Source of the DNA: Ostreococcus lucimarinus | Lineage: Eukaryota | DNA: 64,000 nucleotides | Assembly: GCA_000092065.1 (NCBI GenBank) | Contig: CP000582.1 | Strand: one strand, 5' to 3' | Shown: positions 1-64,000 of the stretch, piece after piece | How positions within the stretch are numbered: the first letter of the stretch is position 1 | How the letters are laid out: the number at the start of each line of letters is the position of its first letter | Notes under the pieces: generated by a model | Told to the model about the DNA's origin: nothing | What the model saw: the letters and a program-made list of their open reading frames with translations, nothing else | Database searches by the model: none | Position numbers and translations under genes: made by a program

Positions 1-452
1 GGCAACCAAACGTGCGTAAACCCGAAATCCGCTATCATCGGCACTCGATCCTCAATTCTGCGATAGTAAGACTTGTCGCTGTGTAACGAACGCTTCGTCG
101 ACAACCAATCGAATGCTTGTAAAAGCACGACGTCACTGTAACCAGTTTTACACGTCGAGCATTTGGCCTCCTTCACCGTGCACGCGCTCACCGCGACTTC
201 TACCTCATCCATCTCGCGCTCGATAAACCGCTCGAGTAAGTCGGAGCTCTTTCCCGGCTCAAACAGCTCAGTCGACCCGCGGTCCCGGAAGACGGCGCGC
301 GCGTGCTCGATCGCCGGCATCCGCACCGCCGCCGATAACGCGTCGAAGGCGACGTCGGACGCCGACGCCGCAACCTCGTCCTCCTCCTCCTGGACCTCTA
401 CGTCTCCCTCGCGCGCGCGCTCGACGCGCGCGTCTTTCACCACCCGTCTCAT
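1..452 (-). CDS. hypothetical protein, partial (C-terminus lies beyond the window start); not in the supplied ORF track
   Basis: Reverse-strand frame with codon boundaries at 450-452 (ATG) is stop-free down to position 1. It reads ...MRRVVKDARVERAREGDVEVQEEEDEVAASASDVAFDALSAAVRMPAIEHARAVFRDRGSTELFEPGKSSDLLERFIEREMDEVEVAVSACTVKEAKCSTCKTGYSDVVLLQAFDWLSTKRSLHSDKSYYRRIEDRVPMIADFGFTHVWLP. The composition is protein-like, unlike the Arg/Ala-rich antisense ORF 163..771. No family recognised. Confidence 0.35.
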   Translation of the reverse strand, partial: MRRVVKDARVERAREGDVEVQEEEDEVAASASDVAFDALSAAVRMPAIEHARAVFRDRGSTELFEPGKSSDLLERFIEREMDEVEVAVSACTVKEAKCSTCKTGYSDVVLLQAFDWLSTKRSLHSDKSYYRRIEDRVPMIADFGFTHVWL

Positions 453-752
453 CGCGTCGTCATCACCGCCGCGCGCTCGCGCGCGTCGCATCCGCCGCGA
501 ATCATCGCCGCCGCGCGTTCGCACCGGCCGAGAAAGTCGATTCGTGTCGCGTCCGGCGCGCGCCGCGCGCGGCGTCGCGAACGCCCGCGCGCGCGAAACC
601 GCGCGCATGGATGCGCTTCCGAGCCGTCGCGCGCGCTCTCCCGTCGCGGGCGCGCGGCGTCGCGTTCGTCGTCGGCCCTCGCCTCGCGCGTCGATGTGCG
701 TCCGGGCTCGGCCGCGCCCGCACACCGCGACGACGCGCGCCGACGACCGACC

Positions 753-2390
753 ATGCCGGTATCGCGCGTGACGGTGTTCCACGAGGGCTCGTGCGCGCGC
801 GCGAGGAAGGCGCTCGCGGCGCTGCGCGACGAGGGCGTGCAAGAGTCTGAATTTCACAAAATTAATCTCGACGCGTTGACGCCCGACGCGCGGTCGACGC
901 GATTGGAAGGCTTGAAAGCGCTCGCGGGACACCGTTACACCCCCGCCGTGTTCTTTAACGCCGAGTACGTCGGATCGGAGGTTGAGATCACGCACTTGGC
1001 GCGGACGGGAAAGCTGGCGCGCGAGCTGTTGAGGGACGGCGACTGCGACGTCGACGCGTTGCCGCGGGCGCTACGAGACGTGGAGGACGACGAAAGGGAC
1101 GATCCGGGTGGAAAGTCGATCTATGGAAGGTCTAAATCGATAAAGCTGGAGACGCGCGAGGGAGAGGAGAGCGAGGGGAAGAAGGCGAATAAGAAGACGA
1201 GGACGCGAGCGACGACGTACGCTCGAATGACGGAGACGATGAAGCATGCGATGCGGTATCGACGCGCGGAGGCGACGATGATGGCGTCGTCGTCGGGTGG
1301 GTGTTCGTGTTTTGGTGGTGCGGAGCGAGCGAACGAGCCGCCGACGATGTCAAAGGATGAAATCGTCGACGCGCTCGCGCTGGCTGACATGACGGCGCGC
1401 ACGGGCGAGGGCGAGTTCGAGTTCGATGTGGATGATTTTCACACGCTCGAGGCGTACGTGAAGGAGGGAGCGTTGATTCCTAGGGGTAGTCCTGTGCGAT
1501 ACGCGCTGCCTATGGACTTGGATCGCAGGGTCTTGAATTCCTACAGGACCGCGTGGAAAGATCGCGTGAGCTCCAAGCCCGTGGACGCGGCCGCATACTT
1601 GAGAAAAATGTTCTCCATCATCGAGTCGTATCACGTCTCGGCGGAGACTGGGATGGTGGATTACGAAGGCATCGCTCTGGACGATCAGTACGGCGCGTTT
1701 GAGGAGGCGACATGCGAATTGCGAGCGATTCGATTGAATCAAGGCGAGTTGGCAAACGAAGACGCTCGCAAGGCGTTCCTTTTGAACGTGTACAACGTCG
1801 GGGTGAAACACGCGTTCGTAAACGTGGGCGTTCCAAGAAACGCGCGCGAGCGGCTAGCGTTTTACGGAAGCGTCGGGTACAATATTGGGGGTAAATTTTA
1901 TTCCTTGGACGATATCGAGCACGGACTGCTTCGCGCCAACGCGCCGCATCCGACTAAGAAGTTTGCGACAAAATATTTCAAGGATGACGGCGCGGCGAAA
2001 TACGCGCTCTCCAAGCGTGACGCCAGGATTCACTTCGCGTTGAACTGCGGAGCGAACGCGTGTCCGCCCATCAGAGCGTATTCAGCGAATAAAATCGACG
2101 CGCAACTCGATGTAGCAGCCGAAGCCTTTCTCAACGGCACCGTCGCCGTGGACGCTCGCAAGAATGAAGTGCGCCTGTCGAAAATCATGCAGTGGTACGC
2201 GCGAGATTTCGGCGCGGGCGCGACAGAGGTGTTGAGATTCATTGCGCCGAGACTGAAAGATGAATCCAAGGTGGCGCTGGAGACCGCGCTGACGAGCGGT
2301 AAAATACCGCGAATCTCGTACGCGGAGTACGACTGGTCGACGGATGCCTCGGCGCCTCGGCCATTTTCGCTCGCGCGGTACGCGTCGTAG
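753..2390 (+). CDS. DUF547-domain protein with N-terminal glutaredoxin-like domain
   Basis: Belongs to ORF 696..2390, but 696 is GTG; the first ATG is at 753 (MPVSRVTVFHEGSCARARKALAALRDEG..., a glutaredoxin-like fold). The C-terminal half carries DUF547-type motifs LLNVYNVGVKHAF, FALNCGANACPPIR and SKIMQWYARDFG. Confidence 0.7.
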   Translation: MPVSRVTVFHEGSCARARKALAALRDEGVQESEFHKINLDALTPDARSTRLEGLKALAGHRYTPAVFFNAEYVGSEVEITHLARTGKLARELLRDGDCDVDALPRALRDVEDDERDDPGGKSIYGRSKSIKLETREGEESEGKKANKKTRTRATTYARMTETMKHAMRYRRAEATMMASSSGGCSCFGGAERANEPPTMSKDEIVDALALADMTARTGEGEFEFDVDDFHTLEAYVKEGALIPRGSPVRYALPMDLDRRVLNSYRTAWKDRVSSKPVDAAAYLRKMFSIIESYHVSAETGMVDYEGIALDDQYGAFEEATCELRAIRLNQGELANEDARKAFLLNVYNVGVKHAFVNVGVPRNARERLAFYGSVGYNIGGKFYSLDDIEHGLLRANAPHPTKKFATKYFKDDGAAKYALSKRDARIHFALNCGANACPPIRAYSANKIDAQLDVAAEAFLNGTVAVDARKNEVRLSKIMQWYARDFGAGATEVLRFIAPRLKDESKVALETALTSGKIPRISYAEYDWSTDASAPRPFSLARYAS

Positions 2391-2395
2391 CACAC

Positions 2396-2450
2396 GTTTA
2401 CATTTCGTTTACATTCGTTTACATTCGTTTCTGCGTTTCTGCGTTTCGTT
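2396..2450. repeat. short tandem repeats in a convergent 3' intergenic region: (gtttacattc)x3 followed by (gtttctgc)x2
   Basis: Direct reading gives gtttacatttc gtttacattc gtttacattc gtttctgc gtttctgc gtttcgttt. It lies between the stop of the DUF547 gene (2390) and the stop of the CDC25 gene (2721). Confidence 0.8.
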
Positions 2451-2720
2451 TACCGACTCATTCACGTCGTTTCTTTTCGTCGCCCGTTCGTTTCGCTTCA
2501 GTAGTCGGAAGAGTCCGAGTCGTACGCGATCCGCGGCGCGAACGTCCTCGCCGACTCGTAGCGACACATCACGCGCATCTCCTGATGTTGCATCAACCGT
2601 TTCGACCAACCGTCGCGCGTCACCGTCATCGGAGGGTCGCGTCGCGGATTCGCGGCGCGGTTTACAATTCTACGACTCGTGCGCGACGGCGGGGCGTCGG
2701 CGAACGCGGCGATCGGTCGA

Positions 2721-3857
2721 TCAATCGTCGTCCATGCCCGTGAAATCGATGCCTCGTCCGCGAACGGCGCCTCGAAATCGCTCGGCGGATCGAAACAAAG
2801 CTTCGTCGGACGGCGACGGCGCGTGCGTCATCGATTTCGCGCGCTGCGCGACGAACCAGACCTCTCGGCTTTGCGACGTGAACTCGCGACACGCGTCGGT
2901 GTAGCGCGTGTCCGACATGCTCACGAAACCGCCCTCGCAACACTCTGGAAAGGATTCGTAAAAGTGCTTGTAGCCGCCCTGCAAGACGTACGTGTGCGGA
3001 AACGAGAGCGCCGGATACGTAGCCATGTGATCTCTTCGATCCAAGTTCCGCACGTGTCGCCACATGCGCGGTGCGCGTTCGCTACTGAACTCGCAGTAAA
3101 ACACGTACACTACGTTTGCGCTCGTCGTCGCGCGAGACGCGAGAAATTTCTGCACGTCCGTCGGCGAATACAGATTCAACGCCGAGCGCACGCGGCCGCC
3201 CGCGTACTCGAACGGAAATCGACAATCGATGGCGACGACTTCCGGCCCACCGGCGCCACCGGACTCGTGATTCGCTAATAACGCGCGAAGCGCGGCGCCG
3301 TCGATCATGGGCAACCCAAGCGCGGCGTCCAACGCGCTCGGAATCATCGCGCACGGTCCCGCGAGCGCCGGCGTCGCCGGCTCCTCGCAATCGACCCGCT
3401 CGCTCGCATCGTATCGCGTGTCCCCTCGCGAAGGCGTGTATCCGTACGACATCCCGTACGATAGCGCCTGCTTTCGCGGCGGCGCCGGCGGCGACGTCGA
3501 CGCCTTCATCGGCGGCGGCGACGCCAACGGTCGCCCGCCGCGGCACGGAGTCGCCGCCCGCGCGTCCTCCGCGCGCGCCCAATCCGCCCCATTCGCGTTC
3601 GACGCGTCTCTCAGCGCCCGCGCGAACGTCGGCATCGCCGCAAAAACCATCCCTTCCCCCGTTTCGCCCGCGCGCGCTTTCCTCTTTGTCGGCAGCGGCG
3701 TCGCCGTCGACGCCCCGCTCGCGCCGCCGTCCCGCGCCTCCCCATCCGTCTTCCCGCGCGCCGGCGTTTCAAACGCCCCCGCGGGCGCGCGCACCGTCGG
3801 CGGCGACGCCAACGACGCCTCCGCCGTCACTCGCCGTCGCTTCGCCTCGGCGTCCAT
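2721..3857 (-). CDS. CDC25-type dual-specificity phosphatase (rhodanese/Cdc25 catalytic domain)
   Basis: ORF 2721..3881 starts with TTG; the first ATG is at 3857 (MDAEAKRRR...). The C-terminal domain has VVAIDCRFPFEYAGGRVRSALNLYSP and the CX5R active site YCEFSSERAP. Confidence 0.75.
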   Translation of the reverse strand: MDAEAKRRRVTAEASLASPPTVRAPAGAFETPARGKTDGEARDGGASGASTATPLPTKRKARAGETGEGMVFAAMPTFARALRDASNANGADWARAEDARAATPCRGGRPLASPPPMKASTSPPAPPRKQALSYGMSYGYTPSRGDTRYDASERVDCEEPATPALAGPCAMIPSALDAALGLPMIDGAALRALLANHESGGAGGPEVVAIDCRFPFEYAGGRVRSALNLYSPTDVQKFLASRATTSANVVYVFYCEFSSERAPRMWRHVRNLDRRDHMATYPALSFPHTYVLQGGYKHFYESFPECCEGGFVSMSDTRYTDACREFTSQSREVWFVAQRAKSMTHAPSPSDEALFRSAERFRGAVRGRGIDFTGMDDD

Positions 3858-4468
3858 CCTTCGTCGGCGGCGTCGTTTCAAATTTTCAAATTTCGCCGCG
3901 TCGATTCAAGTCGACGCGCGCGACGTCGAGTCGACGCGCGGTCGACCCGGACGGCGGTGCGCGTTCGAGACCGTCGGGTTCGGCGCGGTCTCGGAACCTC
4001 GCCGCGATCGTCGCGATCGTCGCGTCGTCGGCGGCGTCGTCGCGTCGCGCGACGCGCGATGTGCCGCGCCGCGAGATGTGAAACATCAACCTCACTGTGT
4101 CTATTATACCCGCGTGTCCGAACACATCCCGATATATCGGCAGCGCGCGCTCTCTCATGCGCATTCGAGACGCCGCGAGACCATTGTTTGATGCGCGCGG
4201 CGATCGATAAATCACGACCGCGATCGCGCCGTGACGTCGCGCGCGCGTCGTCGACGTCGGCACACGCGCGCGCGCGTCGCCGAGACGCCGACGCGCTCGA
4301 CGAACGACGCGCGAACGGTCGGCGCCCCGCGCCGCGGCGCGAGACGACGCGCGCGAGCGACGCGAGCGACGCGACGCGATCGATCGACCATCGTGCGGCG
4401 ATCGAACGGAACGAACGGACGCGCGACGCGCGAGGGGCGAACGCGCGGGCGCGCGGGCGCGGACGAAG
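3858..4468. promoter_or_regulatory. divergent intergenic/promoter region between CDC25 (minus) and MIPS (plus)
   Basis: 611 bp of GC-rich low-complexity DNA between two head-to-head start codons. The ORFs listed here (3116..4081, 3878..4753, 3886..4728, 3957..4475) are Arg/Ala-rich compositional artefacts. Confidence 0.3.
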
Positions 4469-6058
4469 ATGTTGATCGATAAGTTCACGGTGGAGAGCGC
4501 GACGGTGCGGACGATCGAGGACGGGGCGACGGGGATCGAGTACGTGGAGAGCGAGCACGCGTACGCGAGCACGAGGGTGGAGCGAAGGACGTCGACGAGC
4601 GTTGAGGGGAAGGAATGCTTCGCGCTCGTGCCGGAGACGAAGAATTTTACGATTCGGACGCGGACGAGCGTGCCGAAGGTTGGGATCATGCTCGTTGGGT
4701 GGGGCGGGAATAACGGATCGACGCTCACGGCGGGTATGCTGGCGAATAAGCACGACGTGACGTGGAATACGAAGGATGGGGTGCGGAAGCCTAATTATTA
4801 CGGCTCACTCACGCAGAGTGGGACGTGCCGAGTTGGACATCTCGAAGGCGAGGAGGTTTACGTGCCGTTTAAGTCGTTGATGCCGCTAGCGAATCCGAAC
4901 GACGTCATCGTCGACGGATGGGACATCAACGACGCGAATTTGGCGGACGCGATGGAGCGAGCCAAAGTTTTAGACTTCGATTTACAAAGGCAGCTCCGAC
5001 CCCGTATGGAGGGGATGAGGCCGCGAGCGAGTGTCTTTGATCCGAAATTCGTCGCGAGGAATCAGTTGTCTCGCGCAAACAATGTCATCGGCGGGTCAAA
5101 GACGGAGCAGATGGCGCAGATTCGCGCTGACATTCGCGATTTCAAGGAAAAGAATGGAATCGATAGTGTAGTCGTGTTGTGGACGGCGAACACGGAGCGT
5201 TACTCGGAAACGCGCGAGGGCGTGCACGACACAGAAGAAAACTTGCGAAACGCCATCAAAACGGGCGAGGAAGAGATTTCGCCAAGTACCTTGTTCGCCT
5301 TGGCGTGCATAGACGAGCACACACCGTTCATTAACGGAAGTCCACAGAACACGTTCGTGCCAGGCGTCGTGCAAGCGGCGGTTCGCCTGAACTCGATCAT
5401 CGGTGGAGATGATTTCAAGACTGGTCAAACGAAGATGAAGTCGGTGTTGGTCGACTACCTCATCGGCGCTGGCTTAAAGCCGACATCCATCGTGAGCTAC
5501 AATCACTTAGGTAACAACGATGGTTTGAACCTGAGTGCGCCGCAGACTTTCCGATCCAAGGAAATCTCTAAGGCGAACGTGGTTTCAGACATGGTGGCGA
5601 GTAATCCGCTGCTTTACGACGAGGGCGAGGAGCCCGATCACACCGTCGTGATCAAGTACGTCCCGAATGTCGGCGATAGCAAGCGAGCGATGGATGAGTA
5701 CACCAGCGCAATTTTCATGAACGGCGAAAACACGATCGTCATGCACAACACGTGCGAGGACTCCTTGCTCGCGGCGCCGCTCATCCTTGACTTGTGTCTT
5801 GTGGCCGAACTCTTGACGCGCGTCGAAGTCAAGTGCGAAGGCGAACAGTTTCACAGCATTCACCCCATCGCGGTGTTGCTCTCGTATTGGAGCAAGGCCC
5901 CGCTCGTGCCAAACGGTATGCCCATCGTGAACGCTCTCGCGAAGCAACGCGCCATGCTGGAAAATTTCTTCCGCGCCGCCGTCGGTCTCGCGCCCGAGAA
6001 CAACATGTTGCTCGAGTATTTCGCGGTGACGGGTCAACAGTCCCCCGCATCCGCGTAG
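4469..6058 (+). CDS. INO1: myo-inositol-1-phosphate synthase (MIPS/INO1)
   Basis: Genuine ATG at 4469; 529 aa, single exon. Hallmark MIPS motifs [20 protein letters not shown] and [10 protein letters not shown] are present, with the length typical of eukaryotic MIPS. Confidence 0.92.
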
Positions 6059-6476
6059 TACCAGGTTCCCAATAGCCTGCAGTGGTAGATTCTTTTATCA
6101 TTATTCACGGCCGCTCGCGTCGGTGATCAATACTTTTCGACGCGTTCGGCGCGTCGACTCCGCACTCGTCGCCCGGTCGCGGCGTCTCGATGTCCCCCGA
6201 GGGCGACGGCCACGCCCGCGCGCTCGCGCGCGCGCGCGAATACTCACGAAGCGTCGAGTCGAGCGACGCATCGCGCGCGCGCGCGAGCGCGCCCGTGCGC
6301 GCGTCCTGGGCCGGCGGCGCGCCGACAACCGTTCCGACACCCGAAGTCGCGCGCGCGACGAGCGACGCGCGCGCGTCGCCGGTGAAACCGCGTCCCAACT
6401 TGAAGTTCTTCGGTAACACCGTGCGCGCCATCGCGAGCGCCAACGCGAGGATCGACGATAAGCGCCGAGCCGAGGG

Positions 6477-6492
6477 CGAGAGAGAGAGAGAG
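6477..6492. repeat. (GA)n microsatellite
   Basis: The sequence gagggcgag agagagagagagag acgc lies in the convergent 3' intergenic region. Confidence 0.7.
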
Positions 6493-6837
6493 ACGCCGCG
6501 GCGAGACGCCGCGGGCGAGACGAGGCGAAGAAAAAGCGATGGACGGGACAGGAGACGTTCGAAAAAGCGACGCGAAGGTGGGAACGGCGTCGACGCCGAA
6601 CGTTGGGATCACGTTCCACAAAGGGAAGAGAAAAGAGAAAAGGTGCGGGTACCGGTGGTGAAACCGAAGCCGGCGGCGGTAGAACGCGAAGAAGGCGAGT
6701 GGTCGAGCGGGAGCGACGCGTAGCATGTACAGTACAGTGTTTTTGTATTCAAAAGTTGTGGAAAATTAGGCAAAAAAATGGGTAGAAAAGTTGTCGTTCA
6801 ATGTCATCAATGTGATAGTACAGATGTCAGGGGGCGG

Positions 6838-8008
6838 TCACATGCCGAGACTCTCCCGCATGGACGCCCACGCTTGGAAACCGTGCGCGTCGATGGGGAC
6901 GCGCTTTCCCGTCGTAGGTTCGACGATTGTGTCCATGACGTGTTTGAACATGCAGTCTCGAACGTACGTACCCGAAGCCGAGGCCAGGGTCCAAAATCCC
7001 GCGTCGATTTCGGATTGAAGTTGCCCTGGAGACCATCCCGAGTAGCCGACAAAGAGGCTCAAATCCTCTGGCCGAAGCGTACCCGGCCCAGAGAGTTTGG
7101 CGTTCAATTTCGCCAACTGATCTAGGTTGATGACGCGATATATCCCCGGTATCACCTCTTCAGTCATGCCTGGCTGCTCTTTCGTCGTCAAGGCGATGAC
7201 GGAACGATCGAGCGAGTGGTCCAACCCCACCGGTCCGCCGACGCCGACGACTTCTTCAGACAACAGCGACCAGTACAAATTATCGTGTTTAACCTCTGGG
7301 CAATGCTTGGCGAGCGTCCACGATTGCGTGCGATTCAAAATTATCCCAGTAGATCCGTACGGTGTGTGATCTGCATCGACGTGAGCGAGCGTAAAAGTCA
7401 GTCGACGAGATTCGCGTCGGCGCCTCCGTCTCGGCTTCCGCCCCCCCCTCTTTCTTCTCGAGCGCGCGTCGTCCGAACCACTCACCGAGCATGAAAATCA
7501 CCACGTGCGACCAAAACGAGCTCGCGTCTTCTTCTACCGCCACTAAAAGCGCGCCTTTCTCCAGGTTTTCCAATCCATGCGCCCACGTCGGCGGTGATCC
7601 GTCTCGCGAAGCCGCGTCTATGCTCGCCCCGAGCGCGGCGTTTTCAGAGTATTGCGCCACCATGCGCGCGCGAAACTCGCGCCAGTCCACCGCATGCGCG
7701 CGATCATCGCCTTCGTTTTGCGTTTGTTCGTTTCGTTCGTTCACGTCGTCGTTTTCGCGTCCTGCGCGCGCCCAAACGGAGGTTTCACGCCGTCGTCCCG
7801 GAAGGTGTCGGCGTAACCGTCCCGAATTCAACTCGAGCGCGACGGAGCGCGCGCGCGTGCGCGCGTTCTCGCATCGCGACGGCGGCGCGTGCGCGCGGTA
7901 GGCTATGTGCGCGCCGTGCGCGAGCGAGCTGAGCATGGCGCGCGACGTCGAGGGCGTGCGACGCGCGATTGTGCGCGTCGAGGGCGTGCTGGCGTGGCAC
8001 TTGCTCAT
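6838..8008 (-). CDS. YqgE/AlgH-family (UPF0301/DUF179) protein, two exons: 8008..7486 and 7370..6838, intron 7485..7371; probable organellar transit peptide
   Basis: Track ORFs 7289..8113 and 6838..7485 carry the N- and C-halves of one DUF179 protein in different frames. Minus-strand GTGAGT sits at 7485-7480 and ...cgactgac...gatgCAG ends at 7371. Removing this 115-nt intron joins them as ...FWSHVVIFM|LDHTPYGSTGIILNRT..., which matches the family core [24 protein letters not shown], then GGPV and GYSGWSPGQLQSEI. First ATG is at 8008 (the listed starts 8113 and 7485 are TTG/GTG). The N-terminus is Ser/Arg/Ala-rich. Confidence 0.65.
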
Positions 8009-8099
8009 AAAGTGTACTTTATGAGCAACTTTTTCGTACGGCGACAATAATCTATGAATAAATGCGTGTGCTAAGGCGCCGACGGCGCGAAGACGCGAA

Positions 8100-9179
8100 T
8101 TAATGCCGCTCAATCTCGCCGAGGATGATTTGCGTGGACGGGGAGATCTTCCGAAGCTTGTTGAAGACCCAGTACTTGAAACCGATGTCGAGCGTCACGG
8201 GGACGACGGCGACAAAGATGCGAACCGCCATCTCAAACTTGTGGAAATCGAGACCGTAGTGGGTGATGATGCACGCTAAGAAGGCTTGCCAGCCGTCGGA
8301 GGAATGGTAGCCGACGACCATGTCGGCGCCGAGCATGAGAATGAAGGCTTGAGTGGCGGCGTCGAGGCCGATGAATTCGTCGCTGATGTCCCCGAGTAGG
8401 CGAGAAATGTTGGACTTTTGAAGCGTGACGATGGTAACCGTCATGGTGATGAAGATGAGTGATCCTATGACGTTTCCGGTGGCTAAGAAAGACTTTTTCT
8501 TTTCGATGTCTTCCAATCGTCGCGCTTCTTCGAGCAACAATCCCCGTTCGACGTCGGCGTGCAAACGCGGCGCCCCGCTGATGATTCTGTCGTAGTACAA
8601 ACGTTCCTCAAACTTTTGTATCCCTTGCGCCACGTTTTGCCTCTGCTGCAAATTCAACGACGCATTAAACGCTCCCCAATGCGCCCCCAACCAAGGGGTG
8701 ACGATCGCGCTCTTCACGCTCTGCGCGCACACGAACGGCGTGACGAAGAGCACTAAAAACGCCCGCCACATGCTATTCATCAAACGCCACCACCGCAGTC
8801 GTTCTTCCTCCACCGCGTCCTCGTCGTTATCGTCGAATATATTCTTAAGCGCCAACTCGAGCGCAGATTTTTTCTGCGCAGACTTTCCGTTCGCCGTCCC
8901 GTTCGCTTTCAGGCGCGGCTTTCGCGGCGCGCCGTCGCCGTCCGCTTTGCTTCGAGAAGCTCGCGCGCTCGCGCCGACGCCGTCGTCGGACGCGCGCGTG
9001 ACCGTGAACGTCGCGCGGTCGCACCGCGCGCGTCGCGTGAGCGCGGCGCAGTTAGCGCGTGGACCGACATCTTTCGTCGCGAGCGGTGGTGTCGTCACCG
9101 AAACGCGCGACGACGACGACGGCGCCACGGTGCGCGCCACGCGCGCGGCGCGCGGTGGAAGCGCGGGCGCGAATGACAT
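8100..9179 (-). CDS. hypothetical multi-pass membrane protein with predicted plastid/mitochondrial transit peptide
   Basis: ORF 8100..9275 starts with GTG; the first ATG is at 9179 (MSFAPALPPRAARVARTVAPSSSSRVSV..., transit-peptide-like). A coiled/charged middle region is followed by 3-4 hydrophobic helices (LIFITMTVTIVTL, AFILMLGADMVVGY, VRIFVAVVPVTLDIGF). Family not recognised. Confidence 0.5.
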   Translation of the reverse strand: MSFAPALPPRAARVARTVAPSSSSRVSVTTPPLATKDVGPRANCAALTRRARCDRATFTVTRASDDGVGASARASRSKADGDGAPRKPRLKANGTANGKSAQKKSALELALKNIFDDNDEDAVEEERLRWWRLMNSMWRAFLVLFVTPFVCAQSVKSAIVTPWLGAHWGAFNASLNLQQRQNVAQGIQKFEERLYYDRIISGAPRLHADVERGLLLEEARRLEDIEKKKSFLATGNVIGSLIFITMTVTIVTLQKSNISRLLGDISDEFIGLDAATQAFILMLGADMVVGYHSSDGWQAFLACIITHYGLDFHKFEMAVRIFVAVVPVTLDIGFKYWVFNKLRKISPSTQIILGEIERH

Positions 9180-9395
9180 CGCGCGCGCTCGCCCGCGTGC
9201 GCGCGAACGCGCGCGCGAGCGCGGTCGGAACGCGCGTGGCAGTGCGGCGCGTGGGGGCCCGGCGCCGAGGACCACGGCGCGGGCCGCGGCGGAAACGCTT
9301 TGGAATGTGTTCTCGATTTACAACGATAGCGGTGCGACTGATAGCGGTGCGTGGTGACTGTACAAATATTCTAGTAGACATCGTCGGGACGTTGC

Positions 9396-10634
9396 TCACG
9401 CGTCCGTCTTATCGGCGAGGCGAGACGCAAACGTCTCGAAATCTTCCGGTGGGTCGCGGCTGAAATCCAACGCCTCGCCCGATTGCGGATGAGTGAATCC
9501 AAGCGTGCGAGCGTGCAACATCGGTCGATCGATGGTGGACATCAACGCCTTGGCTTCTTTGACGTCGAAGACGCCGTAACGCGAGAGAGCGCTCACCGCG
9601 GCGCCGCCGCCGCCGCCGTACGTATCGTCACCGAGTATTGGATGCCCGATGTGCTTCGCGTGCACGCGTATTTGGTGTGTTCGACCGGTTTCTAAGCGCC
9701 ATTCCACTAATGACGCGTTTCCGTTCGCTAAAGTGGCGATCACTTCGTAGTTGCTCGCCGCGAAACGGCCGCCGCCCTGCGTCACCGCCATGCGAAGTCT
9801 ATCGCGAGGATCTCGCCCGATCGGTGCCTCTATTCGACCTTTACTCGGACTCGGTACCCCACTTAAAATAGCCACGTACTTCCGACGCACCACTCTCGCC
9901 GCGAATTGCTCGCATAACGAATTATGCGCCGACGCGTCCTTCGCCACGACCATCACGCCGCTCGTGCCCTTGTCCAATCTGTGCACGATTCCCGGTCGAA
10001 TCATCCCATCTCTCGCCCCCTCATCCTCATCGACGGCGTCTTCATCGTCTTCATCGTCATCGCTCAGCGCCTGATTCCCGGTCGGAACGACGAGTTCGGG
10101 TAAATCGCAGTGCCCCAACACTGCGTTTACGAGCGTTCCGCTCTCGTGCCCCGCGCTCGGATGCGTCACCATTCCCGCCGCTTTATTCACCACCAGCACG
10201 CTCTCGTCCTCGTGTACGATATCTAATTTCACCCAAGGCTCTGGTTTCGCCTCACTCGCGCGTTCACGCTCGAGTTCGCCCTCGATGACGTCTCCCGGCT
10301 TGAGCGCGCGCGACGGTTTCGACGCCGTCTTCCCATTCAGCGTCACCATTCGCGCCTTGATCGCCGCCGCGACCCGCCCTCGCGACGCGCTCGCGTCTGG
10401 CACGTTCGCCGCGACGTACGCGTCCAAACGAGACGGCTCGACGACCGCTCGATCGCGCGCCACCGTCAGCGCAAACTTGACGCCGCCGCCGCGCGCACCG
10501 TCGTCGTCGCTCGTCGCCGCGCCGCGCGTCCGCGACGGCGCGCGCGCGCCGCGACGCGACGCGCGAGACTTGACTCCGTCCCGGTGCGCGCGCGCGCCCG
10601 CGCGCGCGAGCGCGCGCGCGACGACGCGCTGCAT
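9396..10634 (-). CDS. RluA-family pseudouridine synthase (RluD-like, S4 domain + catalytic domain)
   Basis: ORF 9396..10682 starts with GTG; the first ATG is at 10634. Catalytic motifs are HRLDKGTSGVMVVAK and GRTHQIRVH. An S4-like N-terminal region and a low-complexity N-terminal presequence are present. Confidence 0.85.
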   Translation of the reverse strand: MQRVVARALARAGARAHRDGVKSRASRRGARAPSRTRGAATSDDDGARGGGVKFALTVARDRAVVEPSRLDAYVAANVPDASASRGRVAAAIKARMVTLNGKTASKPSRALKPGDVIEGELERERASEAKPEPWVKLDIVHEDESVLVVNKAAGMVTHPSAGHESGTLVNAVLGHCDLPELVVPTGNQALSDDDEDDEDAVDEDEGARDGMIRPGIVHRLDKGTSGVMVVAKDASAHNSLCEQFAARVVRRKYVAILSGVPSPSKGRIEAPIGRDPRDRLRMAVTQGGGRFAASNYEVIATLANGNASLVEWRLETGRTHQIRVHAKHIGHPILGDDTYGGGGGAAVSALSRYGVFDVKEAKALMSTIDRPMLHARTLGFTHPQSGEALDFSRDPPEDFETFASRLADKTDA

Positions 10635-10719
10635 CGACGACGACGACGACGACGACGACGGGTGCCGAAGTGCCGACCGCACTCACCGCCGCGCGCGACG
10701 CCTCCGAGCGCGACCGAGG
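10635..10719. promoter_or_regulatory. 85-bp head-to-head intergenic region containing a (GAC)8 run between the RluA and CobW starts
   Basis: The sequence gcatcgacgacgacgacgacgacgacgacgggtgcc lies between ATG 10634 (minus) and ATG 10720 (plus). Confidence 0.3.
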
Positions 10720-11739
10720 ATGTCCGCCGAGGACGCGATCGAAAAGACCCCGGTGACGATCGTCACCGGTTTCCTCGGCGCCGGGAAGACGACGCTCGTC
10801 AATCACATCTTGCGCGGACAGCACGGGTTGCAGATCGCCGTCATCGAGAATGAATTCGGCGCCGTGTCCATCGATGACGCGCTGGTCTCCGAAAATATCA
10901 AGGAGAAAGAGGATATCATAAGCATGGATAACGGATGCGTGTGCTGCACGGTGCGCGGGGACTTGGTGCGCGCGCTGTTGACGCTGAAGGATCGGGAAAA
11001 GAAGTTTGACGCCGTAATCATCGAGACGACCGGGCTCGCCGATCCGGCGCCGGTGGCGTTCACGTTCTTCATTAATCCGGAGATCGCGGAACATTATCGC
11101 ATCGATAGCATTCTGTGCCTGGCGGACGCGAAGCACGTGGCGATGCACATGGAGGAGGAGAAGCCGGATGGGGCGGTGAACGAGGCGGTGCAGCAGGTGG
11201 CGTTCGCGGATCGAATCTTGTTGAATAAGATTGATTTAGTGAACGAGGAAGAGATCGCGACGCTGGAGAAGACGATACGATCGGTGAACGCGAGCGCGGA
11301 CGTGATCAAGACGCAGAATTCGGTGGTCGATTTGGGCGTCGTGTTGGGCGTGAACTCGTTTAGCCTGGAAAAGACGCTCGAGACCGATCCGAGCTTTTTG
11401 GACGAGAACAAGGAGAACAAACACAACCTCACGGGGGTGTCGTCGGTCGGGATCGCGGTCGAAGGCGAGCTCGACTTCGCGGCGATGAACGAGTTTATGA
11501 TGAACTTGTTGCAAGCTAACGCGACGAACATGTACCGATCGAAGGGCGTGTTGTGCTTCGAGGGTCAAGGCGACGCCAAGTTTGTGTTTCAAGGCGTTCA
11601 CGAACAGATCAACTTCGGTCCGTCCGCGTCGACGTGGGCCGAGGGCGAACCACGCGTGAACCGCATGGTGTTCATCGGGCGCAACCTGGACCGCAAGGCT
11701 CTCGAAGCTGGTTTCCGAGGATGTTTGGCGACCAAGTAG
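10720..11739 (+). CDS. CobW/COG0523-family metal-chaperone GTPase (ZNG1-like)
   Basis: Real ATG at 10720 (MSAEDAIEKTPVTIVTGFLGAGKTT, P-loop). The metal-binding GCVCCT motif, IIETTGLADP and the CobW C-terminal domain are present. Upstream ORF extension to 10285 overlaps the RluA gene and is not coding. Confidence 0.85.
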   Translation: MSAEDAIEKTPVTIVTGFLGAGKTTLVNHILRGQHGLQIAVIENEFGAVSIDDALVSENIKEKEDIISMDNGCVCCTVRGDLVRALLTLKDREKKFDAVIIETTGLADPAPVAFTFFINPEIAEHYRIDSILCLADAKHVAMHMEEEKPDGAVNEAVQQVAFADRILLNKIDLVNEEEIATLEKTIRSVNASADVIKTQNSVVDLGVVLGVNSFSLEKTLETDPSFLDENKENKHNLTGVSSVGIAVEGELDFAAMNEFMMNLLQANATNMYRSKGVLCFEGQGDAKFVFQGVHEQINFGPSASTWAEGEPRVNRMVFIGRNLDRKALEAGFRGCLATK

Positions 11740-12096
11740 AGCGACGACACACATTTCGCATATTTTTCAAAGTCTCCGAACGCGGGTCGAAGGGCGCGAT
11801 GAATCAGGAGGTGAATCTAACTTTCATAAATGCACGACATCATAAGGATCGAACGAACGAACGAACGACGAAAGGAAATTTTAATACATTACAACCGTTG
11901 CTTAGCGCGCGCTCGATCTCGGCTCGTCTCGGCGCCGCGCCGCGGGAAAGCACGTCACTTCGCACCTCGTGAGACGCCGTCGTCGATCGACGCGCGCATC
12001 TTGAAACGCATACTCCGGCGTATTTAGTCGCGCTCGAAACGCCCCGTTCGCTCGTTCGTCCGGTCTTATTCTACCTTCTCGTCGCGCGCTCAAACC

Positions 12097-13824
12097 ATGC
12101 CCCGGCGCCGAGTTGGCTTTCTCGCCGTGGCGTTGGCTTTCTCGGCGAGCATCGCATCCCGCGCGCATGCGCGCGCGCTCGAGGCGTTGGCTTCGTCAAC
12201 TTGCGTGTCCTGCGCTTGGTCATCGGCGCTCGAGAGCATGGACGTCGCTGCGCCGAGAGATGTGCTGGACGCGGTGAAACGCGCCGAACGAGAATTGGCG
12301 GCGTGCGGCCTCGGCGGCTTTCTTGACCGCCTCTTTGAGCTCGGAGGTGCGAACGTGTCGATGGATGTAGCCCATGCGTACACTGCGAGTCAGGAGTTCT
12401 GCTCTGGGACATCCGAAATCCAAAAGGAGATGCGCACGAGGGCGTTGGTGGCGGCGAAACGGGCTAGAATTCTCATCGACTTTATAGCCCTGCATGCGCG
12501 GGCCTGTTCCGCACCCATCTTCAAGCTTTCGAGAGAGGACGACGCGAGTGCGGTTGAGTTATTGCGTGAGATGATGAGTGAGTCATATCGCGTTATTTCT
12601 TCCGGGCTGTGCTACGAGGACACAACGAGGTTAACGTCGTCGATCCAGGGCGTGATCGACACGAGACGCCTCGCGCAAAGCGCCAGACGGTCGCTTCTAG
12701 AAGATCTCGATCGCTCGGGGTTGAGGTACATGGAGGACGCGTTCTACAACGAAACAGTCGCGCGAGATATGATATCGGCTTTTGCGGCGTACGATATCTG
12801 CCGGAGCACTGGGAGATGGAAGTCGACGGTGTCGGACAGCATGTTTGACGCGATGCGAGCGCATTACACGAGCCTAGATTTCATATTGACAGGCTTGAGC
12901 GGTGTGGAGTCGAACAACACCAGTGGCGCTCGCACTTTTGCGTTTCTGGTCAACGCAGCGTACGATGTGTTGAGAAGTGCCGAGGCTTGTCGAGAAGCGA
13001 AAAACATACTACCTGGGCGGTACTTCGTTTCGAATGTATTCGATGCCATCATGGCGGAGCTCTCGCTCGAATGCGGCTTGCTCTCGACTGGATTACACTT
13101 TCTCGATGTGTACAGTCGCGGACACGGAAGTTTACTTCTATCTTTGGAGATTAATGAGATATCTCGTCACATCGCGCTCTGCGAAGCCGGAAACACGACG
13201 GCAAAGACTTCGATGTTTGGCCTGAACGAGCGCGCGCTGGTGGAGCTGATCGGCGGGTTGGAAATCATCGACGCGTCCATGGTGGGATGCCGTCGAGGCC
13301 GCGACGATAGCACGGCGGCCAGCAGGCTCGCGCAATCGTTGCTACACGCGCTTAGGACATTTCGCGAACGACGTTGTTTCTTCACCGCCACCACTGGAGA
13401 AGCGTCCGTCGCGGCGGCGGTGTCCATTCCAGAGTATTCCGCGTTTTATTCGGCAACGCCGACGAACGAGGTCATCAAGGTACACGCCAAGCCCACGCTC
13501 GCGTCGGCGATTCTTTCCGCCACGATGACGACTGTTTTTGTCTTCTTGGTGGCATTTCTGCTGGCGATCGCCTACTGGACGTTCCCACGCGCGAAACTCA
13601 GACGGAATTCCAGCAGACGATACGAGCATTTTACATTCGCCGCCGTCGACGAGAACAAGGCGGCCCGCCAATCCACGAGCGACCGCCACCCCCCGGGATC
13701 TCTCGAGCGCTTACAACGAACGACGACGACTCCAACGCGAACGCGCAGAAGATCGTTCTGCGCCAGCGAAACGTCCACCGTCGCACGGACGAAATCGCTC
13801 GATCCGTATCTTCACTTTTCGTGA
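12097..13824 (+). CDS. hypothetical secreted/type-I membrane protein (signal peptide + one C-terminal TM)
   Basis: ATG at 12097. N-terminus MPRRRVGFLAVALAFSASIASRAHA is signal-peptide-like. Composition of the 575 aa is non-repetitive, with a hydrophobic stretch TMTTVFVFLVAFLLAIAYW near the C-terminus. No family recognised. Could still be a chance ORF in GC-rich DNA. Confidence 0.4.
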   Translation: MPRRRVGFLAVALAFSASIASRAHARALEALASSTCVSCAWSSALESMDVAAPRDVLDAVKRAERELAACGLGGFLDRLFELGGANVSMDVAHAYTASQEFCSGTSEIQKEMRTRALVAAKRARILIDFIALHARACSAPIFKLSREDDASAVELLREMMSESYRVISSGLCYEDTTRLTSSIQGVIDTRRLAQSARRSLLEDLDRSGLRYMEDAFYNETVARDMISAFAAYDICRSTGRWKSTVSDSMFDAMRAHYTSLDFILTGLSGVESNNTSGARTFAFLVNAAYDVLRSAEACREAKNILPGRYFVSNVFDAIMAELSLECGLLSTGLHFLDVYSRGHGSLLLSLEINEISRHIALCEAGNTTAKTSMFGLNERALVELIGGLEIIDASMVGCRRGRDDSTAASRLAQSLLHALRTFRERRCFFTATTGEASVAAAVSIPEYSAFYSATPTNEVIKVHAKPTLASAILSATMTTVFVFLVAFLLAIAYWTFPRAKLRRNSSRRYEHFTFAAVDENKAARQSTSDRHPPGSLERLQRTTTTPTRTRRRSFCASETSTVARTKSLDPYLHFS

Positions 13825-14432
13825 CGGCCCGACGCCGCCAACCTCGACTCGTCTTTACCGCACGCCTCAAGATTCAATCGACGCATCTCTATCGCACGCC
13901 TCAAGATTCAATCGATCGTTCACCACTTTTCAACGCCTCCAATCGCTCTTTATTCCTCTTCGCCAGTCTTCGCAGCGCCGTCTCGCGTTCGCGTTCGCTC
14001 AGCGCGGTCCAGTTGCTGATTCTACTCATCGTCCCATCCACGCCGACGACGATCGGTCCTAAACCATCGAGCGCGACGCGCGCGCCCGTTTGCACGTCCA
14101 GCTTCGTCGCATCGGCGTCGTTCGCGCTCGGAGCCGCGAGCGCCGGTGGCGCGTCGTCGGCGCCAGCCATCGTCAGAGCGCGTCGCGCAATGGACGGTCG
14201 ACCGTCCTCGTTCGACGCTCTCGCGGCGCGACGGCGCGACGCGATCGACGCGGCGTCGTCGTCGAGCGCGCGCGCGGGCGCGGCGGCGCCGAGCGCGGGC
14301 GAGGACGACGCGGCGACCGCGCGAACGTCGACGCTCGGTGATGTCTTGCGGTTGCCGCGCGCGAGCGACGACGCGGACGCGCGCGTCGTCGAGCGCGCGT
14401 TCGGGGGAGCGTCGAGACGACAGAGGGAGGAG

Positions 14433-16940
14433 ATGAGCGCGCGCGCGCGCGCGCGAGCGCCGATGCGGTTCAGGGTGGGGACGACGATGGGACGCGCGGA
14501 CGCGACGTTTGAGTGCGCGCGCGCGGACGCCTGGGAATGCGCGACGGTCGCGCGCGATGGCGACGGACGGATGGATGATGGCTATGATGGATGGATTAAA
14601 GGCGATGGGATCGGTCCGAGGGTCGGGCGCGCGCTGTGGGCGCGGCGAGCGGACGCGAACGCGTTCGCCGCGGCGTTGTGCTTGCAAGTGGCGTTTCCAG
14701 AGACCATGACGAAAGTCAATGGATTCGGCGCGGCGTTGGGCTTGGTGAGAATGACGTTGAAGAACACCGAGCAGGCGCCAAGTCTGGGACCGTTGGACGC
14801 GCCCGTGGTCGCGAGAGCGACGCGGGTGGCGTTGGCGACGAGAGCGTTGACGACGAGCGCGAGGATGTTGTGTCCAACGCTACACGCTCACGCCACCGCC
14901 GCGTCGGCGTTAATGAGCGTCAAGGTGTTGTTTAAGCAGCCTCCTTTGCGTGCGGGCATCGCACGGGCGATCAAAGGGACGAAAGGTGAGATGAGCGAGG
15001 CGGAGCGAATAGCGCTGTGGCACACGCGATATCGCTGGGCGGCGCTTCGATTGGTGAAACACATCCCGAGTGACCCCGTGCGCGCGATCGACACGGCTCC
15101 GCTCATGGGATTGATGGCTTTCGTGCAAGGCGTGTCAATGCGTGTTGGAAGCATGAACCTCTCGGAGGGTGGCCCAAACGGCTCGTTCTCGATGAGCTTC
15201 CCGGCGTCTTGGAATCAAGCCAAACGAGCGAAAAGGAAGAGTGCGTTTGGCTCGAAGCGCGCGATTGCGGCTGAAGCGAAAATCCATCCCATTGATATCC
15301 TCAATATCGCGCAGATATCCATGCGTGGTGCGCGAGGACAACGTCGCATCGCGGCGCCGGAACGAGAGGCAGATGCTTTGGAGCACTCGCCGCCAGCCGC
15401 GGAGGAAGGCGCCGGTAGCTCTTCCGATGTCTATACCGGCGGTGACGTCTCAGAGGATCGAAACGTCGACATCGTGGACGACGATGCGAACATTTGGCAG
15501 GACAGGCAACTCGCCACCGCGTCTTGGGCTACTCAAGGTTTTTCCATCGCTCTTTTAATTCGCGCGACGTACCTGTTTGTCACGTGGCTCCCCGTGCTCA
15601 CGTTTGCCGTACCTTTGTTACTTCTGAGCCAGGGTGCACCTGGACCGTTGAGCGCGAGCATGCGAAAGCGCGCGTGGGCCACCATGCACAGCGCGATTGC
15701 ACTGTGCGGTGCGGCGTTCATCAAGTGGGCGCAGTGGGCGAGCACGCGTGAGGACGTCTTCCCGAAGGACCTGTGTCATCAGCTCGAACAACTTCATGAC
15801 GATGCCCCACAGCACTCGTACGGGCAAACGTTACGTATTTTGGCGAACGAGTTTGGTTTTGATCCGAGATTGGTTTTTGCGCAGTTTCCACGGAAGCCCA
15901 TGGCGTCGGGTTCGGTTGCTCAAGTGTACAAGGCGCGTTTGCGCAAGGAAGTCGCCGCGGTGTGCTCGGCGCTCGCTCAACCTCGCAAGCTCGATTTGAA
16001 CGAGGATGGCACCATGGACGTCGCGGTGAAAGTGCGGCATCCCAACGTGGCGAAACGAATTTTTCTGGATTTTCAAATCTTGCGCGCGATAGCGGGGATT
16101 GCAGACGCGTTACCCGCGCTGAAGGGTATGCAGCTGAAGAATACGCTCGGACAGTTCAGTCACACCATGACGGCGCAGACAGACTTACGCAACGAGGCCG
16201 ATCACTTGTTGAAATTTACGCACAACATGAAGAGTGAGGTGCAGATACGAGCACCCCGCCCTGTGCCAGGTTTCGTCACGGAGGCAGTGCTGGTGGAGAC
16301 CTTTGTCAAGGGCGACGGGTTGGGCAGCGCCATCAAACATAAAACTTCTCGAAACTCTGAGCTTTGCTCACTTGGCGTTCACGCATACTTGCTCATGCTT
16401 CTACGCGACAACTTCATCCACCAAGATTTACATCCAGGAAATATTCTGTACAGCGTCGAGAACGGCCAGTCGAGTGTCGACTCAGAAACAGCGGGGATCG
16501 TGAAACTTGAGTTGATTGATTTCGGCATCGCAGACGAACTCCCGAAAGCCGTGAGGAATAAGTTTCTCGGATTTTTGTGCTTCTTACTGCGAGGCGAGGG
16601 AGAAAAGGCGGCCGACGTCGCACTGACGTGGGATGCCAAACAAACGTGCACCGATCGCGTGGCGCTTCGGCGTGACATGGCGCGACTCGTTTCGAGCCAA
16701 GGAGACGTGTACACGCAGCGCGTCGATTTGGATGGACTGTTGAAGGAGATCATGCAGCTTTTCCGCAAGCACGGCGTGAGCATCGACGGCATATATGCCT
16801 CGCTCGTCGTATCTCTCTGCGTTTTGGTGGGATTCGCGACGAGCCTCGACCCAGAAATCAATTTGTTCGAAGTCGCCGCGCCATCCGTCATGGCGTTCGC
16901 GCTCACCGGAGACGTCGTCGGGCGTTTGTTCAAAGGCTGA
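14433..16940 (+). CDS. ABC1/UbiB-family atypical kinase (aarF domain-containing), start codon uncertain
   Basis: The C-terminal ~500 aa carry ADCK motifs: AAFIKWAQWASTREDVFP, ASGSVAQVYKA, VAVKVRHPNVAKR, NEADHLLKF, HQDLHPGNIL and IDFGIADE. The ORF is open from 13374, but 13374-14430 translates to low-complexity junk and overlaps the 12097..13824 ORF. The first in-frame ATG after that is at 14433. Confidence 0.7.
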   Translation: MSARARARAPMRFRVGTTMGRADATFECARADAWECATVARDGDGRMDDGYDGWIKGDGIGPRVGRALWARRADANAFAAALCLQVAFPETMTKVNGFGAALGLVRMTLKNTEQAPSLGPLDAPVVARATRVALATRALTTSARMLCPTLHAHATAASALMSVKVLFKQPPLRAGIARAIKGTKGEMSEAERIALWHTRYRWAALRLVKHIPSDPVRAIDTAPLMGLMAFVQGVSMRVGSMNLSEGGPNGSFSMSFPASWNQAKRAKRKSAFGSKRAIAAEAKIHPIDILNIAQISMRGARGQRRIAAPEREADALEHSPPAAEEGAGSSSDVYTGGDVSEDRNVDIVDDDANIWQDRQLATASWATQGFSIALLIRATYLFVTWLPVLTFAVPLLLLSQGAPGPLSASMRKRAWATMHSAIALCGAAFIKWAQWASTREDVFPKDLCHQLEQLHDDAPQHSYGQTLRILANEFGFDPRLVFAQFPRKPMASGSVAQVYKARLRKEVAAVCSALAQPRKLDLNEDGTMDVAVKVRHPNVAKRIFLDFQILRAIAGIADALPALKGMQLKNTLGQFSHTMTAQTDLRNEADHLLKFTHNMKSEVQIRAPRPVPGFVTEAVLVETFVKGDGLGSAIKHKTSRNSELCSLGVHAYLLMLLRDNFIHQDLHPGNILYSVENGQSSVDSETAGIVKLELIDFGIADELPKAVRNKFLGFLCFLLRGEGEKAADVALTWDAKQTCTDRVALRRDMARLVSSQGDVYTQRVDLDGLLKEIMQLFRKHGVSIDGIYASLVVSLCVLVGFATSLDPEINLFEVAAPSVMAFALTGDVVGRLFKG

Positions 16941-17027
16941 CGATTAGATTAGTTTTAGAATAGCGCAGATTTTAATGTAGAACTTAGTAGTAGTTTGGTT
17001 TATTCGAGGACAACGTGCTGCTACGAA

Positions 17028-18557
17028 TTAAACTTCGAGCATCATTCTACGCGGGTCTTCAACAGACTCCTTAATCGACTTCAAAAATGTCACGGCTTCG
17101 CGACCGTCGACGAGGCGATGATCGTACGTCAACGCCACGTTCATCATCGGGCGCGCGACGATGGCGCGGTCGGCACCGACGCACACCGGACGCCAGACGA
17201 TTGAATGCATGCCCAAAATGGCGCTTTGCGGCGGGTTGATGATGGGAGTGCCCGTCAACGATCCAAACACGCCGCCGTTTGAAATCGTAAAAGTACCGCC
17301 CGCCATTTCGTCGATGGACAGCGTTCCATCGCGAGCCTTCTTACCGTACGACGCGATGGAGCTTTCCACGTCGGCGAAATTCATGCCTTCGCAGCTTCTC
17401 AACACCGGTACCACCAAACCCTTGGGCGCGCTCACCGCGACGGATATGTCAACGTAGTTTCTATACACGATTTCGTCGCCGTCGATGATGGCGTTCACCG
17501 AGGGCTCTTCCTGAAGCGCCTTCGCCGCCGCCTTGACAAAGGTACTCATGAAACCTAGCTTGACGCCGTGTTTTTCTAAGAATGCATCCTTGTACTCCGC
17601 GCGCATTTGCATCACGTTCGTCATGTCGATTTCGTTGAACGTGGTGAGCATCGCGTACGTGTTTTGCGAGCTCTTCAACCGCTCCGCGACGCGCAAGCGC
17701 AAGCGCGACATGGGCACGCGCGTCTCGGCGCGAGCGCCCGACGTGACTTTCGGCGCCGCCGGCGCGGGCGATGGCGCAGCGGTCGCTTTCGGCGCTTCCT
17801 TGGCCGGCGTCGCCGCGGCCATCGCCGCGGCCGCTGGCGCGGCCGAAGCTTGTTTCTCCGGCCCCGCCCCCGGAGCGAGCGTCGCCACCTTTTGACCGAC
17901 GGAGACGGTGTCGCCCTCCTTCGCGAGCACGTCCGTCACCGTCCCGCTCGTCGACGCGCGAACGTCTATGGTGACTTTATCCGTTTCAATTTGCGCGATC
18001 ACTTCGTCCATCGCCACCTTTTGACCCGGTTTCACGAGCAAAGCCGCGACGCTCCCCTCCGTGATGGAGTCGCCCATCGAAGGCACCTCAACGCTCACCG
18101 GCGCGCCGCTCGCCGCCTCCGCCTTGGGCGCCGCCGCGCCGCCCTTCCCCCCCTTTTTCCCGCCGACGCCCGGCGCGAACGCCATCACCGCTTGCCCCAC
18201 GTTCACCGTATCCCCCACCTTCGCGTCCACGCGCGTCACCGTCCCCCCGCTCGGCGCCCGCACGTCGATCGTCACCTTGTCCGTCTCGATTTGCGCCACC
18301 GTCTCATCCGTCGCCACCTCGTCCCCGACCGCCTTCGTCACGCTCGCCACCGCGCCCTCCGAGATCGAATCCCCCATCGACGGCACCGCGATCGTCTCCT
18401 CTCGCGTCGCCGTCCCGCCCTTGTGCCTTCGAATCATCGTCATCGCGTCGAATCCTCCGTCGCCGATCATCGCGCGCGCGCGCGCCCTCGTCGTCGCGTT
18501 CGCCGTCTCCGTCTCGTTCGCGCCGTCGCGCGTCGTTCCCGTCGTCGCGCGTCCCAT
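17028..18557 (-). CDS. dihydrolipoamide succinyltransferase (E2 of 2-oxoglutarate dehydrogenase, SucB-like) with two tandem lipoyl domains
   Basis: ATG at 18557. Two lipoyl-lysine motifs are present ([13 protein letters not shown] and [13 protein letters not shown]). The catalytic domain is near-identical in pattern to SucB ([34 protein letters not shown] ... [12 protein letters not shown]). Mitochondrial-type N-terminal presequence. Confidence 0.9.
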
Positions 18558-19053
18558 CGTTCGCGTCGCGTAGTGCGAGCGCTGGATACACTGGCGTCAT
18601 TCGCGCGTCGTCGATTCGTCAGTCCTCGTCGCGTCGTCGTCCGCTCGTTCGCCGAATCGCGTCGCGCGCGATCGCATCGCATTTAATCCAATCCGAATTC
18701 GAATCGAATCGCGCGCTCGAATCGCGTCGCGCGCGACGTCGCGCGTCGTCGCGCGTCGATCGTTCGCGCCCTCGCGTCGCGTCGCGCGCGCACCGTTCGA
18801 CGCGCGATCGCGTCGCGCGCGATCGCGCCGAGTCGTCGTCGCATCGCGTCGCGCTTTGGCAACGGTCGAGTCGCGGACCGACGGACGGCCGGGGACGGTC
18901 CGTGTGTCGCCTTCGCGGCGCCGCGTTCGGCGACGGCGCGTCGGCAAAACGCGCGGGACTCGACGACGACACAGGGCGTCGACTCGAGTCGCACCGCAAA
19001 GGCGCGCAGTGGTGCGACTCGTAACGCGACGGCGCCGCGAAGGCGCGAGAGAG

Positions 19054-21447
19054 ATGCGCGACGCCCGCGCGGAGGCACCGCGTCGTGGGAAAGATTTGAA
19101 ATTCGAATCGGCGTCGCGTCGAACGAGGGCGAGGGCGTCGCGCGAAGCGTTCTCGCCCGGGTCGAGCGCGTGCGCGTCCGAGCGTGGAAGTTTCGCGACG
19201 ACGACGACGGTCGAGAGCGCGTCGCGACGCGATGCGCGGGAATACACGCCGCCGCCGTTGACGGCGGAGGAGATCGCAGAGATGAACGAAGCCGTATCTG
19301 AGCTCGTCGTCGAGAGCTCCATCCCGTTCGCGTGGACGAGCTCGCCGGCGTTCTTCCGGTTCATGCACGCGCTTAGGCCTGAACTCTTCAGCGCCGCGGA
19401 GCGCGCGCGCATCGAAAGCGGCGCGGAGCTCGTCGACCAGCCCGAGAACCTTCGATGTCGCCGTTGGCACTCGACAGCCGGCGTCGACGGGTTGTACGAG
19501 AAACGTATGAAACGCGCCCTCCGTGCGCTTGAAGACTGGGAGGAGTTGGCGTTATCGGCGGATGGTTGGCAATCTGAAGATGGCGTGAAAGTACTAAACT
19601 TGTCCATAACGGTGAGAGAAACTGGTCGCGAGTACTACTGGAAGAGCGTCGAAATAGAAACGGAGTCAGAAAGCGCAGTGTTCATGCAACAGACCGCCGC
19701 GCAAGTGATGAAAGACCTCCCACTGAAGAAGTTCAAATGCATCATTGGGGACAACACCTCGCATGTCGTCAGCTTCTTGGAAGCTATCGCGGCTACTCCA
19801 GAGACATCTCACATTACTCCGATTGGTTGCTATGCACATCGTTTCAACTTGCTGGCTGGAGACGTCCACGAGACGTTCAAATTCTTATTTCTGGATCTAG
19901 AGCGGGCCATCAACAAGCTCCGTGTTCAGTCTCGAATGCGCGCGCTTTTCGACGCGGCGCGTAAAGAGAAGAATAGTAAGAAACAACTTGAGACGTACTG
20001 CCCAACGCGATGGGCGTCCGCGCATGCATGTCTACACAGCTACGTACTGAATATCGACGTGTTCAGATTTTTGGACGAAGACGACGGTGTGATCGCAAAA
20101 AATTTCCGTAAAATGTGTGAAAAAGACTCGGAATCAATCTTTAAAGTATTCTTTGACCGGGATTCGCAGATGGCAGTCCGTAGGTTAGAGCCCTTGTTCC
20201 GAGGTTTGGCGGCGGCAAACAAGTTTATGGAAGCTACTGGCGCTCATCTTGCGGAAGTCTTCCCGCTGTGCTGGGCACTAGAAAAAGACTTGAGACAGTG
20301 GCTCGCGAACGTGAAAACGAGTGCTCAACAGTCATGGATTGAACGTGCGACGCGCCAGTCATGGATTGAACGTGCGACGCGCCAGCCGACACGCGATGGA
20401 CTCACGACGCCTGAGCAATTATCAGACGTACTTCACCGAGTTTACAAAGTGCGATTCGAAGGACTGGAGGCACAGCCAGGTAACCCAAGCACGAAGCGCA
20501 CGCCGTTGCGAGACGAACCCCTCGTACATCTTGCATCATATTTGAGTTACATGATGCATGCGAGAATGCGTATCAAACATCAGTTCGTCGTGCCGGAAGT
20601 ATATGAAGCGAAAAAAGGTATCGGAAAGATTCATTTCCACTTGGAGGAAAAGAAAGCAGACGTGGAAGCAGCCAAAACGGCATTAGAAAAACTGAACGCG
20701 GTCACCTGTCCGAAAGCGGCACGACCCTACCGCGACGACTATCGCGTTCGCTTCATCGAGAATGACGCGTACATCCAAGCTTGCGCCGACAAAACGTTTG
20801 TGGACGTTACACTGGAGCAGCTTGAGTACATCAGGGCACACAACTGGTGGCGCAACTTCTTGGAGCCAGAATGCGTGCAAACCTGGCCTGCATGGAAAGA
20901 TCTAATTCCTTTCGCACGTCGTATAAACGCGATTGTTCCACATAGTGCGTCTGTTGAACGCATGAACTCGTCTCAGAAACTTGTGCACAACAAGAGGCTC
21001 AGCTTGAGCCACGCGAATGTCCAGAAGTTGTCTTTCATTTACTTCAATGCTAGGCATGAGCGCCGGTTATTCGCGAGTCCCTTTCATCGTTTGGTATCAG
21101 AGACATACGACGCAGCAGAAAGTCAAGTAGCCGCGAGTCCTGTGGTAGTTGTGGACAGCGACAGTGATGATGGAGTTGGTGAAGATGAAATCCTCTCGTC
21201 AGATGACGACGACTTAGACGAGTACTTAAAAGAGGTAGACGAGCTCGTCATGTCGCCACACGCAAACGTTTCGAATGGAACGGAAATGACAAGTTTAGGC
21301 AACCTCGATGAAACCGTGCCGGTACAGGATGATGTCTCGCATCCCACTCGGAACAAGGCAAAGGAAACTTTTGCACAGAAGACAGCTCGCAAGGCATTAG
21401 AGCGTCAAGAGAAGAAGAGACGTAGTAAGAGTAGAAGATTGCAATAG
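19054..21447 (+). CDS. hAT-family transposase (Ac/Tam3-like), apparently intact
   Basis: ORF open from 18856; in-frame ATGs at 19054 and 19282. hAT blocks are present: DGWQSEDG, CYAHRFNLL, PTRWAS, and the C-terminal hAT dimerisation domain WRNFLEPE...WKDLIPFARRINAIVPHSASVERMNSSQKLVHNKRLSLSHANVQKLSFIYFN. No BED finger seen. Confidence 0.8.
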   Translation: MRDARAEAPRRGKDLKFESASRRTRARASREAFSPGSSACASERGSFATTTTVESASRRDAREYTPPPLTAEEIAEMNEAVSELVVESSIPFAWTSSPAFFRFMHALRPELFSAAERARIESGAELVDQPENLRCRRWHSTAGVDGLYEKRMKRALRALEDWEELALSADGWQSEDGVKVLNLSITVRETGREYYWKSVEIETESESAVFMQQTAAQVMKDLPLKKFKCIIGDNTSHVVSFLEAIAATPETSHITPIGCYAHRFNLLAGDVHETFKFLFLDLERAINKLRVQSRMRALFDAARKEKNSKKQLETYCPTRWASAHACLHSYVLNIDVFRFLDEDDGVIAKNFRKMCEKDSESIFKVFFDRDSQMAVRRLEPLFRGLAAANKFMEATGAHLAEVFPLCWALEKDLRQWLANVKTSAQQSWIERATRQSWIERATRQPTRDGLTTPEQLSDVLHRVYKVRFEGLEAQPGNPSTKRTPLRDEPLVHLASYLSYMMHARMRIKHQFVVPEVYEAKKGIGKIHFHLEEKKADVEAAKTALEKLNAVTCPKAARPYRDDYRVRFIENDAYIQACADKTFVDVTLEQLEYIRAHNWWRNFLEPECVQTWPAWKDLIPFARRINAIVPHSASVERMNSSQKLVHNKRLSLSHANVQKLSFIYFNARHERRLFASPFHRLVSETYDAAESQVAASPVVVVDSDSDDGVGEDEILSSDDDDLDEYLKEVDELVMSPHANVSNGTEMTSLGNLDETVPVQDDVSHPTRNKAKETFAQKTARKALERQEKKRRSKSRRLQ
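20330..20383 (+). repeat. perfect 27-bp tandem duplication inside the transposase ORF (encodes QSWIERATR twice)
   Basis: The unit agtcatggattgaacgtgcgacgcgcc occurs twice consecutively. Confidence 0.9.
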
Positions 21448-21510
21448 ATAGACTAGCGCGCGACGTGAGTCGGTTTTCGCGCGGTTCTCGTCGATTCGCC
21501 ACCGTCGTGC

Positions 21511-21560
21511 CAGCTCGTACCAGCTCGTATCAGTTCGTATCATCTCGTATCAGCTGCGAT
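21511..21560. repeat. 5 x 10-bp imperfect tandem repeat (cagctcgtac/cagctcgtat/cagttcgtat/catctcgtat/cagctgcgat) followed by (gac)n
   Basis: Direct reading; located 64 bp after the transposase stop. Confidence 0.85.
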
Positions 21561-21639
21561 GACGACGACGACGACGACGAATGCGTACGGGTCGCGCGCG
21601 CGCGAAAGCTGCTCGATCGATCGCTCGATTATTACGATA

Positions 21640-22701
21640 TCACTCGTCGGGATGCGGGACGATGAAAGCGGCGGCGTCGGTGCGAACGTCGGCGTCGCGC
21701 GAACCGCGGCGACGGGACTCGGCGGCGGCGCGCGAGGGCGACGGCGAGGGCGAAGACGCGGGCGAAGCGACGAGCTCGCCGACGATGACGTCTCGCGGAG
21801 AATCGCCGAGGGCGTCGGGGTGAGGGTCGGTGGAGGCGGTGGTGACGGCGCGGGAGGGTCGCTTGCGACGGGCGTCGCGGCGCGCGCGTCTGAGAGCCGT
21901 CGCGAGGGACTCGCCGAGCGGCGCGCGCGAGTTTTCGGCGTCGGCGACGACGACGGGTAATCTCGGTAAACCTCGCGCCTCGATCGCGCTCACGATGACG
22001 GCGACTTCGCCGAGATCTAAACCGCTGAAAATTACCGCGCGCTGACTGCCGTACTCACCGCCGCGAGCGAGAGCCGCGTCGCGCGGCGATTCCCAGTCCG
22101 GTTCTCGCGTTCGAGCCACCTCTTCTAAAGTCATCCACGCGTGCTCGCTCCGCGCGGGGATCACGGGTACGTCGTAACCACCGAGTTCGTCCACCAGCAC
22201 GCGCACTCGAGGCCACTCTTCGGCGCGGAAACCGACGAGGATGACCGCCGGCGGTCCGCTCGGCGTCGACGCGGCCGCGTCGGCGACCGTCTTCGCCGTC
22301 GCGCGCGCGGTGATGCCCAATATCTCAGCCTCTCTCTCCTCGCTTAAATCACCGTGCGACGTTTCAGGTTCGTACTCCCACTCGTCGTCTTTTTTTGCGA
22401 CCGACGCCGCGTTCGTCGTCGCCGCGTCCCGCTCGGGCGCCGCGGCGTCTTCGACCCCTTGCGCGTCTCGCGCCTCACCCGCGCGCCGTTCGTCCTCCAT
22501 CGCCGCGTCCATCATCTTTTGCAACCACGGGTCATCGCCGCCGTCACCGTCGCGCGTCTCGCTCGCACCGCGCCGCGTCCTTTCGCGTCGTCGTCGTCCA
22601 CTCGCGACGCTGACGCGGCGGCGGCGAAAAGCAACCGCCGAAGACGCCGACGTCGACGTCGTCGCGCGACAGCGCGCCGCCGCGCCCGTCGCGGGCGCCA
22701 T
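21640..22701 (-). CDS. hypothetical protein (possibly DUF3783-like), acidic N-terminus
   Basis: ATG at 22701; 353 aa. The region PAVILVGFRAEEWPRVRVLVDELGGYDVPVIP ... SGLDLGEVAVIVSAIEARGLPRLPVVVADAE looks like a conserved small-domain protein. The family assignment is tentative. Confidence 0.4.
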   Translation of the reverse strand: MAPATGAAARCRATTSTSASSAVAFRRRRVSVASGRRRRERTRRGASETRDGDGGDDPWLQKMMDAAMEDERRAGEARDAQGVEDAAAPERDAATTNAASVAKKDDEWEYEPETSHGDLSEEREAEILGITARATAKTVADAAASTPSGPPAVILVGFRAEEWPRVRVLVDELGGYDVPVIPARSEHAWMTLEEVARTREPDWESPRDAALARGGEYGSQRAVIFSGLDLGEVAVIVSAIEARGLPRLPVVVADAENSRAPLGESLATALRRARRDARRKRPSRAVTTASTDPHPDALGDSPRDVIVGELVASPASSPSPSPSRAAAESRRRGSRDADVRTDAAAFIVPHPDE

Positions 22702-22958
22702 CGGTTTTGTTTCGTTTCGTTCGCTTTCGTTTCGTTTGACTCGGTGATGCGACGCGCGAGGAGTGAAGTGAAGCGAAGGGCGGTTGAATTCTGGTTTGTT
22801 TTGGTTCGTCGCGCCGCGCCGCGACGCTTGGGCGCCGTTGGTAATGTATTCGTTCGTAAAATACGCACCGTAGGCGTCGTCTAGGTGTGGATTCGTCGGT
22901 GATGTCGAGCGCGTGCCGCCGTCATCGCGCTAAAGCGTTTATTCAATCGCCGGTTCGC

Positions 22959-24038
22959 TCACGCGCGCCCGCCGTCGCGCATCGTGCCCACGCACACGCG
23001 AAGGGCAAACTCTAACATGCGGATCGGGATGAGAAAGACGCTGATCGGAAACGGAAGCTTGAAGCCGTACATGATTTGCGACCAAAATCCCGTCATCGCG
23101 AGGACGAAGATGGCGAAATTGAAAACCGTTCCTTTTTCATCGATGACGTTTGGTCCGAGGTACTTGTGGCGGACGAGATACGTCAACAGCCCACGAGCAA
23201 AGAGTTGTGCGCCACGCGTTGCAGAGTGATACGCGGTGATGGCCTGCTGAACTAACCACGCCGCGATGACACCTATGACTTTACAGGCATATCTCACGCC
23301 AGGTCCAACCCATTTCTGATACTCCTTGGGCGTGCTCATCATCAACACGGGGGTGAGATTTTCATCGACGATGTTGTGCACGATGTCACCAACAGCGACA
23401 CCAAGAGAGACACACGCCGCGAAATGCACGCGTAATGTAGCCACGACGGCCACGAACCCCATGTAGATCGCACCCAGAGCATCTCCAACCTGTTCAGGAT
23501 CCATACTCTTGGCGACGACGCCAATCTTTCGAACCACCAACGCCTTCTTCGTAATCTCTTGCGTATCCGGAATGCCGTTGTGGTCTTCATCTAGCTCATC
23601 GTCCTTCAAGCTCGCGCGCTGCGCAGCTTCGATATTGCGCCATATTATCACCAAAGCGTCTCGAGTGTTCGCGTAGCCGGTGATTCTGTACGCCTCCACC
23701 GCCGCCGTGATCGTGGCAAAGTATCCGCCAAAGAAGCACAGGATGAATCCAACGATCGCCGGTCCAAACTCTTGCGGGTGGTACGGTTGCAGCGCGAGCC
23801 AGGTTTTCCGACAAAACTCAAACGTGGCCACGGCGTAGGGTTCAGATTGCGCCGCCAAACGGCTCGCGGCGACGAGGGCGGGGCCGGCTTTATCTAATAC
23901 CGTTGGGAGCGTCGTCAAGCCCGCGGTGACGACGGACGGCGACGGCGCCGACTGGGCGACGACGTGTTTCACCGGCGGCGCCGAAGGCGGTGATTTCGTC
24001 GCCTTGTTGGATTTCAATTTACGCGAAAACACGGACAT
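22959..24038 (-). CDS. hypothetical polytopic membrane protein
   Basis: ATG at 24038; 359 aa with at least 6 hydrophobic helices (IVGFILCFFGGYFATITAAV, IYMGFVAVVATLRVHFAACV, VIGVIAAWLVQQAI, FNFAIFVLAMTGFW, ISVFLIPIRMLEF). GC about 52%. No family recognised. Confidence 0.5.
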   Translation of the reverse strand: MSVFSRKLKSNKATKSPPSAPPVKHVVAQSAPSPSVVTAGLTTLPTVLDKAGPALVAASRLAAQSEPYAVATFEFCRKTWLALQPYHPQEFGPAIVGFILCFFGGYFATITAAVEAYRITGYANTRDALVIIWRNIEAAQRASLKDDELDEDHNGIPDTQEITKKALVVRKIGVVAKSMDPEQVGDALGAIYMGFVAVVATLRVHFAACVSLGVAVGDIVHNIVDENLTPVLMMSTPKEYQKWVGPGVRYACKVIGVIAAWLVQQAITAYHSATRGAQLFARGLLTYLVRHKYLGPNVIDEKGTVFNFAIFVLAMTGFWSQIMYGFKLPFPISVFLIPIRMLEFALRVCVGTMRDGGRA

Positions 24039-24206
24039 CGGTCGCGCGCTCGAGGGCGCAGGCGAGAAGTGCGGAGTGCCTTTCGAGGCGCGCGACGGAT
24101 GTTGCGACTAGAATTACAATACTACAACATGCGCACATGCTTTCGCTACGCGACACGTGCACGGCGGGCTAAAGGACAGTGACTCGAGTCAGGCGCTTCT
24201 TTCGCT

Positions 24207-25142
24207 TCATAGTTTCTCTCCGATCAACTTTTTAAGCAAAACGCGTCTTGCTCCGAGTACCCCGCCGAGTCCGTACCACCACGGATCTTCGCCACAGGCG
24301 ACGTATCCCCGGCGCTCATACATCTCGCGTGCGCGCTGATTATCGACATCAACATGAAGCCAAAGATGGGTGTATCCCCAAAGCCGCGACGCACGTTCGC
24401 ACTTCACCAACATCGAGCTCGCGACGCCTCGTCCGCGCGCGTCGGCTTTGACGGCGACGTTACTGACGTACGGAACACGTGGTTTTGTCGTCGGAAATGG
24501 CTCCGGAAATAAAGCTTCTGGTGAACACACGCGAAGGCTTGCGCTTCCTACCCAACGAGACTCATCATCGGCGACGGCTTCGTCCAGGCGCGAGATCAGC
24601 GTCAAGCACTGCGCCTTTTGTCTCGCGCGAAGCGCTCGCGCGTCGTTTTTCGCGTATTCATCGCCGAGTTTCTTCATTTCACGAATTTCACGACTCGCCT
24701 TCTTCCGTTCTTCAATCTGGTGCGTCGTCATGTGCTTCAACTCCTTCGCGATCGAGCGCGCGTACGCGTCGTCCAACATTTTCTTCACCGCCTCCGCCGC
24801 GTCGTCCAGCGCGTCGCCGCGACGCTCGGACTTTTCCTCGACTCGCGTTTCGTACGCGAACGCGTCCCCGCAGACTTTCGCCGCCGCCGCCGCGTGCGCC
24901 GCCGTCGTCGCCACGCGCACGTGCACGCGCGCGCCGCGCGCCGCGCTACCGCCCGCGTCGTCGGCGGCGCGCGTGGACGTCGGCGAAGCGTCGTCGACGT
25001 CCGGCGCGGACCGCGTCAGCACGCGCGCGCGCGTCACCGAGGACGACGCGCGGGGAGTCGAGCGGCGCGACGGCAACGACGACGACGCGCGCGCGGTGGG
25101 ACAGGACGCACGCGCGCGCAGAGCGATTACAGCGGGCGTCAT
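24207..25142 (-). CDS. GNAT-family N-acetyltransferase with N-terminal organellar transit peptide
   Basis: ORF start 25208 is TTG; the first ATG is at 25142 (MTPAVIALRARASCPTARASSSLPSRRSTPRASSS...). GNAT motif A is present in the C-terminus (YVSNVAVKADARGRGVASSMLVKCERASRLWGYTHLWLHVDVDNQRAREMYERRGYV). Confidence 0.6.
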   Translation of the reverse strand: MTPAVIALRARASCPTARASSSLPSRRSTPRASSSVTRARVLTRSAPDVDDASPTSTRAADDAGGSAARGARVHVRVATTAAHAAAAAKVCGDAFAYETRVEEKSERRGDALDDAAEAVKKMLDDAYARSIAKELKHMTTHQIEERKKASREIREMKKLGDEYAKNDARALRARQKAQCLTLISRLDEAVADDESRWVGSASLRVCSPEALFPEPFPTTKPRVPYVSNVAVKADARGRGVASSMLVKCERASRLWGYTHLWLHVDVDNQRAREMYERRGYVACGEDPWWYGLGGVLGARRVLLKKLIGEKL

Positions 25143-25357
25143 AGCTTCTCGCAGGCCGCGGACGAGTGGCGCTGGAATGATCGCATCAACCCCGCTTGAG
25201 GCAAACAAACAAGGACTGAAGGAGACAAGACTTCGCTCAGCTCAGGAGGACGTTGTAAATAAGCTCTGTGCTTGCTCTTTTTCTAATGAACGGTGAATTC
25301 GACGATGATTTCAAAGACGGTTTAACTTGAATATTTCAAGGGTGTCGTACGTGATAC

Positions 25358-27324
25358 TTAAAATCGCTCACCGAATCGAACATATGTGGAGGCCGTGCCG
25401 CTGTTGTTATCAATGCACCACTCCGCTCGCACCGGCCCCAGTTTGATACCAACACCGTGAGTTGATCCTTTACCAGCTCTTCGATAAAACTCCGTTGGGT
25501 TACCTGATAACGCTGAACTTGACGATAAGTCGGAGCATTGCTCCCAAAATAAGAAGCCGTGTGTTTTCAATACAGGAACAGGGAGGCGTATCTCAACTGC
25601 AGTCTCGAGAAGAGAGCGTGCGGCGCCAAGTTCACCCACGGTGTATCCTCTACAAGAGTGCGGGCCACCCAAAGCAAAAGCATCGTAAGCTGCGCAATTC
25701 CCAAGAATGTGACCTGCTCGAGTGTGCAAGACAACAACAGGAGGAGGAAGAGAATTTTTCTTGTTTTCTGGCAGCAACTGAACAAATCGTGTTAATTCGA
25801 CTTTGGAACGGTTGAATATCGGTCGTTTTGGCCAAAACGGAATCGACTGATCGATCTGAAATATATCTCGGGCGCCGACTTGCGTACCGTTTACAAACGT
25901 CGTCGTGTCTCTGGTGACATTACCCTGAAGGAACATGACTCGATCTGTACCTGTGTCAGATAACGTAGTTCGAGGACCATCAAGCGACAGAGAACCATTT
26001 GGGAGTTGTTTTGCGCCAGACGCACATACCGCTCCCGAATCATCACGCGTTGTCACTTCTTCTAATACCATACCAAGTGAGCACTTCGACTGCTTTGTAA
26101 AGTTCTGGCAAACCGTCGCCTTGATACCTGCTCTATCGACCCAAATGCCGGGAACATCTTGAATCAGAGGCCCTCCGGTGAAGACCGGGGACAGTTTCCG
26201 CGAATTGAAAGCCGCAGCTTTGAAAGATGTCTTATCGCTATCAGCGTCGCCTTTGCAGTACGGGTGGTTGTACTCCAGTTTGAACCCCAGATCTTCCTGT
26301 GGTTCAAGGAAGTTGGCTGTTGAAATCGACCCAAAAAGTTGACGTCCCCAGCTATCCAGATTCCTGTGTTCAAAGAACACAGAACCACCTGGACGCGCCG
26401 AAACAAGATCTGGACGACCATTTTCACCTGGTGCGATACTCCATTCAAGTTCAGTCTCCGCTGTCTTCGTTGGTCTTTCGCGAAGTAGTATATCAACTTC
26501 AATTTTGGATGGATCGCGCTCATCAGGTCTCGGTACAACTTGGACGTTGTCAAACAACTGCAGTAGGAAAATATCACGCAATGCCGTCTTCGCGTCTTCG
26601 ACGTTATAGAGTTTTCCAACTTTAAAATTATGTTCCCTCTGAATCACACGCGGATGAGTCACTCCCTTGTTGCCAGGCATTGGCTGGAGATTCTCGTCTA
26701 CAAAGACCGCTTGGACTCGTGTGATTTCTCCCTCGACGACGTGTGCTATGACCTCACCATTTTCCATTCCATCGAAGTGTGATATCGTACCGAATGTGAG
26801 GCCCTTGCTGGTGTAGTAACCCTCTACGATATTTTTTGCTGTCGCCAACACGCGGACTGTACAGTTTTGACTTTTCCGAGCAGCTTTCAAAACCTCTTGT
26901 TCGACATCTTTTGGAAGTGCAGTCGACCCAGCAACTCTAAACGATTGTACCTGCGGCCAGATCTTTTCTCGAAAAACAAACTCAACTGCGTAACCATCCT
27001 GTTTGGGCGTGACATTGGCGTCAACGTTTGCGAAGAGACCTGTGTTAAGAAGCTGTTCAAGATCATCAGAGAGATCTTTCTTCGAAAGTTCCGCGCCCTT
27101 CCGCGCATTGAGACCCTGAAATAATTCGGACTGTATTGAAAGGAGTTAGTAATAAGTTAAATATTCATGCCGCCTTCCTTACCTTCGTCGGAATACCTGG
27201 ACCGGTCGGAAGATTCGTCGCGAGGACTGATTCACAAATGAAATTATCCCTGTTCTTGGGCTTGTTTGCGGCACGGGCAGTATTTGTGGAGGATTCGTCG
27301 TCGCTGTCGTCGTCGTCATCATCT

Positions 27325-27362
<38 letters not shown>

Positions 27363-27812
27363 GTATTCAACATCGTCGTCGTCAACACTGAGCTCGCCTT
27401 CTCCACCGGAAGCTCGAGCGTCAGCGATAGGAATCGCGGTCAGAAGGTAAATGTTGCTACCACTGTGGCCACTCGAATCGTCAGAGTCCCAACCGTCACC
27501 ACTACCGTCGTTGCCATTCCCGATGCCGGAGCCATGATTTCCACTACCTCCACTTCCAACCTCTGGTTCCTCAGTCACAGAGCTGCAAGCTGTTCCTTGT
27601 TTATGTTTGCTCCTGAGGGTTACACGAAACAAAGAGCGCGACGGTGTGTTGCGCGTGGGCGAAAAAGACCAGTTGGTGCCGGAAGCTCGACGGCTAAATT
27701 TTCCACCCGATGATGCTACGCTCGACGACGCTTTATGTTTATTGTATCGGTGACTGGGCGCGGCGGACTTGATGAAAGCGGCGCGGGAAGAGACCTCCGC
27801 AAGGACGGACAT
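25358..27812 (-). CDS. TOC75: Toc75/OEP80-family (Omp85) chloroplast outer-envelope beta-barrel protein, two exons: 27812..27183 and 27130..25358, intron 27182..27131
   Basis: Exon 2 (track ORF 25358..26890, listed start is TTG) has POTRA-like segments. It carries the Omp85 barrel with LGGPHSCRGYTVGELG and the C-terminal ...VRFGERF. The frame stays open upstream to 27130 (QGLNARKGAELSKKDLSDDLEQLLNTGLF...). Minus-strand donor acgaag|GTAAGG at 27183/27182 and acceptor tttcaatacAG| at 27131 give a 52-nt intron. This joins in frame to exon 1 (track ORF 27165..27812, ATG 27812). Exon 1 encodes a Ser-rich transit peptide, a poly-Gly tract (GSGGSGNHGSGIGNGNDGSGDG, a Toc75 hallmark) and a ~30-residue poly-Asp tract. 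Confidence 0.8.
27293..27385. repeat. (GTC/GAC)n trinucleotide repeat encoding the poly-Asp tract of Toc75
   Basis: There is a perfect (tcg)~15 run at 27323-27360 and imperfect flanks. Minus-strand reading gives DDDDVEYIDDDDDDDDDDDEDDDDDDSDDE. Confidence 0.9.
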
Positions 27813-28250
27813 GTTCTATCGAAGGCCGCTGTTCTCTATCAAGCGCCAGGGTGTACTTGAATTTTTCGAGAGACTCAAAATGAACCTACTATAAGTGGCG
27901 GCAGCGGACTCAGCCGGTTGAGCACGGCGCGCGAATGACGCCGTGCGCCCTCAAGGGCGAAAGGCTTGAAGCGGAAAGGGTGTCATAATCGACATCGCGC
28001 TTTTCGTATTTAATACGCTTTGAAGACCATACTGGTACCCAAAATAAAAAACTATCATGTAGGTCTCCCCCGAAGGAATAATTTATATCAGACAGATAGA
28101 CTTTAGGCGAATGAAGACAAATTATATGCATTCTTAATCAGTTCATGTTTCGAGTTTACACATAAACTGAGGCGCGCAGCGGCACGGAGCCGTCGACAAC
28201 CGTGCGGCCGCCACTCGCGCGAGGATATCCCATGCACCACAGCTTTCTGA
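27813..28250. promoter_or_regulatory. AT-rich divergent promoter region between Toc75 (minus) and LTV1 (plus)
   Basis: 438 bp at about 42% GC between two head-to-head ATGs. Small minus-strand ORFs here (27910..28131, 28103..28375, 28143..28451) have no protein-like features. Confidence 0.3.
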
Positions 28251-29624
28251 ATGGGAGGTCGCAAGAAGACGTCGTTTGTGGATAAAAAGAGCGCGGTGAC
28301 GTACGCGTTGCTCCCTAACCACGACCGACAAGCGCACAGCCTCGGCCTTCCTAACACATGGGTCCGGACGGACAATAACCAGGGTGCGGACCCCTTCGAT
28401 GACGGCGATCACGTTGGGCGGGAACTCGAACGTGAGCTCCGAGAAAGCCATTCACAACACGTGTCCGCGGGCGATCTTTCAAATGAAAAGGACACAAACA
28501 ATAAATTGACGGCATCAGAGAAGTTGGAACTAGGACTTCCAGACGACGGCTATGATTACACTAAACACTTAAGAGAGTGCGACCCAGATAAAGTACGTAC
28601 CGTAGAAAGTGATTATGCAAATCCACGCAGTGAGATATTTACGAAAAGCATTGACCACGCAAGAACCGAGTATGCGGGCGGGGCAATGAACCAAGGCGAG
28701 TGTGATTTTCACACCTTGCACGAACAAGATAACATTGCCGACGTGTTACAACTTCTTGACGACATAAGCCAAGGCGGATCAATGGAAACCTGCGCTTACG
28801 AGGAGTTACAAGACGATATAATTTTCTTGGCTAGTCAGCGTAAAAGTGAAGAGCGGTGCTCATCGCCTTTCTTGCCCCGAAAAGTAGAGCCGTTGAGTCC
28901 GCAAACCCATCGTGCAGCCACGAAAGTATTAGTAAGAAGTTCAAGTGATGCGGTAGGGAACGAACGTTCAGACGATAGCCATTTTCTGCGTATGATCCAT
29001 AACTACGATGACGACGATCTTGGCGCTACGCCGATGAAAGATGAGAGCAATATTAGATCTGAGAACACAAAATGGCAGACTCTTGAGCAGTTGAACTTCA
29101 ACGATGGAAATTTACAAAAGCATAACGTGGATGCACGCACAGTGAAAAGTTATGCGCTCAATCATAGTGAGGAACAAACTCCACGAAATGCCTACTTAGA
29201 AGAAAGCATTCTGGACAAAAGAACTCAAGCGACCCACATGTATGACTGCGAAAGCATTTTGAGTTTGCACAGTAACTCAAACCATCATCCAAAACTTCTT
29301 GAAGGGAGACTTCTGAGTGAAGAACGTAAATTGAAAACGCCAGATCAACAGAGTGCAAGCATTCCGGGCATTCATACTTGTTTTCCTCTCGGTATGAAAG
29401 CATCATCAGAAGCTGAATTCGATTGGCGCAGCTGCACAGCTCGTAAAGGAGAAAGTGCTCAACAGAAAAAGGAGCGCAAAAATGCCGTCAAAATGGGCCG
29501 TCGACAAGCTCGAAGTACGAAAAAGGGGTTGAAAGAAAGTTTTCAATATTTCAAGCAAGCAGGAGCTGGGGGCGGTAGCTCTGGGGATGTAAGAGCAAAG
29601 ATATCTGTGACAAAAATGCAGTAG
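28251..29624 (+). CDS. LTV1: LTV1-like ribosome biogenesis factor homologue
   Basis: ATG at 28251. The N-terminus MGGRKKTSFVDKKSAVTYALLPNHDRQ matches the conserved LTV1 start (MxKKKFIDKKxAVTFxLVxRSQ). The middle is acidic and low-complexity. The C-terminus is basic (QQKKERKNAVKMGRRQARSTKKGLKESF) as in LTV1. Confidence 0.55.
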   Translation: MGGRKKTSFVDKKSAVTYALLPNHDRQAHSLGLPNTWVRTDNNQGADPFDDGDHVGRELERELRESHSQHVSAGDLSNEKDTNNKLTASEKLELGLPDDGYDYTKHLRECDPDKVRTVESDYANPRSEIFTKSIDHARTEYAGGAMNQGECDFHTLHEQDNIADVLQLLDDISQGGSMETCAYEELQDDIIFLASQRKSEERCSSPFLPRKVEPLSPQTHRAATKVLVRSSSDAVGNERSDDSHFLRMIHNYDDDDLGATPMKDESNIRSENTKWQTLEQLNFNDGNLQKHNVDARTVKSYALNHSEEQTPRNAYLEESILDKRTQATHMYDCESILSLHSNSNHHPKLLEGRLLSEERKLKTPDQQSASIPGIHTCFPLGMKASSEAEFDWRSCTARKGESAQQKKERKNAVKMGRRQARSTKKGLKESFQYFKQAGAGGGSSGDVRAKISVTKMQ

Positions 29625-29675
29625 CATATCCATGTGGTTGCTCAGTTCTGAAGCATTTCTAGCGTAGGCGCTGTA

Positions 29676-32600
29676 TTATTTAGGTGTCATTTTCGACAAC
29701 AAATTGATCGCATCTGATAGCGCAGATTCATCAATTTTTTCTTCTATTCGCAGATCCAAGTACTTGTGTTCGATACCGAAGCATAAAGACAGCTCGTTGG
29801 AAATCCCTTCAAGCTCACTGATGACACAAATAGGAATATCAGACATGAAGTCAGGATTGACACGGAATAATGGATCACGCGATGAGTAGAGGAGCTGAGT
29901 GCAGCATAGAATACTCAATGTCTCGTTCGGGCATTCATTGACACTATTTGGATTGCTCTCTATAAATACTCTGCGCAAACTTGCGTTGACAGATGCGGAT
30001 TCGTTCTTGACTTCAGGATAAGAGGATGCAAGCAATGCCGCATAACTGAGAATTTTTCCTACATCCGAATTATTCTGTTGCGAGACGAGGACTTCATACT
30101 CTTTTGTGAATAAAGTAACCAAGCCAAGTATTTTTGGGTTCGACTGTATTGCATCACTGGCTTGCTCGCGCCAAGATGGGTCTGCGCATACATGTTGCTT
30201 TGTTTCACACAGTCTCACGAATTCTCGAGCGATATACACTCCTAAACCACGCGTGACTAGTATCACTTCATCGCCGTTGTTAATGTCTAAATAAGCGCGT
30301 ATGCGTTGCACATACATTGCGGCAAGCTCTGAGACGCTTGCTGCGGTGGAGGATTGCCAGTCCGTAGTAACGACGAAAGCTGCTGATTTTATCGACGAAG
30401 CTAGGCTGGAATAAAAACTAGTTCCACAGTCTACGTCATTGAGAAAGACGACTATGGGAGTTGTTGTATTACCATTCAATCGCGTAATAAAGCTTCGACT
30501 CACAGGTGAATTTCTATGCTTCCATTGCGGGAGTCGGTATCTCAAAGTAGCTGCAATGCGCTGAGATTGCTCAGATAGGTTACCTGGAGAAGCTGCATCT
30601 TTCCAGGCATTGGCCAGAGTCGGATTTATGAAACAATGCGACAGAATATTAGGGTCTGCGGCACCTTTTCCTCCCGGTTCGATGGGCTCAAACATTTTCG
30701 CATTATTATAAGAATAAGGATTTGTCATGTTCGTGCAAGAGGGCAATTTTAGAAAGTCGCATATTTTGTCGATATGCGACGTAGGATCAGAAACTAGGTC
30801 TTCGTAACAAATTTCCAATTGTCGAGTACTTTCTACATTGCGCAGAAAATCAATGATGTTGGAATTTCCTCGTGCCCATAATTTATCCATATGGCTCCAG
30901 ATCTGCTCGATGGTGGATGCAGATAGAAGCTCCAAACGTTTGCGGCCATTTAATTGTAGCAACTTCTCATTTTCAAGGATATCATGCCTTGATTTGAAAG
31001 TTTCTTTTGACATGGAGTGGATCGTTGCGTACGGATGCCTGTGTATGAATATATAGTACACATCTTCAAATATTGATTCGGCTCGTTCCAAAGTGTCCAA
31101 AGACCACGAATAAGGTGGCGACTTGTCCACTAGAATCCGATCGCCACACCAATTTTGAAGGACTTCATAGACATTCTTTGTTGACATGGAATGCATGTCG
31201 TGCATTATTTTATCAGCTTCATCGGCGAAACAGCCGCGAAGTTCTACAATAGCTTTACGCAAACCTTCAAACGCCCACGAGTGTCCACGAGATATTGACT
31301 CAAACCTTTGGTACATCGTCTCAAAATTTAGCAAGTAAAGTTCTTGAGGTGCAAAAATTGATGGATGAGAGTTTAGTATCATCTGCAAAAGAGTTGAACC
31401 AGACCTCGGCGACGACAACACGAATAGTATCTTTCCCTTCACCTTTGGCTCGTGGAGCCGTAATCGGGGCATCCATGAATTCGAATCTGTTAGTGGCGTA
31501 TACTTTTTAACTTGCGACTCTATCCACAAACAAATGCGCTCACCGGCACTTAATCCTACTGAGAATGTTTCGCGTGTGACCACTTTGATTGCGGCGTCAA
31601 CACTCGCTGCGATCCCTTTGATAGTATTCTCTCTGAATTCGCCAGACCCACAGTGGCTGAATCCAATATCTCGCAGTACATTGTGCAAAGGCTCTGACAT
31701 TGACAGTGGATGTCGGCGTCGACATGGCTCGTTTCTGCTAAGTGAGCTGTGTAACTCGTTCCAAATACATTTTTGTAGTTGGAAGGTCAACCGATTTGCG
31801 TCAACATGAGTATTCTGGTTAGCGGCGTTGCATCTGGTAAGTAGAACGTTTTGTCTGTGGCGAGGTTCTTGAAAAGCCCGGCAATCGCGGCGCACATTTG
31901 TGAGCACGTGTGCCATACTACCGCCATAACCAAAAGAGCTCGTGCCGATTATACCTCCGCTAGTGGGCCCTTTTAGCATAGGAAAGTGTGATCGCTTGTC
32001 CAAATTTACATCTCTCCATGTGTGTCCCATCTTCTCTGCGGTTGTGCACGCATGTTGCCCTAGTAGTAGATTGTTCAATTTTCTAAAATGAACCAATGGT
32101 GATGTCAATAAAGCGTGACTCATGAGGGCAGACTTGATCAGTGAAATCATACCAGATGCACCATCGAGGTGCCCTAAATTGGTATGTAAACTACCAAATC
32201 CTATGTTTGAAGTGCGAGATGGGTCTTCAAAACAGAATATACGCTGGTATGCACCGATTTCTATTGCGTCGCCAAGTGGCTCACCTAGTCCAGATGCTTC
32301 TACGAATGCAACGTCTGCTGGTAGTATGTTAGCATCAAGCAGTGCACGGTGCACTTTGTACTCAATTGCCGGTCCTCGAAGCGCTCTGAGCGAAGCGCCG
32401 CCGCCTTTATGTATACACGAGGACCCCAGGAGCGTGACAAGCATAAATTTGCTACTGGTGGCTTTGTATGTACAGATCATGACTGCACCGACGCCTTCAC
32501 CTCGCTCAAATCCGTCCGCTTGAGCATCAAATGTTTTGCATCGACCATCAGCTGGAAACATCTGACGTGCAATATGTAAATCTGATAATTGTCTGTGAAG

Positions 32601-35600
32601 TATGATATTCGAACTCGCCGCTATGGAGGAGTTAGCATATTCAGGATCTGATGGCACATTCACTTTAGAAGAACTCGTAGCGAGATGAATACAAACTAAT
32701 CCTGACGCAGACGCGCAGTCGATAGAGATAGATTCGCCTTGAAACCCAAATGTGTGACTTATTCGATTCGACGCAAAAGCATACGTCGATTCGGACATAC
32801 CATGCGCAATATTTGATAGCTTATCGTGGGCAGAGCAGCCTGAATCTGTGAACATCACACGGAACGCTTCGTCCCTTGCCACAGAATCACTGTCATTCGT
32901 ACATATACCTACGTATACTGATATTTTTTGCTCGTAAACGCGCGTACTCTTGTCTGAATATGGTACATCGGTAACTTCATGGCACGCTTTCAGCAACTCG
33001 CGCTGTTGCGGTTCAAGAAGTGATCGAACATCAGATCGGCCAATTCCAAAAAAGTTTGAGTCGAAAACGTCAAGCTGTCTTAGGAACGAGCCGTGCCTAC
33101 TATATTCGTGATAGACAAAATCCCGCTTTCTACTAATACCGGTGAAAGAAAATATACGTTCAACATCCCAGCGATCTATGGGGATCTTCCTAATTGCATC
33201 TATACCGTTTGCGATTGCGCCACAAAATTGTACCGGATGCATGATATGTTTGCAATCTGCGTCACCCGTGTGCACTGCGATACATGCCACCGAGCTTATG
33301 ATACCATCCTGAACGACGATACGCATGGGCTCTTTGGCAGATGGTTTGCAATCATCTATTTTTTGCCGAAGAGTCGTCTTATGGATAAATTTTGATAACG
33401 ATGTGATTGTTGGATGGTCAAACGCAACTGTTGACGGCAATGGTACGTCAAAGCATATTTCTATGGAACGGGATAGCTCCGTGAGATACATGCTGTCTAA
33501 TCCAGCGTCTATGAATGGCATATTAGCGTCAATAGTGTGTCCGAGAACCCGGCGAACATGATCAGACACAAGGGATTGTGTCTCTGATAACGTGCTGGGA
33601 TGTGTACGATCTGTACACAATAACGTTCGCTTTGAATCCGTTGAAACACCTTGCGACAGTAACGGGATGGACAATTTATCCCAAAGAAACATGTTTGCCA
33701 CTATGGTCGCATCTTGTATCATAACGCTGTTCAAAATCGACAGTATATGTATCCCAACCTTTGTGGGCACTGACCCAATACCAAATCGAGTCAGACTGTC
33801 AAGCTGCAATGCGCTTTGCTTCATCATTCCTGTCAAGTTTACCCACGCTCCCCATTGAACACTAACTTTATCGAGACCTTGATGGTGTGCGTAGTTGCAA
33901 TGTGCATCTAACGAAGAATTGGCAGCGACATAGTTCACTTGCCCAAACGTTCCTAGCAGCACAGAGATCGAGGAGTAATAATCAGTTTGAACTGATAACG
34001 AAGTCGGATCGCGAATACTCGCTAGAGATCCGATTAGTTTCGGAGACACGACGACACGAATCGTATAGGCTGTCTGTTTCGTCGCGATAGCGTCACGAAG
34101 AACACCGGATGCAAAGAATGAACGATTAACTTGAACTCGAGAATTGTGCCATGTATTGTCTGAGTAGTGGCAGTTATCAACGGAATCAACAGTTACTGAA
34201 TGGGATGAGGATCCGTTCCAAACGACAACAGAGTATGAACATCGACCACTTCGGTTCGTCAAGCGAATCAATCGCTGTCCATTCAGCAGTGCTGTGATGT
34301 ACACAAGTTTACCAATTTCACCAGCACCGTGTACTTCTGTTTGATTATTTTTACATTGATTGTTGCGACGCATGTTAGCCGGCGATGAATGAGTCGAACA
34401 TAGATTCGGCGTAAACGCAAGATGACCAACGGCACTGACGTGGCGAAGACGCGCTGTGGTGTTTGAGATACCCGACGGATGTATGCGAGCTGAATCTCCC
34501 GTACATACGGCATATGTTGTATTTTTATTTTCGACACAAAACACTCTTGGTAGTGTCGATAGTGTCAGGTCGGATATATGTTTATGTATACTCGATATTG
34601 GCGATGGAAATATGCGTTTTGTGACGGGTGCTGATTTGCTGAGTACACATAGGTGCTTAGATTCGCTCGAAGTTGTGAGCGCACAAATTGAATGCAAAAT
34701 ATTCACAACGGTTGGCAGTGATCCGCATCTGTGGACGCTGCGGCGGTAGTTGCACAATGTATGCCGAACAGTAGTTGTAGCACAAGTGTCGCCATTGGGT
34801 GCAACATTAACTCGAAGCGGGCTCGCCTCCCAGCGAAGAGCATACAAATATTCAACATTTGGAACACTTGAGCGAGATGAAGACGGCGATGTGGATGTGC
34901 ACAATACAGAGTCAGTTGAAATGTGCAAGAACACCTCTGGTGTAAACGTTGACCAATTTTGACGTGAATAATTGTACTTGAACCTGTGATCACTCAGTAT
35001 AATGCAACACATGAGCGTGTCGTGTTGCGCATATTGAACGGTACATGAACGTCGATATAGCTCAACAGTCCGTACATACGCGACGGAGTTACCGCCGGTG
35101 AACGTATCGAGCAAAGTACATCGCAAACGATGTTGAGGCTTTTCATGGTATTCATTGGATTCAACATGAATATCTGCAGAAGACAAGCCGCCATGCATTT
35201 CGCGAAATTTAACAAACCCTTGTTCTGCATCAGCGTATGCTGCCACTGTGTTCGCATTTAACCCGACGCCGTGTTCACCAGCTCGCACAGTAGCATGTGT
35301 GCTAGCGATAGCGTTGGATTGAGCATCAATTACTTTATATCCCGACCCGTACACGAGAACTTTATTTGATTTTAGATATGCATCTAAAACTTTCGAGGCA
35401 TACACAGTTGAAAGTACTACATTTTTTAGTGAGAGTTCTGTGGTACGATCATCCAAAATCAAACATGTGGCATCAGATGCAACTTGCAACGGTGATGAAG
35501 TAAGAGCATTTACGGTAGCGTTGAAGCGAATCGAAACACAAGCCATAGTGAGTGTCGATAAAGCGACTGTTGCACGCGAGCTTAGCTGTGATATCCAACA

Positions 35601-38600
35601 CTCGATGCTGTGTTGCATGACAGAAGCATCTGGCAAGTATTTCATCACGTAATCGCGTCGAACAGATACGTGTGCGTTCGTTCCTTGAAATGCAAACGCG
35701 CTCACTCCTCGGTTTACGGCGTGTGCATCACATTGCCACGCACTTTGCGTTGCCTGGCGTGGAAGAGCGATTCCGCATCGCTCAGCCGTATCTTGATTCA
35801 GAATACTCTGAATGTGGGTGCTGAGCTGGCATAGGTGCACGAGCGCAGGAGTGTTCAAGCGAAATATGCAATCAACAATGCCACACAGACCCATACCGCC
35901 CGAAGCTGGCTCGGTGTGTCCGCAGCGAGTCTTCATTGCTGAAAAAGTAACGACTGGCAATCTTTTGAGGCTGCTAAGTACGGTGCGCGCTGCGCCAACT
36001 TCTATAGGATCCCCCAGAGACGTGCCAGTACCATGAAGCTCTATACCACCAGAAGAGCTGTTATCATTACCAGACTGGAGCATGGTGTGCAAAATCACGC
36101 TCTGCTGCGATGGGCCATGGGGGGCTGTGAGAGAGCTTGAGCGTCCATCTTGGTTGACAGAAGATGCAGAAGCGTAAAACATGCAGTAGTCGTCGCGCAC
36201 GCCGTCGCTGTGCGGTGTCAAGAGCAGCAAAGTTGATCCTTCTCCTCGAACGTAGCCGTTTGCAGCCATGTCCAGAGTCTTACATCGCCCATCATCTGCC
36301 AGCATCCCCGCAGTTCTAAAAACAATAGTCGTCGTCGGGTTCAGGGTGATGTTCACGCCGCAACATATCATGCTGTCGCATTCTCCCGTGAGCACTGCGT
36401 TACGCGCTACATGTGATCCAACTAAAGACGACGAGCACGCTGTGTCGATGCTTGCACACGTTCCGCGCAGATTGTATGTGAAAGAAATCCGTCCACACGC
36501 AACACTGAGTGAGCCACCAGTTGCTTGAAGCTTGCCGGCACGAGAGGTGATCGCGCTGTAATCAGTGCTAGATATACCGACAACAACGCCACATCCCTCG
36601 CTATATTGGCCGTTTACTGCATGTGCGCGCCCATCTAAGGCGCGCGCTAGAAGGATGCGCTGCTGTGGGTCCACGGCAGTAGCTTCTGCACGTCGCATTG
36701 AAAACAGGGCAATATCAAAATATTCAATGTTATGGAGAAATCTACCAAACCGTATCAGGGCGTAATCGTCGGCTCTAATATCCCACCGATTTTCAGGCAC
36801 ACCACTTACGTCATCCAGTGCGTGCTGATACTGCCCGGGGCTGCTGACTGATGATATGCACACTTGAGCTGAGTATGTGACATCAATAGTACTATTACGG
36901 AGCACCTGTGCACTTCCGTAATTCGATTTTCCATGCGACAGTTCACCCGCCACGGCTTCTGCAAGTGCATATACGCTAGGATGATCAAATACAACCGTCG
37001 ACGGGAGCTGCACAGCGAATTCATCGTTCAGTCTGCTTCGCAATTCAACGGCGCCGAGTGAGTCAAGACCCGCATCCAACAGTGGCTCCTTTGCATCCAA
37101 TGGTCTACCAACCGCATCATTCACTATACTCGCTACACGTCCCGCAATTTCGTCGCCGTGGATCACGCATGATGGTACGCCACGTTCTCCGGCTGATATC
37201 TTGATCTTGAGTTGTGTGCTATTTTGATCGACGTATGGTGCATTTGGCGGGGAAACCGCACTGTGTGATGTAGGTACACTCCATGCATGTAAGCCGGTTG
37301 CACGCAGTGGGCAAACGGCGTAGATTGAGAACATATTTGGAGGTTGAATGAGAGTGCGTAGCGTTCTCAGCGCAGTGTGTGGGTCAATCACTTCTATCCC
37401 TAGAGATCCAAAGTTTCTGGGTGTACCCACTGCAGAACGCACAGCCATGCCATAGGATCCACCCCAGGGTCCCCACTGGAGACTCATGCACCGCCATCCC
37501 ATCGTCGTGCCGAGTTGAGCGAGTGTGTCGAGCAGTGCGTTAGCACCTGCATAGTTAGTTTGACCCGGCGAGCCGAGCAATGCAGCTATGGACGAGAAGA
37601 AAACATGTGTCAAAGACATTTGAGGGAGATTTTCATGACACACCGCTTGTGCACCTTGTGTTTTGTTTGCAAACGCAATCGAGACTGTGGAAAACGTTTG
37701 CTTCATTAGGATTGAATCTTTGAGAACACCGCTCATGTGCAATACCCGACCGACATTTCGCACACTACACGAAACCAAGCGTTCTGTTTCGCTTCTGACA
37801 CAAAGGTTTACACGTTGGATGGTAAGCAGGGATGTAAATTTTGCCGGCGCGATATGTTTTCCTCTTCCGGAACGCCCCACGAGTACGAAGGGTCTATCAC
37901 AGATGGATGCATTCCATTCATAGATAAGCGCTCCGATGCCACCGACACCACCGGTGTAAATGTCGCTGCACGGGTGTAGAAGCGCATTAGAGTCGCACTG
38001 TGCGATGTGCTTTGCCATCGCTCGACGTGGGTCTCGCCACAACATTTTTGCGTGTAAATTCGGACAGACCTTCGATAACGTCGGCGTGCGGACATGGCGA
38101 TTCGATATTGATTTGGCATGCACCTCGTTCGAATCAGAATTTGAATGAAGAAAGTCGGTTGCTTTTGCGTGCACAATACTTGATGCGCCCAAATCAACGC
38201 ACACTAAACGCTGTGACATCTCATGTGCGCCACTCCTGAAGATACCCCACATGGCACCAGCGACCGGAATACATCGACCGATAGAGCTCTGCGTGTCAGC
38301 ACATAGGCGTGGACAGGCTGACACCAGCTCTGTTGCTGTCGTGCGAATCACGCATAGATTGGAACTTGCATGTAAACTCTGCACGGCAAGAGAAGCCACG
38401 CGTGATGCACTTTGCCTCCCCGCAGCTAAATGCGAGTATACGTTCGTGACACCTTCTGTACGGAGAAGCGGTCCTCTGTATGTGTTCTCGGTTTTCCACG
38501 TGGCGCGATATATCATATCGATGGCGTGTCTTCCTTGCCTCCCACCATAATAGCGCTCTGATCCCATCGCTGCAGGCTCTGAGTGAGACGCAACCTTTTT

Positions 38601-41600
38601 GCCCAGTAGTTCGTGCATCGCAAGTTGATTTTCCGTCGCTTGCTGTGCTATATGGTCACTCTGCATCTTTTGCGGCGAGAAGCGTGATAGTGCGTGGTCT
38701 CGGGACCGTGCCAACGAAGTTTGGTGTGTGCAGATTTCGAGACTCACTGGCAAGTGCAATTCAAAGCTATCATCACTGAAAGTATTTAGCCTGAGAGCTG
38801 ATAAGCTCTGCACGTGCGCATCGAGCTCTGCGGCAAACGACTGATCTAGTGTTTGCACCTTTTTACTATGAACTTTGAAGTGCAAATCAAGGCTGGATTT
38901 GGAGACGTTTGCGTAATACACTTTCGGCGATGGAGTTCGTTGCGTGAGCATGGTCTGCACTACTTTACAAGACGTGTGCCCTGCTCGTTGTGACGATACG
39001 GAAATACTGCCGGTAGTTTGCGATATTTTGAACGATAATGCATCGTTGCGCCAAGTATCCAACAAACAGGCAGCATGTATTTGCGTGCGACGCACCACGT
39101 TAACAGTCATTGTGTGGAGTTGCTTTACACAAGTGAGGGTCAGCTCCAGAAAGCTGGTAGCGGGGAGAACCAAGCGGCCACGAACGCAGTGATCGCGATC
39201 TATATGTCGTGTTTTTAATGGTGGGAGTTGAATCCGTAGGCATTCGCTCGTCTCGACTGCGTGCACGAGCCGCAGGCCAAAGGCAGCATGTGATATCCAA
39301 CACTCGATGCTGTGTTGCATGACAGAAGCATCTGGCAAGTATTTCATCACGTAATCGCGTCGAACAGATACGTGTGCGTTCGTTCCTTGAAATGCAAACG
39401 CGCTCACTCCTCGGTTTACGGCGTGTGCATCACATTGCCACGCACTTTGCGTTGCCTGGCGTGGAAGAGCGATTCCGCATCGCTCAGCCGTATCTTGATT
39501 CAGAATACTCTGAATGTGGGTGCTGAGCTGGCATAGGTGCACGAGCGCAGGAGTGTTCAAGCGAAATATGCAATCAACAATGCCACACAGACCCATACCG
39601 CCCGAAGCTGGCTCGGTGTGTCCGCAGCGAGTCTTCATTGCTGAAAAAGTAACGACTGGCAATCTTTTGAGGCTGCTAAGTACGGTGCGCGCTGCGCCAA
39701 CTTCTATAGGATCCCCCAGAGACGTGCCAGTACCATGAAGCTCTATACCACCAGAAGAGCTGTTATCATTACCAGACTGGAGCATGGTGTGCAAAATCAC
39801 GCTCTGCTGCGATGGGCCATGGGGGGCTGTGAGAGAGCTTGAGCGTCCATCTTGGTTGACAGAAGATGCAGAAGCGTAAAACATGCAGTAGTCGTCGCGC
39901 ACGCCGTCGCTGTGCGGTGTCAAGAGCAGCAACGTTGATCCTTCTCCTCGAACGTAGCCGTTTGCAGCCATGTCCAGAGTCTTACATCGCCCATCATCTG
40001 CCAGCATCCCCGCAGTTCTAAAAACAATAGTCGTCGTCGGGTTCAGGGTGATGTTCACGCCGCAACATATCATGCTGTCGCATTCTCCCGTGAGCACTGC
40101 GTTACGCGCTACATGTGATCCAACTAAAGACGACGAGCACGCTGTGTCGATGCTTGCACACGTTCCGCGCAGATTGTATGTGAAAGAAATCCGTCCACAC
40201 GCAACACTGAGTGAGCCACCAGTTGCTTGAAGCTTGCCGGCACGAGAGGTGATCGCGCTGTAATCAGTGCTAGATATACCGACAACAACGCCACATCCCT
40301 CGCTATATTGGCCGTTTACTGCATGTGCGCGCCCATCTAAGGCGCGCGCTAGAAGGATGCGCTGCTGTGGGTCCACGGCAGTAGCTTCTGCACGTCGCAT
40401 TGAAAACAGGGCAATATCAAAATATTCAATGTTATGGAGAAATCTACCAAACCGTATCAGGGCGTAATCGTCGGCTCTAATATCCCACCGATTTTCAGGC
40501 ACACCACTTACGTCATCCAGTGCGTGCTGATACTGCCCGGGGCTGCTGACTGATGATATGCACACTTGAGCTGAGTACGTGACATCAATAGTACTATTAC
40601 GGAGCACCTGTGCACTTCCGTAATTCGATTTTCCATGCGACAGTTCACCCGCCACGGCTTCTGCAAGTGCATATACGCTAGGATGATCAAATACAACCGT
40701 CGACGGGAGCTGCACAGCGAATTCATCGTTCAGTCTGCTTCGCAATTCAACGGCGCCGAGTGAGTCAAGACCCGCATCCAACAGTGGCTCCTTTGCATCC
40801 AATGGTCTACCAACCGCATCATTCACTATACTCGCTACACGTCCCGCAATTTCGTCGCCGTGGATCACGCATGATGGTACGCCACGTTCTCCGGCTGATA
40901 TCTTGATCTTGAGTTGTGTGCTATTTTGATCGACGTATGGTGCATTTGGCGGGGAAACCGCACTGTGTGATGTAGATACACTCCATGCATGTAAGCCGGT
41001 TGCACGCAGTGGGCAAACGGCGTAGATTGAGAACATATTTGGAGGTTGAATGAGAGTGCGTAGCGTTCTCAGCGCAGTGTGTGGGTCAATCACTTCTATC
41101 CCTAGAGATCCAAAGTTTCTGGGTGTACCCACTGCAGAACGCACAGCCATGCCATAGGATCCACCCCAGGGTCCCCACTGGAGACTCATGCACCGCCATC
41201 CCATCGTCGTGCCGAGTTGAGCGAGTGTGTCGAGCAGTGCGTTAGCACCTGCATAGTTAGTTTGACCCGGCGAGCCGAGCAATGCAGCTATGGACGAGAA
41301 GAAAACATGTGTCAAAGACATTTGAGGGAGATTTTCATGACACACCGCTTGTGCACCTTGTGTTTTGTTTGCAAACGCAATCGAGACTGTGGAAAACGTT
41401 TGCTTCATTAGGATTGAATCTTTGAGAACACCGCTCATGTGCAATACCCGACCGACATTTCGCACACTACACGAAACCAAGCGTTCTGTTTCGCTTCTGA
41501 CACAAAGGTTTACACGTTGGATGGTAAGCAGGGATGTAAATTTTGCCGGCGCGATATGTTTTCCTCTTCCGGAACGCCCCACGAGTACGAAGGGTCTATC

Positions 41601-44600
41601 ACAGATGGATGCATTCCATTCATAGATAAGCGCTCCGATGCCACCGACACCACCGGTGTAAATGTCGCTGCACGGGTGTAGAAGCGCATTAGAGTCGCAC
41701 TGTGCGATGTGCTTTGCCATCGCTCGACGTGGGTCTCGCCACAACATTTTTGCGTGTAAATTCGGACAGACCTTCGATAACGTCGGCGTGCGGACATGGC
41801 GATTCGATATTGATTTGGCATGCACCTCGTTCGAATCAGAATTTGAATGAAGAAAGTCGGTTGCTTTTGCGTGCACAATACTTGATGCGCCCAAATCAAC
41901 GCACACTAAACGCTGTGACATCTCATGTGCGCCACTCCTGAAGATACCCCACATGGCACCAGCGACCGGAATACATCGACCGATAGAGCTCTGCGTGTCA
42001 GCACATAGGCGTGGACAGGCTGACACCAGCTCTGTTGCTGTCGTGCGAATCACGCATAGATTGGAACTTGCATGTAAACTCTGCACGGCAAGAGAAGCCA
42101 CGCGTGATGCACTTTGCCTCCCCGCAGCTAAATGCGAGTATACGTTCGTGACACCTTCTGTACGGAGAAGCGGTCCTCTGTATGTGTTCTCGGTTTTCCA
42201 CGTGGCGCGATATATCATATCGATGGCGTGTCTTCCTTGCCTCCCACCATAATAGCGCTCTGATCCCATCGCTGCAGGCTCTGAGTGAGACGCAACCTTT
42301 TTGCCCAGTAGTTCGTGCATCGCAAGTTGATTTTCCGTCGCTTGCTGTGCTATATGGTCACTCTGCATCTTTTGCGGCGAGAAGCGTGATAGTGCGTGGT
42401 CTCGGGACCGTGCCAACGAAGTTTGGTGTGTGCAGATTTCGAGACTCACTGGCAAGTGCAATTCAAAGCTATCATCACTGAAAGTATTTAGCCTGAGAGC
42501 TGATAAGCTCTGCACGTGCGCATCGAGCTCTGCGGCAAACGACTGATCTAGTGTTTGCACCTTTTTACTATGAACTTTGAAGTGCAAATCAAGGCTGGAT
42601 TTGGAGACGTTTGCGTAATACACTTTCGGCGATGGAGTTCGTTGCGTGAGCATGGTCTGCACTACTTTACAAGACGTGTGCCCTGCTCGTTGTGACGATA
42701 CGGAAATACTGCCGGTAGTTTGCGATATTTTGAACGATAATGCATCGTTGCGCCAAGTATCCAACAAACAGGCAGCATGTATTTGCGTGCGACGCACCAC
42801 GTTAACAGTCATTGTGTGGAGTTGCTTTACACAAGTGAGGGTCAGCTCCAGAAAGCTGGTAGCGGGGAGAACCAAGCGGCCACGAACGCAGTGATCGCGA
42901 TCTATATGTCGTGTTTTTAATGGTGGGAGTTGAATCCGTAGGCATTCGCTCGTCTCGACTGCGTGCACGAGCCGCAGGCCAAAGGCAGCATGTGATATCC
43001 AACACTCGATGCTGTGTTGCATGACAGAAGCATCTGGCAAGGATTTCATCACGTAATCGCGTCGAACAGATACGTGTGCGTTCGTTCCTTGAAATGCAAA
43101 CGCGCTCACTCCTCGGTTTACGGCGTGTGCATCACATTGCCACGCACTTTGCGTTGCCTGGCGTGGAAGAGCGATTCCGCATCGCTCAGCCGTATCTTGA
43201 TTCAGAATACTCTGAATGTGGGTGCTGAGCTGGCATAGGTGCACGAGCGCAGGAGTGTTCAAGCGAAATATGCAATCAACAATGCCACACAGACCCATAC
43301 CGCCCGAAGCTGGCTCGGTGTGTCCGCAGCGAGTCTTCATTGCTGAAAAAGTAACGACTGGCAATCTTTTGAGGCTGCTAAGTACGGTGCGCGCTGCGCC
43401 AACTTCTATAGGATCCCCCAGAGACGTGCCAGTACCATGAAGCTCTATACCACCAGAAGAGCTGTTATCATTACCAGACTGGAGCATGGTGTGCAAAATC
43501 ACGCTCTGCTGCGATGGGCCATGGGGGGCTGTGAGAGAGCTTGAGCGTCCATCTTGGTTGACAGAAGATGCAGAAGCGTAAAACATGCAGTAGTCGTCGC
43601 GCACGCCGTCGCTGTGCGGTGTCAAGAGCAGCAACGTTGATCCTTCTCCTCGAACGTAGCCGTTTGCAGCCATGTCCAGAGTCTTACATCGCCCATCATC
43701 TGCCAGCATCCCCGCAGTTCTAAAAACAATAGTCGTCGTCGGGTTCAGGGTGATGTTCACGCCGCAACATATCATGCTGTCGCATTCTCCCGTGAGCACT
43801 GCGTTACGCGCTACATGTGATCCAACTAAAGACGACGAGCACGCTGTGTCGATGCTTGCACACGTTCCGCGCAGATTGTATGTGAAAGAAATCCGTCCAC
43901 ACGCAACACTGAGTGAGCCACCAGTTGCTTGAAGCTTGCCGGCACGAGAGGTGATCGCGCTGTAATCAGTGCTAGATATACCGACAACAACGCCACATCC
44001 CTCGCTATATTGGCCGTTTACTGCATGTGCGCGCCCATCTAAGGCGCGCGCTAGAAGGATGCGCTGCTGTGGGTCCACGGCAGTAGCTTCTGCACGTCGC
44101 ATTGAAAACAGGGCAATATCAAAATATTCAATGTTATGGAGAAATCTACCAAACCGTATCAGGGCGTAATCGTCGGCTCTAATATCCCACCGATTTTCAG
44201 GCACACCACTTACGTCATCCAGTGCGTGCTGATACTGCCCGGGGCTGCTGACTGATGATATGCGTACTTCAATCGAACGAGTTGGGCTGTCAATTGGCAG
44301 TTCTGTTTCTGTTCTTTTTATTTCGTTCTCAGCCCCTAGGATCAATCCTGCTATACTCTTGACCGTGGGGTAATCGAATATGAGGGTACTCGGAAGGTCG
44401 GTAATTGTAAAAGCATCTGCTATCGCGTTACGACTCTCAACGGCACCAAGCGAATCAACACCGGCCTCCATTATCGCGGAGTCAGCAGTGAGTTCATGAC
44501 CAGAGACTTCCTTGAAAATTTGCAATAGTTTTTGTACTACCAGTACTTCTGTGTCTTTGGCAGAGGCCGTATTCTTGCTGTCTACGTTCCCCGCTTGATT

Positions 44601-47600
44601 GAAGTTTTGCTTCTTTCCGTACAGGAAGCGATTTTTCACTGCGAATGACATGAACCTACTCCAGTTTAGTCCGGTCGCTATCAACTGCTGCGATAATAGT
44701 GTAAAATTGTGATGTAGTATGGAGTGATCGAGACGCGTCTGGATTATAGACATAGCAACTGATGGTTGTATGTATTGAAGACCAACTCGTTCCATACGAC
44801 GAGAAATACCGTCAGAATTAGCCATTCCATCACCAGCGAGCCATGCACCCCATTGAATTGACTCGTTTACCATGCCACGTTCTTTGCAAGTTGAACTCCA
44901 TTGATCTAACCAACTGTTTGCATACGTATAGTTACTTTGACCAATTGAAGCAATGGTCGCCGCCAGGGATGAGAAATTTAGAAATGTTTTCACCAGGTAG
45001 GCATCTTTTAGCGCACTATGCAATCGTTTTACCCCACTCACTTTCGGTGCAGACACTTCAGCCAAGTGAGCTGATGTCTGATCGCAGATCAACGCATCTC
45101 TTAGAACTCCACTAGTGTGAAATATTCCCACAGAGTCAGACAAAGACAACGATCTGAAAATTGTCGAGAATTCGGAGCATGATATGTCTGCGTTCTCCAG
45201 TGTGAAGTGCAAGCGGCTATCCCTTGGCAATCTCATTATTCCATTATTATGACCATTACGTGATAGAAGTATAACACTATTTGCACCAATACCCAGCAAC
45301 CACCGTGTGAGCAGTATTCCAATCGCTCCAGTTCCACCCGTGACTAATTGATGACCAGACATCACAGTTTTGTGATACACGACGACTTTTCCAATGTGGG
45401 ACGCTCTCGTCATTTCCCTCATGCTTTGACGGATGAACCGAAATTCGTTGCTCAAACATATCGATGGCTGTATCAAACCAGCACACATAAACAACCCCAG
45501 TAATGATAAACGAAAACTGAGTTCAGCAATAGACTGGTGATCAATAGCCTTGACTTCATAAGTTGCTTTATAGTTTTCTTTTTCGAACGCGTCGGCTGAC
45601 CAAATACCGCGCTTTGATAGCTCTAAAAATGTAGCGTGTACATTCAATATCGACAAGGAGGCCGCAATCATGCCAGGTGATGTAAGCGTATTTAAGACTA
45701 CGTCGACGGGACAACTTCGTGATAAAGAGCTTAAAAATACTGACTGCGAAAACTTAGTCGATCGTGAGTTGCTCATGCATGGAATACCAAGGTATCGCAT
45801 CAAATGCCGTTTCTTCACATTACTCGATGTTCCAGAGAGCGAGTCACCCATCATAGAACATATCGATTTTATCGCAAGTCCAACGCCACCCGTCGTCCCA
45901 TGTACGAGAAGATGAGCTGGAGTGGTTTTAAGTCGACGAATGGAGCTAAAACATTCGTCGACGGTGAGAAAAACTGTCGGAATCGCCGAAGCTTCGATAA
46001 AATTTACTCGCGGCGGTTTTATGCTAAATAATGAACGGTGTACGTAAGCTACGTCACCGAGACAACCAGTCGTCAAGCCAAATATAGCATCTCCGTGTGA
46101 ATGAGAGTACACATCGTCAATTATGCCTGAAAAGTCTGTACCCGGTGGTTCTGTCACCCCAGGGTACATATCTAGAATATTCAAAACGTCCCTGAAGTTC
46201 AGCCCTACGGCAAGAATCCGCGTTCTAACAAATGGCTTTGATACTGTGATTCCACTATCCAAAGCTATACTCGGTACGGGAGTCAGATCTTTTATCGCAC
46301 CTCTGGGACTTGGTTGAAGTACAAAGTTATTCAATGGTACTTTTCGGCATCCGTGTATCATTGGAACATATCTAGCTCGAGCCAAATATTGAGACTGAAT
46401 TGGTTCTGCACGACTTTCACATTCTGCCTTCTTAAAGTGGCTCGACGCTCGCTTTAGCGATAGTGGAGAGTCGCTGTGCACGTCCAAGTGATAAGTTTGA
46501 TTGAGATCAGCTACAGAGACCATCGATATTGTGTGTATCACAGATGCTGAAATGACATTTGACATATTTTCTCCCGCGCGACCAACTGGTGTGCTTGATG
46601 TGGCGAGCCCAACAAGCCGTATTGACGCATGCACATTTTGCATCATCGCAGCGTAAGACGGGGCATATCGGTATGAAGTCGATGTGTTAGTATCCATACT
46701 GCGTCCCAGATTGTATGAGTGTGGGGTTTGCGGACAAACGTGCTTGATATGATGCACTGCGCACCACATTAGTGCATATAGCACACTTGATTGCACTTTC
46801 TTGTTCAAGTTTTCTCTTTCGAAAGCACGATTCATAGTACTCAAAGGTTTGCATTGTAAACGGCGCAATAGTGCAAGATTTGATGTCGTATGATTACTCT
46901 CGGGTGCATCTTTCTTCTTTGCTGAGGACGAGCTCTCAAACTGGTGCTCTAAAGGCAGCTGCTGCAGTTGAAATATATGTATCACTGCTGGTACGTGAAC
47001 CACGTCGTTATTTTCTTTGTCCATCAAGCAATACAAAATGTGCATGGAGCAATCAATCAGATGTGCTGCTCCGACGGTCGCGCATGCTGAGCCGACGTAC
47101 TTTGACATCTTTGTCTTAAGAGCACCACGCCGTGAACGAATGCAATGCCCAAGCTGCTGGAAAGGTTCCCTGATATTGGAACCATCATTTGTTTTTCGGA
47201 ATTTGGAGGTTGTTGCGCTCTCGCCAGAACGCAACATGAGTCGCATAGTGCTATCTCGATATGTTACCACTGATATCGTATCAAGCTGCTTCAGTACGAT
47301 TGGAATCAGCAAGATTGTCTTCATTTGAAGCACGCTATCAATGAGCAAGTCGTCCAAGGGAATTATCGGAATAATCAATGATGCAGCTGCGGGTAGAACG
47401 GGCGTGTGGTTCACGCTGTGGTCGTGTAAGCTAGACCAAGCAGGTCTACATATATTGACGGTGAAAACCGCTCTCGACGCTGATTTAAAGACACTTATAA
47501 GTTGCACATTTGAATACAAAGTACCAACACCAGCATGGAACATTTGCGAACAAAGTAAACGCGCTCTTGTCGAGCAACAACGATGCGTCAACTTCGATGG

Positions 47601-50600
47601 AATCGCGCGGATAATTGTGTGCGCATTAACGCCACTCATTCCAAAAGAAGAAGAAGCCGTAAGCTCGATTTGCGGCGCTGTTGTCATCGCTCGTGCAATG
47701 TGAACATTCCCTTCGCTGGCCACGTGTGTGAATACACTAAGATGTGGATTCAGATTACGACAAAGGCGCATTCCAAAATTAACAGCGTGCGTTGAGCAGA
47801 CTATAGAATCGAGAATGCCAACTACTCCCGCGCTACCTTCGGTATGGCCTAGTGAACTTTTACTGGTTCCAATGAGAAGAAATGAAAAGCATGATTGAAG
47901 TTGCATTAGGCTACTGAGCTCGATCGAGTCTCCAAGCGAGGTTCCAGTTCCATGGAGTGAAAGATAGCAGCTACGACTCGACGCATTTTCAATGCGTAGC
48001 AACGCGACTTGGATCAACTTCTGCTGGCTTGGTCCGTTGGGAGCCGTGAACGAACTTGAGCGCCCATCTTGGTTCACAGTGCACGCCGATAACACAAAAT
48101 CGTGTCGGCTTTCATATCTATGGGCTGGCTGGACTGGTTCTAAATGTAAAAGACCAAATGCTTCTCCTCTTCCATATCCGTCCGCTCCAGCATCTAAGGT
48201 TTTGCATCGGCCATCGTAAGCAATAGCACCGAGAGATGACAAAGTCACGAAGGTATCCGGAATCAGTATACATTGCGTGCCGCCAGACAACGTAGACGAA
48301 GCATGTGAGCCATCCATACTTGCACACGCTAAGTGCGCCGCTACCATTGACGAGGAGCATGCCGTATCTATCGCGATGCTCGGCCCATTCATTCCGAAGG
48401 TGAACGATGGTCTGCTAGCGAGGAACGAAATACCATTACCTGTACCTGCGTACGCATAGAACGCCCATTTTGTCGATCTCAGAATGAACTGGTAGTCATT
48501 CCACATTACGCCAATAAATACCCCCATATGATGATATATTTTCGTGTCAGATACACCATGCAAGCATTCGATGCAACAATTCAACAAATGACGTTGCTGC
48601 GGGTCCATGCATATCGTTTCTTGAGGTGTCAAGTGGAATATAGTGTTGTCAAAGTAAAAGATGTCGCGCAACAACACAGCAAATCGCGTAGATCCACTGA
48701 GAAGCTCAACGTCAAAACGAGTAGAAAGCCGTCTTTGCAATTCAGCACCAGTGACCAGTGACGTCCGCAAGCTTTGCAAATTCTTTATGTTGTTTGGATA
48801 TCGAAGTGAAATGTTTGATATTTTGTGAACATTCGATCCTGTTCCTTCGTGAGGATTCAATCCCAGTGATTTCGATTTCAAATCGAGTGAAATCACTGAA
48901 TCTGAAGTTGTACGCGCGTCCGTGAATGAGAAGATTGCTTTGCTTAGCTCATGCACTGTTGGATAATCGAACATTGATATAATTGGCAAGTCTATCTGGA
49001 ATTTGGCGTTTATAGACGATCGAAGGTCAGCAAGCGCCAAGCTGTCAAGTCCAAGCTGCATAATAGGCTGCGCATCATCAATATATGTATACGTTTCCAT
49101 GTCGATCGATGACATTATCGCGTGTCGTAGAAAATCGGCAATCGTATCAAAAGAATATGAACTAGTTTTTGTCTGAATTGAATCTGATACGATATTCGGT
49201 GTGGAAGGGCTAGTGAGCGCAGGCAGACGCGACGCTATGTATGTGGGTACCGTACAGGCATTCAACATAGAAAGGTTTAGCATAAACAAGCCGTGGGCGA
49301 CGTTTATAGATGCTAATAAGCGCTTCTCCAAATGTGCGTCCAGGCGGGCCATTCCAAAGACGGCGTCCGTCCATGCACCAAATTGGACACTGGAACTAGA
49401 GAATCCGCTGTTGAACATCAACTTCACACATTCATCTAACACGTTATTTGATATTGAATAATTCATTTGACCGAATGAATAAATAAAGCCAGTTATTGAC
49501 GAGCACGCGATTGATCGTTGAGCTTGTATATTTGCTAAGGCGTGGTCACGAACATATCCTAGTACTTTTGCAGAGGTTACAGTAGACATCGTTTCTGGAG
49601 TCTGTCGGAGCACAACAGCATCACACAATGACCCACTGGCGTACACAAATGTATTTATTCTATTGCGATCGATTGAAGTCAAGCCTTCTCGTGCAATTCC
49701 GCGATCACTCTTAAATGATCGAACTATGCTCTGTCCAAACCTCGAATGCACTCGGAGTTTTGCAATATGAGCGCTCCAACCACGACGACTCGAGAGGGAA
49801 AGATTGCTAGCGTCGGAGTGTAGAAGAAATAACGAAAGACACGACCCGATAGCGCCAGTCGCACCGGATATCGAAACGCCATTTCTTAAACTAGTCCCGT
49901 AATATGAATTATTTTCACAAATAAAAATATTTGGAATTCGACTAGGAATCACGTGTACCTCGTCATCATTTTGCAACTTGCCGATACCTGGGAGGTGTTT
50001 TGTGGCACTGATACCCATAGCTTCAATTTTTAGATACGTGGCGGCGATTTCACACGTCTTCATTTTCGAGTAAATGTTGGAATTTTTTGGTAACGGTGAG
50101 CTGTACATTGACCATGAATATGTGTGACGCGGTATGTGAGTGTCAATCCGATATGAACGCGCCGAAACATGAGATATGACTGCCAAAGCTGTTCGATTGA
50201 GACAAGATGAATCGGCTGACGCCCACGGAAAGTACTGAAAACTATGCCCATGTAAGTCACTAAGATGTTTGCTTGCGCGATAACGCACAAGGTTCCACAG
50301 AGTGTTTTTATGCACCTTGTGGATGGAAGCGCGGATACGAGAGCTTTTCATTCGAAACTTGATCACCGAGCCAATGCTAAAATTATCTGCATACATGGAG
50401 TAATCTGCTTCGGACAGTGGCTCTCGTGATATTTTAGTAGTCAATGGGATCTTTACGTACGTTGTCCTGTCTATGACATCTGTAAAGGCATTTGACAAAT
50501 ACAGCTCTCGCAAACCAGTAGGTATGTACGATGAAAATGACTTGGGTGAGTGCAGAGCGGCGCAGGATTGAAAGGTGTTATCAAGCGACGAGCTGTGGTA

Positions 50601-53600
50601 ATCGTGGAAGAAATCTATTTTGATTGAACTACGGCTAGTGCACACCATAGTATTATTATCGAATACCAGTGGGTTAGCATATTCGTGTGTTTGATATACT
50701 TTTGTACTTCGTGTACATTTCCAAAGGCATTTAAAAAACAAGATACTTTCGGAGTACATTTCCAGTGCGCTAGACGTCGTATCTATACGAATATCATTGA
50801 TTTGTGCCTTTCCGTTGGCCGGCAAAATGACCCGCGCAGTTGGGATAGTCACGTCACACATATTGCGAATTTTGGTTTCAACGAACATGCGAACTGCAGA
50901 TGAGCAGAGTAACAACATACTCGCAGCTGGTAAGATTGCTTTCCCGTGAACAGAGTGATCAAATAACCCGGTATTATTAGTGCTGATGATGTTACCTTGC
51001 ATGACAACATGTGTGCTCTTTGCAACGGTCAATGAATGAAGACGTTGAGGCAAAGTCGGAGTTATCCAAATACGATCTCTCTGCAGCAAACGCATGGACC
51101 ATCGGATCGGGAGATTCGTCGCGCGTTTTATCCGATTCTGCAATATGGCGTGCGCGTTTGTGCCTTGGAATGCAAACGCGCTGACAGATGCATGAGTTTC
51201 TGATGAAAAATGTGCGTTCAACAACGGGACGATTGCACGAGGTGAACGCATGGAGTTCTTATGTGCTTGGTTGAATGTCTCGGATATATGTGTGTTGATA
51301 CACCTCAACAATCGGATTGAGATGCACTTACTAGATGAGACACTCTCAGAAGCTTTCAAGATATTGATGGAACCTGATGCTGGTTCCGCATGCCCGCAGT
51401 GTGACTTATTCGCCTGTAAGGCGACAGTATATGAACTATATGAGTATGCACTCATAGTAGCACTCAACTCAATCGGATCACCTAGAATTGTACCAGTGCC
51501 GTGCAGTTGAATAGTTTCGACCGAAACGTCCCTGCGTTGTGTCGCTAATTTCATCACGGCTTCCTGTGCTAGCCCACTGGGAGCAGTGAGCGAACTAGAG
51601 CGACCATCTTGATTCGCTGCGCTACCGTGGAGGATTATCGAGTTTGATACCAACGTATGCCTCCACAATAGAATATGCATCATACCCGCTTCTGCCCGTA
51701 CGTATCCATCTGCAGACGCATCAAGGGTTTTACAATGGCCGTCTGCTGAAAGCATTTTGGACATCTCAAATATCAAGGAAGAACGTTCCAGTAGCGTGAG
51801 ATTTATCCCCCCTAGGCAACACCCACGCATGTGAGTGTCCAACGTTCGATGAAACATGGTGACACAAATCAAAGCTGACGAGCAAGCTGTATCGACACAT
51901 ACACTTCTACCACTTAGCGCAAAGGTGTATGAAATACGTCCACTTGCAACACTGGCGATAGTACCGGTACCAAGGAAATTACTTTCTGAGTACGCACACA
52001 GAGTTGCATACTCGGCGCTTGAAATTCCAACACCTACCCCCCAGCTGTTGTCCATGTCTTTCACGACTGATACACAATTATCCACCAACATCAGCACAAT
52101 GCGATGTTGTGGATCGATGTAAAGAGCTTCCTGTCGACCAACATTGAAATAACTACAATCGAATCGATCAGGAGATTCGATAGTGACTCCGCATCGTACT
52201 GACTTTCCTATTGTGTGGTCGACATCAGTAGACCATCTTGTTCCCATATGATTGTCAGAGTTTGGCAAGAGAGAGCTAAGAATAGGAATGCTGTGAATTG
52301 AATCGTCGTTGCTCGCGGCTTCAAGCATGAGATTCGATTGCAAACTCGGAACTGAATCCTGGTAAGACAACAATGTAGCGAGGTATGCTGAAATGTCTCG
52401 AACGGTTGGATAGTTGAATACCAACGTCACTGGCAAATCCGAATTGAGGGCGCTTGAGATTTGATCACGAATGTCCACGGACACTATAGAATCTATACCC
52501 ATTTCCACCAGCGATACGTCGTCTTGTACACGCATTCCCATTACGGATGAAACAATCGCACTCACACTTAGACGTATGTCCTCGAAACTTCTCATTGGCA
52601 TTTTCACTGGGATGTCTTTGCCAGCGTCGCGCTCAACAAAGCCCCTTTCATTTTTAGAAAGATTCGTGTGCTCATGGAGTTTTCGAGCACGTGGACGTCT
52701 TTGATGCGGTAGCTCCTTGAACTTGTTGACTAGAACGATCGATAGCCCTTTCGATGAGAGAATCTTATCCAGCATACAAAGTGCCGATTTTTCATCCACG
52801 CTACCAACGCCTAAATCGTGGAGTCTTTGCAATACTGTGGGCGTCGACATACCGTCAGTACAATCCCAAGCACCCCATTGTATACTTTTCCACACATTAC
52901 CACACTGTGTCTGGTTTTGTGCGAATGAATCAGTCATGGCATTAGCTGCAGCATAATTTGCTTGTCCGGTGGATTTTAGGACATGTGATGTCGATGAAAA
53001 GACCAACCATGCCCGTAAAGCAGTGAGACTGAAGGCGCATTGAAGTTTTTCAGCGGCTCGGTGCTTGGGCGCGCAGACAGTTCTAATCTTATTCGGATTT
53101 TGGTGTACACTCAAGCCATCATATAACAAACCCGAAGCATGTAGCACATACTCGCACGCAAGATTTGGTGCTGCAAAAGTTGCCGAAAAGTCAGCCCAAC
53201 TCGCGACATCAATTTTGTGCACAGATATCTCCATAAAGGGACATGAATGGTTGAGATCAAATCGTGCGCTCCGACCGCTTCTCGATGCACATATGAGCTC
53301 ACCCGTGCGTGGCTTGTTAGTGTATATGTGGCGAGCAATAATGGTGGAGAGTGCGCCTAGTCCTCCGCTCATCAAGATGCCGCCATCGAACTGCATCGTA
53401 TCAGTGGAGAATGTACTATCTAGTATTCTTGGGAGGTAACGCGAAGATATTGTCGCTTTTACGCGCTGCGCCTCAAGAAAGCGCACAGATACTACTTTGT
53501 GTGAAATTGTCGTTTGTTCCGTGCCCAAACTGTCGATGTATGAGCACTGCGGGATAGTATGGTCTCTACAACCCATATTTCTTGTAATGTCGTAAGACCC

Positions 53601-56600
53601 CATTGATTTGATGTAGTACGGAGTACTTATTTCTTCGCACGCAATCTTGCATACTGTCTCAACTGCAGAAGATATACACGGGGTATGTGTGGTACTTAGG
53701 CCCAATTCGGCAACCTGAACATGTGTCGCTACATTCTGTAAAGCACAAAAAGACGATGAAATCAGTTGCGTCGTGTTCACACCGCTTTCGAATTTGAGCG
53801 ATGCGCGCTGAATTGGATTGGTACAGAGTATAGTAGAGAAGTTTATAGCATCTTTTCTTCCCATGGTGTCCTTTCGATAAAGCGAGTTGGTATAGATAAC
53901 TTTTATTTTTGCTTGACGCTTAAGCTTAATATCTGCGTCGAACCTCGCTCGTCGAAAACTCGCGCATGAAAGGCTTACGGTGAAATTACGAGTCGCGTTC
54001 TGCATGCAATGGTCTGATTCACCGCAATTTTTCAATGAGATACGACAACTCAACATTGAATTGCCAGAACAGTTCGAAATTGTGGCCATTTTGACACCTA
54101 CTGGCAAAAGAAGCACGTTGGGTGTGTCCACGACGGACGTGCAAGCTCGTAGCTGTAAAGAGCAATCCATCACGTTCGGCTCGAAAGCGAACATTTGCTC
54201 AATGTGCATCCATCTAGGAATGCGGGCTGTTCGGCTATATACATATTTAGAAGCTGCGAAAGTGTTTTTGCTCTCTATCGAACAGCGCGTATGCGCTCGA
54301 TTAGGAACATCTGCGATGTGTGCACATGCATGCATGGTATGCTGAATGACTATTCGACTTTTGTAATCTTCAATCCGTAAATGAATTTTTCTGTGCCTTT
54401 GCTTACTTGATAGAGGAATGGGAGCACATGTTAGCTGATTTGCAGCCCCAGCAACACGACAAGTTGAAAAGAGACCAGCATGAGCGGAAAGAAATATCTC
54501 TAAAATCGCGGTGTTTGGCAAAATGCATGTGTCTTTGACAGTGTGATCCAGCAAGTAGTTCGAATGTAAATGTTTGAACTGTAGCTCAATTAATCCTTTT
54601 GCCGGAATATACTGTATTTGGGGGTGCGGAGTAAATATATCTACGTTCCATTGTACTTTCAAGTTCTTCAAGACAGACGTCACATTATGCGATTCAAATC
54701 CAAGTGTGAGTGCAATCATACAATTTGTCCCTTGGAACGCAAACGCACTCGTGGTGACAAATTTTGGACAATCTGCCAAAAACTCCATTTGGTGACACTG
54801 TCGGTTTATGACGATTGCTGCGTGAGTGCAAACTCGATCTTCTACCAATGGATTCATTACTCGAAGCGAGACATTTCCAGTGTTGGATGAAATCAAACTT
54901 TTTGCGACTTGAGATAGTGTCAACACCCCAGATGCGGGCTCGCCGTGCCCCACACGACATTTGACAGCTTCCAGTTGTACGGCATGAGAGTGTGACTCAA
55001 AGTGAACTAATCCACCTAAGTAGGCTCCGATTTCGATTGGATCGCCCAACGGTGTCCCCGTGCTGTGTAAGTACGAGCATTCTACATGCCCGGCGCGGGA
55101 TCCATGCAATAGTTCAACAAGCGCACGCTGCTGCGCTTGGCCATTTGGTGCCGTGAGCGCGGAAGAACGCCCGTCCTGATTGATAATTGAGTGCAAAATA
55201 CTACAGACATATCCAGAAGTTTTGGTCGGTAATTTCTGTTTAGCACCAGAGTGCAATAAACAAGCGTGCGAGGCTTCAGCGCGACTGTATCCATCAGCAC
55301 ATACATCAAGCGATTTACAACGCCCATCATCTGCGAGCATTCCAGTGACTGCAAATAAAGACATCGTTGATTGTAAAAGAATGACGTTCACACCGTAAAC
55401 AATTATGTGATTCCCTTCATCACGCAGATACCTACGCGCCACATCAACTGCAACGAGAGAGGACGAACACGCTGTATCTATCGCAATCGACACACCTCCC
55501 AGATTGTGATGAAATGAAACGCGTCCTGGTACAACTGAAAATGCAGCATCCGTGGCGAACCCCGTCTTTGAAATATCGAGGCCACAGTGATCCATGCTCG
55601 AAATTGCAACAAGTATACCTGAGAGGTTCGCATCATCGATCATATGAACGCACTTGAGAGTATCATTCAAAGCAAGGCGTTGCTGAACGTCTATTCGCCG
55701 GGATTCTGCTTGAGAAATCTGAAAGAGTTCGAAGTCAAAAAAGCTTGTTTGTGGAAATAAGAAAGATCCAAAGATCGACGATGTCTTCCATTTCGGACCA
55801 TCAACCAAAATGTCCCATTTAGCAAATGGCACGTGAGATATTAAGTCTGCCGCTTCATTTTGAACATCCGGATAAGATCCCGTAACATACGAAAGTATTA
55901 TCGTTTCTTTTGAGCTAATTTTCGATGTTTGAAGTGGCCCCATAGTGATCACGTTATCATGCATTTTGTCAAATATATAATGGGCGACATCGACATATGA
56001 TACGAAATCAAAAGCAAGAGTAAGAGGCAGTTTGATGTCGAATGATGCCGAAAGTATTTCGCTGAATTCGATCGCAGAAAATGAATCAAAATCCCATCGA
56101 ATTGATGCATCCATCACATCTTGACAATTCGTTACTGATTTTAAAATTTTGAGCACATCGGCTTCGATATGGTTTCTTGTCCGGAGAACCCTCGATGAAC
56201 TATTAATTTGATACGATGAGTTCTCTGCTTTTGAATATTTCCCTGGATTTGAAGTTAATTTCAAATTTCCTGAGCAGAAATAGACGCCGCACGTGGAGCT
56301 GTAGCCAATATTAAAGTGATTCATTCCTATATGACAGAGTAGTAACGTGCAATTTATGTCGATGTTTTGGACCAAAAGACGAACAGCATCAGTGGGGAGC
56401 AGCATACTGATGCCTGACTTGATGTAGCGACTTGAAACGACCTCATCAACCATCCCACCATTTGACCAAGCACCCCACTGGATGCTAATGATAGAAGAAC
56501 CAACATTTCTGCACATATTTGAAGACGAATCCATGAAAGCGTTTGCGGCTACGTAACCCAGCTGTCCTCGTGTTGCGAATAAGCAAGATATTGATGAACA

Positions 56601-59600
56601 GAGTGTTAGCCTTCGGAAATCCAAGCAGGCATATTTGTTATATAGTTCGCTCGTTATAGATATTTTGGGAGCCAAGACTTTTGAGCACGTGAAAAAATTT
56701 TGAAATTGTATTAATGCGTCGTGTAATACGCCTGCGCAGTGATACATGTGCAGATCGACGCAAGAGTTTGGCTCAATACCGTGTCGTGATACACGGATGA
56801 ATGCACTGTCCAAACTCCGATTTGTGTGGAGGAATCTGCCTGAGCGCCCGTGTAAGATCGCCATCACTTGAAACTTTGAGCAATACCATTGGAGGATATT
56901 CGACGCAATGTGACCAGTTCCACCTGTCAAGTACAGTGAGATTTGCTTTAATGGGCTGTCGAAGTCTCTTCGGATGAGTGATCCTGATACATGGTTTCGT
57001 ACTCCTTGTACGTTTTGTCGTGAAACTTCCGTGATACTCTTCAAGTAAGCATGTTTATTTTGAATAACCACAACAGAATTATTTACATTTGGTGATTCCC
57101 ACGGAACAATAACGTGTCTCACAGACGCTGAAGATGGATGTGAGACTGAATCAACAATTGATATCATACCTTCAGATAAAGCCACACGCATCATAGAACT
57201 CGCATCCAGCTGTTCCATTTCTCGAGTGGTGTGGACACTCACTTTCGTCGCTCGACGCAGAGCATGAGCTAATTGTAGGAAATCTGAAACACCCCTTACG
57301 TTTGTAAACGTACTGTGCTTTCTCAACTCGGATGCGATAATATTCGATCTCAAGCCATGCCCCAAGAGAAGCGGTTGAAACGCGATTATTGAGTATTTGA
57401 ATGCAGATGGTTTGGTATGGGACATTCCCGTGGGGTTTGAAAATTGATCCGTCCTCATCCGTCGAGATACAATATGGAACAAAATCGTACTGTACGCTTT
57501 ATTGGACGCAAAATGGTCACTTAATATATCGCTTCGGTCATTTAAGTTCAGTGATGGAAGTGTTGACACGATGGCTCTCGTACGAATCTCGGATTTTCTG
57601 TGAGTGTACGAAGTCACTCCGGACGGTAGGAAGAGATGGAGAGGCGGATCCTGTGATCTGATGGAGCCCACAAAGCCCAGTTGCAGACTACAATCTTCGT
57701 GTTTAGCGCGATTGTGTCCACAAAATACATCGGAGGTCGTCCTTCCTACCGATCCTACGCCTCCAAACGACTGATACAAGCTTGGGGCACCGTAGTCACT
57801 CAATCTCAGCATGCCAGAGATTTGCGCATAACACACGTGCAACCCTTTTGAAACCGTGTTGGATGTGGTAAAACTTGTACTCGTACCTGAGGAGAGGGTG
57901 CAGTATCCGCTTTCATCGAGTTTCAATGATAGATCTACATTGGGTTTGTCCAAGTAGAGTGACGTCGAAATAATTACGCTTTGCACAGCGTGACGTATTG
58001 GATGGTACAGCATGGTGTGCTGCTCAGGATGTCCGACCAAGAACATGACGCGATACAGAACTGTCGCTGGGCATATCGTTCTATTACGAACTCGGTGATG
58101 CTTGTATAAGACGCTATCAATTTTTAGGATAAAGGACTGCGAGGTCTTTCCGGTGGACATTGAGCAGGCCCATCTCAACGACGACGATAATTGCGATAAT
58201 TGACCATGTCTACCAGCGATCTGTAGAGTGGACCAGCGAACCGAATAGTGATGCGAGGCCAAAAGCCGTGATATTGTATGCGCATTTGTTCCTTGAAAAG
58301 CAAATGCACTCGTACCGAAATAACGTAACGATGAGTTCTCCACCAAAGATACATTCTCCCTCGGTAACGAAACCAAAGATCCACTGCTGTCAATATCACA
58401 CACGATATGCGTGTTCAATCGTCTTAGATGTAAAATTTGAGAGAATAAATGATTCGTTGACTCTTGAATTGTAAAGACAAGGTTGATCATACCTGAAGCT
58501 GCTTCAGCATGCCCCGCGATTGACTTGCTAGCATTAATATTCACGAGTTTTGCTGATTGAATTGCCTCAAGAATGGCATTTATTTCGATTGGGTCGCCGA
58601 GGGCAGTGCCGGTTCCATGCATAGAAATATTAAATGAGTTTGAACACTTGTGACAGCTTCGTAGTGCTTGACGCAATAGGCTGACTTGACTTGTACCATT
58701 CGGCGTCGTAAGCGCGCTCGATCGACCGTCTTGATTAATTTGCGTTGCGCAGACTTGCACTACTCGGGCCGGCGAGAAATCGCTTTTTGATAAATCTACC
58801 ACAGCCAGCAGGCAAGTATACTCAGATCGTACGTAGCCATCAGCAGAAATATCCAAAGTTTTACATCGACCTTCGAGCGACAACATACCGAGTCTGTAAA
58901 GCGCATCAGTCACATTTTCACATATGATATGATTCACTGCCGCAGGCAGGCCGAATGTACACTTTGTGAGGGCGAAGAAGGTCGAAACCAAGTGCAATGC
59001 CACGAGTGAAGACGAACAGGCGGTATCCACGGATACACACGGACCATGAATGTCGAAGAAGAATGCAATTCTGCCACTTGCTACACTATGGGCCTGACCC
59101 ATGACGGATTGATCATTCACAGAGAGCGATACATCGCCAAACTGTGAAATACCCAACGCCAAGCTAGTGTTTTTCGTCTTTTGGTACGATGAGGTCGACG
59201 ATAGCAGTTTCTGCGCATAAAACAGAAGATTCTGCTGCTGTGAGTCCATCGAAATGATTTCTTGCAGTGTTAGGCGAAAACATGATGAGTCGAAGCCACG
59301 AAGATCGTGATGATTACCAAAATTGTATGATAATCCGTCGTCGTGAAGTGTAGTGTTCAAATCTTTTGCAACATCAAATTTTGAAACCTGATGACACGAT
59401 ATAGCATCCGACGTTTGCAATATGTTCCCGCTTGTGGCAACTATACCAATCTCAATTGGCGAAATACTATGCGAAATACTTCGAACATCTTGATTTGGCG
59501 AAAATTGTACTTTCTCAGACGATATATCATCCGCTGAGTTATGCAGTGCTGAATTACTCTTAAGACGAAACACATCTACTGGTTTTCGACTCGGAGTAAC

Positions 59601-62600
59601 AGACTTACTACCGTCGTGTGCAATTATAAGCAAATCCAATGTGCGAAACCAGTCGTCGTCGGTCCATTCCGTTCTCCTGAAACACTCGTGCTGGTTTAGT
59701 AGACATTGAATCTCGCCCACAAACCCAGAGCGCAGCAGTGCAAGTTCACCATTATTGGTCACCGCTCTCATCACACACAGTGGGTGTTGGGTTCTTGTCG
59801 TATGCCATCGTAACTCGTGCGCCATCGATGTCGTATTATAGAAAATCTCACTGCCGTAAATTGTTGGAGATCGTGCGTTGTATGAATCGTACGTAGGATT
59901 ATCATAGCTCATTATCTGACAGCCAAATTTTGAGAAAAGACTTTTCAGCAAATATTGATATCTTTGTTTGCTCAAGTTTTCCACGACGAGTAGGCGAAGA
60001 CTCGAAGCATCAAAGCTAGATGAGAACTCGCTGCGCACCATGGACGCACCGATAGATTCCGGCGCTATAAGAATAGTTACGCGCTCTCTAGCGATTGAAC
60101 GATGAATTGTCCCAGAATCGGATTCATTTATGACAATTGAGCCTTTTGCATTTAAGACCGCAGTCGCCGTTGTGATGTTCAACAATCCCGCTTTATTTGC
60201 AAAGTGTAACGAAATATCAGTACAGTTAATGCTCAAACTCAGCTGCAAGTTTCTGATAAATGAATAGTGCATGTGAGTGCTGAAAAGTGTCAGTTTTGTA
60301 TGACCTGTAGCGTGCATGTGCACTACAAAGGGTGAAGTATCGACAGGCATAATACATGGATAATCTAATCCTTTCCCGGGGACTTTTTGAGAATATTGTA
60401 GTCTAATATTCGAGATGTTCTTTCCTAGTGCAGTGGGAGGCCTTGTGAAAACATACTTTCTCAAGAGCGTAGTAGAACCAAATATTACATGCGGTGAAAA
60501 CGACAAAACTTCTGCATCAGGAATGCTATCTGAGTCTCTGTGAACCAGCAGTACACCATCCAGCGAAGCAACGACGTAGTGGAGAAGAAGTCGAAGGTAA
60601 AAGTTTGACGTCACTGCATACACGCGCAGGCGAGAGTGTCTGACTTCCGGAATTAGGTTGAATATGTATTCGCGGTACGTGGTCATATGTTGGTCAATAT
60701 CCAAGTATATGCATACATTGCTCGAAGTAACATATAAAGGTTGGGAAATATAGATCGTCTTCACATTTGTGTTCGTCTGTGCGCTTTCATTCCGTGATTT
60801 TTGGATTGATTGCGACAGTCTAGCTCGCATTAGCCGAGAAGTGTGGGAATGTTGGAGAGAAGTACCTCTTTCCATACGTATGCTGCTTTTTAGAATGAGG
60901 CTCTTCAACAGAGTTTTCCCACTATGTAACTGCTCTTCACACGAAGACCGGCAGGTATGTTCAAGACAGGCAATCAAATTGTCGACTGTGCCTCTGCAAA
61001 ATTTGCTTTCGTCATACATCAGGGTGCCGCTAATGTCGGCATGAGAATCTTGAAGTCCCAACCAGAGCGAAAAAACGGCTTGTTGAAAATGCTCTACTCT
61101 GGACTCCATACATTTTGATCGACGCAGATTGCTGACAAAGCTGAAGCATGTCTCAAACATAGGATTGTTAGCATGAAAGTCACATCCATGTCGAGTGCAA
61201 AGCAAATGGATGATATCGTTGATGGGGACTAGAGGGCATTCACGAGCAGCGTTTATCATGTGGTGCACATTCGCGACAATATGTGAGAAATTGATGTTCA
61301 TGTCGACCACACATCGGCCTGGTACAACGGCAGCGTAACACCCTATGGTTGATTGTTGTGAAAGTGAACTTGCGCATCGTAAATCGAATGAGTTTCCGAG
61401 AGTGATTCTTGCCAGACGTGATGCCTGAACCTGGCGTTCAGTTATGGTGGCGATCACAATTAGCCAGCAAGAAAGCAAAATGGTGCAAGTAGTAGTACCT
61501 AAGATTCTTGCGGTAGACTTCAATAAACGCGTTGCGCTTGCACTGAGTTTGAAAGGAACTCCAGCGCCTCGCAAGATGTCTGGTGAATTTAGGTCAGTCA
61601 TGAAATCATGTCGCAGCTTTGAGGCATTGAAACTACTTCGCTTATTTTCTGTGAGAACGTTCTCCCAGTGTATCAACGCTTTATTTCTCAGTTGTGCACG
61701 ACGATCTTTTTGGTCTATCAGGTGATGAAACCAGGAGGTGTACGAATCGAACGTCCCAGGTCGATCGCATGTAAGTGTGTTTGATCTACACGCATGGGCG
61801 ATGATAGCTAAAGAGAGCGCGTCACCAGCAATGTGGTGCAAAACTACCAGCAATTTTGACTCGCCCAGGCGATACAAACGAAGTGGTGCGTCGTTGAAAA
61901 TATCGAATGGATATGACTTCGCTTCAGCTATGACGATCTCTGAACGTCGGTGAACCGAACCACAATTCTTTCTATCACACCTTAAGATTGGTATGGAAGA
62001 AATTGTCTCTCCTGATTTTATGGATACACTATCATTGGGGGAAAAACGCATTCGTAGAATTGGATGGTTTAGTAACATACAGTTGAAGACCTCAATTATA
62101 TCCTTCTCCATAGAGATGTCCACGATCATTGACATATTGTAAGCACAACTTGACGGATAGAGCTTGAAGTGCAGTACAAATATTTTTTGTTCTTGGCTTG
62201 ATACCAGGACGCTGTCGTCTTTTACGTTTGCATGAGCTTCACTTTGGGAGACTGCAGTCGCGACCTGATTCATTTCGAGTCGTTTTATCAATTCCTCCAT
62301 TGATAAACTTTCAGTCAACAAGCTGGCTGGTATGCGACATCCGAGTTGCTGTTGAAGCCTAGCAAAAAATTCAGTTATCCCTAAGGAATCCATCCCACTC
62401 TCTATGAGAGTTTTGTCTTTCATAAATGAGTGGAAACTAACATCGCGGTAGCATGCGGAGACGATTTCGTACAACGATAGTTGGGCACCGTTGTGATTGA
62501 ACTCAGATGGCACATCCGGTTTCTTATGGTTTGTTTTTCTTTTGCGCAAGTGTGACCTTGATACTGACTGGTGCTCTAAATAGTGGAACTTGGAACTAGA

Positions 62601-64000
62601 TGAATTTCGCGCTACCAGCACATCCCAATGGCCGACTTCATTGCGATACCTCTCCATGTAGAAAAGTTCAATGTGTAGGGTAATGCATTTCATCTCACGT
62701 GAACGATGATGTATAAGTGTCTTTGAGTCTTCAAATAGCTTGCTCGGTAGAGCGAGGCCGGATTTTGACAATGTGCGCCCATACAAACTCTGTGATGAAG
62801 GACGGAAACACAATCGCCGTGCTGATTGAGATTGTCTTGTGAAATGTGATGCACATCGAGTCAAACGTGCTTCGAATGCGAGCTGTCCGCAGGCTTCTGC
62901 ACTGTTGAAAGTTCCATCGTGCGTACTTAGAGAGACAGTCCAGACATCTCGTGCGCATGTTTTCGTGCGATGAATACACTTTGTGATCAGGAAACGATCG
63001 TCATTGCCCAGCATATTAAGGGTCTGAAGATAACTCTCGATGTGTGCGCCAATTCCATGCATGTGAGCGTGGATGCACAAAATTATCTTGCAAGTCCCTT
63101 TCAAGTGTAGAAAATGGCCACGCATGTTTATCATCGGACTTCCACTGTCTTCAGCTTGATTAAATTCTAGTCTATGCCATAAAAATTCCATATCAGTGGT
63201 TCCCAAATGTTTACACCATTCATCTGAAGCAGCCACGATGTGTGCGTTTGTTCCAGAGTATCCAAACGAGCTTATCGATTTTAAGGCTGGGTTTAACGCG
63301 CATCGGCCTCGATTGAATCTCAATACATTCACATACTCCTTTACACTATCAAGAACAATTGGATTCATGTTGCGCAAAGACAATAGAAATCTACTTAAGC
63401 GCATATCATAAAGTGTCATCACTAACCCATGGATTCCTGAAGACGCTTCGCTGTGCCCATGTAGCGTCTTACTTGCCTGGAAGACGACGGGAGAGCGACC
63501 CACACAGTATACTCGTTGAATTGCAGCTATCTCGATGGGATCACCGAGCTGCGTACCTGTGCCATGTAACTCAGACTCATCTACGCCATTTCCTTCGACA
63601 TTAATGCCTGAGTGCGATGCACAGGATTGAATTAGCTCAAATTGAGCGTTGCCGTTCGGTGCCACCAAGGAACTAGTCCTTCCATCTTGGTTTATTTTGC
63701 TTGCTTTGAAGTATCCTACGTTTTCACTGATATCGTTCGATGCAGCGTGATCCACGCGACGTTTTGCAAGAAGCAGGCCTGCATAATTTTCGGCCCGACC
63801 ATATCCGTCGGCTTCGACGTCCATCGCTTTACATCTGCCATCTGATGATAGCATTCCTGCTGCATTGCAGACTATTGAAGTTCTTGGATCAAATATTAAG
63901 TTGACCCCGAAGGCCAGTTGTTCACAATCTCGATAATGATCATCACAAACACATGAAAAGTGCACTGCAACTAACGATGAAGAACACGCGGTATCAATAG
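29676..64000 (-). CDS. giant modular type I polyketide synthase / NRPS hybrid megasynthase, AT-less (trans-AT-like), intronless, N-terminus outside window
   Basis: Single stop-free minus-strand frame, stop TAA at 29676-29678. It enters the window inside a KS (first residues ...GMLSSDGRCKAMDVEADGYGRAE...). KS signatures (DTACSSSLV / HGTGT.LGDPIE / GH.E.ASG) recur at least 8 times, plus one degenerate copy. Recurring DH (H...G....P), KR (TGG.G.IG ... Y..AN) and ACP (G.DSLG) domains are present. There is one ER (LNFRDVL ... HGTTGGVGLA), one C domain (HHIAGDA), a degenerate A domain and a PCP. No GHSxG/AFHS acyltransferase motif was seen anywhere. Confidence 0.95.
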   Translation of the reverse strand, partial: IDTACSSSLVAVHFSCVCDDHYRDCEQLAFGVNLIFDPRTSIVCNAAGMLSSDGRCKAMDVEADGYGRAENYAGLLLAKRRVDHAASNDISENVGYFKASKINQDGRTSSLVAPNGNAQFELIQSCASHSGINVEGNGVDESELHGTGTQLGDPIEIAAIQRVYCVGRSPVVFQASKTLHGHSEASSGIHGLVMTLYDMRLSRFLLSLRNMNPIVLDSVKEYVNVLRFNRGRCALNPALKSISSFGYSGTNAHIVAASDEWCKHLGTTDMEFLWHRLEFNQAEDSGSPMINMRGHFLHLKGTCKIILCIHAHMHGIGAHIESYLQTLNMLGNDDRFLITKCIHRTKTCARDVWTVSLSTHDGTFNSAEACGQLAFEARLTRCASHFTRQSQSARRLCFRPSSQSLYGRTLSKSGLALPSKLFEDSKTLIHHRSREMKCITLHIELFYMERYRNEVGHWDVLVARNSSSSKFHYLEHQSVSRSHLRKRKTNHKKPDVPSEFNHNGAQLSLYEIVSACYRDVSFHSFMKDKTLIESGMDSLGITEFFARLQQQLGCRIPASLLTESLSMEELIKRLEMNQVATAVSQSEAHANVKDDSVLVSSQEQKIFVLHFKLYPSSCAYNMSMIVDISMEKDIIEVFNCMLLNHPILRMRFSPNDSVSIKSGETISSIPILRCDRKNCGSVHRRSEIVIAEAKSYPFDIFNDAPLRLYRLGESKLLVVLHHIAGDALSLAIIAHACRSNTLTCDRPGTFDSYTSWFHHLIDQKDRRAQLRNKALIHWENVLTENKRSSFNASKLRHDFMTDLNSPDILRGAGVPFKLSASATRLLKSTARILGTTTCTILLSCWLIVIATITERQVQASRLARITLGNSFDLRCASSLSQQSTIGCYAAVVPGRCVVDMNINFSHIVANVHHMINAARECPLVPINDIIHLLCTRHGCDFHANNPMFETCFSFVSNLRRSKCMESRVEHFQQAVFSLWLGLQDSHADISGTLMYDESKFCRGTVDNLIACLEHTCRSSCEEQLHSGKTLLKSLILKSSIRMERGTSLQHSHTSRLMRARLSQSIQKSRNESAQTNTNVKTIYISQPLYVTSSNVCIYLDIDQHMTTYREYIFNLIPEVRHSRLRVYAVTSNFYLRLLLHYVVASLDGVLLVHRDSDSIPDAEVLSFSPHVIFGSTTLLRKYVFTRPPTALGKNISNIRLQYSQKVPGKGLDYPCIMPVDTSPFVVHMHATGHTKLTLFSTHMHYSFIRNLQLSLSINCTDISLHFANKAGLLNITTATAVLNAKGSIVINESDSGTIHRSIARERVTILIAPESIGASMVRSEFSSSFDASSLRLLVVENLSKQRYQYLLKSLFSKFGCQIMSYDNPTYDSYNARSPTIYGSEIFYNTTSMAHELRWHTTRTQHPLCVMRAVTNNGELALLRSGFVGEIQCLLNQHECFRRTEWTDDDWFRTLDLLIIAHDGSKSVTPSRKPVDVFRLKSNSALHNSADDISSEKVQFSPNQDVRSISHSISPIEIGIVATSGNILQTSDAISCHQVSKFDVAKDLNTTLHDDGLSYNFGNHHDLRGFDSSCFRLTLQEIISMDSQQQNLLFYAQKLLSSTSSYQKTKNTSLALGISQFGDVSLSVNDQSVMGQAHSVASGRIAFFFDIHGPCVSVDTACSSSLVALHLVSTFFALTKCTFGLPAAVNHIICENVTDALYRLGMLSLEGRCKTLDISADGYVRSEYTCLLAVVDLSKSDFSPARVVQVCATQINQDGRSSALTTPNGTSQVSLLRQALRSCHKCSNSFNISMHGTGTALGDPIEINAILEAIQSAKLVNINASKSIAGHAEAASGMINLVFTIQESTNHLFSQILHLRRLNTHIVCDIDSSGSLVSLPRENVSLVENSSLRYFGTSAFAFQGTNAHTISRLLASHHYSVRWSTLQIAGRHGQLSQLSSSLRWACSMSTGKTSQSFILKIDSVLYKHHRVRNRTICPATVLYRVMFLVGHPEQHTMLYHPIRHAVQSVIISTSLYLDKPNVDLSLKLDESGYCTLSSGTSTSFTTSNTVSKGLHVCYAQISGMLRLSDYGAPSLYQSFGGVGSVGRTTSDVFCGHNRAKHEDCSLQLGFVGSIRSQDPPLHLFLPSGVTSYTHRKSEIRTRAIVSTLPSLNLNDRSDILSDHFASNKAYSTILFHIVSRRMRTDQFSNPTGMSHTKPSAFKYSIIAFQPLLLGHGLRSNIIASELRKHSTFTNVRGVSDFLQLAHALRRATKVSVHTTREMEQLDASSMMRVALSEGMISIVDSVSHPSSASVRHVIVPWESPNVNNSVVVIQNKHAYLKSITEVSRQNVQGVRNHVSGSLIRRDFDSPLKQISLYLTGGTGHIASNILQWYCSKFQVMAILHGRSGRFLHTNRSLDSAFIRVSRHGIEPNSCVDLHMYHCAGVLHDALIQFQNFFTCSKVLAPKISITSELYNKYACLDFRRLTLCSSISCLFATRGQLGYVAANAFMDSSSNMCRNVGSSIISIQWGAWSNGGMVDEVVSSRYIKSGISMLLPTDAVRLLVQNIDINCTLLLCHIGMNHFNIGYSSTCGVYFCSGNLKLTSNPGKYSKAENSSYQINSSSRVLRTRNHIEADVLKILKSVTNCQDVMDASIRWDFDSFSAIEFSEILSASFDIKLPLTLAFDFVSYVDVAHYIFDKMHDNVITMGPLQTSKISSKETIILSYVTGSYPDVQNEAADLISHVPFAKWDILVDGPKWKTSSIFGSFLFPQTSFFDFELFQISQAESRRIDVQQRLALNDTLKCVHMIDDANLSGILVAISSMDHCGLDISKTGFATDAAFSVVPGRVSFHHNLGGVSIAIDTACSSSLVAVDVARRYLRDEGNHIIVYGVNVILLQSTMSLFAVTGMLADDGRCKSLDVCADGYSRAEASHACLLHSGAKQKLPTKTSGYVCSILHSIINQDGRSSALTAPNGQAQQRALVELLHGSRAGHVECSYLHSTGTPLGDPIEIGAYLGGLVHFESHSHAVQLEAVKCRVGHGEPASGVLTLSQVAKSLISSNTGNVSLRVMNPLVEDRVCTHAAIVINRQCHQMEFLADCPKFVTTSAFAFQGTNCMIALTLGFESHNVTSVLKNLKVQWNVDIFTPHPQIQYIPAKGLIELQFKHLHSNYLLDHTVKDTCILPNTAILEIFLSAHAGLFSTCRVAGAANQLTCAPIPLSSKQRHRKIHLRIEDYKSRIVIQHTMHACAHIADVPNRAHTRCSIESKNTFAASKYVYSRTARIPRWMHIEQMFAFEPNVMDCSLQLRACTSVVDTPNVLLLPVGVKMATISNCSGNSMLSCRISLKNCGESDHCMQNATRNFTVSLSCASFRRARFDADIKLKRQAKIKVIYTNSLYRKDTMGRKDAINFSTILCTNPIQRASLKFESGVNTTQLISSSFCALQNVATHVQVAELGLSTTHTPCISSAVETVCKIACEEISTPYYIKSMGSYDITRNMGCRDHTIPQCSYIDSLGTEQTTISHKVVSVRFLEAQRVKATISSRYLPRILDSTFSTDTMQFDGGILMSGGLGALSTIIARHIYTNKPRTGELICASRSGRSARFDLNHSCPFMEISVHKIDVASWADFSATFAAPNLACEYVLHASGLLYDGLSVHQNPNKIRTVCAPKHRAAEKLQCAFSLTALRAWLVFSSTSHVLKSTGQANYAAANAMTDSFAQNQTQCGNVWKSIQWGAWDCTDGMSTPTVLQRLHDLGVGSVDEKSALCMLDKILSSKGLSIVLVNKFKELPHQRRPRARKLHEHTNLSKNERGFVERDAGKDIPVKMPMRSFEDIRLSVSAIVSSVMGMRVQDDVSLVEMGIDSIVSVDIRDQISSALNSDLPVTLVFNYPTVRDISAYLATLLSYQDSVPSLQSNLMLEAASNDDSIHSIPILSSLLPNSDNHMGTRWSTDVDHTIGKSVRCGVTIESPDRFDCSYFNVGRQEALYIDPQHRIVLMLVDNCVSVVKDMDNSWGVGVGISSAEYATLCAYSESNFLGTGTIASVASGRISYTFALSGRSVCVDTACSSALICVTMFHRTLDTHMRGCCLGGINLTLLERSSLIFEMSKMLSADGHCKTLDASADGYVRAEAGMMHILLWRHTLVSNSIILHGSAANQDGRSSSLTAPSGLAQEAVMKLATQRRDVSVETIQLHGTGTILGDPIELSATMSAYSYSSYTVALQANKSHCGHAEPASGSINILKASESVSSSKCISIRLLRCINTHISETFNQAHKNSMRSPRAIVPLLNAHFSSETHASVSAFAFQGTNAHAILQNRIKRATNLPIRWSMRLLQRDRIWITPTLPQRLHSLTVAKSTHVVMQGNIISTNNTGLFDHSVHGKAILPAASMLLLCSSAVRMFVETKIRNMCDVTIPTARVILPANGKAQINDIRIDTTSSALEMYSESILFFKCLWKCTRSTKVYQTHEYANPLVFDNNTMVCTSRSSIKIDFFHDYHSSSLDNTFQSCAALHSPKSFSSYIPTGLRELYLSNAFTDVIDRTTYVKIPLTTKISREPLSEADYSMYADNFSIGSVIKFRMKSSRIRASIHKVHKNTLWNLVRYRASKHLSDLHGHSFQYFPWASADSSCLNRTALAVISHVSARSYRIDTHIPRHTYSWSMYSSPLPKNSNIYSKMKTCEIAATYLKIEAMGISATKHLPGIGKLQNDDEVHVIPSRIPNIFICENNSYYGTSLRNGVSISGATGAIGSCLSLFLLHSDASNLSLSSRRGWSAHIAKLRVHSRFGQSIVRSFKSDRGIAREGLTSIDRNRINTFVYASGSLCDAVVLRQTPETMSTVTSAKVLGYVRDHALANIQAQRSIACSSITGFIYSFGQMNYSISNNVLDECVKLMFNSGFSSSSVQFGAWTDAVFGMARLDAHLEKRLLASINVAHGLFMLNLSMLNACTVPTYIASRLPALTSPSTPNIVSDSIQTKTSSYSFDTIADFLRHAIMSSIDMETYTYIDDAQPIMQLGLDSLALADLRSSINAKFQIDLPIISMFDYPTVHELSKAIFSFTDARTTSDSVISLDLKSKSLGLNPHEGTGSNVHKISNISLRYPNNIKNLQSLRTSLVTGAELQRRLSTRFDVELLSGSTRFAVLLRDIFYFDNTIFHLTPQETICMDPQQRHLLNCCIECLHGVSDTKIYHHMGVFIGVMWNDYQFILRSTKWAFYAYAGTGNGISFLASRPSFTFGMNGPSIAIDTACSSSMVAAHLACASMDGSHASSTLSGGTQCILIPDTFVTLSSLGAIAYDGRCKTLDAGADGYGRGEAFGLLHLEPVQPAHRYESRHDFVLSACTVNQDGRSSSFTAPNGPSQQKLIQVALLRIENASSRSCYLSLHGTGTSLGDSIELSSLMQLQSCFSFLLIGTSKSSLGHTEGSAGVVGILDSIVCSTHAVNFGMRLCRNLNPHLSVFTHVASEGNVHIARAMTTAPQIELTASSSFGMSGVNAHTIIRAIPSKLTHRCCSTRARLLCSQMFHAGVGTLYSNVQLISVFKSASRAVFTVNICRPAWSSLHDHSVNHTPVLPAAASLIIPIIPLDDLLIDSVLQMKTILLIPIVLKQLDTISVVTYRDSTMRLMLRSGESATTSKFRKTNDGSNIREPFQQLGHCIRSRRGALKTKMSKYVGSACATVGAAHLIDCSMHILYCLMDKENNDVVHVPAVIHIFQLQQLPLEHQFESSSSAKKKDAPESNHTTSNLALLRRLQCKPLSTMNRAFERENLNKKVQSSVLYALMWCAVHHIKHVCPQTPHSYNLGRSMDTNTSTSYRYAPSYAAMMQNVHASIRLVGLATSSTPVGRAGENMSNVISASVIHTISMVSVADLNQTYHLDVHSDSPLSLKRASSHFKKAECESRAEPIQSQYLARARYVPMIHGCRKVPLNNFVLQPSPRGAIKDLTPVPSIALDSGITVSKPFVRTRILAVGLNFRDVLNILDMYPGVTEPPGTDFSGIIDDVYSHSHGDAIFGLTTGCLGDVAYVHRSLFSIKPPRVNFIEASAIPTVFLTVDECFSSIRRLKTTPAHLLVHGTTGGVGLAIKSICSMMGDSLSGTSSNVKKRHLMRYLGIPCMSNSRSTKFSQSVFLSSLSRSCPVDVVLNTLTSPGMIAASLSILNVHATFLELSKRGIWSADAFEKENYKATYEVKAIDHQSIAELSFRLSLLGLFMCAGLIQPSICLSNEFRFIRQSMREMTRASHIGKVVVYHKTVMSGHQLVTGGTGAIGILLTRWLLGIGANSVILLSRNGHNNGIMRLPRDSRLHFTLENADISCSEFSTIFRSLSLSDSVGIFHTSGVLRDALICDQTSAHLAEVSAPKVSGVKRLHSALKDAYLVKTFLNFSSLAATIASIGQSNYTYANSWLDQWSSTCKERGMVNESIQWGAWLAGDGMANSDGISRRMERVGLQYIQPSVAMSIIQTRLDHSILHHNFTLLSQQLIATGLNWSRFMSFAVKNRFLYGKKQNFNQAGNVDSKNTASAKDTEVLVVQKLLQIFKEVSGHELTADSAIMEAGVDSLGAVESRNAIADAFTITDLPSTLIFDYPTVKSIAGLILGAENEIKRTETELPIDSPTRSIEVRISSVSSPGQYQHALDDVSGVPENRWDIRADDYALIRFGRFLHNIEYFDIALFSMRRAEATAVDPQQRILLARALDGRAHAVNGQYSEGCGVVVGISSTDYSAITSRAGKLQATGGSLSVACGRISFTYNLRGTCASIDTACSSSLVGSHVARNAVLTGECDSMICCGVNITLNPTTTIVFRTAGMLADDGRCKTLDMAANGYVRGEGSTLLLLTPHSDGVRDDYCMFYASASSVNQDGRSSSLTAPHGPSQQSVILHTMLQSGNDNSSSGGIELHGTGTSLGDPIEVGAARTVLSSLKRLPVVTFSAMKTRCGHTEPASGGMGLCGIVDCIFRLNTPALVHLCQLSTHIQSILNQDTAERCGIALPRQATQSAWQCDAHAVNRGVSAFAFQGTNAHVSVRRDYVMKSLPDASVMQHSIECWISHAAFGLRLVHAVETSECLRIQLPPLKTRHIDRDHCVRGRLVLPATSFLELTLTCVKQLHTMTVNVVRRTQIHAACLLDTWRNDALSFKISQTTGSISVSSQRAGHTSCKVVQTMLTQRTPSPKVYYANVSKSSLDLHFKVHSKKVQTLDQSFAAELDAHVQSLSALRLNTFSDDSFELHLPVSLEICTHQTSLARSRDHALSRFSPQKMQSDHIAQQATENQLAMHELLGKKVASHSEPAAMGSERYYGGRQGRHAIDMIYRATWKTENTYRGPLLRTEGVTNVYSHLAAGRQSASRVASLAVQSLHASSNLCVIRTTATELVSACPRLCADTQSSIGRCIPVAGAMWGIFRSGAHEMSQRLVCVDLGASSIVHAKATDFLHSNSDSNEVHAKSISNRHVRTPTLSKVCPNLHAKMLWRDPRRAMAKHIAQCDSNALLHPCSDIYTGGVGGIGALIYEWNASICDRPFVLVGRSGRGKHIAPAKFTSLLTIQRVNLCVRSETERLVSCSVRNVGRVLHMSGVLKDSILMKQTFSTVSIAFANKTQGAQAVCHENLPQMSLTHVFFSSIAALLGSPGQTNYAGANALLDTLAQLGTTMGWRCMSLQWGPWGGSYGMAVRSAVGTPRNFGSLGIEVIDPHTALRTLRTLIQPPNMFSIYAVCPLRATGLHAWSVSTSHSAVSPPNAPYVDQNSTQLKIKISAGERGVPSCVIHGDEIAGRVASIVNDAVGRPLDAKEPLLDAGLDSLGAVELRSRLNDEFAVQLPSTVVFDHPSVYALAEAVAGELSHGKSNYGSAQVLRNSTIDVTYSAQVCISSVSSPGQYQHALDDVSGVPENRWDIRADDYALIRFGRFLHNIEYFDIALFSMRRAEATAVDPQQRILLARALDGRAHAVNGQYSEGCGVVVGISSTDYSAITSRAGKLQATGGSLSVACGRISFTYNLRGTCASIDTACSSSLVGSHVARNAVLTGECDSMICCGVNITLNPTTTIVFRTAGMLADDGRCKTLDMAANGYVRGEGSTLLLLTPHSDGVRDDYCMFYASASSVNQDGRSSSLTAPHGPSQQSVILHTMLQSGNDNSSSGGIELHGTGTSLGDPIEVGAARTVLSSLKRLPVVTFSAMKTRCGHTEPASGGMGLCGIVDCIFRLNTPALVHLCQLSTHIQSILNQDTAERCGIALPRQATQSAWQCDAHAVNRGVSAFAFQGTNAHVSVRRDYVMKYLPDASVMQHSIECWISHAAFGLRLVHAVETSECLRIQLPPLKTRHIDRDHCVRGRLVLPATSFLELTLTCVKQLHTMTVNVVRRTQIHAACLLDTWRNDALSFKISQTTGSISVSSQRAGHTSCKVVQTMLTQRTPSPKVYYANVSKSSLDLHFKVHSKKVQTLDQSFAAELDAHVQSLSALRLNTFSDDSFELHLPVSLEICTHQTSLARSRDHALSRFSPQKMQSDHIAQQATENQLAMHELLGKKVASHSEPAAMGSERYYGGRQGRHAIDMIYRATWKTENTYRGPLLRTEGVTNVYSHLAAGRQSASRVASLAVQSLHASSNLCVIRTTATELVSACPRLCADTQSSIGRCIPVAGAMWGIFRSGAHEMSQRLVCVDLGASSIVHAKATDFLHSNSDSNEVHAKSISNRHVRTPTLSKVCPNLHAKMLWRDPRRAMAKHIAQCDSNALLHPCSDIYTGGVGGIGALIYEWNASICDRPFVLVGRSGRGKHIAPAKFTSLLTIQRVNLCVRSETERLVSCSVRNVGRVLHMSGVLKDSILMKQTFSTVSIAFANKTQGAQAVCHENLPQMSLTHVFFSSIAALLGSPGQTNYAGANALLDTLAQLGTTMGWRCMSLQWGPWGGSYGMAVRSAVGTPRNFGSLGIEVIDPHTALRTLRTLIQPPNMFSIYAVCPLRATGLHAWSVPTSHSAVSPPNAPYVDQNSTQLKIKISAGERGVPSCVIHGDEIAGRVASIVNDAVGRPLDAKEPLLDAGLDSLGAVELRSRLNDEFAVQLPSTVVFDHPSVYALAEAVAGELSHGKSNYGSAQVLRNSTIDVTYSAQVCISSVSSPGQYQHALDDVSGVPENRWDIRADDYALIRFGRFLHNIEYFDIALFSMRRAEATAVDPQQRILLARALDGRAHAVNGQYSEGCGVVVGISSTDYSAITSRAGKLQATGGSLSVACGRISFTYNLRGTCASIDTACSSSLVGSHVARNAVLTGECDSMICCGVNITLNPTTTIVFRTAGMLADDGRCKTLDMAANGYVRGEGSTLLLLTPHSDGVRDDYCMFYASASSVNQDGRSSSLTAPHGPSQQSVILHTMLQSGNDNSSSGGIELHGTGTSLGDPIEVGAARTVLSSLKRLPVVTFSAMKTRCGHTEPASGGMGLCGIVDCIFRLNTPALVHLCQLSTHIQSILNQDTAERCGIALPRQATQSAWQCDAHAVNRGVSAFAFQGTNAHVSVRRDYVMKYLPDASVMQHSIECWISQLSSRATVALSTLTMACVSIRFNATVNALTSSPLQVASDATCLILDDRTTELSLKNVVLSTVYASKVLDAYLKSNKVLVYGSGYKVIDAQSNAIASTHATVRAGEHGVGLNANTVAAYADAEQGFVKFREMHGGLSSADIHVESNEYHEKPQHRLRCTLLDTFTGGNSVAYVRTVELYRRSCTVQYAQHDTLMCCIILSDHRFKYNYSRQNWSTFTPEVFLHISTDSVLCTSTSPSSSRSSVPNVEYLYALRWEASPLRVNVAPNGDTCATTTVRHTLCNYRRSVHRCGSLPTVVNILHSICALTTSSESKHLCVLSKSAPVTKRIFPSPISSIHKHISDLTLSTLPRVFCVENKNTTYAVCTGDSARIHPSGISNTTARLRHVSAVGHLAFTPNLCSTHSSPANMRRNNQCKNNQTEVHGAGEIGKLVYITALLNGQRLIRLTNRSGRCSYSVVVWNGSSSHSVTVDSVDNCHYSDNTWHNSRVQVNRSFFASGVLRDAIATKQTAYTIRVVVSPKLIGSLASIRDPTSLSVQTDYYSSISVLLGTFGQVNYVAANSSLDAHCNYAHHQGLDKVSVQWGAWVNLTGMMKQSALQLDSLTRFGIGSVPTKVGIHILSILNSVMIQDATIVANMFLWDKLSIPLLSQGVSTDSKRTLLCTDRTHPSTLSETQSLVSDHVRRVLGHTIDANMPFIDAGLDSMYLTELSRSIEICFDVPLPSTVAFDHPTITSLSKFIHKTTLRQKIDDCKPSAKEPMRIVVQDGIISSVACIAVHTGDADCKHIMHPVQFCGAIANGIDAIRKIPIDRWDVERIFSFTGISRKRDFVYHEYSRHGSFLRQLDVFDSNFFGIGRSDVRSLLEPQQRELLKACHEVTDVPYSDKSTRVYEQKISVYVGICTNDSDSVARDEAFRVMFTDSGCSAHDKLSNIAHGMSESTYAFASNRISHTFGFQGESISIDCASASGLVCIHLATSSSKVNVPSDPEYANSSIAASSNIILHRQLSDLHIARQMFPADGRCKTFDAQADGFERGEGVGAVMICTYKATSSKFMLVTLLGSSCIHKGGGASLRALRGPAIEYKVHRALLDANILPADVAFVEASGLGEPLGDAIEIGAYQRIFCFEDPSRTSNIGFGSLHTNLGHLDGASGMISLIKSALMSHALLTSPLVHFRKLNNLLLGQHACTTAEKMGHTWRDVNLDKRSHFPMLKGPTSGGIIGTSSFGYGGSMAHVLTNVRRDCRAFQEPRHRQNVLLTRCNAANQNTHVDANRLTFQLQKCIWNELHSSLSRNEPCRRRHPLSMSEPLHNVLRDIGFSHCGSGEFRENTIKGIAASVDAAIKVVTRETFSVGLSAGERICLWIESQVKKYTPLTDSNSWMPRLRLHEPKVKGKILFVLSSPRSGSTLLQMILNSHPSIFAPQELYLLNFETMYQRFESISRGHSWAFEGLRKAIVELRGCFADEADKIMHDMHSMSTKNVYEVLQNWCGDRILVDKSPPYSWSLDTLERAESIFEDVYYIFIHRHPYATIHSMSKETFKSRHDILENEKLLQLNGRKRLELLSASTIEQIWSHMDKLWARGNSNIIDFLRNVESTRQLEICYEDLVSDPTSHIDKICDFLKLPSCTNMTNPYSYNNAKMFEPIEPGGKGAADPNILSHCFINPTLANAWKDAASPGNLSEQSQRIAATLRYRLPQWKHRNSPVSRSFITRLNGNTTTPIVVFLNDVDCGTSFYSSLASSIKSAAFVVTTDWQSSTAASVSELAAMYVQRIRAYLDINNGDEVILVTRGLGVYIAREFVRLCETKQHVCADPSWREQASDAIQSNPKILGLVTLFTKEYEVLVSQQNNSDVGKILSYAALLASSYPEVKNESASVNASLRRVFIESNPNSVNECPNETLSILCCTQLLYSSRDPLFRVNPDFMSDIPICVISELEGISNELSLCFGIEHKYLDLRIEEKIDESALSDAINLLSKMTPK
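29679..30460 (-). other. C-terminal thioesterase-like alpha/beta-hydrolase domain of the megasynthase (nucleophile position apparently Gly)
   Basis: The N-terminal TE-type motif PIVVFLNDVDCGTSFYSSLASSI is present. At the expected GxSxG nucleophile elbow the sequence reads LVTRGLGVYIAREF, with no Ser by eye alignment. Confidence 0.5.
30610..31450 (-). other. sulfotransferase (ST) domain of the megasynthase
   Basis: The PAPS 5'-phosphosulfate loop KILFVLSSPRSGSTLLQMILNSHP (codons located at 31395-31409 by direct reverse translation) and a 3'-PB-like IHRHPYATIHSM are present. The domain is about 280 aa and sits between the terminal KS0 and the TE-like domain, as in CurM / olefin synthase. Confidence 0.7.
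31900..33240 (-). other. degenerate non-condensing ketosynthase (KS0) preceding the ST domain
   Basis: The active-site region reads ISIDCASASGLVCIH (codons at about 32699-32728) versus canonical IDTACSSSLV. The catalytic Cys position is Ser. HGTGT is replaced by EASGLGEPLGDAIE, and GHxEAASG is partly retained as NLGHLDGASG. Confidence 0.6.
35587..44262. repeat. intragenic tandem repeat: 3,702-bp unit x about 2.34 (copies 35587..39288, 39289..42990, partial 42991..44262), >99% identical
   Basis: Identical antisense ORFs recur every 3702 bp (35610/39312/43014 and others). The protein segment KS-[DH-KR-ACP-KS]-[DH-KR-ACP-KS] is repeated with only isolated substitutions (KSLPD/KYLPD, SVSTSH/SVPTSH). 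Homology breaks at 44262/44263 and 35586/35587. Confidence 0.9.
45390..46260 (-). other. enoylreductase (MDR-type ER) domain within a fully reducing DH-ER-KR-ACP module
   Basis: The motifs ILAVGLNFRDVLNILDMYPG and LLVHGTTGGVGLAIKSI (codons at 45881-45903) are present. The domain is followed by KR QLVTGGTGAIGILLTRWLL (about 45348) and ACP EAGVDSLGAVESR (about 44460). Confidence 0.7.
59165..60740 (-). other. degenerate adenylation-like (AMP-binding superfamily) region plus PCP-like carrier domain
   Basis: Weak A-core remnants are spaced as in A domains: A3-like SPFVVHMHATGHTKLTLFSTH, A4 FDAS, A6-like GELALLRSGFVGEIQ, and A7-like WFRTLDLL. A carrier-like HHDLRGFDSSCFRLTLQEI follows, corresponding to GGDSI/GGHSL. 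Confidence 0.4.
60900..62210 (-). other. NRPS-type condensation (C) domain
   Basis: The motif LLVVLHHIAGDALSLAIIAHAC (the HHxxxDG core; codons at about 61820-61840 verified by reverse translation) lies within an approximately 430-aa region. It follows an ACP (ESGMDSLGITEFFARL). Confidence 0.65.

Follow-up and report, generated by a model that had tools for sequence, protein, structure and literature searches.

Comparison with described systems

OluPKS3 of Ostreococcus lucimarinus (JGI protein 30000) was described by Shelest et al. 2015 (PMC4661987), who cite Palenik et al. 2007 and Sasso et al. 2011, as a PKS of the trans-AT type with 14 KS, in which a C domain stands alone at the centre ('no A domain predicted') and the end is annotated as 'P-loop NTPase'. 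Its modules 11-13 were published as duplicated, a duplication shared by O. tauri (2 modules) and Micromonas (4). According to the same work, the AT-less KSs of algae form their own clades and the AT was lost independently; a discrete AT for these PKSs is assumed in the literature and none has been named. The low-GC outlier region (BOC1), a known property of chromosome 2, has giant PKS genes among its conserved features.

The bacterial trans-AT PKSs (for example PksJ/PksL of bacillaene) resemble the locus analysed here in their AT-free modules, in a short flanking segment after the KS and in a non-elongating KS near the end, but here no discrete AT gene lies nearby, MT and beta-branching domains are absent and a single eukaryotic polypeptide is encoded. 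The end of the protein can be compared with the ACP-ST-TE of CurM (curacin A) and of Ols (the olefin synthase of Synechococcus PCC 7002). CurM and Ols modules carry a cis-AT, whereas those of OluPKS3 are AT-less. PKZILLA-2 of Prymnesium parvum (bioRxiv 10.1101/2024.01.29.577497) is likewise a giant protist PKS of the trans-AT type, the final module of which was read as a curacin-like ST plus TE offloading; it differs in its haptophyte lineage and in having a known product (prymnesin).

The reading frame and its identity

The window (the whole stretch of 64,000 nucleotides that was analysed) contains on its minus strand a stop-free run of 11,440 codons that spans 63998 to 29679.

29679..63998, minus strand: ORF, 3' part of the OluPKS3 gene (KS6 to stop), 11,440 codons; the 5' end of the gene runs off the window
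29676..29678, minus strand: stop codon TAA

The frame is open at the window edge, so that the N-terminus lies outside; from its first GTG the ORF listing gives 29676..63965 and 11,429 aa, the length stated in the original prediction. The single uninterrupted 34-kb frame, truncated by the window, that had originally been predicted was thus confirmed. The chance of 11,440 stop-free codons, at the ORF's own composition, is about 1e-280, and four independent public assemblies matched the window between 25.0 and 35.7 kb with 99.98-100% identity. When the translated ORF was searched with Pfam, the predicted order of KS, ACP, KR, C, ER and ST was recovered, with no match to AMP-binding or PP-binding between C and KS7, nor to thioesterase in the tail. 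Pfam together with self-seeded phmmer gave nine KS, eight ACP, seven KR, one C, one ER-like and one sulfotransferase domain.

Three flanking proteins were identical to XP_001416131.1, XP_001416373.1 and XP_001416136.1 of O. lucimarinus CCE9901, and the domain order from KS6 onward was that of the published OluPKS3 string, KS-ACP-C-KS-KR-ACP-...-KS-'P-loop NTPase' (Table S2/S3 of PMC4661987), including the KS14 motifs DCASASG and SGLGE. Species, domain order, trans-AT call, C without A, duplicated modules 11-13 and KS14 motifs all agree, and the gene is the same. The feature is therefore very probably the 3' part of OluPKS3, an AT-less, collinear giant type I PKS that would work by the mechanism proposed below and lies just inside the low-GC outlier region of chromosome 2. 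With respect to the published annotation, the 'P-loop' end is now read as a CurM/Ols-type ST followed by a serine-less TE fold, DH-like motifs are added in modules 7, 8 and 10 (none is listed there), and the stretch after the C domain is read as a possible A relic.

OtaPKS1 of O. tauri is collinear with the window from KS6, and MicPKS2 (JGI 107347) of Micromonas RCC299 from the C domain, in both cases to the terminal KS0-'P-loop'. Both share the terminal KS motifs and have a repeated KS-DH-KR-ACP block ahead of the penultimate module; the copy number of the repeat across the three species is 2, 3 or 4.

The gene, its AT-less architecture, its module duplications and its low-GC location have all been published already, and this is no new kind of system. 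The original prediction of a 'distinctive biosynthetic system' was overtaken by that description of OluPKS3, with its lone C. Nor is the absence of introns 'striking', as had been claimed, since the flanking genes are likewise dense single ORFs; an intronless 34 kb is a mild curiosity only insofar as the low-GC outlier region is reported to be rich in introns. No tRNA or Rfam features were found in the 64-kb window.

AT-less modules and chain reduction

Upstream of the duplicated modules the following features were located.

63399..63998, minus strand: KS6, partial, cut by the window edge; DTACSSS and HGTGT present
62229..62486, minus strand: ACP6, GMDSLG
55929..59471, minus strand: module 7, with KS7 58476-59471, DH-like HxxxNxxxxP 57309-58211, KR7 56409-57011 and ACP7 (DFDSF) 55929-56201
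52344..55880, minus strand: module 8, with KS8 (HSTGT) 54879-55880, DH-like HxxxDxxxxP 53739-54626, KR8 52809-53411 and ACP8 52344-52616
48894..52238, minus strand: module 9, with KS9, DH9 (canonical HxxxGxxxxP), KR9 and ACP9
44325..48692, minus strand: module 10, with KS10, DH-like HxxxHxxxxP, ER 45378-46301, KR10 and ACP10

By the KS criterion for a modular type I PKS, the Cys-His-His triad (DTACSS, H(G/S)TGT, GH) was intact in eight of the nine KS, which are thus condensation-competent, and the KS matched PF00109/PF02801 with E-values down to 1e-122. The carrier serine was present in all eight ACPs, in the motif (G/F)xDS.

No match to the acyltransferase family PF00698 was obtained at E<=0.01 on large pieces or at E<=1 on inter-domain pieces of the ORF, and the motifs GHSxG and AFHS were absent from its modules. 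An independent AT profile, which recovers ATs outside its training set at 1e-19 to 1e-36 and whose training was contaminated by a GQSFG segment beside an ST, found no AT in the six frames of the whole 64-kb window, the 29.6-kb flank included, where Pfam gave no acyltransferase either. The spacing from KS to DH is about 87 aa. The assembly line is AT-less, with no AT domain inside its modules, as the original prediction had stated; an HMM-detectable AT between KS and DH, named there as the finding that would speak against it, was looked for with both PF00698 and our own profile and was not found. Because the AT is absent from the modules, loading would occur in trans, malonyl being supplied to every ACP by a separately encoded acyltransferase outside the window. 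In comparison with PDB structures, KS11 matched 7zma (3.8e-81), CurL (9.6e-70) and PksL (1.4e-59), i.e. trans-AT and cis-AT KSs about equally.

A DH-type motif, DHxVxxxxxLP, occurs in modules 7-12, which bears out the DH calls previously made by eye; it was mostly missed by Pfam and by the published annotation. The only fully reducing module is module 10, the ER of which (ADH_zinc_N/N_2) scored under the Pfam cut-off, stands at the expected position and is also in the published annotation. A phmmer search of the module-7 gap against the PDB gave nothing meaningful. Modules 7-9, 11 and 12 would leave enoyl units in the chain and module 10 a saturated one; this reduction pattern, read from motifs, is tentative because the DH motifs of modules 7, 8 and 10 are non-canonical.

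The C-terminal end

The last elongating module and the domains after it are arranged as follows.

34368..35585, minus strand: unassigned segment of 406 aa that separates KS13 from KR13 in module 13, with no DH motif; its distal portion can be aligned to the sequence ahead of the KR in an orthologous fragment
33354..34367, minus strand: KR13 (33789-34367) and ACP13 (33354-33617, GLDSM), the last carrier domain
32139..33104, minus strand: KS14, non-elongating; Ser in place of the active-site Cys (DCASASG) and loss of the first His (SGLGE)
30519..31442, minus strand: sulfotransferase of the CurM/Ols 'activating' type; PRSGST, DKSPPY and RHPY..S intact, bacterial PPELH reads PQELY
29679..30491, minus strand: predicted C-terminal alpha/beta-hydrolase (type I thioesterase) fold; nucleophile Ser missing (GHSxG to TRGLG, aa 11249-11253)

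KR13 keeps its K/S/Y residues. No DH His motif was seen in module 13, about 250 aa of which carry no domain assignment, and a phmmer search of this gap against the PDB yielded nothing meaningful. Module 13, with a KR and no DH motif, would thus end at a beta-hydroxyacyl-ACP, the type of substrate used by the CurM/Ols sulfotransferases, and the ST would sulfonate the beta-hydroxyl of the ACP13-bound chain with PAPS. In CurM and Ols the next step is hydrolysis of the thioester by the TE, after which decarboxylation and loss of sulfate yield a terminal alkene.

The sulfotransferase originally predicted at the C-terminus is indeed there, with the PAPS-binding motifs of the activating subfamily, and so is the non-elongating last KS (KS0). 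The TE-like end held in part: structure prediction gives the tail a TE fold, although no Pfam thioesterase match was found in it and the nucleophile Ser is lacking. ACP13 is followed by KS14 and a 237-aa linker before the ST, so that the ACP-ST-TE tridomain of CurM and Ols, where no dead KS separates the last ACP from the ST, is interrupted here. Unlike in CurM/Ols, moreover, the TE reads TRGLG and lacks its Ser nucleophile, its catalytic His column is not conserved, and PPELH of the ST has become PQELY. Release is the least secure step of the model because of this serine-less TE fold and of the dead KS between ACP13 and ST; for these reasons, and given the unconserved His column and the change of the PPELH His to Tyr, an alkene-forming release of the CurM kind, read from sequence motifs, is not assured.

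The alternative that survives best is that this end makes no terminal alkene, the sulfate being kept in the product as part of a sulfated polyketide or lipid, or the serine-less TE and the dead KS serving as scaffold while release is achieved by another enzyme or chemistry. We regard it as a serious possibility, though not the favoured one. At the position of the nucleophile, 16 of 17 algal-type sequences have Gly, Asp or Pro, whereas all 11 bacterial ST-TE proteins have Ser; the column of the bacterial catalytic His is not maintained in the algal clade. The ST carries a clade-specific change, the His of PPELH being Tyr in 16/17 algal-type sequences, next to a conserved Glu. KS14, too, has lost Cys and His, yet its motifs are kept in O. 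tauri and Micromonas.

The tandem array of modules 11-13

35587..44263, minus strand: tandem array of modules 11 and 12 plus KS13; unit 3,702 bp (1,234 aa, KS-DH-KR-ACP), 2.34 copies

The units of the array are 99.9% identical (4 mismatches in 4,975 compared positions), and KS11, KS12 and KS13 have 100% amino acid identity. This uniformity raises the possibility that mis-joined or mis-counted repeats in the assembly produced the array, or the single giant frame, as an artefact. The copy number rests on one assembly, short-read contigs break at the array or collapse it, and strains are reported to differ in the structure of the PKS loci of the low-GC region. However, the four differences between the copies, two of them non-synonymous, show that no single sequence was entered twice. 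The repeat length equals one module exactly and leaves the reading frame intact; modules 11-13 had already been described as duplicated in the reference genome, with equivalent repeats in O. tauri and Micromonas; and independent contigs confirm the unique 3' 6 kb together with one array unit. An artefact is therefore improbable. The simplest origin of a genuine array is unequal recombination between KS-coding repeats, which would also have kept its copies uniform. GC-biased gene conversion was considered as the cause of the raised GC of the array (0.57/0.49/0.49 at the three codon positions versus 0.48/0.44/0.43); since all three positions are affected, the signal is not specifically synonymous.

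The condensation domain and the stretch after it

60954..62207, minus strand: NRPS-type C domain; PF00668, E 7.3e-23; HHIAGDA intact
59499..60953, minus strand: orphan post-C stretch, a possible decayed A-domain relic by a marginal hhalign match, then no PCP; position of 'A?-PCP2' in MicPKS2

An NRPS module with a degenerate A domain and a PCP had been predicted at this position. Of that module, C alone could be demonstrated: no A or PCP match was obtained, and the match to A-domain cores is marginal. A functional PKS-NRPS hybrid, in which C, a divergent working A and a carrier insert an amino acid between modules 6 and 7, would agree with a full-length C domain (positions 7-429 of the 456 of PF00668, with the HHxxxD motif intact as HHIAGDA at aa 721), with a post-C stretch kept open for 537 codons and with the annotation of the orthologous MicPKS2 as C?-A?-PCP2. 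It would also agree with the hhalign placement of the post-C stretch collinear with A-domain cores A3-A5 (P 0.026; 10 of 500 shuffles were equally good), after which A6/A7-like strings, GELALLRSGFVGE and FRTLDL, come next in order.

Against it, neither AMP-binding (PF00501) nor PP-binding was matched by Pfam between C and KS7 at E<=1, phmmer found no PDB match to the post-C stretch at E<=10, and two database searches returned no homologue of it. An exhaustive database search with the C domain matched 1,456 proteins, none of which aligned past that domain; neither the post-C stretch nor the C domain had any match in word-indexed homologue searches. Every A-core motif is destroyed (A3 TSGSTGxPKG reads HATGHTKLTL and A5 NxYGPTE reads SKFGCQI), and our own A profile scored the stretch at -1.5 bits. 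The carrier motif GxDS is absent from aa 1016 to 1552 (C to KS7), hence there is no PCP, and the published analysis (PMC4661987) predicted no A domain either. Amino acid insertion is thus quite improbable, and the post-C stretch is, to judge from these comparisons, at best possibly a decayed A-domain relic. The chain would move from ACP6 to KS7 over a vestigial NRPS insertion in which C is intact, A has decayed and the PCP has been lost.

Two further lines on this stretch were discarded. Its AlphaFold (AF2) single-sequence model had a pLDDT of 32.7 and was unusable. Fragments P0187, P0200 and P0219 (62-64% identity), considered as post-C orthologues, proved to be translations of the window itself after every C had been converted to T: against the converted window they were identical at 149/153, 93/95 and 77/81 positions, and they are proteins called on assemblies of bisulfite reads.

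MicPKS2 starts N-terminally with C?-A?-PCP2, whereas in O. lucimarinus the same position is internal, A is unrecognisable and the PCPs are gone; in comparison with MicPKS2, five to six extra modules (OtaPKS4-like) are fused upstream.

Genomic context

25209..25357, no strand: compositional boundary, a step in GC3 at about 25.3 kb

GC3 is 0.69-0.81 in the genes left of the boundary and 0.41-0.49 in the Toc75-like gene, LTV1 and the PKS. The boundary was interpreted as the border of the low-GC outlier region, with the PKS just inside it. That the PKS stems from bacterial contamination or from the recent horizontal acquisition of an island, as its 45% GC beside 60% GC DNA (a drop of about 15 points), its bacterial-type trans-AT/ST-TE logic and the cyanobacterial origin of the closest solved ST structures and of many ST homologues might suggest, is extremely unlikely, because the low GC is regional rather than gene-specific (the adjoining eukaryotic LTV1 and Toc75-like genes share a GC3 of about 0.45) and belongs to a region of chromosome 2 already known, four assemblies place LTV1 directly next to the PKS stop codon, and the best homologues of the ST and tail form an algal-type group including Micromonas pusilla.

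Significance

To our knowledge, no product is known for any giant PKS of the Mamiellales. A preprint reports one unconfirmed polyketide-like mass feature only, enriched in O. tauri. The interest of the locus lies in its chemistry, an intact CurM/Ols-type ST being combined with a KS and a TE that are dead by canonical criteria, although both Ostreococcus and Micromonas retain the KS motifs.

A more speculative proposal, which we hold as tentative and on balance unlikely, is that the giant PKS of the Mamiellales ends in a conserved triad, the KS0 with Ser for Cys and without its first His, the ST with its His-to-Tyr change and the Ser-less TE fold, that forms a distinct offloading variant of the curacin/olefin-synthase logic, and that OluPKS3 arose by fusion of two assembly lines across a decaying C-A-PCP loading module still recognisable in Micromonas. 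If this were true, the variant might for example yield a sulfated product, or involve an Asp- or water-based release or a release by a partner enzyme.

Ostreococcus is genetically tractable, also by homologous recombination, abundant in the ocean and the smallest free-living eukaryote. Linking OluPKS3 to a molecule would give a product to one of the largest genes of this smallest free-living eukaryote.

Identity of the giant reading frame

The minus strand of the window contains 11,440 codons without a stop (63998 to 29679); at the base composition of this ORF, such a run has a probability of about 1e-280 by chance, and all the other frames of the window have at most 1,194 codons. The frame is still open at the window edge and, therefore, the N-terminus is missing. 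The uninterrupted, truncated frame of the original prediction, which did not give the strand, was thus present, and its 11,429 amino acids correspond to the same ORF counted from the first GTG. Pfam was run on the ORF as three overlapping pieces, and all the domain copies were mapped by phmmer seeded with the ORF's own domains and aligned for motif inspection. Matches were obtained to ketoacyl-synt N and C, KR, PP-binding, PKS_DH_N, Condensation, ADH_zinc_N (ER) and Sulfotransfer_3/_1, whereas none was obtained on these pieces to Acyl_transf_1, AMP-binding or Thioesterase. The domain order read by eye proved essentially correct:

29678-29676, minus strand: stop codon TAA
Minus strand, domain order, N part: [KS6 partial]-ACP6-C-(537 aa orphan)-KS7-DH*-KR-ACP-KS8-DH*-KR-ACP-KS9-DH-KR-ACP-KS10-DH*-ER-KR-ACP-
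Minus strand, domain order, C part: KS11-DH-KR-ACP-KS12-DH-KR-ACP-KS13-(406 aa unassigned)-KR-ACP13-KS14(0)-ST-TE fold

A gene with this architecture, OluPKS3 (JGI 30000), was described as a noniterative trans-AT PKS with 14 KS domains, duplicated modules 11–13 and a KS14 with DCASASG/SGLGE (Shelest et al. 2015, PMC4661987). Its published string is ACP-KS-DH-KR-ACP x3 -KS-KR-ACP x2 -KS-ACP-C-KS-KR-ACP-KS-KR-ACP- followed by -KS-DH-KR-ACP-KS-ER-KR-ACP-KS-DH-KR-ACP-KS-DH-KR-ACP-KS-KR-ACP-KS-'P-loop NTP hydrolase' (PMC4661987). Since this string from KS6 onward equals the mapped order, the window holds KS6–KS14 of OluPKS3. In addition, three proteins of the left flank match RefSeq entries of Ostreococcus lucimarinus CCE9901 (895,087-bp record) with full identity. 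The feature is, hence, the published gene and not merely something like a known system, and its architecture and evolutionary interpretation are also published; the "distinctive biosynthetic system" initially proposed was already known. What is added here is the ST subfamily, a TE fold without serine, extra DH-like motifs, a possible A relic and the reading of the gene as a fusion, some of which may have been published already.

Catalytic motifs and absence of an acyltransferase

The protein is a modular type I PKS. The Cys and both His residues are intact in eight KS domains; KS14 reads DCASASG and SGLGE, having Ser in place of the Cys and lacking the first His. The serine is retained in all eight ACPs, and K/S/Y in every KR. 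Modules 7–12 carry the catalytic His in a DHxVxxxxxLP motif, which takes the canonical form HxxxGxxxxP in 9, 11 and 12 only, and inspection of the aligned copies revealed nothing DH-like in module 13.

No ACYLTRANSFERASE was found: PF00698 gave no match at E<=0.01 (large pieces) or E<=1 (ten inter-domain pieces), and motif search of the ORF detected neither GHSxG nor AFHS. The distance from KS to DH (~87 aa) is too short for an AT. A profile built from AT-bearing proteins, which recovers untrained ATs at 1e-19 to 1e-36, had no match in the six frames of the 64-kb window. This indicates that the ORF lacks a cis-AT and its 29.6-kb flank a discrete AT gene. As far as the missing cis-AT is concerned, OluPKS3 is an AT-less PKS, as anticipated, and no HMM-detectable AT, which would have contradicted that reading, lies between KS and DH.

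The NRPS remnant

An NRPS module had also been proposed, of which the C domain stood, while the A domain was not recognised by Pfam, PDB or homologues and the PCP was absent. The C domain (Pfam E 7.3e-23) has an intact HHIAGDA motif and gave 1,456 matches in an exhaustive protein search, the best true one at E 6.5e-32 and 26% identity; in none of these proteins did the alignment extend past the C domain. The 537 aa that follow, up to KS7, had no Pfam match at E<=1, no PDB match at E<=10 and no homologue in two large protein searches, and Pfam, phmmer and motif search detected no carrier domain between C and KS7. A single-sequence AlphaFold model of this stretch was uninformative (pLDDT 32.7). 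In hhalign against a profile of genuine A domains, Q215-345 aligned on T174-312 (P 0.026), which is collinear but marginal, and 10 of 500 shuffles scored equally well. ATGHTKLTL fell on STGxPKGV (A3), followed by ERVTILIAPES on ExVTxxxxxPS, LRLLVV--ENLS on LRxvxxGGExL and LFSKFGC on LxNxYGP (A5); strings resembling A6/A7, GELALLRSGFVGE and FRTLDL, were seen by eye further on. The Micromonas orthologue MicPKS2, annotated C?-A?-PCP2-KS..., is, from its C domain onward, collinear with the window, and this positional orthology supports a decayed A domain. The stretch is possibly an A-domain relic, and we conclude from these comparisons that the NRPS part is vestigial.

Three database proteins with 62–64% identity (P0187, P0200 and P0219, mapping to ORF aa 610-762, 1106-1200 and 775-855, respectively) were rejected as homologues of this region, because they correspond to translations of the window itself after complete C-to-T conversion. 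They were predicted on assemblies of bisulfite-converted reads; entries of this kind can make a sequence seem conserved in a relative when it is not, and their unconverted residues may mark methylated cytosines.

In O. tauri the line is split into OtaPKS4 (resembling modules 1–5) and OtaPKS1, and MicPKS2 begins with C-A-PCP (PMC4661987). These arrangements suggest that OluPKS3 arose when two assembly lines were fused.

The tandem module array

35587-44263, minus strand: tandem array of a 3,702-bp unit, exactly one module (1,234 aa), in 2.34 copies

Only four mismatches (two synonymous, two not) occur in 4,975 compared positions. KS11, KS12 and KS13 are 100% identical in protein, and every other KS pair is 27–43% identical. 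The edges are sharp, in the KS N-terminal region and the post-KS linker, a pattern that fits unequal recombination between KS-coding repeats. The equivalent repeats span 2 modules in O. tauri, 3 in O. lucimarinus and 4 in Micromonas (PMC4661987). Short-read metagenome and SRA contigs of near-identical environmental Ostreococcus (L003–L006, from Tara, JGI, ENA and Logan) match the window at 99.98–100% up to the array edge, where L004–L006 stop and L003 collapses the array (contigs near 35.6–35.7 kb). The unique 3' 6 kb and one unit are thereby independently confirmed, with the copy number resting on the reference assembly, and metagenome gene calls truncate the PKS to about 1,560–2,020 aa. GC by codon position is 0.57/0.49/0.49 in the array vs about 0.48/0.44/0.43 in the rest of the gene; this excess may reflect conversion among the copies, their amino-acid composition or a separate origin.

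Genomic setting

The left 25 kb contains dense, mostly single-ORF eukaryotic and plastid-related genes (inositol-3-phosphate synthase, CemA-like protein, ABC1 kinase, 2-oxoacid dehydrogenase E2, GNAT and Toc75/Omp85-like protein).

24207-25208: GNAT gene
25358-26890: Toc75-like gene

Between these two genes (25209-25357) GC3 steps from 0.69–0.81 in the left genes to 0.41–0.49 in the Toc75-like, LTV1 and PKS genes. Because the three genes share it, the low GC is regional and not a mark of foreign origin. The step apparently marks where the low-GC outlier (BOC1 or candidate mating-type) region of chromosome 2 begins. A preprint describes giant type I PKS genes as conserved and structurally variable in the BOC1 region of Mamiellales (10.1101/2025.04.21.649811), which has been proposed as a non-recombining mating-type locus (PMC5498103).

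In the Toc75/Omp85-like gene (minus strand) the POTRA match is cut short as early as residue 10 of the stop-free stretch 25361-27145, and an acidic 137-aa ORF lies just upstream (27165-27578, minus strand); the gene thus probably has an intron or a further exon upstream near 27.15 kb, in agreement with the intron initially noted in the neighbouring gene. In the standard-GC part, a few kb from the compositional step, an 863-aa ORF (18856-21447, plus strand) has a sub-threshold match (E 8.4e-7) to DUF659, a domain associated with hAT-type transposases, and may be of transposase origin. Upstream of the ABC1-kinase domain, two long plus-strand ORFs share 450 bp in different frames: 12097-13824 (575 aa, no Pfam match) and 13374-16940 (1,188 aa, with ABC1 confined to residues 806-1078). 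They may belong to a single gene that contains an intron or a change of frame.

The C-terminal end and chain release

30519-31442, minus strand: ST domain (model residue 48, aa 10888, carries a clade-specific change)

The predicted sulfotransferase end was borne out by Pfam Sulfotransfer, by sequence matches of this half to 4gbm (E 6.8e-53) and 4gox (E 1.3e-48), and by the motifs PRSGST, DKxPxY and RHPY..S, which are invariant over algal and bacterial ST sequences. A search with the last 820 aa retrieved many bacterial ACP-ST-TE proteins of the CurM (curacin A)/Ols (olefin synthase) kind and an algal-type group (P0001–P0018, 33–57% identical) with KS, ACP and ST but no recognisable hydrolase; one of its clusters includes Micromonas pusilla CCMP1545 proteins. 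The 90%-identity cluster of P0006 contains Pelagococcus subviridis and Chrysotila/Pleurochrysis transcriptome entries alongside M. pusilla CCMP1545 PKS-terminus proteins, which suggests cross-contaminated transcriptome sets rather than shared genes.

An AlphaFold model of aa 10841–11440 (28-sequence alignment) had a mean pLDDT of 81.7 and a pTM of 0.83. The TE-like end had been overstated: the fold is there, but the nucleophile serine is missing. In the last 270 aa the elbow GHSxG reads TRGLG; all 11 bacterial proteins have Ser in this column, against Gly, Asp or Pro in 16 of the 17 algal-type sequences, and the algal-type group does not conserve the column of the bacterial catalytic His either. 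In the ST, the bacterial PPELH becomes PQELY in 16/17 algal-type sequences (His-to-Tyr adjoining an invariant Glu). OluPKS3 therefore resembles CurM/Ols in its ST and terminal domain order, but differs in the dead KS that separates the last ACP from the ST, in the TE without serine and in the His-to-Tyr change. A literature search, with Sasso et al. 2011 and the 2025 preprint datasets outside its scope, found no report linking a CurM-type ST to Mamiellales PKSs.

Judged by its domains and motifs, the part of OluPKS3 in the window is an AT-less collinear assembly line with the reductive domains mapped above and an intact sulfotransferase. A separately encoded AT would load malonate onto the ACPs, and the chain would pass from ACP6 to KS7 across the vestigial C-A* insertion. 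Modules 7–9, 11 and 12 would introduce enoyl units, module 10 a saturated unit and module 13 a beta-hydroxyl, which the ST would sulfonate with PAPS, as in CurM/Ols. In those systems the thioester is hydrolysed by the TE, and a terminal alkene arises by decarboxylation with loss of the sulfate. This type of offloading has been cited for PKZILLA-2 (10.1101/2024.01.29.577497). For OluPKS3, whose TE lacks its nucleophile, there is a considerable chance, somewhat short of even, that release departs from this route, with the sulfate retained or with another enzyme or chemistry involved; most of the remaining probability falls to a CurM-like outcome. The interest of OluPKS3 lies in how its terminus offloads the chain and in what it makes.

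What the first reader, a model, noticed from the sequence alone, without database searches (positions are those of the whole stretch)
29679..33240. CurM/olefin-synthase-like offloading end: dead KS, sulfotransferase, then a TE-like domain that appears to lack its Ser nucleophile
The assembly line ends KR-ACP-KS0-ST-TE-like. In the KS0, the catalytic Cys is Ser and the HGTGT motif is absent. In bacteria the ACP-ST-TE arrangement (CurM, Ols) sulfonates a beta-hydroxyl and drives decarboxylative release as a terminal alkene. Here the ST has a convincing PAPS loop (SPRSGSTLL). The TE-like domain has RGLGV where GHSxG is expected, so release chemistry may differ. Possibilities include a sulfated product retained, or hydrolysis by another enzyme. 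A sulfotransferase-terminated megasynthase in a picoalga would be novel chemistry (a sulfated or olefinic polyketide).
Basis: partly seen in the sequence, partly recalled or inferred. Interest (0 to 1): 0.85.

Follow-up and report, generated by a model that had tools for sequence, protein, structure and literature searches.

The report
Algal polyketide synthase: sulfotransferase, dead thioesterase
The giant polyketide synthase of the marine picoalga Ostreococcus lucimarinus ends in a sulfate-adding domain that looks intact, sitting between a remodelled condensing domain and a release domain that has lost its catalytic serine, so this enzyme family probably finishes its unknown product by a route not yet described.

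Summary
The 3' end of the giant minus-strand ORF (29676..63965) encodes KR-ACP-KS0-[degenerate ACP-like relic]-ST-TE-like.

- **Source.** The window is Ostreococcus lucimarinus CCE9901 chromosome 2. The gene is the published trans-AT synthase OluPKS3.
- **KS0.** The changes (Cys to Ser in DCASAS, His to Ser in ASGLGE) are real, but they were already reported in 2015. That paper called the next domain only "hydrolase-like".
- **ST.** It is a clear relative of the CurM/OLS sulfotransferases (E 9e-53). Every invariant polar residue of that clade that I checked is kept.
- **Family.** In about 13 related marine lineages that position is G, P, D, Q, I, V or, in one lineage, S. The domain is still under purifying selection (dN/dS about 0.27).

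So this is not a working CurM-style ST-TE release pair. Most likely the ST sulfonates the last beta-hydroxyl and release occurs by another route. The product (sulfate ester or alkene) is unknown. I rate it a new variant of a known kind, of moderate interest.

The parts
33843..34331 (-). Ketoreductase of the last elongating module. It has a Rossmann motif (HGAGEIG), a B-type 'LRD' motif, and the catalytic K, S and Y (GQVNYVAAN).
   Evidence: Pfam KR 9.9e-15. Motifs and coordinates were read from the translation. This module has no DH motif HxxxGxxxxP, unlike the modules at aa 4337, 7025 and 8259, so a beta-hydroxyl is expected to persist.
33384..33569 (-). Last functional-looking ACP (AGLDSM; Ser10158 at 33492-33494).
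   Evidence: Pfam PP-binding 1.3e-09. The motif is listed.
31908..33233 (-). Terminal non-condensing ketosynthase (KS0). Motifs: IDCASASG at 32700-32723 (Ser at the Cys position, Cys at -2), EASGLGE at 32280-32300 (His to Ser), SLHTNLGH at 32169-32192 (Lys to His, second His kept).
   Evidence: Pfam ketoacyl-synt N and C. Alignment with the other KS domains of the ORF. The same remodelled motifs occur in about 14 related lineages. It is the most conserved domain of the cassette (50-65% identity; dN/dS 0.12-0.21). Already described in PMC4661987.
31578..31721 (-). Degenerate carrier-protein-like relic between KS0 and ST (RRRHPLSMSEPLH...AASVDAAIKVV). In a gap-free alignment a Pro sits at the phosphopantetheine Ser position.
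   Evidence: hhalign of the linker family against ACP domains gives probability 80% and E 1.4e-5 when a relative (P0005) defines the columns, with NLSSM aligned to GMDSL. It is weaker (P 0.036) but in the same register with the window as master. The Ser is not conserved among lineages.
30519..31430 (-). Sulfotransferase domain of the CurM/OLS clade. Residues, with CurM numbering in brackets: PSB loop P-R10854-S-G-S-T, Glu10875 (Glu60), Lys10948 (Lys133), R10976-H-P...S10984 (R161, H162, S169).
   Evidence: PF13469 1.2e-28 and PF00685 1.2e-08. CurM ST 4gbm E 8.7e-53 and OLS ST 4gox E 1.7e-48. 41 of 52 columns that are at least 90% conserved in 30 bacterial relatives are kept, including every invariant polar residue listed above. 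dN/dS 0.12-0.17 in relatives.
29679..30518 (-). Thioesterase-fold pseudo-enzyme domain (TE*). Elbow LVTRGLGV at 30237-30260, with Gly11240 (30246-30248) at the nucleophile position. Thr11287 sits at the Asp position. A possible relic His is His11400 (FGIEHKY, 29760-29780).
29676..29678 (-). Stop codon of the synthase. The convergent LTV1-like gene ends at 29624.
   Evidence: ORF list. The neighbour is an exact match to XP_001416136 and is called LTV1 by other sources. Only 51 bases separate the two genes, so there is no room for a further exon carrying a working TE.

Best explanation
The synthase OluPKS3 ends in a modified sulfonation cassette.

Proposed steps:
1. The last elongating module (KS, B-type KR, ACP, no dehydratase) leaves a 3-hydroxyacyl chain on the ACP at Ser10158.
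2. The sulfotransferase, a catalytically intact relative of the CurM/OLS 'activating' sulfotransferases, uses PAPS to sulfonate that beta-hydroxyl.
3. The two partners such a domain normally works with have both lost their catalytic residues here. The carrier domain directly upstream has degenerated to a relic without a conserved Ser. The C-terminal thioesterase (FAS type) has Gly at the nucleophile position and Thr at the acid position.
4. That thioesterase fold is retained under purifying selection. I take it to be a non-catalytic structural or substrate-binding domain.
5. The KS0 has a remodelled active site that is nearly invariant across lineages. It is retained as a non-condensing core, either as a dimerisation scaffold or as a gatekeeper.
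6. Chain release therefore cannot use the CurM mechanism (a Ser-acyl intermediate, then hydrolysis, then decarboxylative loss of sulfate inside the TE). It must rely on a separate hydrolase, on transfer to another synthase, or on another domain.

My preferred outcome is that the sulfate stays on the released polyketide, giving a sulfated product.

Shown here: the domain identities, the residue states, and their conservation and selection. Inferred: the substrate, the order of events and the fate of the sulfate.

The confidence of 0.5 is for the whole statement. The part 'active ST plus catalytically dead TE' alone I put at about 0.8. The part 'sulfate is retained in the product' I put at about 0.45.
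For: ST identity and integrity:
- Pfam and PDB matches.
- All invariant polar residues of the bacterial clade are kept in six algal sequences.
- dN/dS 0.12-0.17.

Beta-hydroxyl substrate:
- The KR has its Rossmann motif, LRD motif and K/S/Y.
- The last module has no DH motif.

TE fold and type:
- Profile against human FAS TE E 4.9e-7, with Ser2308 aligned to the consensus Gly.
- CurM TE belongs to Abhydrolase_1, and hhalign of TE* to CurM-type TEs gives only 7% probability.

Loss of TE catalysis:
- The nucleophile position is G, D, P, Q, I or V, and S in only one lineage.
- No invariant Ser, Cys or His exists in the family.
- TE* is constrained rather than decaying freely: dN/dS 0.25-0.29.

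Other points:
- ACP-like relic.
- KS0 remodelled motifs are identical in about 14 lineages.
- The sequence is verified by four independent metagenome assemblies.
- There is no room for another exon.
- A homologue is transcribed: a 7015-aa MMETSP transcript.
- In the sister species O. tauri, which carries the orthologous terminal KS0 (OtaPKS1; PMC4661987), the only hydrocarbon detected is a CER1/3-dependent C21:6 alkene (PMC13326499).
Against: - No biochemical data exist for any member.
- Every characterised member of this ST clade (CurM, OLS) uses sulfate as a leaving group, not as a final decoration. This is my own knowledge plus the descriptions in PMC11730487.
- The functional ACP lies about 690 residues and one KS0 away from the ST, an arrangement never tested.
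- The TE* model is only moderately confident (pLDDT 57) and its C-terminal half is poorly modelled.
- One lineage (the L041 group) has Ser at the elbow, and about half of the lineages keep the Asp. Residual or non-canonical activity in some relatives cannot be excluded.
- The assignment of CurM catalytic residues (Glu60, Lys133, Arg39) rests on my recollection of McCarthy et al. 2012, which I could not open.
Confidence: 0.5

Rival explanations
1. A CurM/OLS-like terminal alkene is still made. The ST activates the beta-hydroxyl. A free-standing hydrolase, or slow spontaneous hydrolysis, frees the 3-sulfooxy acid. That acid then loses CO2 and sulfate to give a terminal olefin. TE* perhaps only binds or positions the sulfated chain.
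For: The ST is closest to the two structurally characterised activating STs. All 19 cyanobacterial relatives I fetched pair the ST with an intact TE (GHSMG...GGHNLH). That shows what this ST clade normally does. TE* is under purifying selection, so it has some role.
Against: The nucleophile has been lost in nearly all lineages over a deep divergence. TE* is of a different hydrolase subfamily from CurM TE. No hydrolase gene lies nearby. The only hydrocarbon detected in O. tauri is a CER1/3 product, although a large polar polyketide with a vinyl end would not have been seen by that method.
Confidence: 0.25
2. The remodelled KS0 is the release or transfer catalyst. Its conserved Ser/Cys and His residues move the (sulfated) chain to water, to an acceptor alcohol or amine, or to one of the two smaller PKS proteins of the species. 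This would have made the TE's own chemistry dispensable.
For: KS0 is the most conserved domain of the cassette. Its substituted active-site residues (DCASAS, E[AT]SGLGEP, HTN.GH) are identical in about 14 lineages. That pattern is expected for a changed function, not for decay. dN/dS is 0.12-0.21. Shelest et al. also suggested a role in release or transfer.
Against: This is purely inferential. No KS with this motif set has been characterised. Strong conservation is equally explained by a structural role as the dimer core that holds the ST near the ACP.
Confidence: 0.15
3. The whole terminal cassette is a functionless evolutionary leftover, and the polyketide is neither sulfonated nor released through it.
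For: Two of its four domains (the ACP relic and TE*) have lost their catalytic residues.
Against: ST and KS0 show dN/dS of 0.12-0.21, and even TE* shows 0.25-0.29. The ST keeps every invariant polar residue of its clade that I checked. The cassette is kept at the C-terminus in all related lineages found.
Confidence: 0.05

Closest known systems
CurM (curacin A) and OLS (cyanobacterial olefin synthase) ACP-ST-TE off-loading cassette
   Same: The ST is a clear homologue: 37% identity to CurM ST, E 8.7e-53, same PAPS loops and the same Glu and Lys. It sits at the end of a PKS after a KR-ACP that should deliver a beta-hydroxyacyl chain. It is followed by an alpha/beta-hydrolase-fold domain.
   Different: - A KS0 and a dead ACP relic lie between the working ACP and the ST.
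- The C-terminal domain is FAS/PF00975-like, not the Abhydrolase_1-type CurM TE.
- It has Gly for the nucleophile Ser and Thr for the acid.
- The host is a eukaryote and the synthase is trans-AT type.
OluPKS3, OtaPKS1 and MicPKS2 terminal KS0 'clade 6' (Shelest et al. 2015, PMC4661987)
   Same: This is the same gene and the same KS0. The paper reports the His to Ser change and the DCASASG motif, and places the KS0 in front of a further domain.
   Different: The paper labels the following domain only as 'hydrolase-like (IPR027417)'. It does not identify it as a CurM-type sulfotransferase. It does not mention the ACP relic or the dead TE.
Animal fatty-acid-synthase thioesterase domain and other type I PKS/NRPS TE domains
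   Different: The GxSxG Ser is Gly here and is variable across the family. The Asp is lost in the window. The lid half is very divergent. No single family member reaches any Pfam TE model.
Non-elongating KS0 domains of bacterial trans-AT PKSs
   Same: KS fold, loss of the HGTGT His, and a position before a carrier-like segment near the end of the line.
   Different: Typical KS0 domains keep the active-site Cys for transacylation (my own knowledge). Here that position is Ser, with a conserved Cys two residues earlier and a Lys to His change. The downstream carrier has degenerated.
Emiliania huxleyi PKS ending in a sulfotransferase (PMC7073580)
   Same: It is another eukaryotic alga whose modular PKS has a KR-containing module followed by an ST.
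   Different: I have only a figure-level description and did not examine the sequence. Whether it has a KS0 or a TE remnant is unknown.

Membership tests
CurM/OLS-clade PKS sulfotransferase | Sequence membership in the sulfotransferase families and closest similarity to CurM and OLS ST | tested here: met
   PF13469 1.2e-28 and PF00685 1.2e-08. 4gbm E 8.7e-53 and 4gox E 1.7e-48. The next PDB hit is at E 9e-4.
CurM/OLS-clade PKS sulfotransferase | PAPS-binding loops (5'-PSB PRSGST; 3'-PB RHP...S) and the catalytic Glu and Lys (CurM Glu60 and Lys133) | tested here: met
   All are invariant in 30 bacterial relatives and kept in all six algal sequences. The functional assignment of these residues is from memory of McCarthy et al. 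2012, which I could not open.
CurM/OLS-clade PKS sulfotransferase | Placed directly after the ACP that carries the beta-hydroxyacyl substrate | tested here: inconclusive
   The segment directly upstream is ACP-derived but lacks a conserved Ser. The nearest intact ACP is about 690 residues upstream, beyond the KS0.
CurM/OLS-clade PKS sulfotransferase | PAPS-dependent sulfonation of a (3R)-hydroxyacyl-ACP | not testable with these tools
   Needs an enzyme assay.
CurM/OLS ST-TE decarboxylative off-loading pair | A TE of the CurM type (Abhydrolase_1-like) fused after the ST | tested here: not met
   CurM TE hits PF00561 at 2.1e-31. TE* against 19 CurM-type TEs gives hhalign probability 7%. The best relatives of TE* are FAS-type TEs.
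CurM/OLS ST-TE decarboxylative off-loading pair | A catalytic Ser-His-acid triad in the TE | tested here: not met
   Gly11240 is at the Ser position and Thr11287 is at the acid position. The His is uncertain. The nucleophile position is hypervariable in the family.
CurM/OLS ST-TE decarboxylative off-loading pair | A terminal-alkene product | not testable with these tools
   The product is unknown. In O. tauri only a CER1/3-dependent C21:6 hydrocarbon was detected (PMC13326499).
Type I thioesterase domain (FAS/PKS/NRPS, PF00975-like) | Alpha/beta-hydrolase fold whose closest structural relatives are megasynthase TE domains | tested here: met
Type I thioesterase domain (FAS/PKS/NRPS, PF00975-like) | Significant sequence similarity to known TE domains | tested here: met
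   The 13-sequence profile A3 hits human FAS TE at E 4.9e-7, and the top ten hits are all animal FAS. Single sequences do not hit any Pfam TE model.
Type I thioesterase domain (FAS/PKS/NRPS, PF00975-like) | A GxSxG nucleophile elbow with Ser | tested here: not met
   The window has T-R-G-L-G. Relatives have G, D, P, Q, I or V, and S in one lineage.
Trans-AT PKS non-elongating ketosynthase (KS0) | KS fold with loss of the HGTGT histidine | tested here: met
   Pfam KS N and C. EASGLGE replaces the HGTGT seen in the upstream KS domains.
Trans-AT PKS non-elongating ketosynthase (KS0) | The active-site Cys is retained for transacylation | tested here: not met
   The canonical position is Ser10419. 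A conserved Cys lies at -2. Whether that Cys can substitute is unknown.

The most novel reading that the evidence does not exclude
Mamiellales picoalgae have evolved a new chain-termination device. In it, a thiolase-fold domain with a rebuilt Ser/Cys-His active site (the 'KS0') has taken over release or hand-over of a beta-sulfonated polyketide. The original thioesterase survives only as a catalytically silent binding or scaffold domain. This would be a termination logic not described for any PKS. It would yield sulfated (or sulfate-eliminated) polyketides in some of the most abundant eukaryotic phytoplankton.
Probability: 0.15. Interest if true: 0.8.

Novelty: new variant of a known kind. Interest (0 to 1): 0.5.

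Why it matters
- **Unknown products in abundant algae.** Ostreococcus, Micromonas and their relatives are among the most abundant marine photosynthetic eukaryotes. Their giant PKS genes, in the low-GC outlier chromosome region, have no known product. If the line ends in an intact PAPS-dependent sulfotransferase, chemists have a concrete handle: look for sulfate esters (negative-ion MS, loss of 80 Da, 34S labelling), or for a vinyl terminus.
- **A correction to the literature.** The domain was labelled 'hydrolase-like' in 2015.
- **A natural experiment for PKS enzymology.** A CurM-clade ST has been kept for a very long time without a working TE partner. It sits beside a KS whose active site has been rebuilt and then frozen. 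This could show what else such STs and KS0 domains can do.

Tried and rejected
Tries that gave little or nothing:
- Word-indexed protein searches with the C-terminal domain, and with a 5-sequence profile of it, found only a 180-aa fragment identical to the window.
- Single-sequence AlphaFold gave an unusable model (pLDDT 38).
- Pfam and NCBIfam give no hit for the C-terminal domain, in the window or in four relatives.
- The first 5-sequence profile against the PDB gave only E about 0.3 to FAS TE. It became significant only after the metagenome scan supplied more lineages.
- hhalign against CurM-type TEs was weak: global mode gave nothing, and local mode gave P 0.005 with 7% probability. I therefore rejected the idea that TE* is a decayed CurM-type TE.
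- An HMM of the TE* family does not detect the intact-looking C-terminal domain of locus L056, and Pfam does not call that domain a TE. L056 therefore remains a lead, not proof of the ancestral state.
- The ST search returned only short proteins and no full ST-TE synthases. I obtained the cyanobacterial ST-TE loci through the genome scan instead.
- The primary CurM ST and TE structure papers are not in the held library.

Ideas rejected:
- His62 to Tyr in the ST as a sign of inactivity. That position is variable in bacteria (H, N, Y).
- An assembly or sequencing error at the TE elbow.
- A missing downstream exon carrying a real TE.
- An intron at the 5' window edge. The ORF simply runs off the window.

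Full report
**Residue numbering.** All residue numbers count from the first codon of the window ORF. The real protein is longer, because the ORF runs off the window end.

**1. Where the window comes from**

- The window holds one giant minus-strand ORF, 29676..63965 (11,429 codons). It runs off the window's right edge: the frame reads IDTACSSS at the very end.
- GC drops from about 0.60 in the left 26 kb to about 0.45 across the ORF.
- Three neighbouring proteins are exact matches to Ostreococcus lucimarinus CCE9901 proteins on an 895,087-bp record, which I take to be chromosome 2. They are inositol-3-phosphate synthase (XP_001416131), a 2-oxoglutarate dehydrogenase E2 (XP_001416373) and an LTV1-like protein (XP_001416136). 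A Toc75-like gene is also present.
- Pfam finds no acyltransferase domain anywhere in the ORF. It finds nine KS domains, several KR, ACP and DH domains, and one condensation domain.
- This matches the published trans-AT synthase OluPKS3: 14 KS, a central C domain, and duplicated modules 11-13 (PMC4661987).
- A recent preprint places such giant PKS genes in the low-GC outlier region BOC1 of Mamiellales (10.1101/2025.04.21.649811).

**2. Checking the observation**

The last 1774 residues give these Pfam hits:

| Domain | E-value |
|---|---|
| KR | 9.9e-15 |
| ACP (PP-binding) | 1.3e-09 |
| KS N-terminal / C-terminal | 2.3e-31 / 1e-17 |
| Sulfotransfer_3 | 1.2e-28 |
| Sulfotransfer_1 | 1.2e-08 |

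Nothing is found for the last ~285 residues.

In an alignment of all KS domains of the ORF, the seven complete upstream KS have DTACSS, HGTGT and GH. The partial KS at the window edge shows HGTGT and GH, with its DTACSS at the very edge. The terminal KS has IDCASAS, EASGLGE and SLHTNLGH. So:
- The Cys position is Ser, with a Cys two residues earlier.
- The first His is Ser.
- The Lys before the second His is His.
- The second His is kept.

Exactly this (His to Ser, 'DCASASG') was reported in 2015 for OluPKS3, OtaPKS1 and MicPKS2. [quoted passage not shown] The KS0 part of the finding is therefore real but already known.

**3. The sulfotransferase**

- Against all PDB sequences, the region matches CurM ST (4gbm, E 8.7e-53) and OLS ST (4gox, E 1.7e-48). 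The next hits are at about 1e-3.
- I aligned it with 30 bacterial relatives and five other algal sequences. 41 of the 52 columns that are at least 90% conserved in bacteria are kept in the window.
- Every invariant polar residue I checked is kept in all six algal sequences. In CurM numbering these are R39, S40, G41, S42, T43, E60, D132, K133, R161, H162, S169, W194, E219 and D266.
- The one apparent anomaly is Tyr where CurM has His62. That position is variable in bacteria (H 14, N 11, Y 4), so it is not a concern.
- Among related lineages the ST has dN/dS of 0.12-0.17.
- I conclude the ST is very probably active. Calling Glu60 and Lys133 catalytic rests on my memory of McCarthy et al. 2012, which the library does not hold.

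**4. The expected substrate**

- The KR before the last ACP has a Rossmann motif (HGAGEIG), an LRD motif (B type) and the K/S/Y residues.
- The DH motif HxxxGxxxxP occurs in three upstream modules but not in the last one. The tandem module duplication ends just after KS7, and the rest of the last module is unique.
- A 3-hydroxyacyl-ACP is therefore expected. That is the substrate type of the CurM and OLS STs as described in PMC11730487.

**5. The C-terminal domain**

It is almost an orphan at the sequence level.
- A full HMMER scan of 1.8 billion cluster representatives found only four relatives. All end in KS0-ST-this domain. They come from marine metagenomes and one MMETSP transcript.
- A metagenome scan then supplied 42 loci and, with the earlier hits, about 13 distinct lineages.

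Evidence that it is a thioesterase fold:
- A 13-sequence profile hits the human FAS thioesterase at E 4.9e-7. The ten best PDB hits are all animal FAS TE.
- An AlphaFold model built with five sequences is moderate overall (pLDDT 57, pTM 0.62). It is confident in the N-terminal half (70-89) and has the beta-alpha-beta order of an alpha/beta hydrolase.
- The best Foldseek hits are FAS, Pks13, NocB, tautomycetin and other TE domains (E 3e-5 to 1e-3).

It is not the CurM kind of TE.
- CurM's TE is best described by Abhydrolase_1 (PF00561, 2.1e-31; PF00975 only 1.3e-07).
- hhalign between the algal family and 19 cyanobacterial CurM-type TEs gives only 7% probability.

**6. Catalytic residues of that domain**

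- Three independent alignments put Gly11240 (T-R-G-L-G) on the nucleophile Ser. These are the profile alignment to GYSYG of human FAS, the hhalign alignment to GHSMG of CurM, and the strand-turn-helix of the model.
- Across lineages the residue at that position varies:

| Residue | Lineages |
|---|---|
| G | window, L026, L027, L028, L044/45 |
| D | P0002 |
| P | L032, L035, L052/54 |
| Q | L033 |
| I | L034/57 |
| V | L036 |
| S | L041 group only |

- The small residue at +2 is kept in all but one lineage.
- The Asp after strand 6 is kept in roughly half of the lineages, but it is Thr in the window.
- A His near the C-terminus may be kept in the window (FGIEHKY) and in the Micromonas-like group. 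It is lost in the window's closest relatives.
- No Ser, Cys or His is invariant in the family. A displaced nucleophile is therefore unlikely.
- The domain is not drifting freely. dN/dS is 0.25-0.29 in four pairs, about twice that of ST and KS0 but far below 1.
- It behaves as a retained pseudo-enzyme.
- The sequence is not an artefact. Four metagenome contigs from different projects are identical over 29676-31624.
- Only 51 bases separate the stop codon from the convergent LTV1-like gene.

**7.

- The 185 residues between KS0 and ST contain a carrier-protein relic.
- When a relative (P0005) defines the columns, hhalign against ACP domains gives 80% probability and E 1.4e-5, with NLSSM on GMDSL. 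With the window as master the match is weaker but in the same register.
- The Ser is not conserved. It is Pro in L036 but Ser in the closely related L034 and L057. It is Asp in P0025, and Pro in the window by gap-free counting.
- The ancestral order therefore looks like KS-ACP-ST-TE.
- One metagenomic locus (L056, GC 0.56) seems to show that state. It has an intact KS (DTACSS, HGTGT), an ACP with GLDSL (PF00550 1.7e-10) and an ST with the algal signature FAPQELYLL (PF13469 6e-17). Its C-terminal domain has GYSLG, LLVDP and GGHF motifs.
- However, that C-terminal domain hits no Pfam TE model and shows no HMM similarity to the TE* family. I treat L056 as a lead only.

**8. The KS0 is the most constrained part**

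- Identity of the window to its relatives, by domain:

| Domain | Identity |
|---|---|
| KS0 | 50-65% |
| ST | 44-57% |
| ACP | 45-64% in the relatives that include it |
| TE* | 28-37%, over partial lengths |

- The substituted active-site motifs are the same in about 14 lineages: DCASAS[GA], E[AT]SGLGEP, HTN.GH.
- This pattern fits a changed but important role better than decay. It is also compatible with a purely structural role as the dimer core.

**9. How it most likely works**

Shown:
- an intact CurM-clade ST at the end of a trans-AT PKS
- a preceding module that should leave a beta-hydroxyl
- a dead ACP relic
- a FAS-type TE fold without a nucleophile
- a conserved, rebuilt KS0
- purifying selection on all of these

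Inferred:
- The ST sulfonates the beta-hydroxyl of the chain on ACP Ser10158.
- The CurM route (acyl-Ser intermediate, hydrolysis, decarboxylative loss of sulfate in the TE) is not available.
- Release therefore uses another hydrolase, another synthase or another domain.

I favour a product that keeps its sulfate, for three reasons. The ST has been maintained for a very long time without an active TE. TE* is not of the sulfate-recognising CurM type. In O. tauri the only hydrocarbon detected is a CER1/3-dependent C21:6 alkene.

The main rival is a terminal alkene formed after hydrolysis in trans. It remains quite possible, because every characterised member of this ST clade uses sulfate as a leaving group.

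**10. Comparison and novelty**

- The gene, its trans-AT nature, its module duplications and its KS0 are published.
- An ST-terminated PKS has been noted in Emiliania huxleyi.
- In the held literature I found no statement that the Mamiellales PKSs carry a CurM-type sulfotransferase, a dead FAS-type TE or an ACP relic. Automated database annotation may well flag the ST.
- I therefore rate it a new variant of a known kind. It resembles CurM/OLS in its ST. It fails the membership test for the ST-TE off-loading pair.
- Interest is moderate. It gives a testable prediction about the unknown products of very abundant algae and an unusual KS0/ST/pseudo-TE combination. It is not categorically new, and part of it was known.

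Noticed in passing
window 1-64000 (transition near 26000-28000): GC falls from about 0.60 to about 0.45 just before the PKS. This is most likely the edge of the low-GC outlier region (BOC1) of chromosome 2, where giant PKS genes are reported to lie.
   Followed up: partly
window 35600-44200: A tandem repeat with a period of 3702 nt (one whole PKS module), at least 90% identical and with 100%-identical stretches. It gives three near-identical KS domains (window KS5-7, which are OluPKS3 modules 11-13). The block has GC of about 0.52, against 0.45 in the rest of the gene.
   Followed up: partly
window 60978-62207 (-): A condensation (NRPS C) domain inside the PKS (PF00668, 2.1e-22). No adenylation domain occurs anywhere in the window. 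Shelest et al. noted the same.
   Followed up: no
window 63900-64000 (-): The ORF does not start in the window. The frame reads IDTACSSSLVA at the very edge, so the gene continues upstream. It has about five more KS according to the literature.
   Followed up: yes
L056 29-4057: A metagenomic relative (GC 0.56, organism unknown) has what looks like an intact KS...ACP-ST-hydrolase cassette. It shows GLDSL, a TLRSGSS loop, FAPQELYLL, GYSLG, LLVDP and GGHF. It may represent the undecayed ancestral arrangement, in another planktonic lineage.
   Followed up: partly
proteins P0030, P0038, P0039, P0043, P0048, P0064, P0075: Many bacterial relatives of this ST are short ACP-ST proteins (about 420-480 aa) with no TE. 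CurM-clade STs working without a fused TE may therefore be common and are uncharacterised.
   Followed up: no
window 31383-31352 region (ST), CurM positions 46 and 59: Two residues invariant in 30 bacterial STs (Arg46 and Pro59) are both Gln in all six algal sequences. This is a clade signature of unknown meaning.
   Followed up: no
window 18856-21447 (+): An 863-aa ORF has a weak DUF659 match (8.4e-07, below the Pfam cut-off). That domain is common in transposase-derived proteins. It lies in the normal-GC part of the window.
   Followed up: no

What the first reader, a model, noticed from the sequence alone, without database searches (positions are those of the whole stretch)
59165..62210. 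Embedded NRPS-like C / degenerate-A / PCP module inside the PKS
A bona fide condensation domain (HHIAGDA) directly follows an ACP. It is followed by a region with A-domain motif remnants in the right order and spacing, but badly eroded (A3 ATGHTKLT, A4 FDAS, A6 GELALLRSGFVGE, A7 FRTLD). A PCP-like DSS carrier follows. The C domain could form an amide/ester link (amino-acid or amine incorporation). The A domain looks unable to adenylate, so it may be vestigial. Alternatively a trans-acting A may be used.
Basis: partly seen in the sequence, partly recalled or inferred. Interest (0 to 1): 0.7.

Follow-up and report, generated by a model that had tools for sequence, protein, structure and literature searches.

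The report
Decayed peptide-synthetase module inside algal PKS
Inside a giant polyketide synthase gene of the marine green alga Ostreococcus lucimarinus there is a well-preserved peptide-bond-forming (condensation) domain. It is followed by a probable, almost erased and inactive amino-acid-activating domain and by no carrier domain, so this looks like a leftover module whose condensation domain was already noted in 2015.

Summary
The window is from Ostreococcus lucimarinus CCE9901, in the low-GC outlier region of an 895-kb chromosome. The finding lies in the giant trans-AT-type PKS published as OluPKS3.

- **C domain: confirmed.** It matches PF00668 at E 6e-23 over its full length, carries HHIAGDA, and starts about 20 residues after ACP6.
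- **Already in the literature.** Shelest et al. 2015 list "KS-ACP-C-KS" for this protein and say "no A domain is predicted".
- **The 506 residues after C: probably a dead A-core relic.** They have no library-wide match in Pfam, PDB or 1.84 billion proteins. Only a targeted A-domain profile detects them (HMMER P 0.002, hhalign P 0.009). The match sits on the canonical C-to-A diagonal, and six rival domain profiles score at background. Catalytic motifs are lost and there is no room for the C-terminal subdomain with the A10 lysine.
- **Consequence.** The module cannot load an amino acid in cis. Most likely the chain passes directly from ACP6 to KS7. A condensation domain that still works with partners supplied in trans remains possible.

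The find is ordinary to modest, and partly already known.

The parts
63216..64000 (-). C-terminal two thirds of ketosynthase KS6. It is cut by the window edge, and the reading frame continues upstream.
   Evidence: PF00109/PF02801 hits. IDTACSSS lies at the window edge. Metagenome contig L003 extends the ORF upstream through KR-ACP and the KS6 N-terminus.
62271..62477 (-). Acyl carrier protein ACP6 (residues about 497-565; GMDSL with Ser527), the presumed donor carrier for the C domain.
   Evidence: PF00550 hit. GMDSL motif. 108 bits against the ACP profile built from this protein, whose seven sequences include ACP6 itself, and 17.5 bits against the independent PCP profile.
60954..62207 (-). 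Condensation (C) domain, residues 587-1004. The catalytic motif HHIAGDA is at window 61818-61838.
   Evidence: PF00668 at E 6e-23. Local C profile E 7e-22. 14 of 17 invariant columns kept. Best PDB relatives are elongation-type C domains (Txo1 6oyf, PCP-C 7kvw).
60729..60953 (-). Linker between C and the A-like region, residues 1005-1079, rich in Ser, Thr, Arg and Gln. It includes the last turns of the C domain.
   Evidence: No family hit. Composition. It accounts for the roughly 20-30 extra residues relative to the canonical C-to-A spacing.
59553..60728 (-). Probable relic of an adenylation-domain core (A1 to about A8), residues 1080-1471. It appears catalytically dead and lacks the C-terminal subdomain. 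The best-supported stretch is residues 1220-1336 (window 59958-60308, A3 to pre-A5).
   Evidence: HMMER with filters off: 2.5 bits, P 0.002, 11 of 3000 shuffles reach it. hhalign: 353 collinear columns, score 28.2, 2 of 400 shuffles reach it. Only the A profile among seven domain profiles scores above background (z 5.3). C-to-A offset is 459-470, against 439 +/- 8 in 27 reference didomains. The only NCBIfam hit is an acyl-CoA ligase on the same diagonal, E 0.08.
58176..59477 (-). Ketosynthase KS7 (residues about 1497-1930), with DTACSSS and HGTGT intact.
   Evidence: PF00109 starts at about residue 1511. Motif alignment with the other KS N-termini and active-site motifs.

Best explanation
The region is the remnant of a hybrid NRPS module (ancestrally C-A-PCP) embedded between modules 6 and 7 of the giant trans-AT-type PKS OluPKS3 of Ostreococcus lucimarinus.

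**Shown**
- The C domain is full-length and keeps its catalytic HHxxxD motif and most invariant residues.
- The next roughly 390 residues carry only a faint, A-domain-specific profile signal at the canonical distance from C.
- No carrier domain exists between C and KS7. About 25 residues separate the end of the A-like alignment from the start of KS7, so the A C-terminal subdomain (A9-A10, with the catalytic lysine) and the PCP are absent.

**Inferred**
- The A relic cannot adenylate. The A4 Asp, the A5 Glu and the A10 Lys are missing, and of the A3 P-loop only T-G-x-x-K remains.
- The module therefore cannot select, activate or tether an amino acid in cis.
- Most likely the polyketide chain passes from ACP6 directly to the catalytically intact KS7. 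C plus the relic would then act as an in-frame spacer that must stay open because eight modules lie downstream.
- The C domain's better preservation suggests it either lost its function later than the A domain or keeps a role, structural or catalytic, with trans partners.
For: **Identity of the gene**
- Flanking proteins are exact O. lucimarinus CCE9901 proteins on an 895,087-bp record.
- Shelest et al. 2015 Table S2 lists '...KS-ACP-C-KS-KR-ACP...' and a terminal KS with DCASASG, both matching this ORF.

**C domain**
-.

**A relic**
- Profile tests.
- On the same A profile, functional ANL enzymes outside the training set score 182-510 bits, against 0.4-2.5 bits for X. The C domain scores 60-64 bits, as much as the C domain of the bacterial hybrid P0088 at 56 bits.

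**No carrier**
-.

**KS6 and KS7 active-site motifs intact**
-.

**Ancestral state**
- The orthologous Micromonas RCC299 MicPKS2 is published as 'C?-A?-PCP2-KS-KR-ACP2-...', and the O. tauri OtaPKS1 as '...KS-ACP-KS...' with no C called. This fits progressive loss, and it suggests the C domain is dispensable for continuity of the assembly line.
Against: - The A-domain homology is weak. P is only about 0.001-0.009, with nothing at library scale.
- Matches to invariant A columns are no better than in shuffled sequences. Pairwise phmmer finds no A domain.
- No orthologue sequences could be retrieved, so neither the ancestry nor the selective constraint was tested directly.
- If C were simply idle since A and PCP were lost, it should have decayed as far as A. 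Its intact catalytic motif argues for some retained function.
- Codon-position composition does not separate C from X.
- AF2 gave no usable model for either domain.
Confidence: 0.55

Rival explanations
1. The C domain is still an active catalyst and the missing parts are supplied in trans. A free-standing adenylating enzyme and carrier, or a soluble amine or amino acid, would provide the acceptor. C would join it to the ACP6-bound polyketide, with the A relic kept as a scaffold or docking platform. This would parallel the AT displacement seen in these algal PKSs.
For: - The C domain keeps HHxxxD and 14 of 17 invariant columns, while the A region has lost essentially everything. That asymmetry is expected if C stayed under selection.
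- The whole PKS already depends on trans-acting ATs: no PF00698 hit anywhere in it.
- Lone C domains without an A domain are also reported in E. huxleyi EhuPKS1 and EhuPKS2.
Against: - There is no carrier to hold the acceptor or the product before KS7.
- A soluble acceptor would release the chain and starve modules 7-14.
- O. tauri apparently lacks the C domain at the same junction.
- No stand-alone A domain or PCP could be searched for with these tools.
- The terminal Gly of HHxxxDG is replaced by Ala.
Confidence: 0.27
2. The 506-residue region is not derived from an adenylation domain. It is a lineage-specific linker or an unknown domain, for example for dimerisation or docking, and the weak A-like signal is chance.
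For: - There are no hits at library scale.
- Matches to invariant columns equal those of shuffled sequences.
- Other unannotated stretches of 240 residues and more exist in this protein.
- Several test variants were tried, so the nominal P values are somewhat optimistic.
Against: - Two scoring methods give P of 0.002-0.009.
- Jointly with the expected diagonal, 4 of 3000 shuffles reach the observed result.
- A is the only one of seven profiles above background.
- The only positive sliding windows in 11,429 residues are the four that overlap X.
- An independent NCBIfam ANL model hits the same diagonal.
- The Micromonas orthologue is annotated C?-A?-PCP2.
Confidence: 0.13
3. ACP-C works like a terminal (CT-type) releasing or cyclising condensation domain. 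On this reading OluPKS3 is two assembly lines fused head to tail, and modules 1-6 off-load at the C domain.
For: - Carrier-then-C with no downstream carrier is the architecture of terminal C domains (my own knowledge of fungal CT domains).
- O. tauri models split the locus into OtaPKS4 and OtaPKS1.
Against: - The O. tauri split falls inside an upstream KS ('KS-C-term'), not at the C domain, and looks like a gene-model artefact.
- KS7 has no loading module of its own.
- The best PDB relatives are elongation-type C domains.
Confidence: 0.04
4. The region is not part of the mature protein, because it is an intron or a pseudogenised segment.
For: - Outlier-region genes have a raised intron density.
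- One metagenome contig has a 1-nt deletion in an A-run at window ~59586.
Against: - There are 506 stop-free in-frame codons at 45% GC inside a 34-kb ORF.
- The same frame is intact in a second environmental contig.
- The indel lies in a homopolymer and is probably a sequencing error.
Confidence: 0.01

Closest known systems
OluPKS3 of O. lucimarinus as annotated by Shelest et al. 2015 (BMC Genomics 16:1015, PMC4661987; JGI protein 30000)
   Same: It is the same gene. The published architecture '...KS-ACP-C-KS-KR-ACP...-KS-P-loop hydrolase', the central C domain with HHxxxD, the terminal KS with DCASASG and the near-identical modules 11-13 all match this ORF.
   Different: The paper states 'no A domain is predicted' and leaves about 500 residues unannotated. 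Here they are tentatively assigned to an A-core relic, and the absence of any carrier is tested. The paper's 'P-loop hydrolase' is a CurM-type sulfotransferase.
N-terminus of MicPKS2 of Micromonas sp. RCC299 ('C?-A?-PCP2-KS-KR-ACP2-...', PMC4661987 Table S2)
   Same: It belongs to an orthologous PKS: the later modules and the terminal KS0 correspond. It has the same order, with C and then an A-like region before a KS-KR-ACP module.
   Different: Micromonas keeps two PCPs and a recognisable, though questioned, A domain, and its C motif is deviant (HHIVCE). O. lucimarinus keeps a canonical HHIAGD but has no PCP and an A domain that Pfam cannot recognise. The sequences could not be retrieved here, so homology of the two regions is inferred from the literature only.
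C-A-PCP modules of bacterial hybrid PKS-NRPS lines (27-31 reference modules from Ralstonia, Bradyrhizobium, Streptantibioticus, Bacillus, Brevibacillus, Vibrio and E. coli EntF; bacillaene/pederin-type modules by my own knowledge)
   Same: The C domain follows a carrier domain. The C-to-A spacing of 459-470 residues is close to the reference 439 +/- 8. A KS lies downstream.
   Different: Reference A domains score hundreds of bits and are followed by a PCP. Here the A score is at most 2.5 bits, and the C-terminal subdomain, the A10 lysine and the PCP are all absent.
A-less or trans-loaded NRPS modules, and the AT-docking remnants of trans-AT PKSs (my own knowledge; AT displacement in algae per PMC4661987)
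   Same: A selecting or loading domain is lost or displaced while the rest of the module persists, sometimes leaving a structural remnant.
   Different: Those modules always retain the carrier domain that is loaded in trans. Here the carrier itself is missing.

Membership tests
NRPS condensation domain (PF00668) | Significant full-length match to the family profile | tested here: met
   81 bits against a cut-off of 30.6, E 6e-23, profile positions 7-429 of 456. Local profile 63.7 bits, positions 8-422 of 444.
NRPS condensation domain (PF00668) | Catalytic HHxxxDG motif | tested here: met
   HHIAGDA at residues 710-716. Both His and the Asp are present, and the final Gly is Ala.
NRPS condensation domain (PF00668) | Upstream donor carrier domain | tested here: met
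   ACP6 (GMDSL, Ser527) ends about 20 residues before the C domain.
NRPS condensation domain (PF00668) | Downstream acceptor carrier domain in the same module | tested here: not met
   No PP-binding hit at E<=10. PCP and ACP profiles score -2.9 and -4.1 bits on residues 991-1640.
NRPS condensation domain (PF00668) | Amide- or ester-bond-forming activity | not testable with these tools
   Needs an enzymatic assay of ACP6-C.
Adenylation domain / ANL superfamily (PF00501) | Significant match to the family profile | tested here: inconclusive
   No Pfam hit at E<=10. NCBIfam FadD3 ligase at E 0.08. Targeted profile P 0.002-0.009, z 4-5 against shuffles, and the only one of seven profiles above background.
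Adenylation domain / ANL superfamily (PF00501) | Core catalytic motifs: A3 P-loop, A4 Asp, A5 Glu, A7 Asp, A8 | tested here: not met
   Under the hhalign alignment only T-G-x-x-K of A3 and T-x-D of A7 remain. The A4 FD, the A5 N/G/E and A8 are replaced or gapped. Retention of invariant columns equals that of shuffles.
Adenylation domain / ANL superfamily (PF00501) | C-terminal subdomain with the A10 catalytic lysine | tested here: not met
   The alignment ends at profile position 430 of 521. Only about 25 residues remain before the KS7 N-terminus.
   The FDSS lies inside the PF00109 match and aligns with the FDxxFF motif of six other KS domains in the same protein (seven including this one).
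Complete hybrid NRPS module (C-A-PCP) in a trans-AT PKS | All three domains present and catalytically competent | tested here: not met
   C is present, A is at most a dead relic, and PCP is absent.

The most novel reading that the evidence does not exclude
Motif-intact 'lone' condensation domains embedded in algal trans-AT PKSs may be working catalysts that no longer need a cis A domain or carrier. Examples are this one and those reported in Emiliania EhuPKS1 and EhuPKS2. Amino-acid or amine selection would have been displaced in trans, as happened with the AT domains, and the eroded A core would survive as a scaffold. The C domain would insert or attach a nitrogen- or oxygen-linked unit in the middle of the assembly line.
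Probability: 0.2. Interest if true: 0.6.

Novelty: already known. Interest (0 to 1): 0.27.

Why it matters
The products of the giant Mamiellales PKSs are unknown. Whether the O. lucimarinus product contains an amino-acid-derived unit depends on whether this module works.

- The analysis says the module cannot load an amino acid by itself. Structure predictions for the product should therefore not assume a hybrid peptide-polyketide unless trans partners are found.
- The published series gives a concrete, testable example of how a hybrid module may decay inside a eukaryotic megasynthase. Micromonas has C?-A?-PCP2, O. lucimarinus has C plus a relic, and O. tauri has neither.
- As a caution for annotation, the 'DSS' carrier call and the motif relics seen by eye show how easily short motifs mislead. 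A bisulfite-read assembly also posed as a 62%-identical homologue.

Tried and rejected
- **Homologue searches failed.** All three word-index protein searches returned nothing useful: C+X, C alone at E<=10, and C+X+KS. The third found only KS hits from bacteria and fungi. The exhaustive phmmer of X found only the locus itself.
- **Scans for related loci failed.** The metagenome scan returned only a 100%-identical contig. The bacterial-genome and viral scans returned nothing. Orthologue-based tests such as dN/dS or a clade profile were therefore impossible.
- **A false homologue was rejected.** The 62%-identical protein P0002 comes from a bisulfite-read assembly of the same locus.
- **Structure prediction was uninformative.** AF2 gave pLDDT 32.9 for X and 30.6 for the C domain. 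Because even the bona fide C domain fails without a deep alignment, the failure says nothing about X, and no fold search was run.
- **Pairwise search was too insensitive.** Pairwise phmmer of X against 136 kilo-residues of NRPS/PKS sequence gave no A-domain hits.
- **Counting invariant columns was not significant.** The count of invariant A-domain columns matched by X does not exceed that of shuffled sequences, so it was dropped as evidence.
- **Codon-position composition did not discriminate.** G1, periodicity and amino-acid classes do not separate C from X.
- **Polymorphism data were too sparse.** There are 12 SNPs in 15 kb (8 nonsynonymous, 4 synonymous), with 2 nonsynonymous in X and none in C.
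- **Specificity-code extraction was abandoned.** The equivalents of Asp235 and Lys517 do not exist.
- **Spurious Pfam hits were ignored.** Metallophos_C and DUF2508 scored E 0.04-0.2, below their cut-offs.


Full report
**Where the finding lies.** The flagged coordinates (59165-62210) sit in one open reading frame on the minus strand. It runs from the right edge of the window to 29676 and is at least 11,440 codons long. In what follows, residue i of this 'giant' ORF starts at window position 63965-3(i-1).
- Pfam finds nine KS domains (the first cut by the window edge), plus KR, DH, ER and ACP domains, no AT domain, one condensation domain and a C-terminal sulfotransferase.
- The ORF is about 45% GC, while the left 27 kb of the window is about 60% GC.
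- Five flanking ORFs are exact matches to proteins of Ostreococcus lucimarinus CCE9901 on an 895,087-bp record. The sequence is therefore eukaryotic: a picoalga, in the low-GC 'outlier' region where Mamiellales keep their giant PKS genes.
- The gene is the published OluPKS3. Shelest et al. 2015 give its architecture as '...KS-KR-ACP-KS-ACP-C-KS-KR-ACP-...-KS-P-loop hydrolase'. They note a terminal KS with DCASASG and near-identical modules 11-13. [quoted passage not shown] All of these features are present in the window.

**The condensation domain is real.**
- PF00668 matches residues 587-1004 (window 60954-62207) at E 6e-23 and 81 bits, against a cut-off of 30.6, over nearly the whole profile.
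- A profile I built from 31 bacterial C domains gives 63.7 bits, E 7e-22, over positions 8-422 of 444.
- HHIAGDA is at window 61818-61838. Both histidines and the aspartate are present, and the last glycine is alanine.
- Of the 17 aligned columns that are at least 90% conserved in the bacterial set, 14 are identical here.
- The nearest solved structures are ordinary elongation-type C domains (Txo1, PCP-C didomains).
- The domain begins about 20 residues after ACP6 (GMDSL, Ser527).

It is also already in the literature.

**There is no PCP.** The 'DSS' taken for a carrier serine is in FDSSCFRLTLQEIISMDSQQQ (window 59283-59294 for FDSS).
- This stretch lies inside the PF00109 match of KS7.
- It aligns with FDCSYF...DPQHR, FDNTIF...DPQQR, FDIALF...DPQQR and FDSNFF...EPQQR of the other KS domains of the same protein. 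It is the standard N-terminal KS motif.
- With all filters off, a profile of 29 reference PCPs and a profile of this protein's seven ACPs score -2.9 and -4.1 bits anywhere in residues 991-1640. ACP6 as a positive control scores 17.5 and 108 bits.
- KS7 starts at about residue 1497 (PIEIGIVATSGN).

**The 506 residues between C and KS7 ('X', residues 1005-1510, window 59436-60953).** At library scale X is an orphan.
- There is no Pfam family at E<=10 apart from two sub-threshold chance hits, and no PDB sequence.
- Among 1.84 billion representative proteins only two fragments match. One is a 100%-identical metagenome fragment. The other is a '62%-identical' protein that comes from a bisulfite-read assembly of the same locus. 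All 1033 differences are C-to-T on one strand, and retained C occurs only in CpG.

**Testing the A-domain hypothesis directly.** I assembled 31 NRPS A domains from E. coli EntF and six plasmid-borne NRPS loci.
- HMMER with filters off scores X at 2.5 bits, P 0.002. It aligns TGHTKL... (residues 1220-1336) to profile positions 176-297, running from the A3 'TGrPKG' to just before A5.
- 11 of 3000 shuffles reach that score. In a sliding scan of all 11,429 residues, only the four windows that overlap X score above zero.
- hhalign gives one collinear alignment of 353 columns (X 76-467 to profile 28-430), score 28.2, P 0.009. That score is reached by 2 of 400 shuffles and by 0 of 39 other windows of the protein.
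- Against KS, KR, DH, ER, C and PCP profiles X scores at background (z from -0.9 to +0.7), while the A profile gives z 5.3.
- The hit lies on the diagonal expected for a C-A didomain. The offset between C and A profile origins is 439 +/- 8 (range 428-475) in 27 reference modules and 459-470 here. Only 4 of 3000 shuffles match both the score and the diagonal.
- The single NCBIfam hit for X is an acyl-CoA ligase model on the same diagonal, E 0.08.
- The orthologous Micromonas protein is published as starting 'C?-A?-PCP2'.

**Cautions on the A-domain call.**
- The number of invariant A-domain columns that X matches under the hhalign alignment (18 of 69) is no better than for shuffled sequences (13.2 +/- 6.4). 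The motif relics seen by eye carry little weight by themselves.
- Pairwise phmmer sees nothing.
- AF2 failed for X (pLDDT 32.9). It failed equally for the bona fide C domain (30.6), so this is uninformative.

I rate 'X is an adenylation-core relic' at about 0.8.

- A3 (ATGHTKLT) agrees with both the HMMER and the hhalign alignment.
- A7 (FRTLD) agrees only with low-confidence hhalign columns. HMMER did not align that fragment.
- The A6 equivalent is GFVGEI rather than GELALL.
- 'FDAS' aligns to the pre-A5 stretch and is not A4.

**Can the relic work?** No.
- Functional ANL enzymes outside the training set score 182 bits (EntE), 228 bits (a PKS loading ligase, P0079) and 510 bits (P0088) on the same profile. 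X scores 0.4-2.5 bits.
- The A4 aspartate, the A5 NxYGPTE residues and A8 are replaced or gapped, and of the A3 P-loop only T-G-x-x-K remains.
- The alignment stops at profile position 430 of 521, with about 25 residues left before KS7. The C-terminal subdomain and its A10 lysine cannot be present.

The motif definitions are the standard A1-A10 core motifs, from my own knowledge.

**How it most likely works.**
- Shown: the architecture is ACP6, an intact-looking C domain, a dead A-core relic, no carrier, and then KS7, whose DTACSSS and HGTGT motifs are intact.
- Inferred: the module cannot select, activate or tether an amino acid in cis. The simplest route is therefore direct transfer from ACP6 to KS7.
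- On this reading C plus the relic is carried along as an in-frame spacer. The frame must stay open because eight modules lie downstream, so the open frame says nothing about X's own function.
- The literature fits stepwise loss: Micromonas has C?-A?-PCP2, O. lucimarinus has C only, and O. tauri has '...KS-ACP-KS...' with no C.

**The main unresolved point is the asymmetry between C and A.** The C domain scores as well as the C domain of a bacterial hybrid synthetase (60-64 bits against 56 bits), whereas the A region has lost everything.
- Either A became dispensable long before the PCPs were lost, which would fit the questioned 'A?' in Micromonas.
- Or the C domain keeps a role, possibly with trans-supplied partners. 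I give that rival about 0.27.

Neither SNP data nor codon-position composition can decide between them. The SNP data are 12 SNPs in 15 kb against an environmental strain, 8 nonsynonymous and 4 synonymous, with two nonsynonymous in X and none in C.

**Comparison with known systems, and novelty.**
- The object is the C domain of OluPKS3, flagged in 2015.
- It resembles a hybrid C-A-PCP module of bacterial PKS-NRPS lines in domain order and spacing. It fails membership on two defining features that were tested: a competent A domain and a carrier.
- It differs from known A-less, trans-loaded NRPS modules because those keep their carrier.
- New here are the tentative identification of the A-core relic, the demonstration that no carrier exists, and the correction of the 'PCP'.
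- I file it as already known, with a modest addition. The interest score is 0.27.
- The most novel reading not excluded is that lone C domains in algal trans-AT PKSs are active with trans partners. I give that a probability of about 0.2.

Noticed in passing
window 1-29650 compared with 29676-64000: The window is eukaryotic: Ostreococcus lucimarinus CCE9901, on an 895-kb chromosome record. GC falls from about 60% to about 45% near 27-28 kb, which is the edge of the low-GC outlier region that holds the giant PKS. Flanking ORFs include myo-inositol-1-phosphate synthase (4469-6058), 2-oxoglutarate dehydrogenase E2 (17028-18557) and LTV1 (28251-29624).
   Followed up: yes
window about 30525-31430, minus strand (ORF residues about 10846-11147): The C-terminal 'P-loop hydrolase' of the 2015 annotation is a CurM/OLS-type activating sulfotransferase (PDB 4gbm at E 1e-52; PF13469 at E 2e-28). 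It follows a non-elongating KS (DCASASG, no HGTGT) rather than an ACP. The last 350 residues (window 29679-30728) have no Pfam hit. This suggests sulfation-assisted off-loading, possibly forming a terminal alkene as in curacin, but the thioesterase was not identified.
   Followed up: partly
window 35582-44273: A tandem repeat with a 3702-nt period and about 2.35 copies shows only about 4 internal mismatches. It encodes the near-identical KS-DH-KR-ACP modules 11-13 and is 51-52% GC, against 45% for the rest of the gene. This is a very recent module duplication, or ongoing homogenisation, and a possible source of assembly error.
   Followed up: partly
L001 (Logan SRR847306), corresponding to window 59137-63999: A contig that encodes a '62%-identical homologue' (P0002) is bisulfite-converted DNA of the same locus. 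All 1033 differences are C-to-T, and 62 of 254 CpG cytosines are retained. It reports CpG methylation over the C/X region and is not evolutionary divergence.
   Followed up: yes
L003 (Ga0181595_10000789) and L002 (Ga0494457_0060580), corresponding to window 49001-64000 and 59038-60519: Environmental contigs of the same species. L003 differs by 12 SNPs in 15 kb (8 nonsynonymous, 4 synonymous), including G1181E and Y1354C in the A-like region. L002 has a 1-nt deletion in an AAAA run at about 59586 that would break the frame; it may be a sequencing error or a natural frameshift allele.
   Followed up: partly
window 18856-21447, plus strand: An 863-residue ORF that looked to me like a hAT-family transposase sits in the high-GC flank. 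I judged this from the translation alone and ran no family search. A preprint reports that transposable elements are largely absent from the O. lucimarinus outlier regions.
   Followed up: no
window 62466-63200, minus strand (ORF residues 256-500): A 245-residue stretch between KS6 and ACP6 has no family match at E<=10, so module 6 reads KS-(unknown)-ACP. It might be a post-KS linker or AT-docking remnant, or another eroded domain.
   Followed up: no
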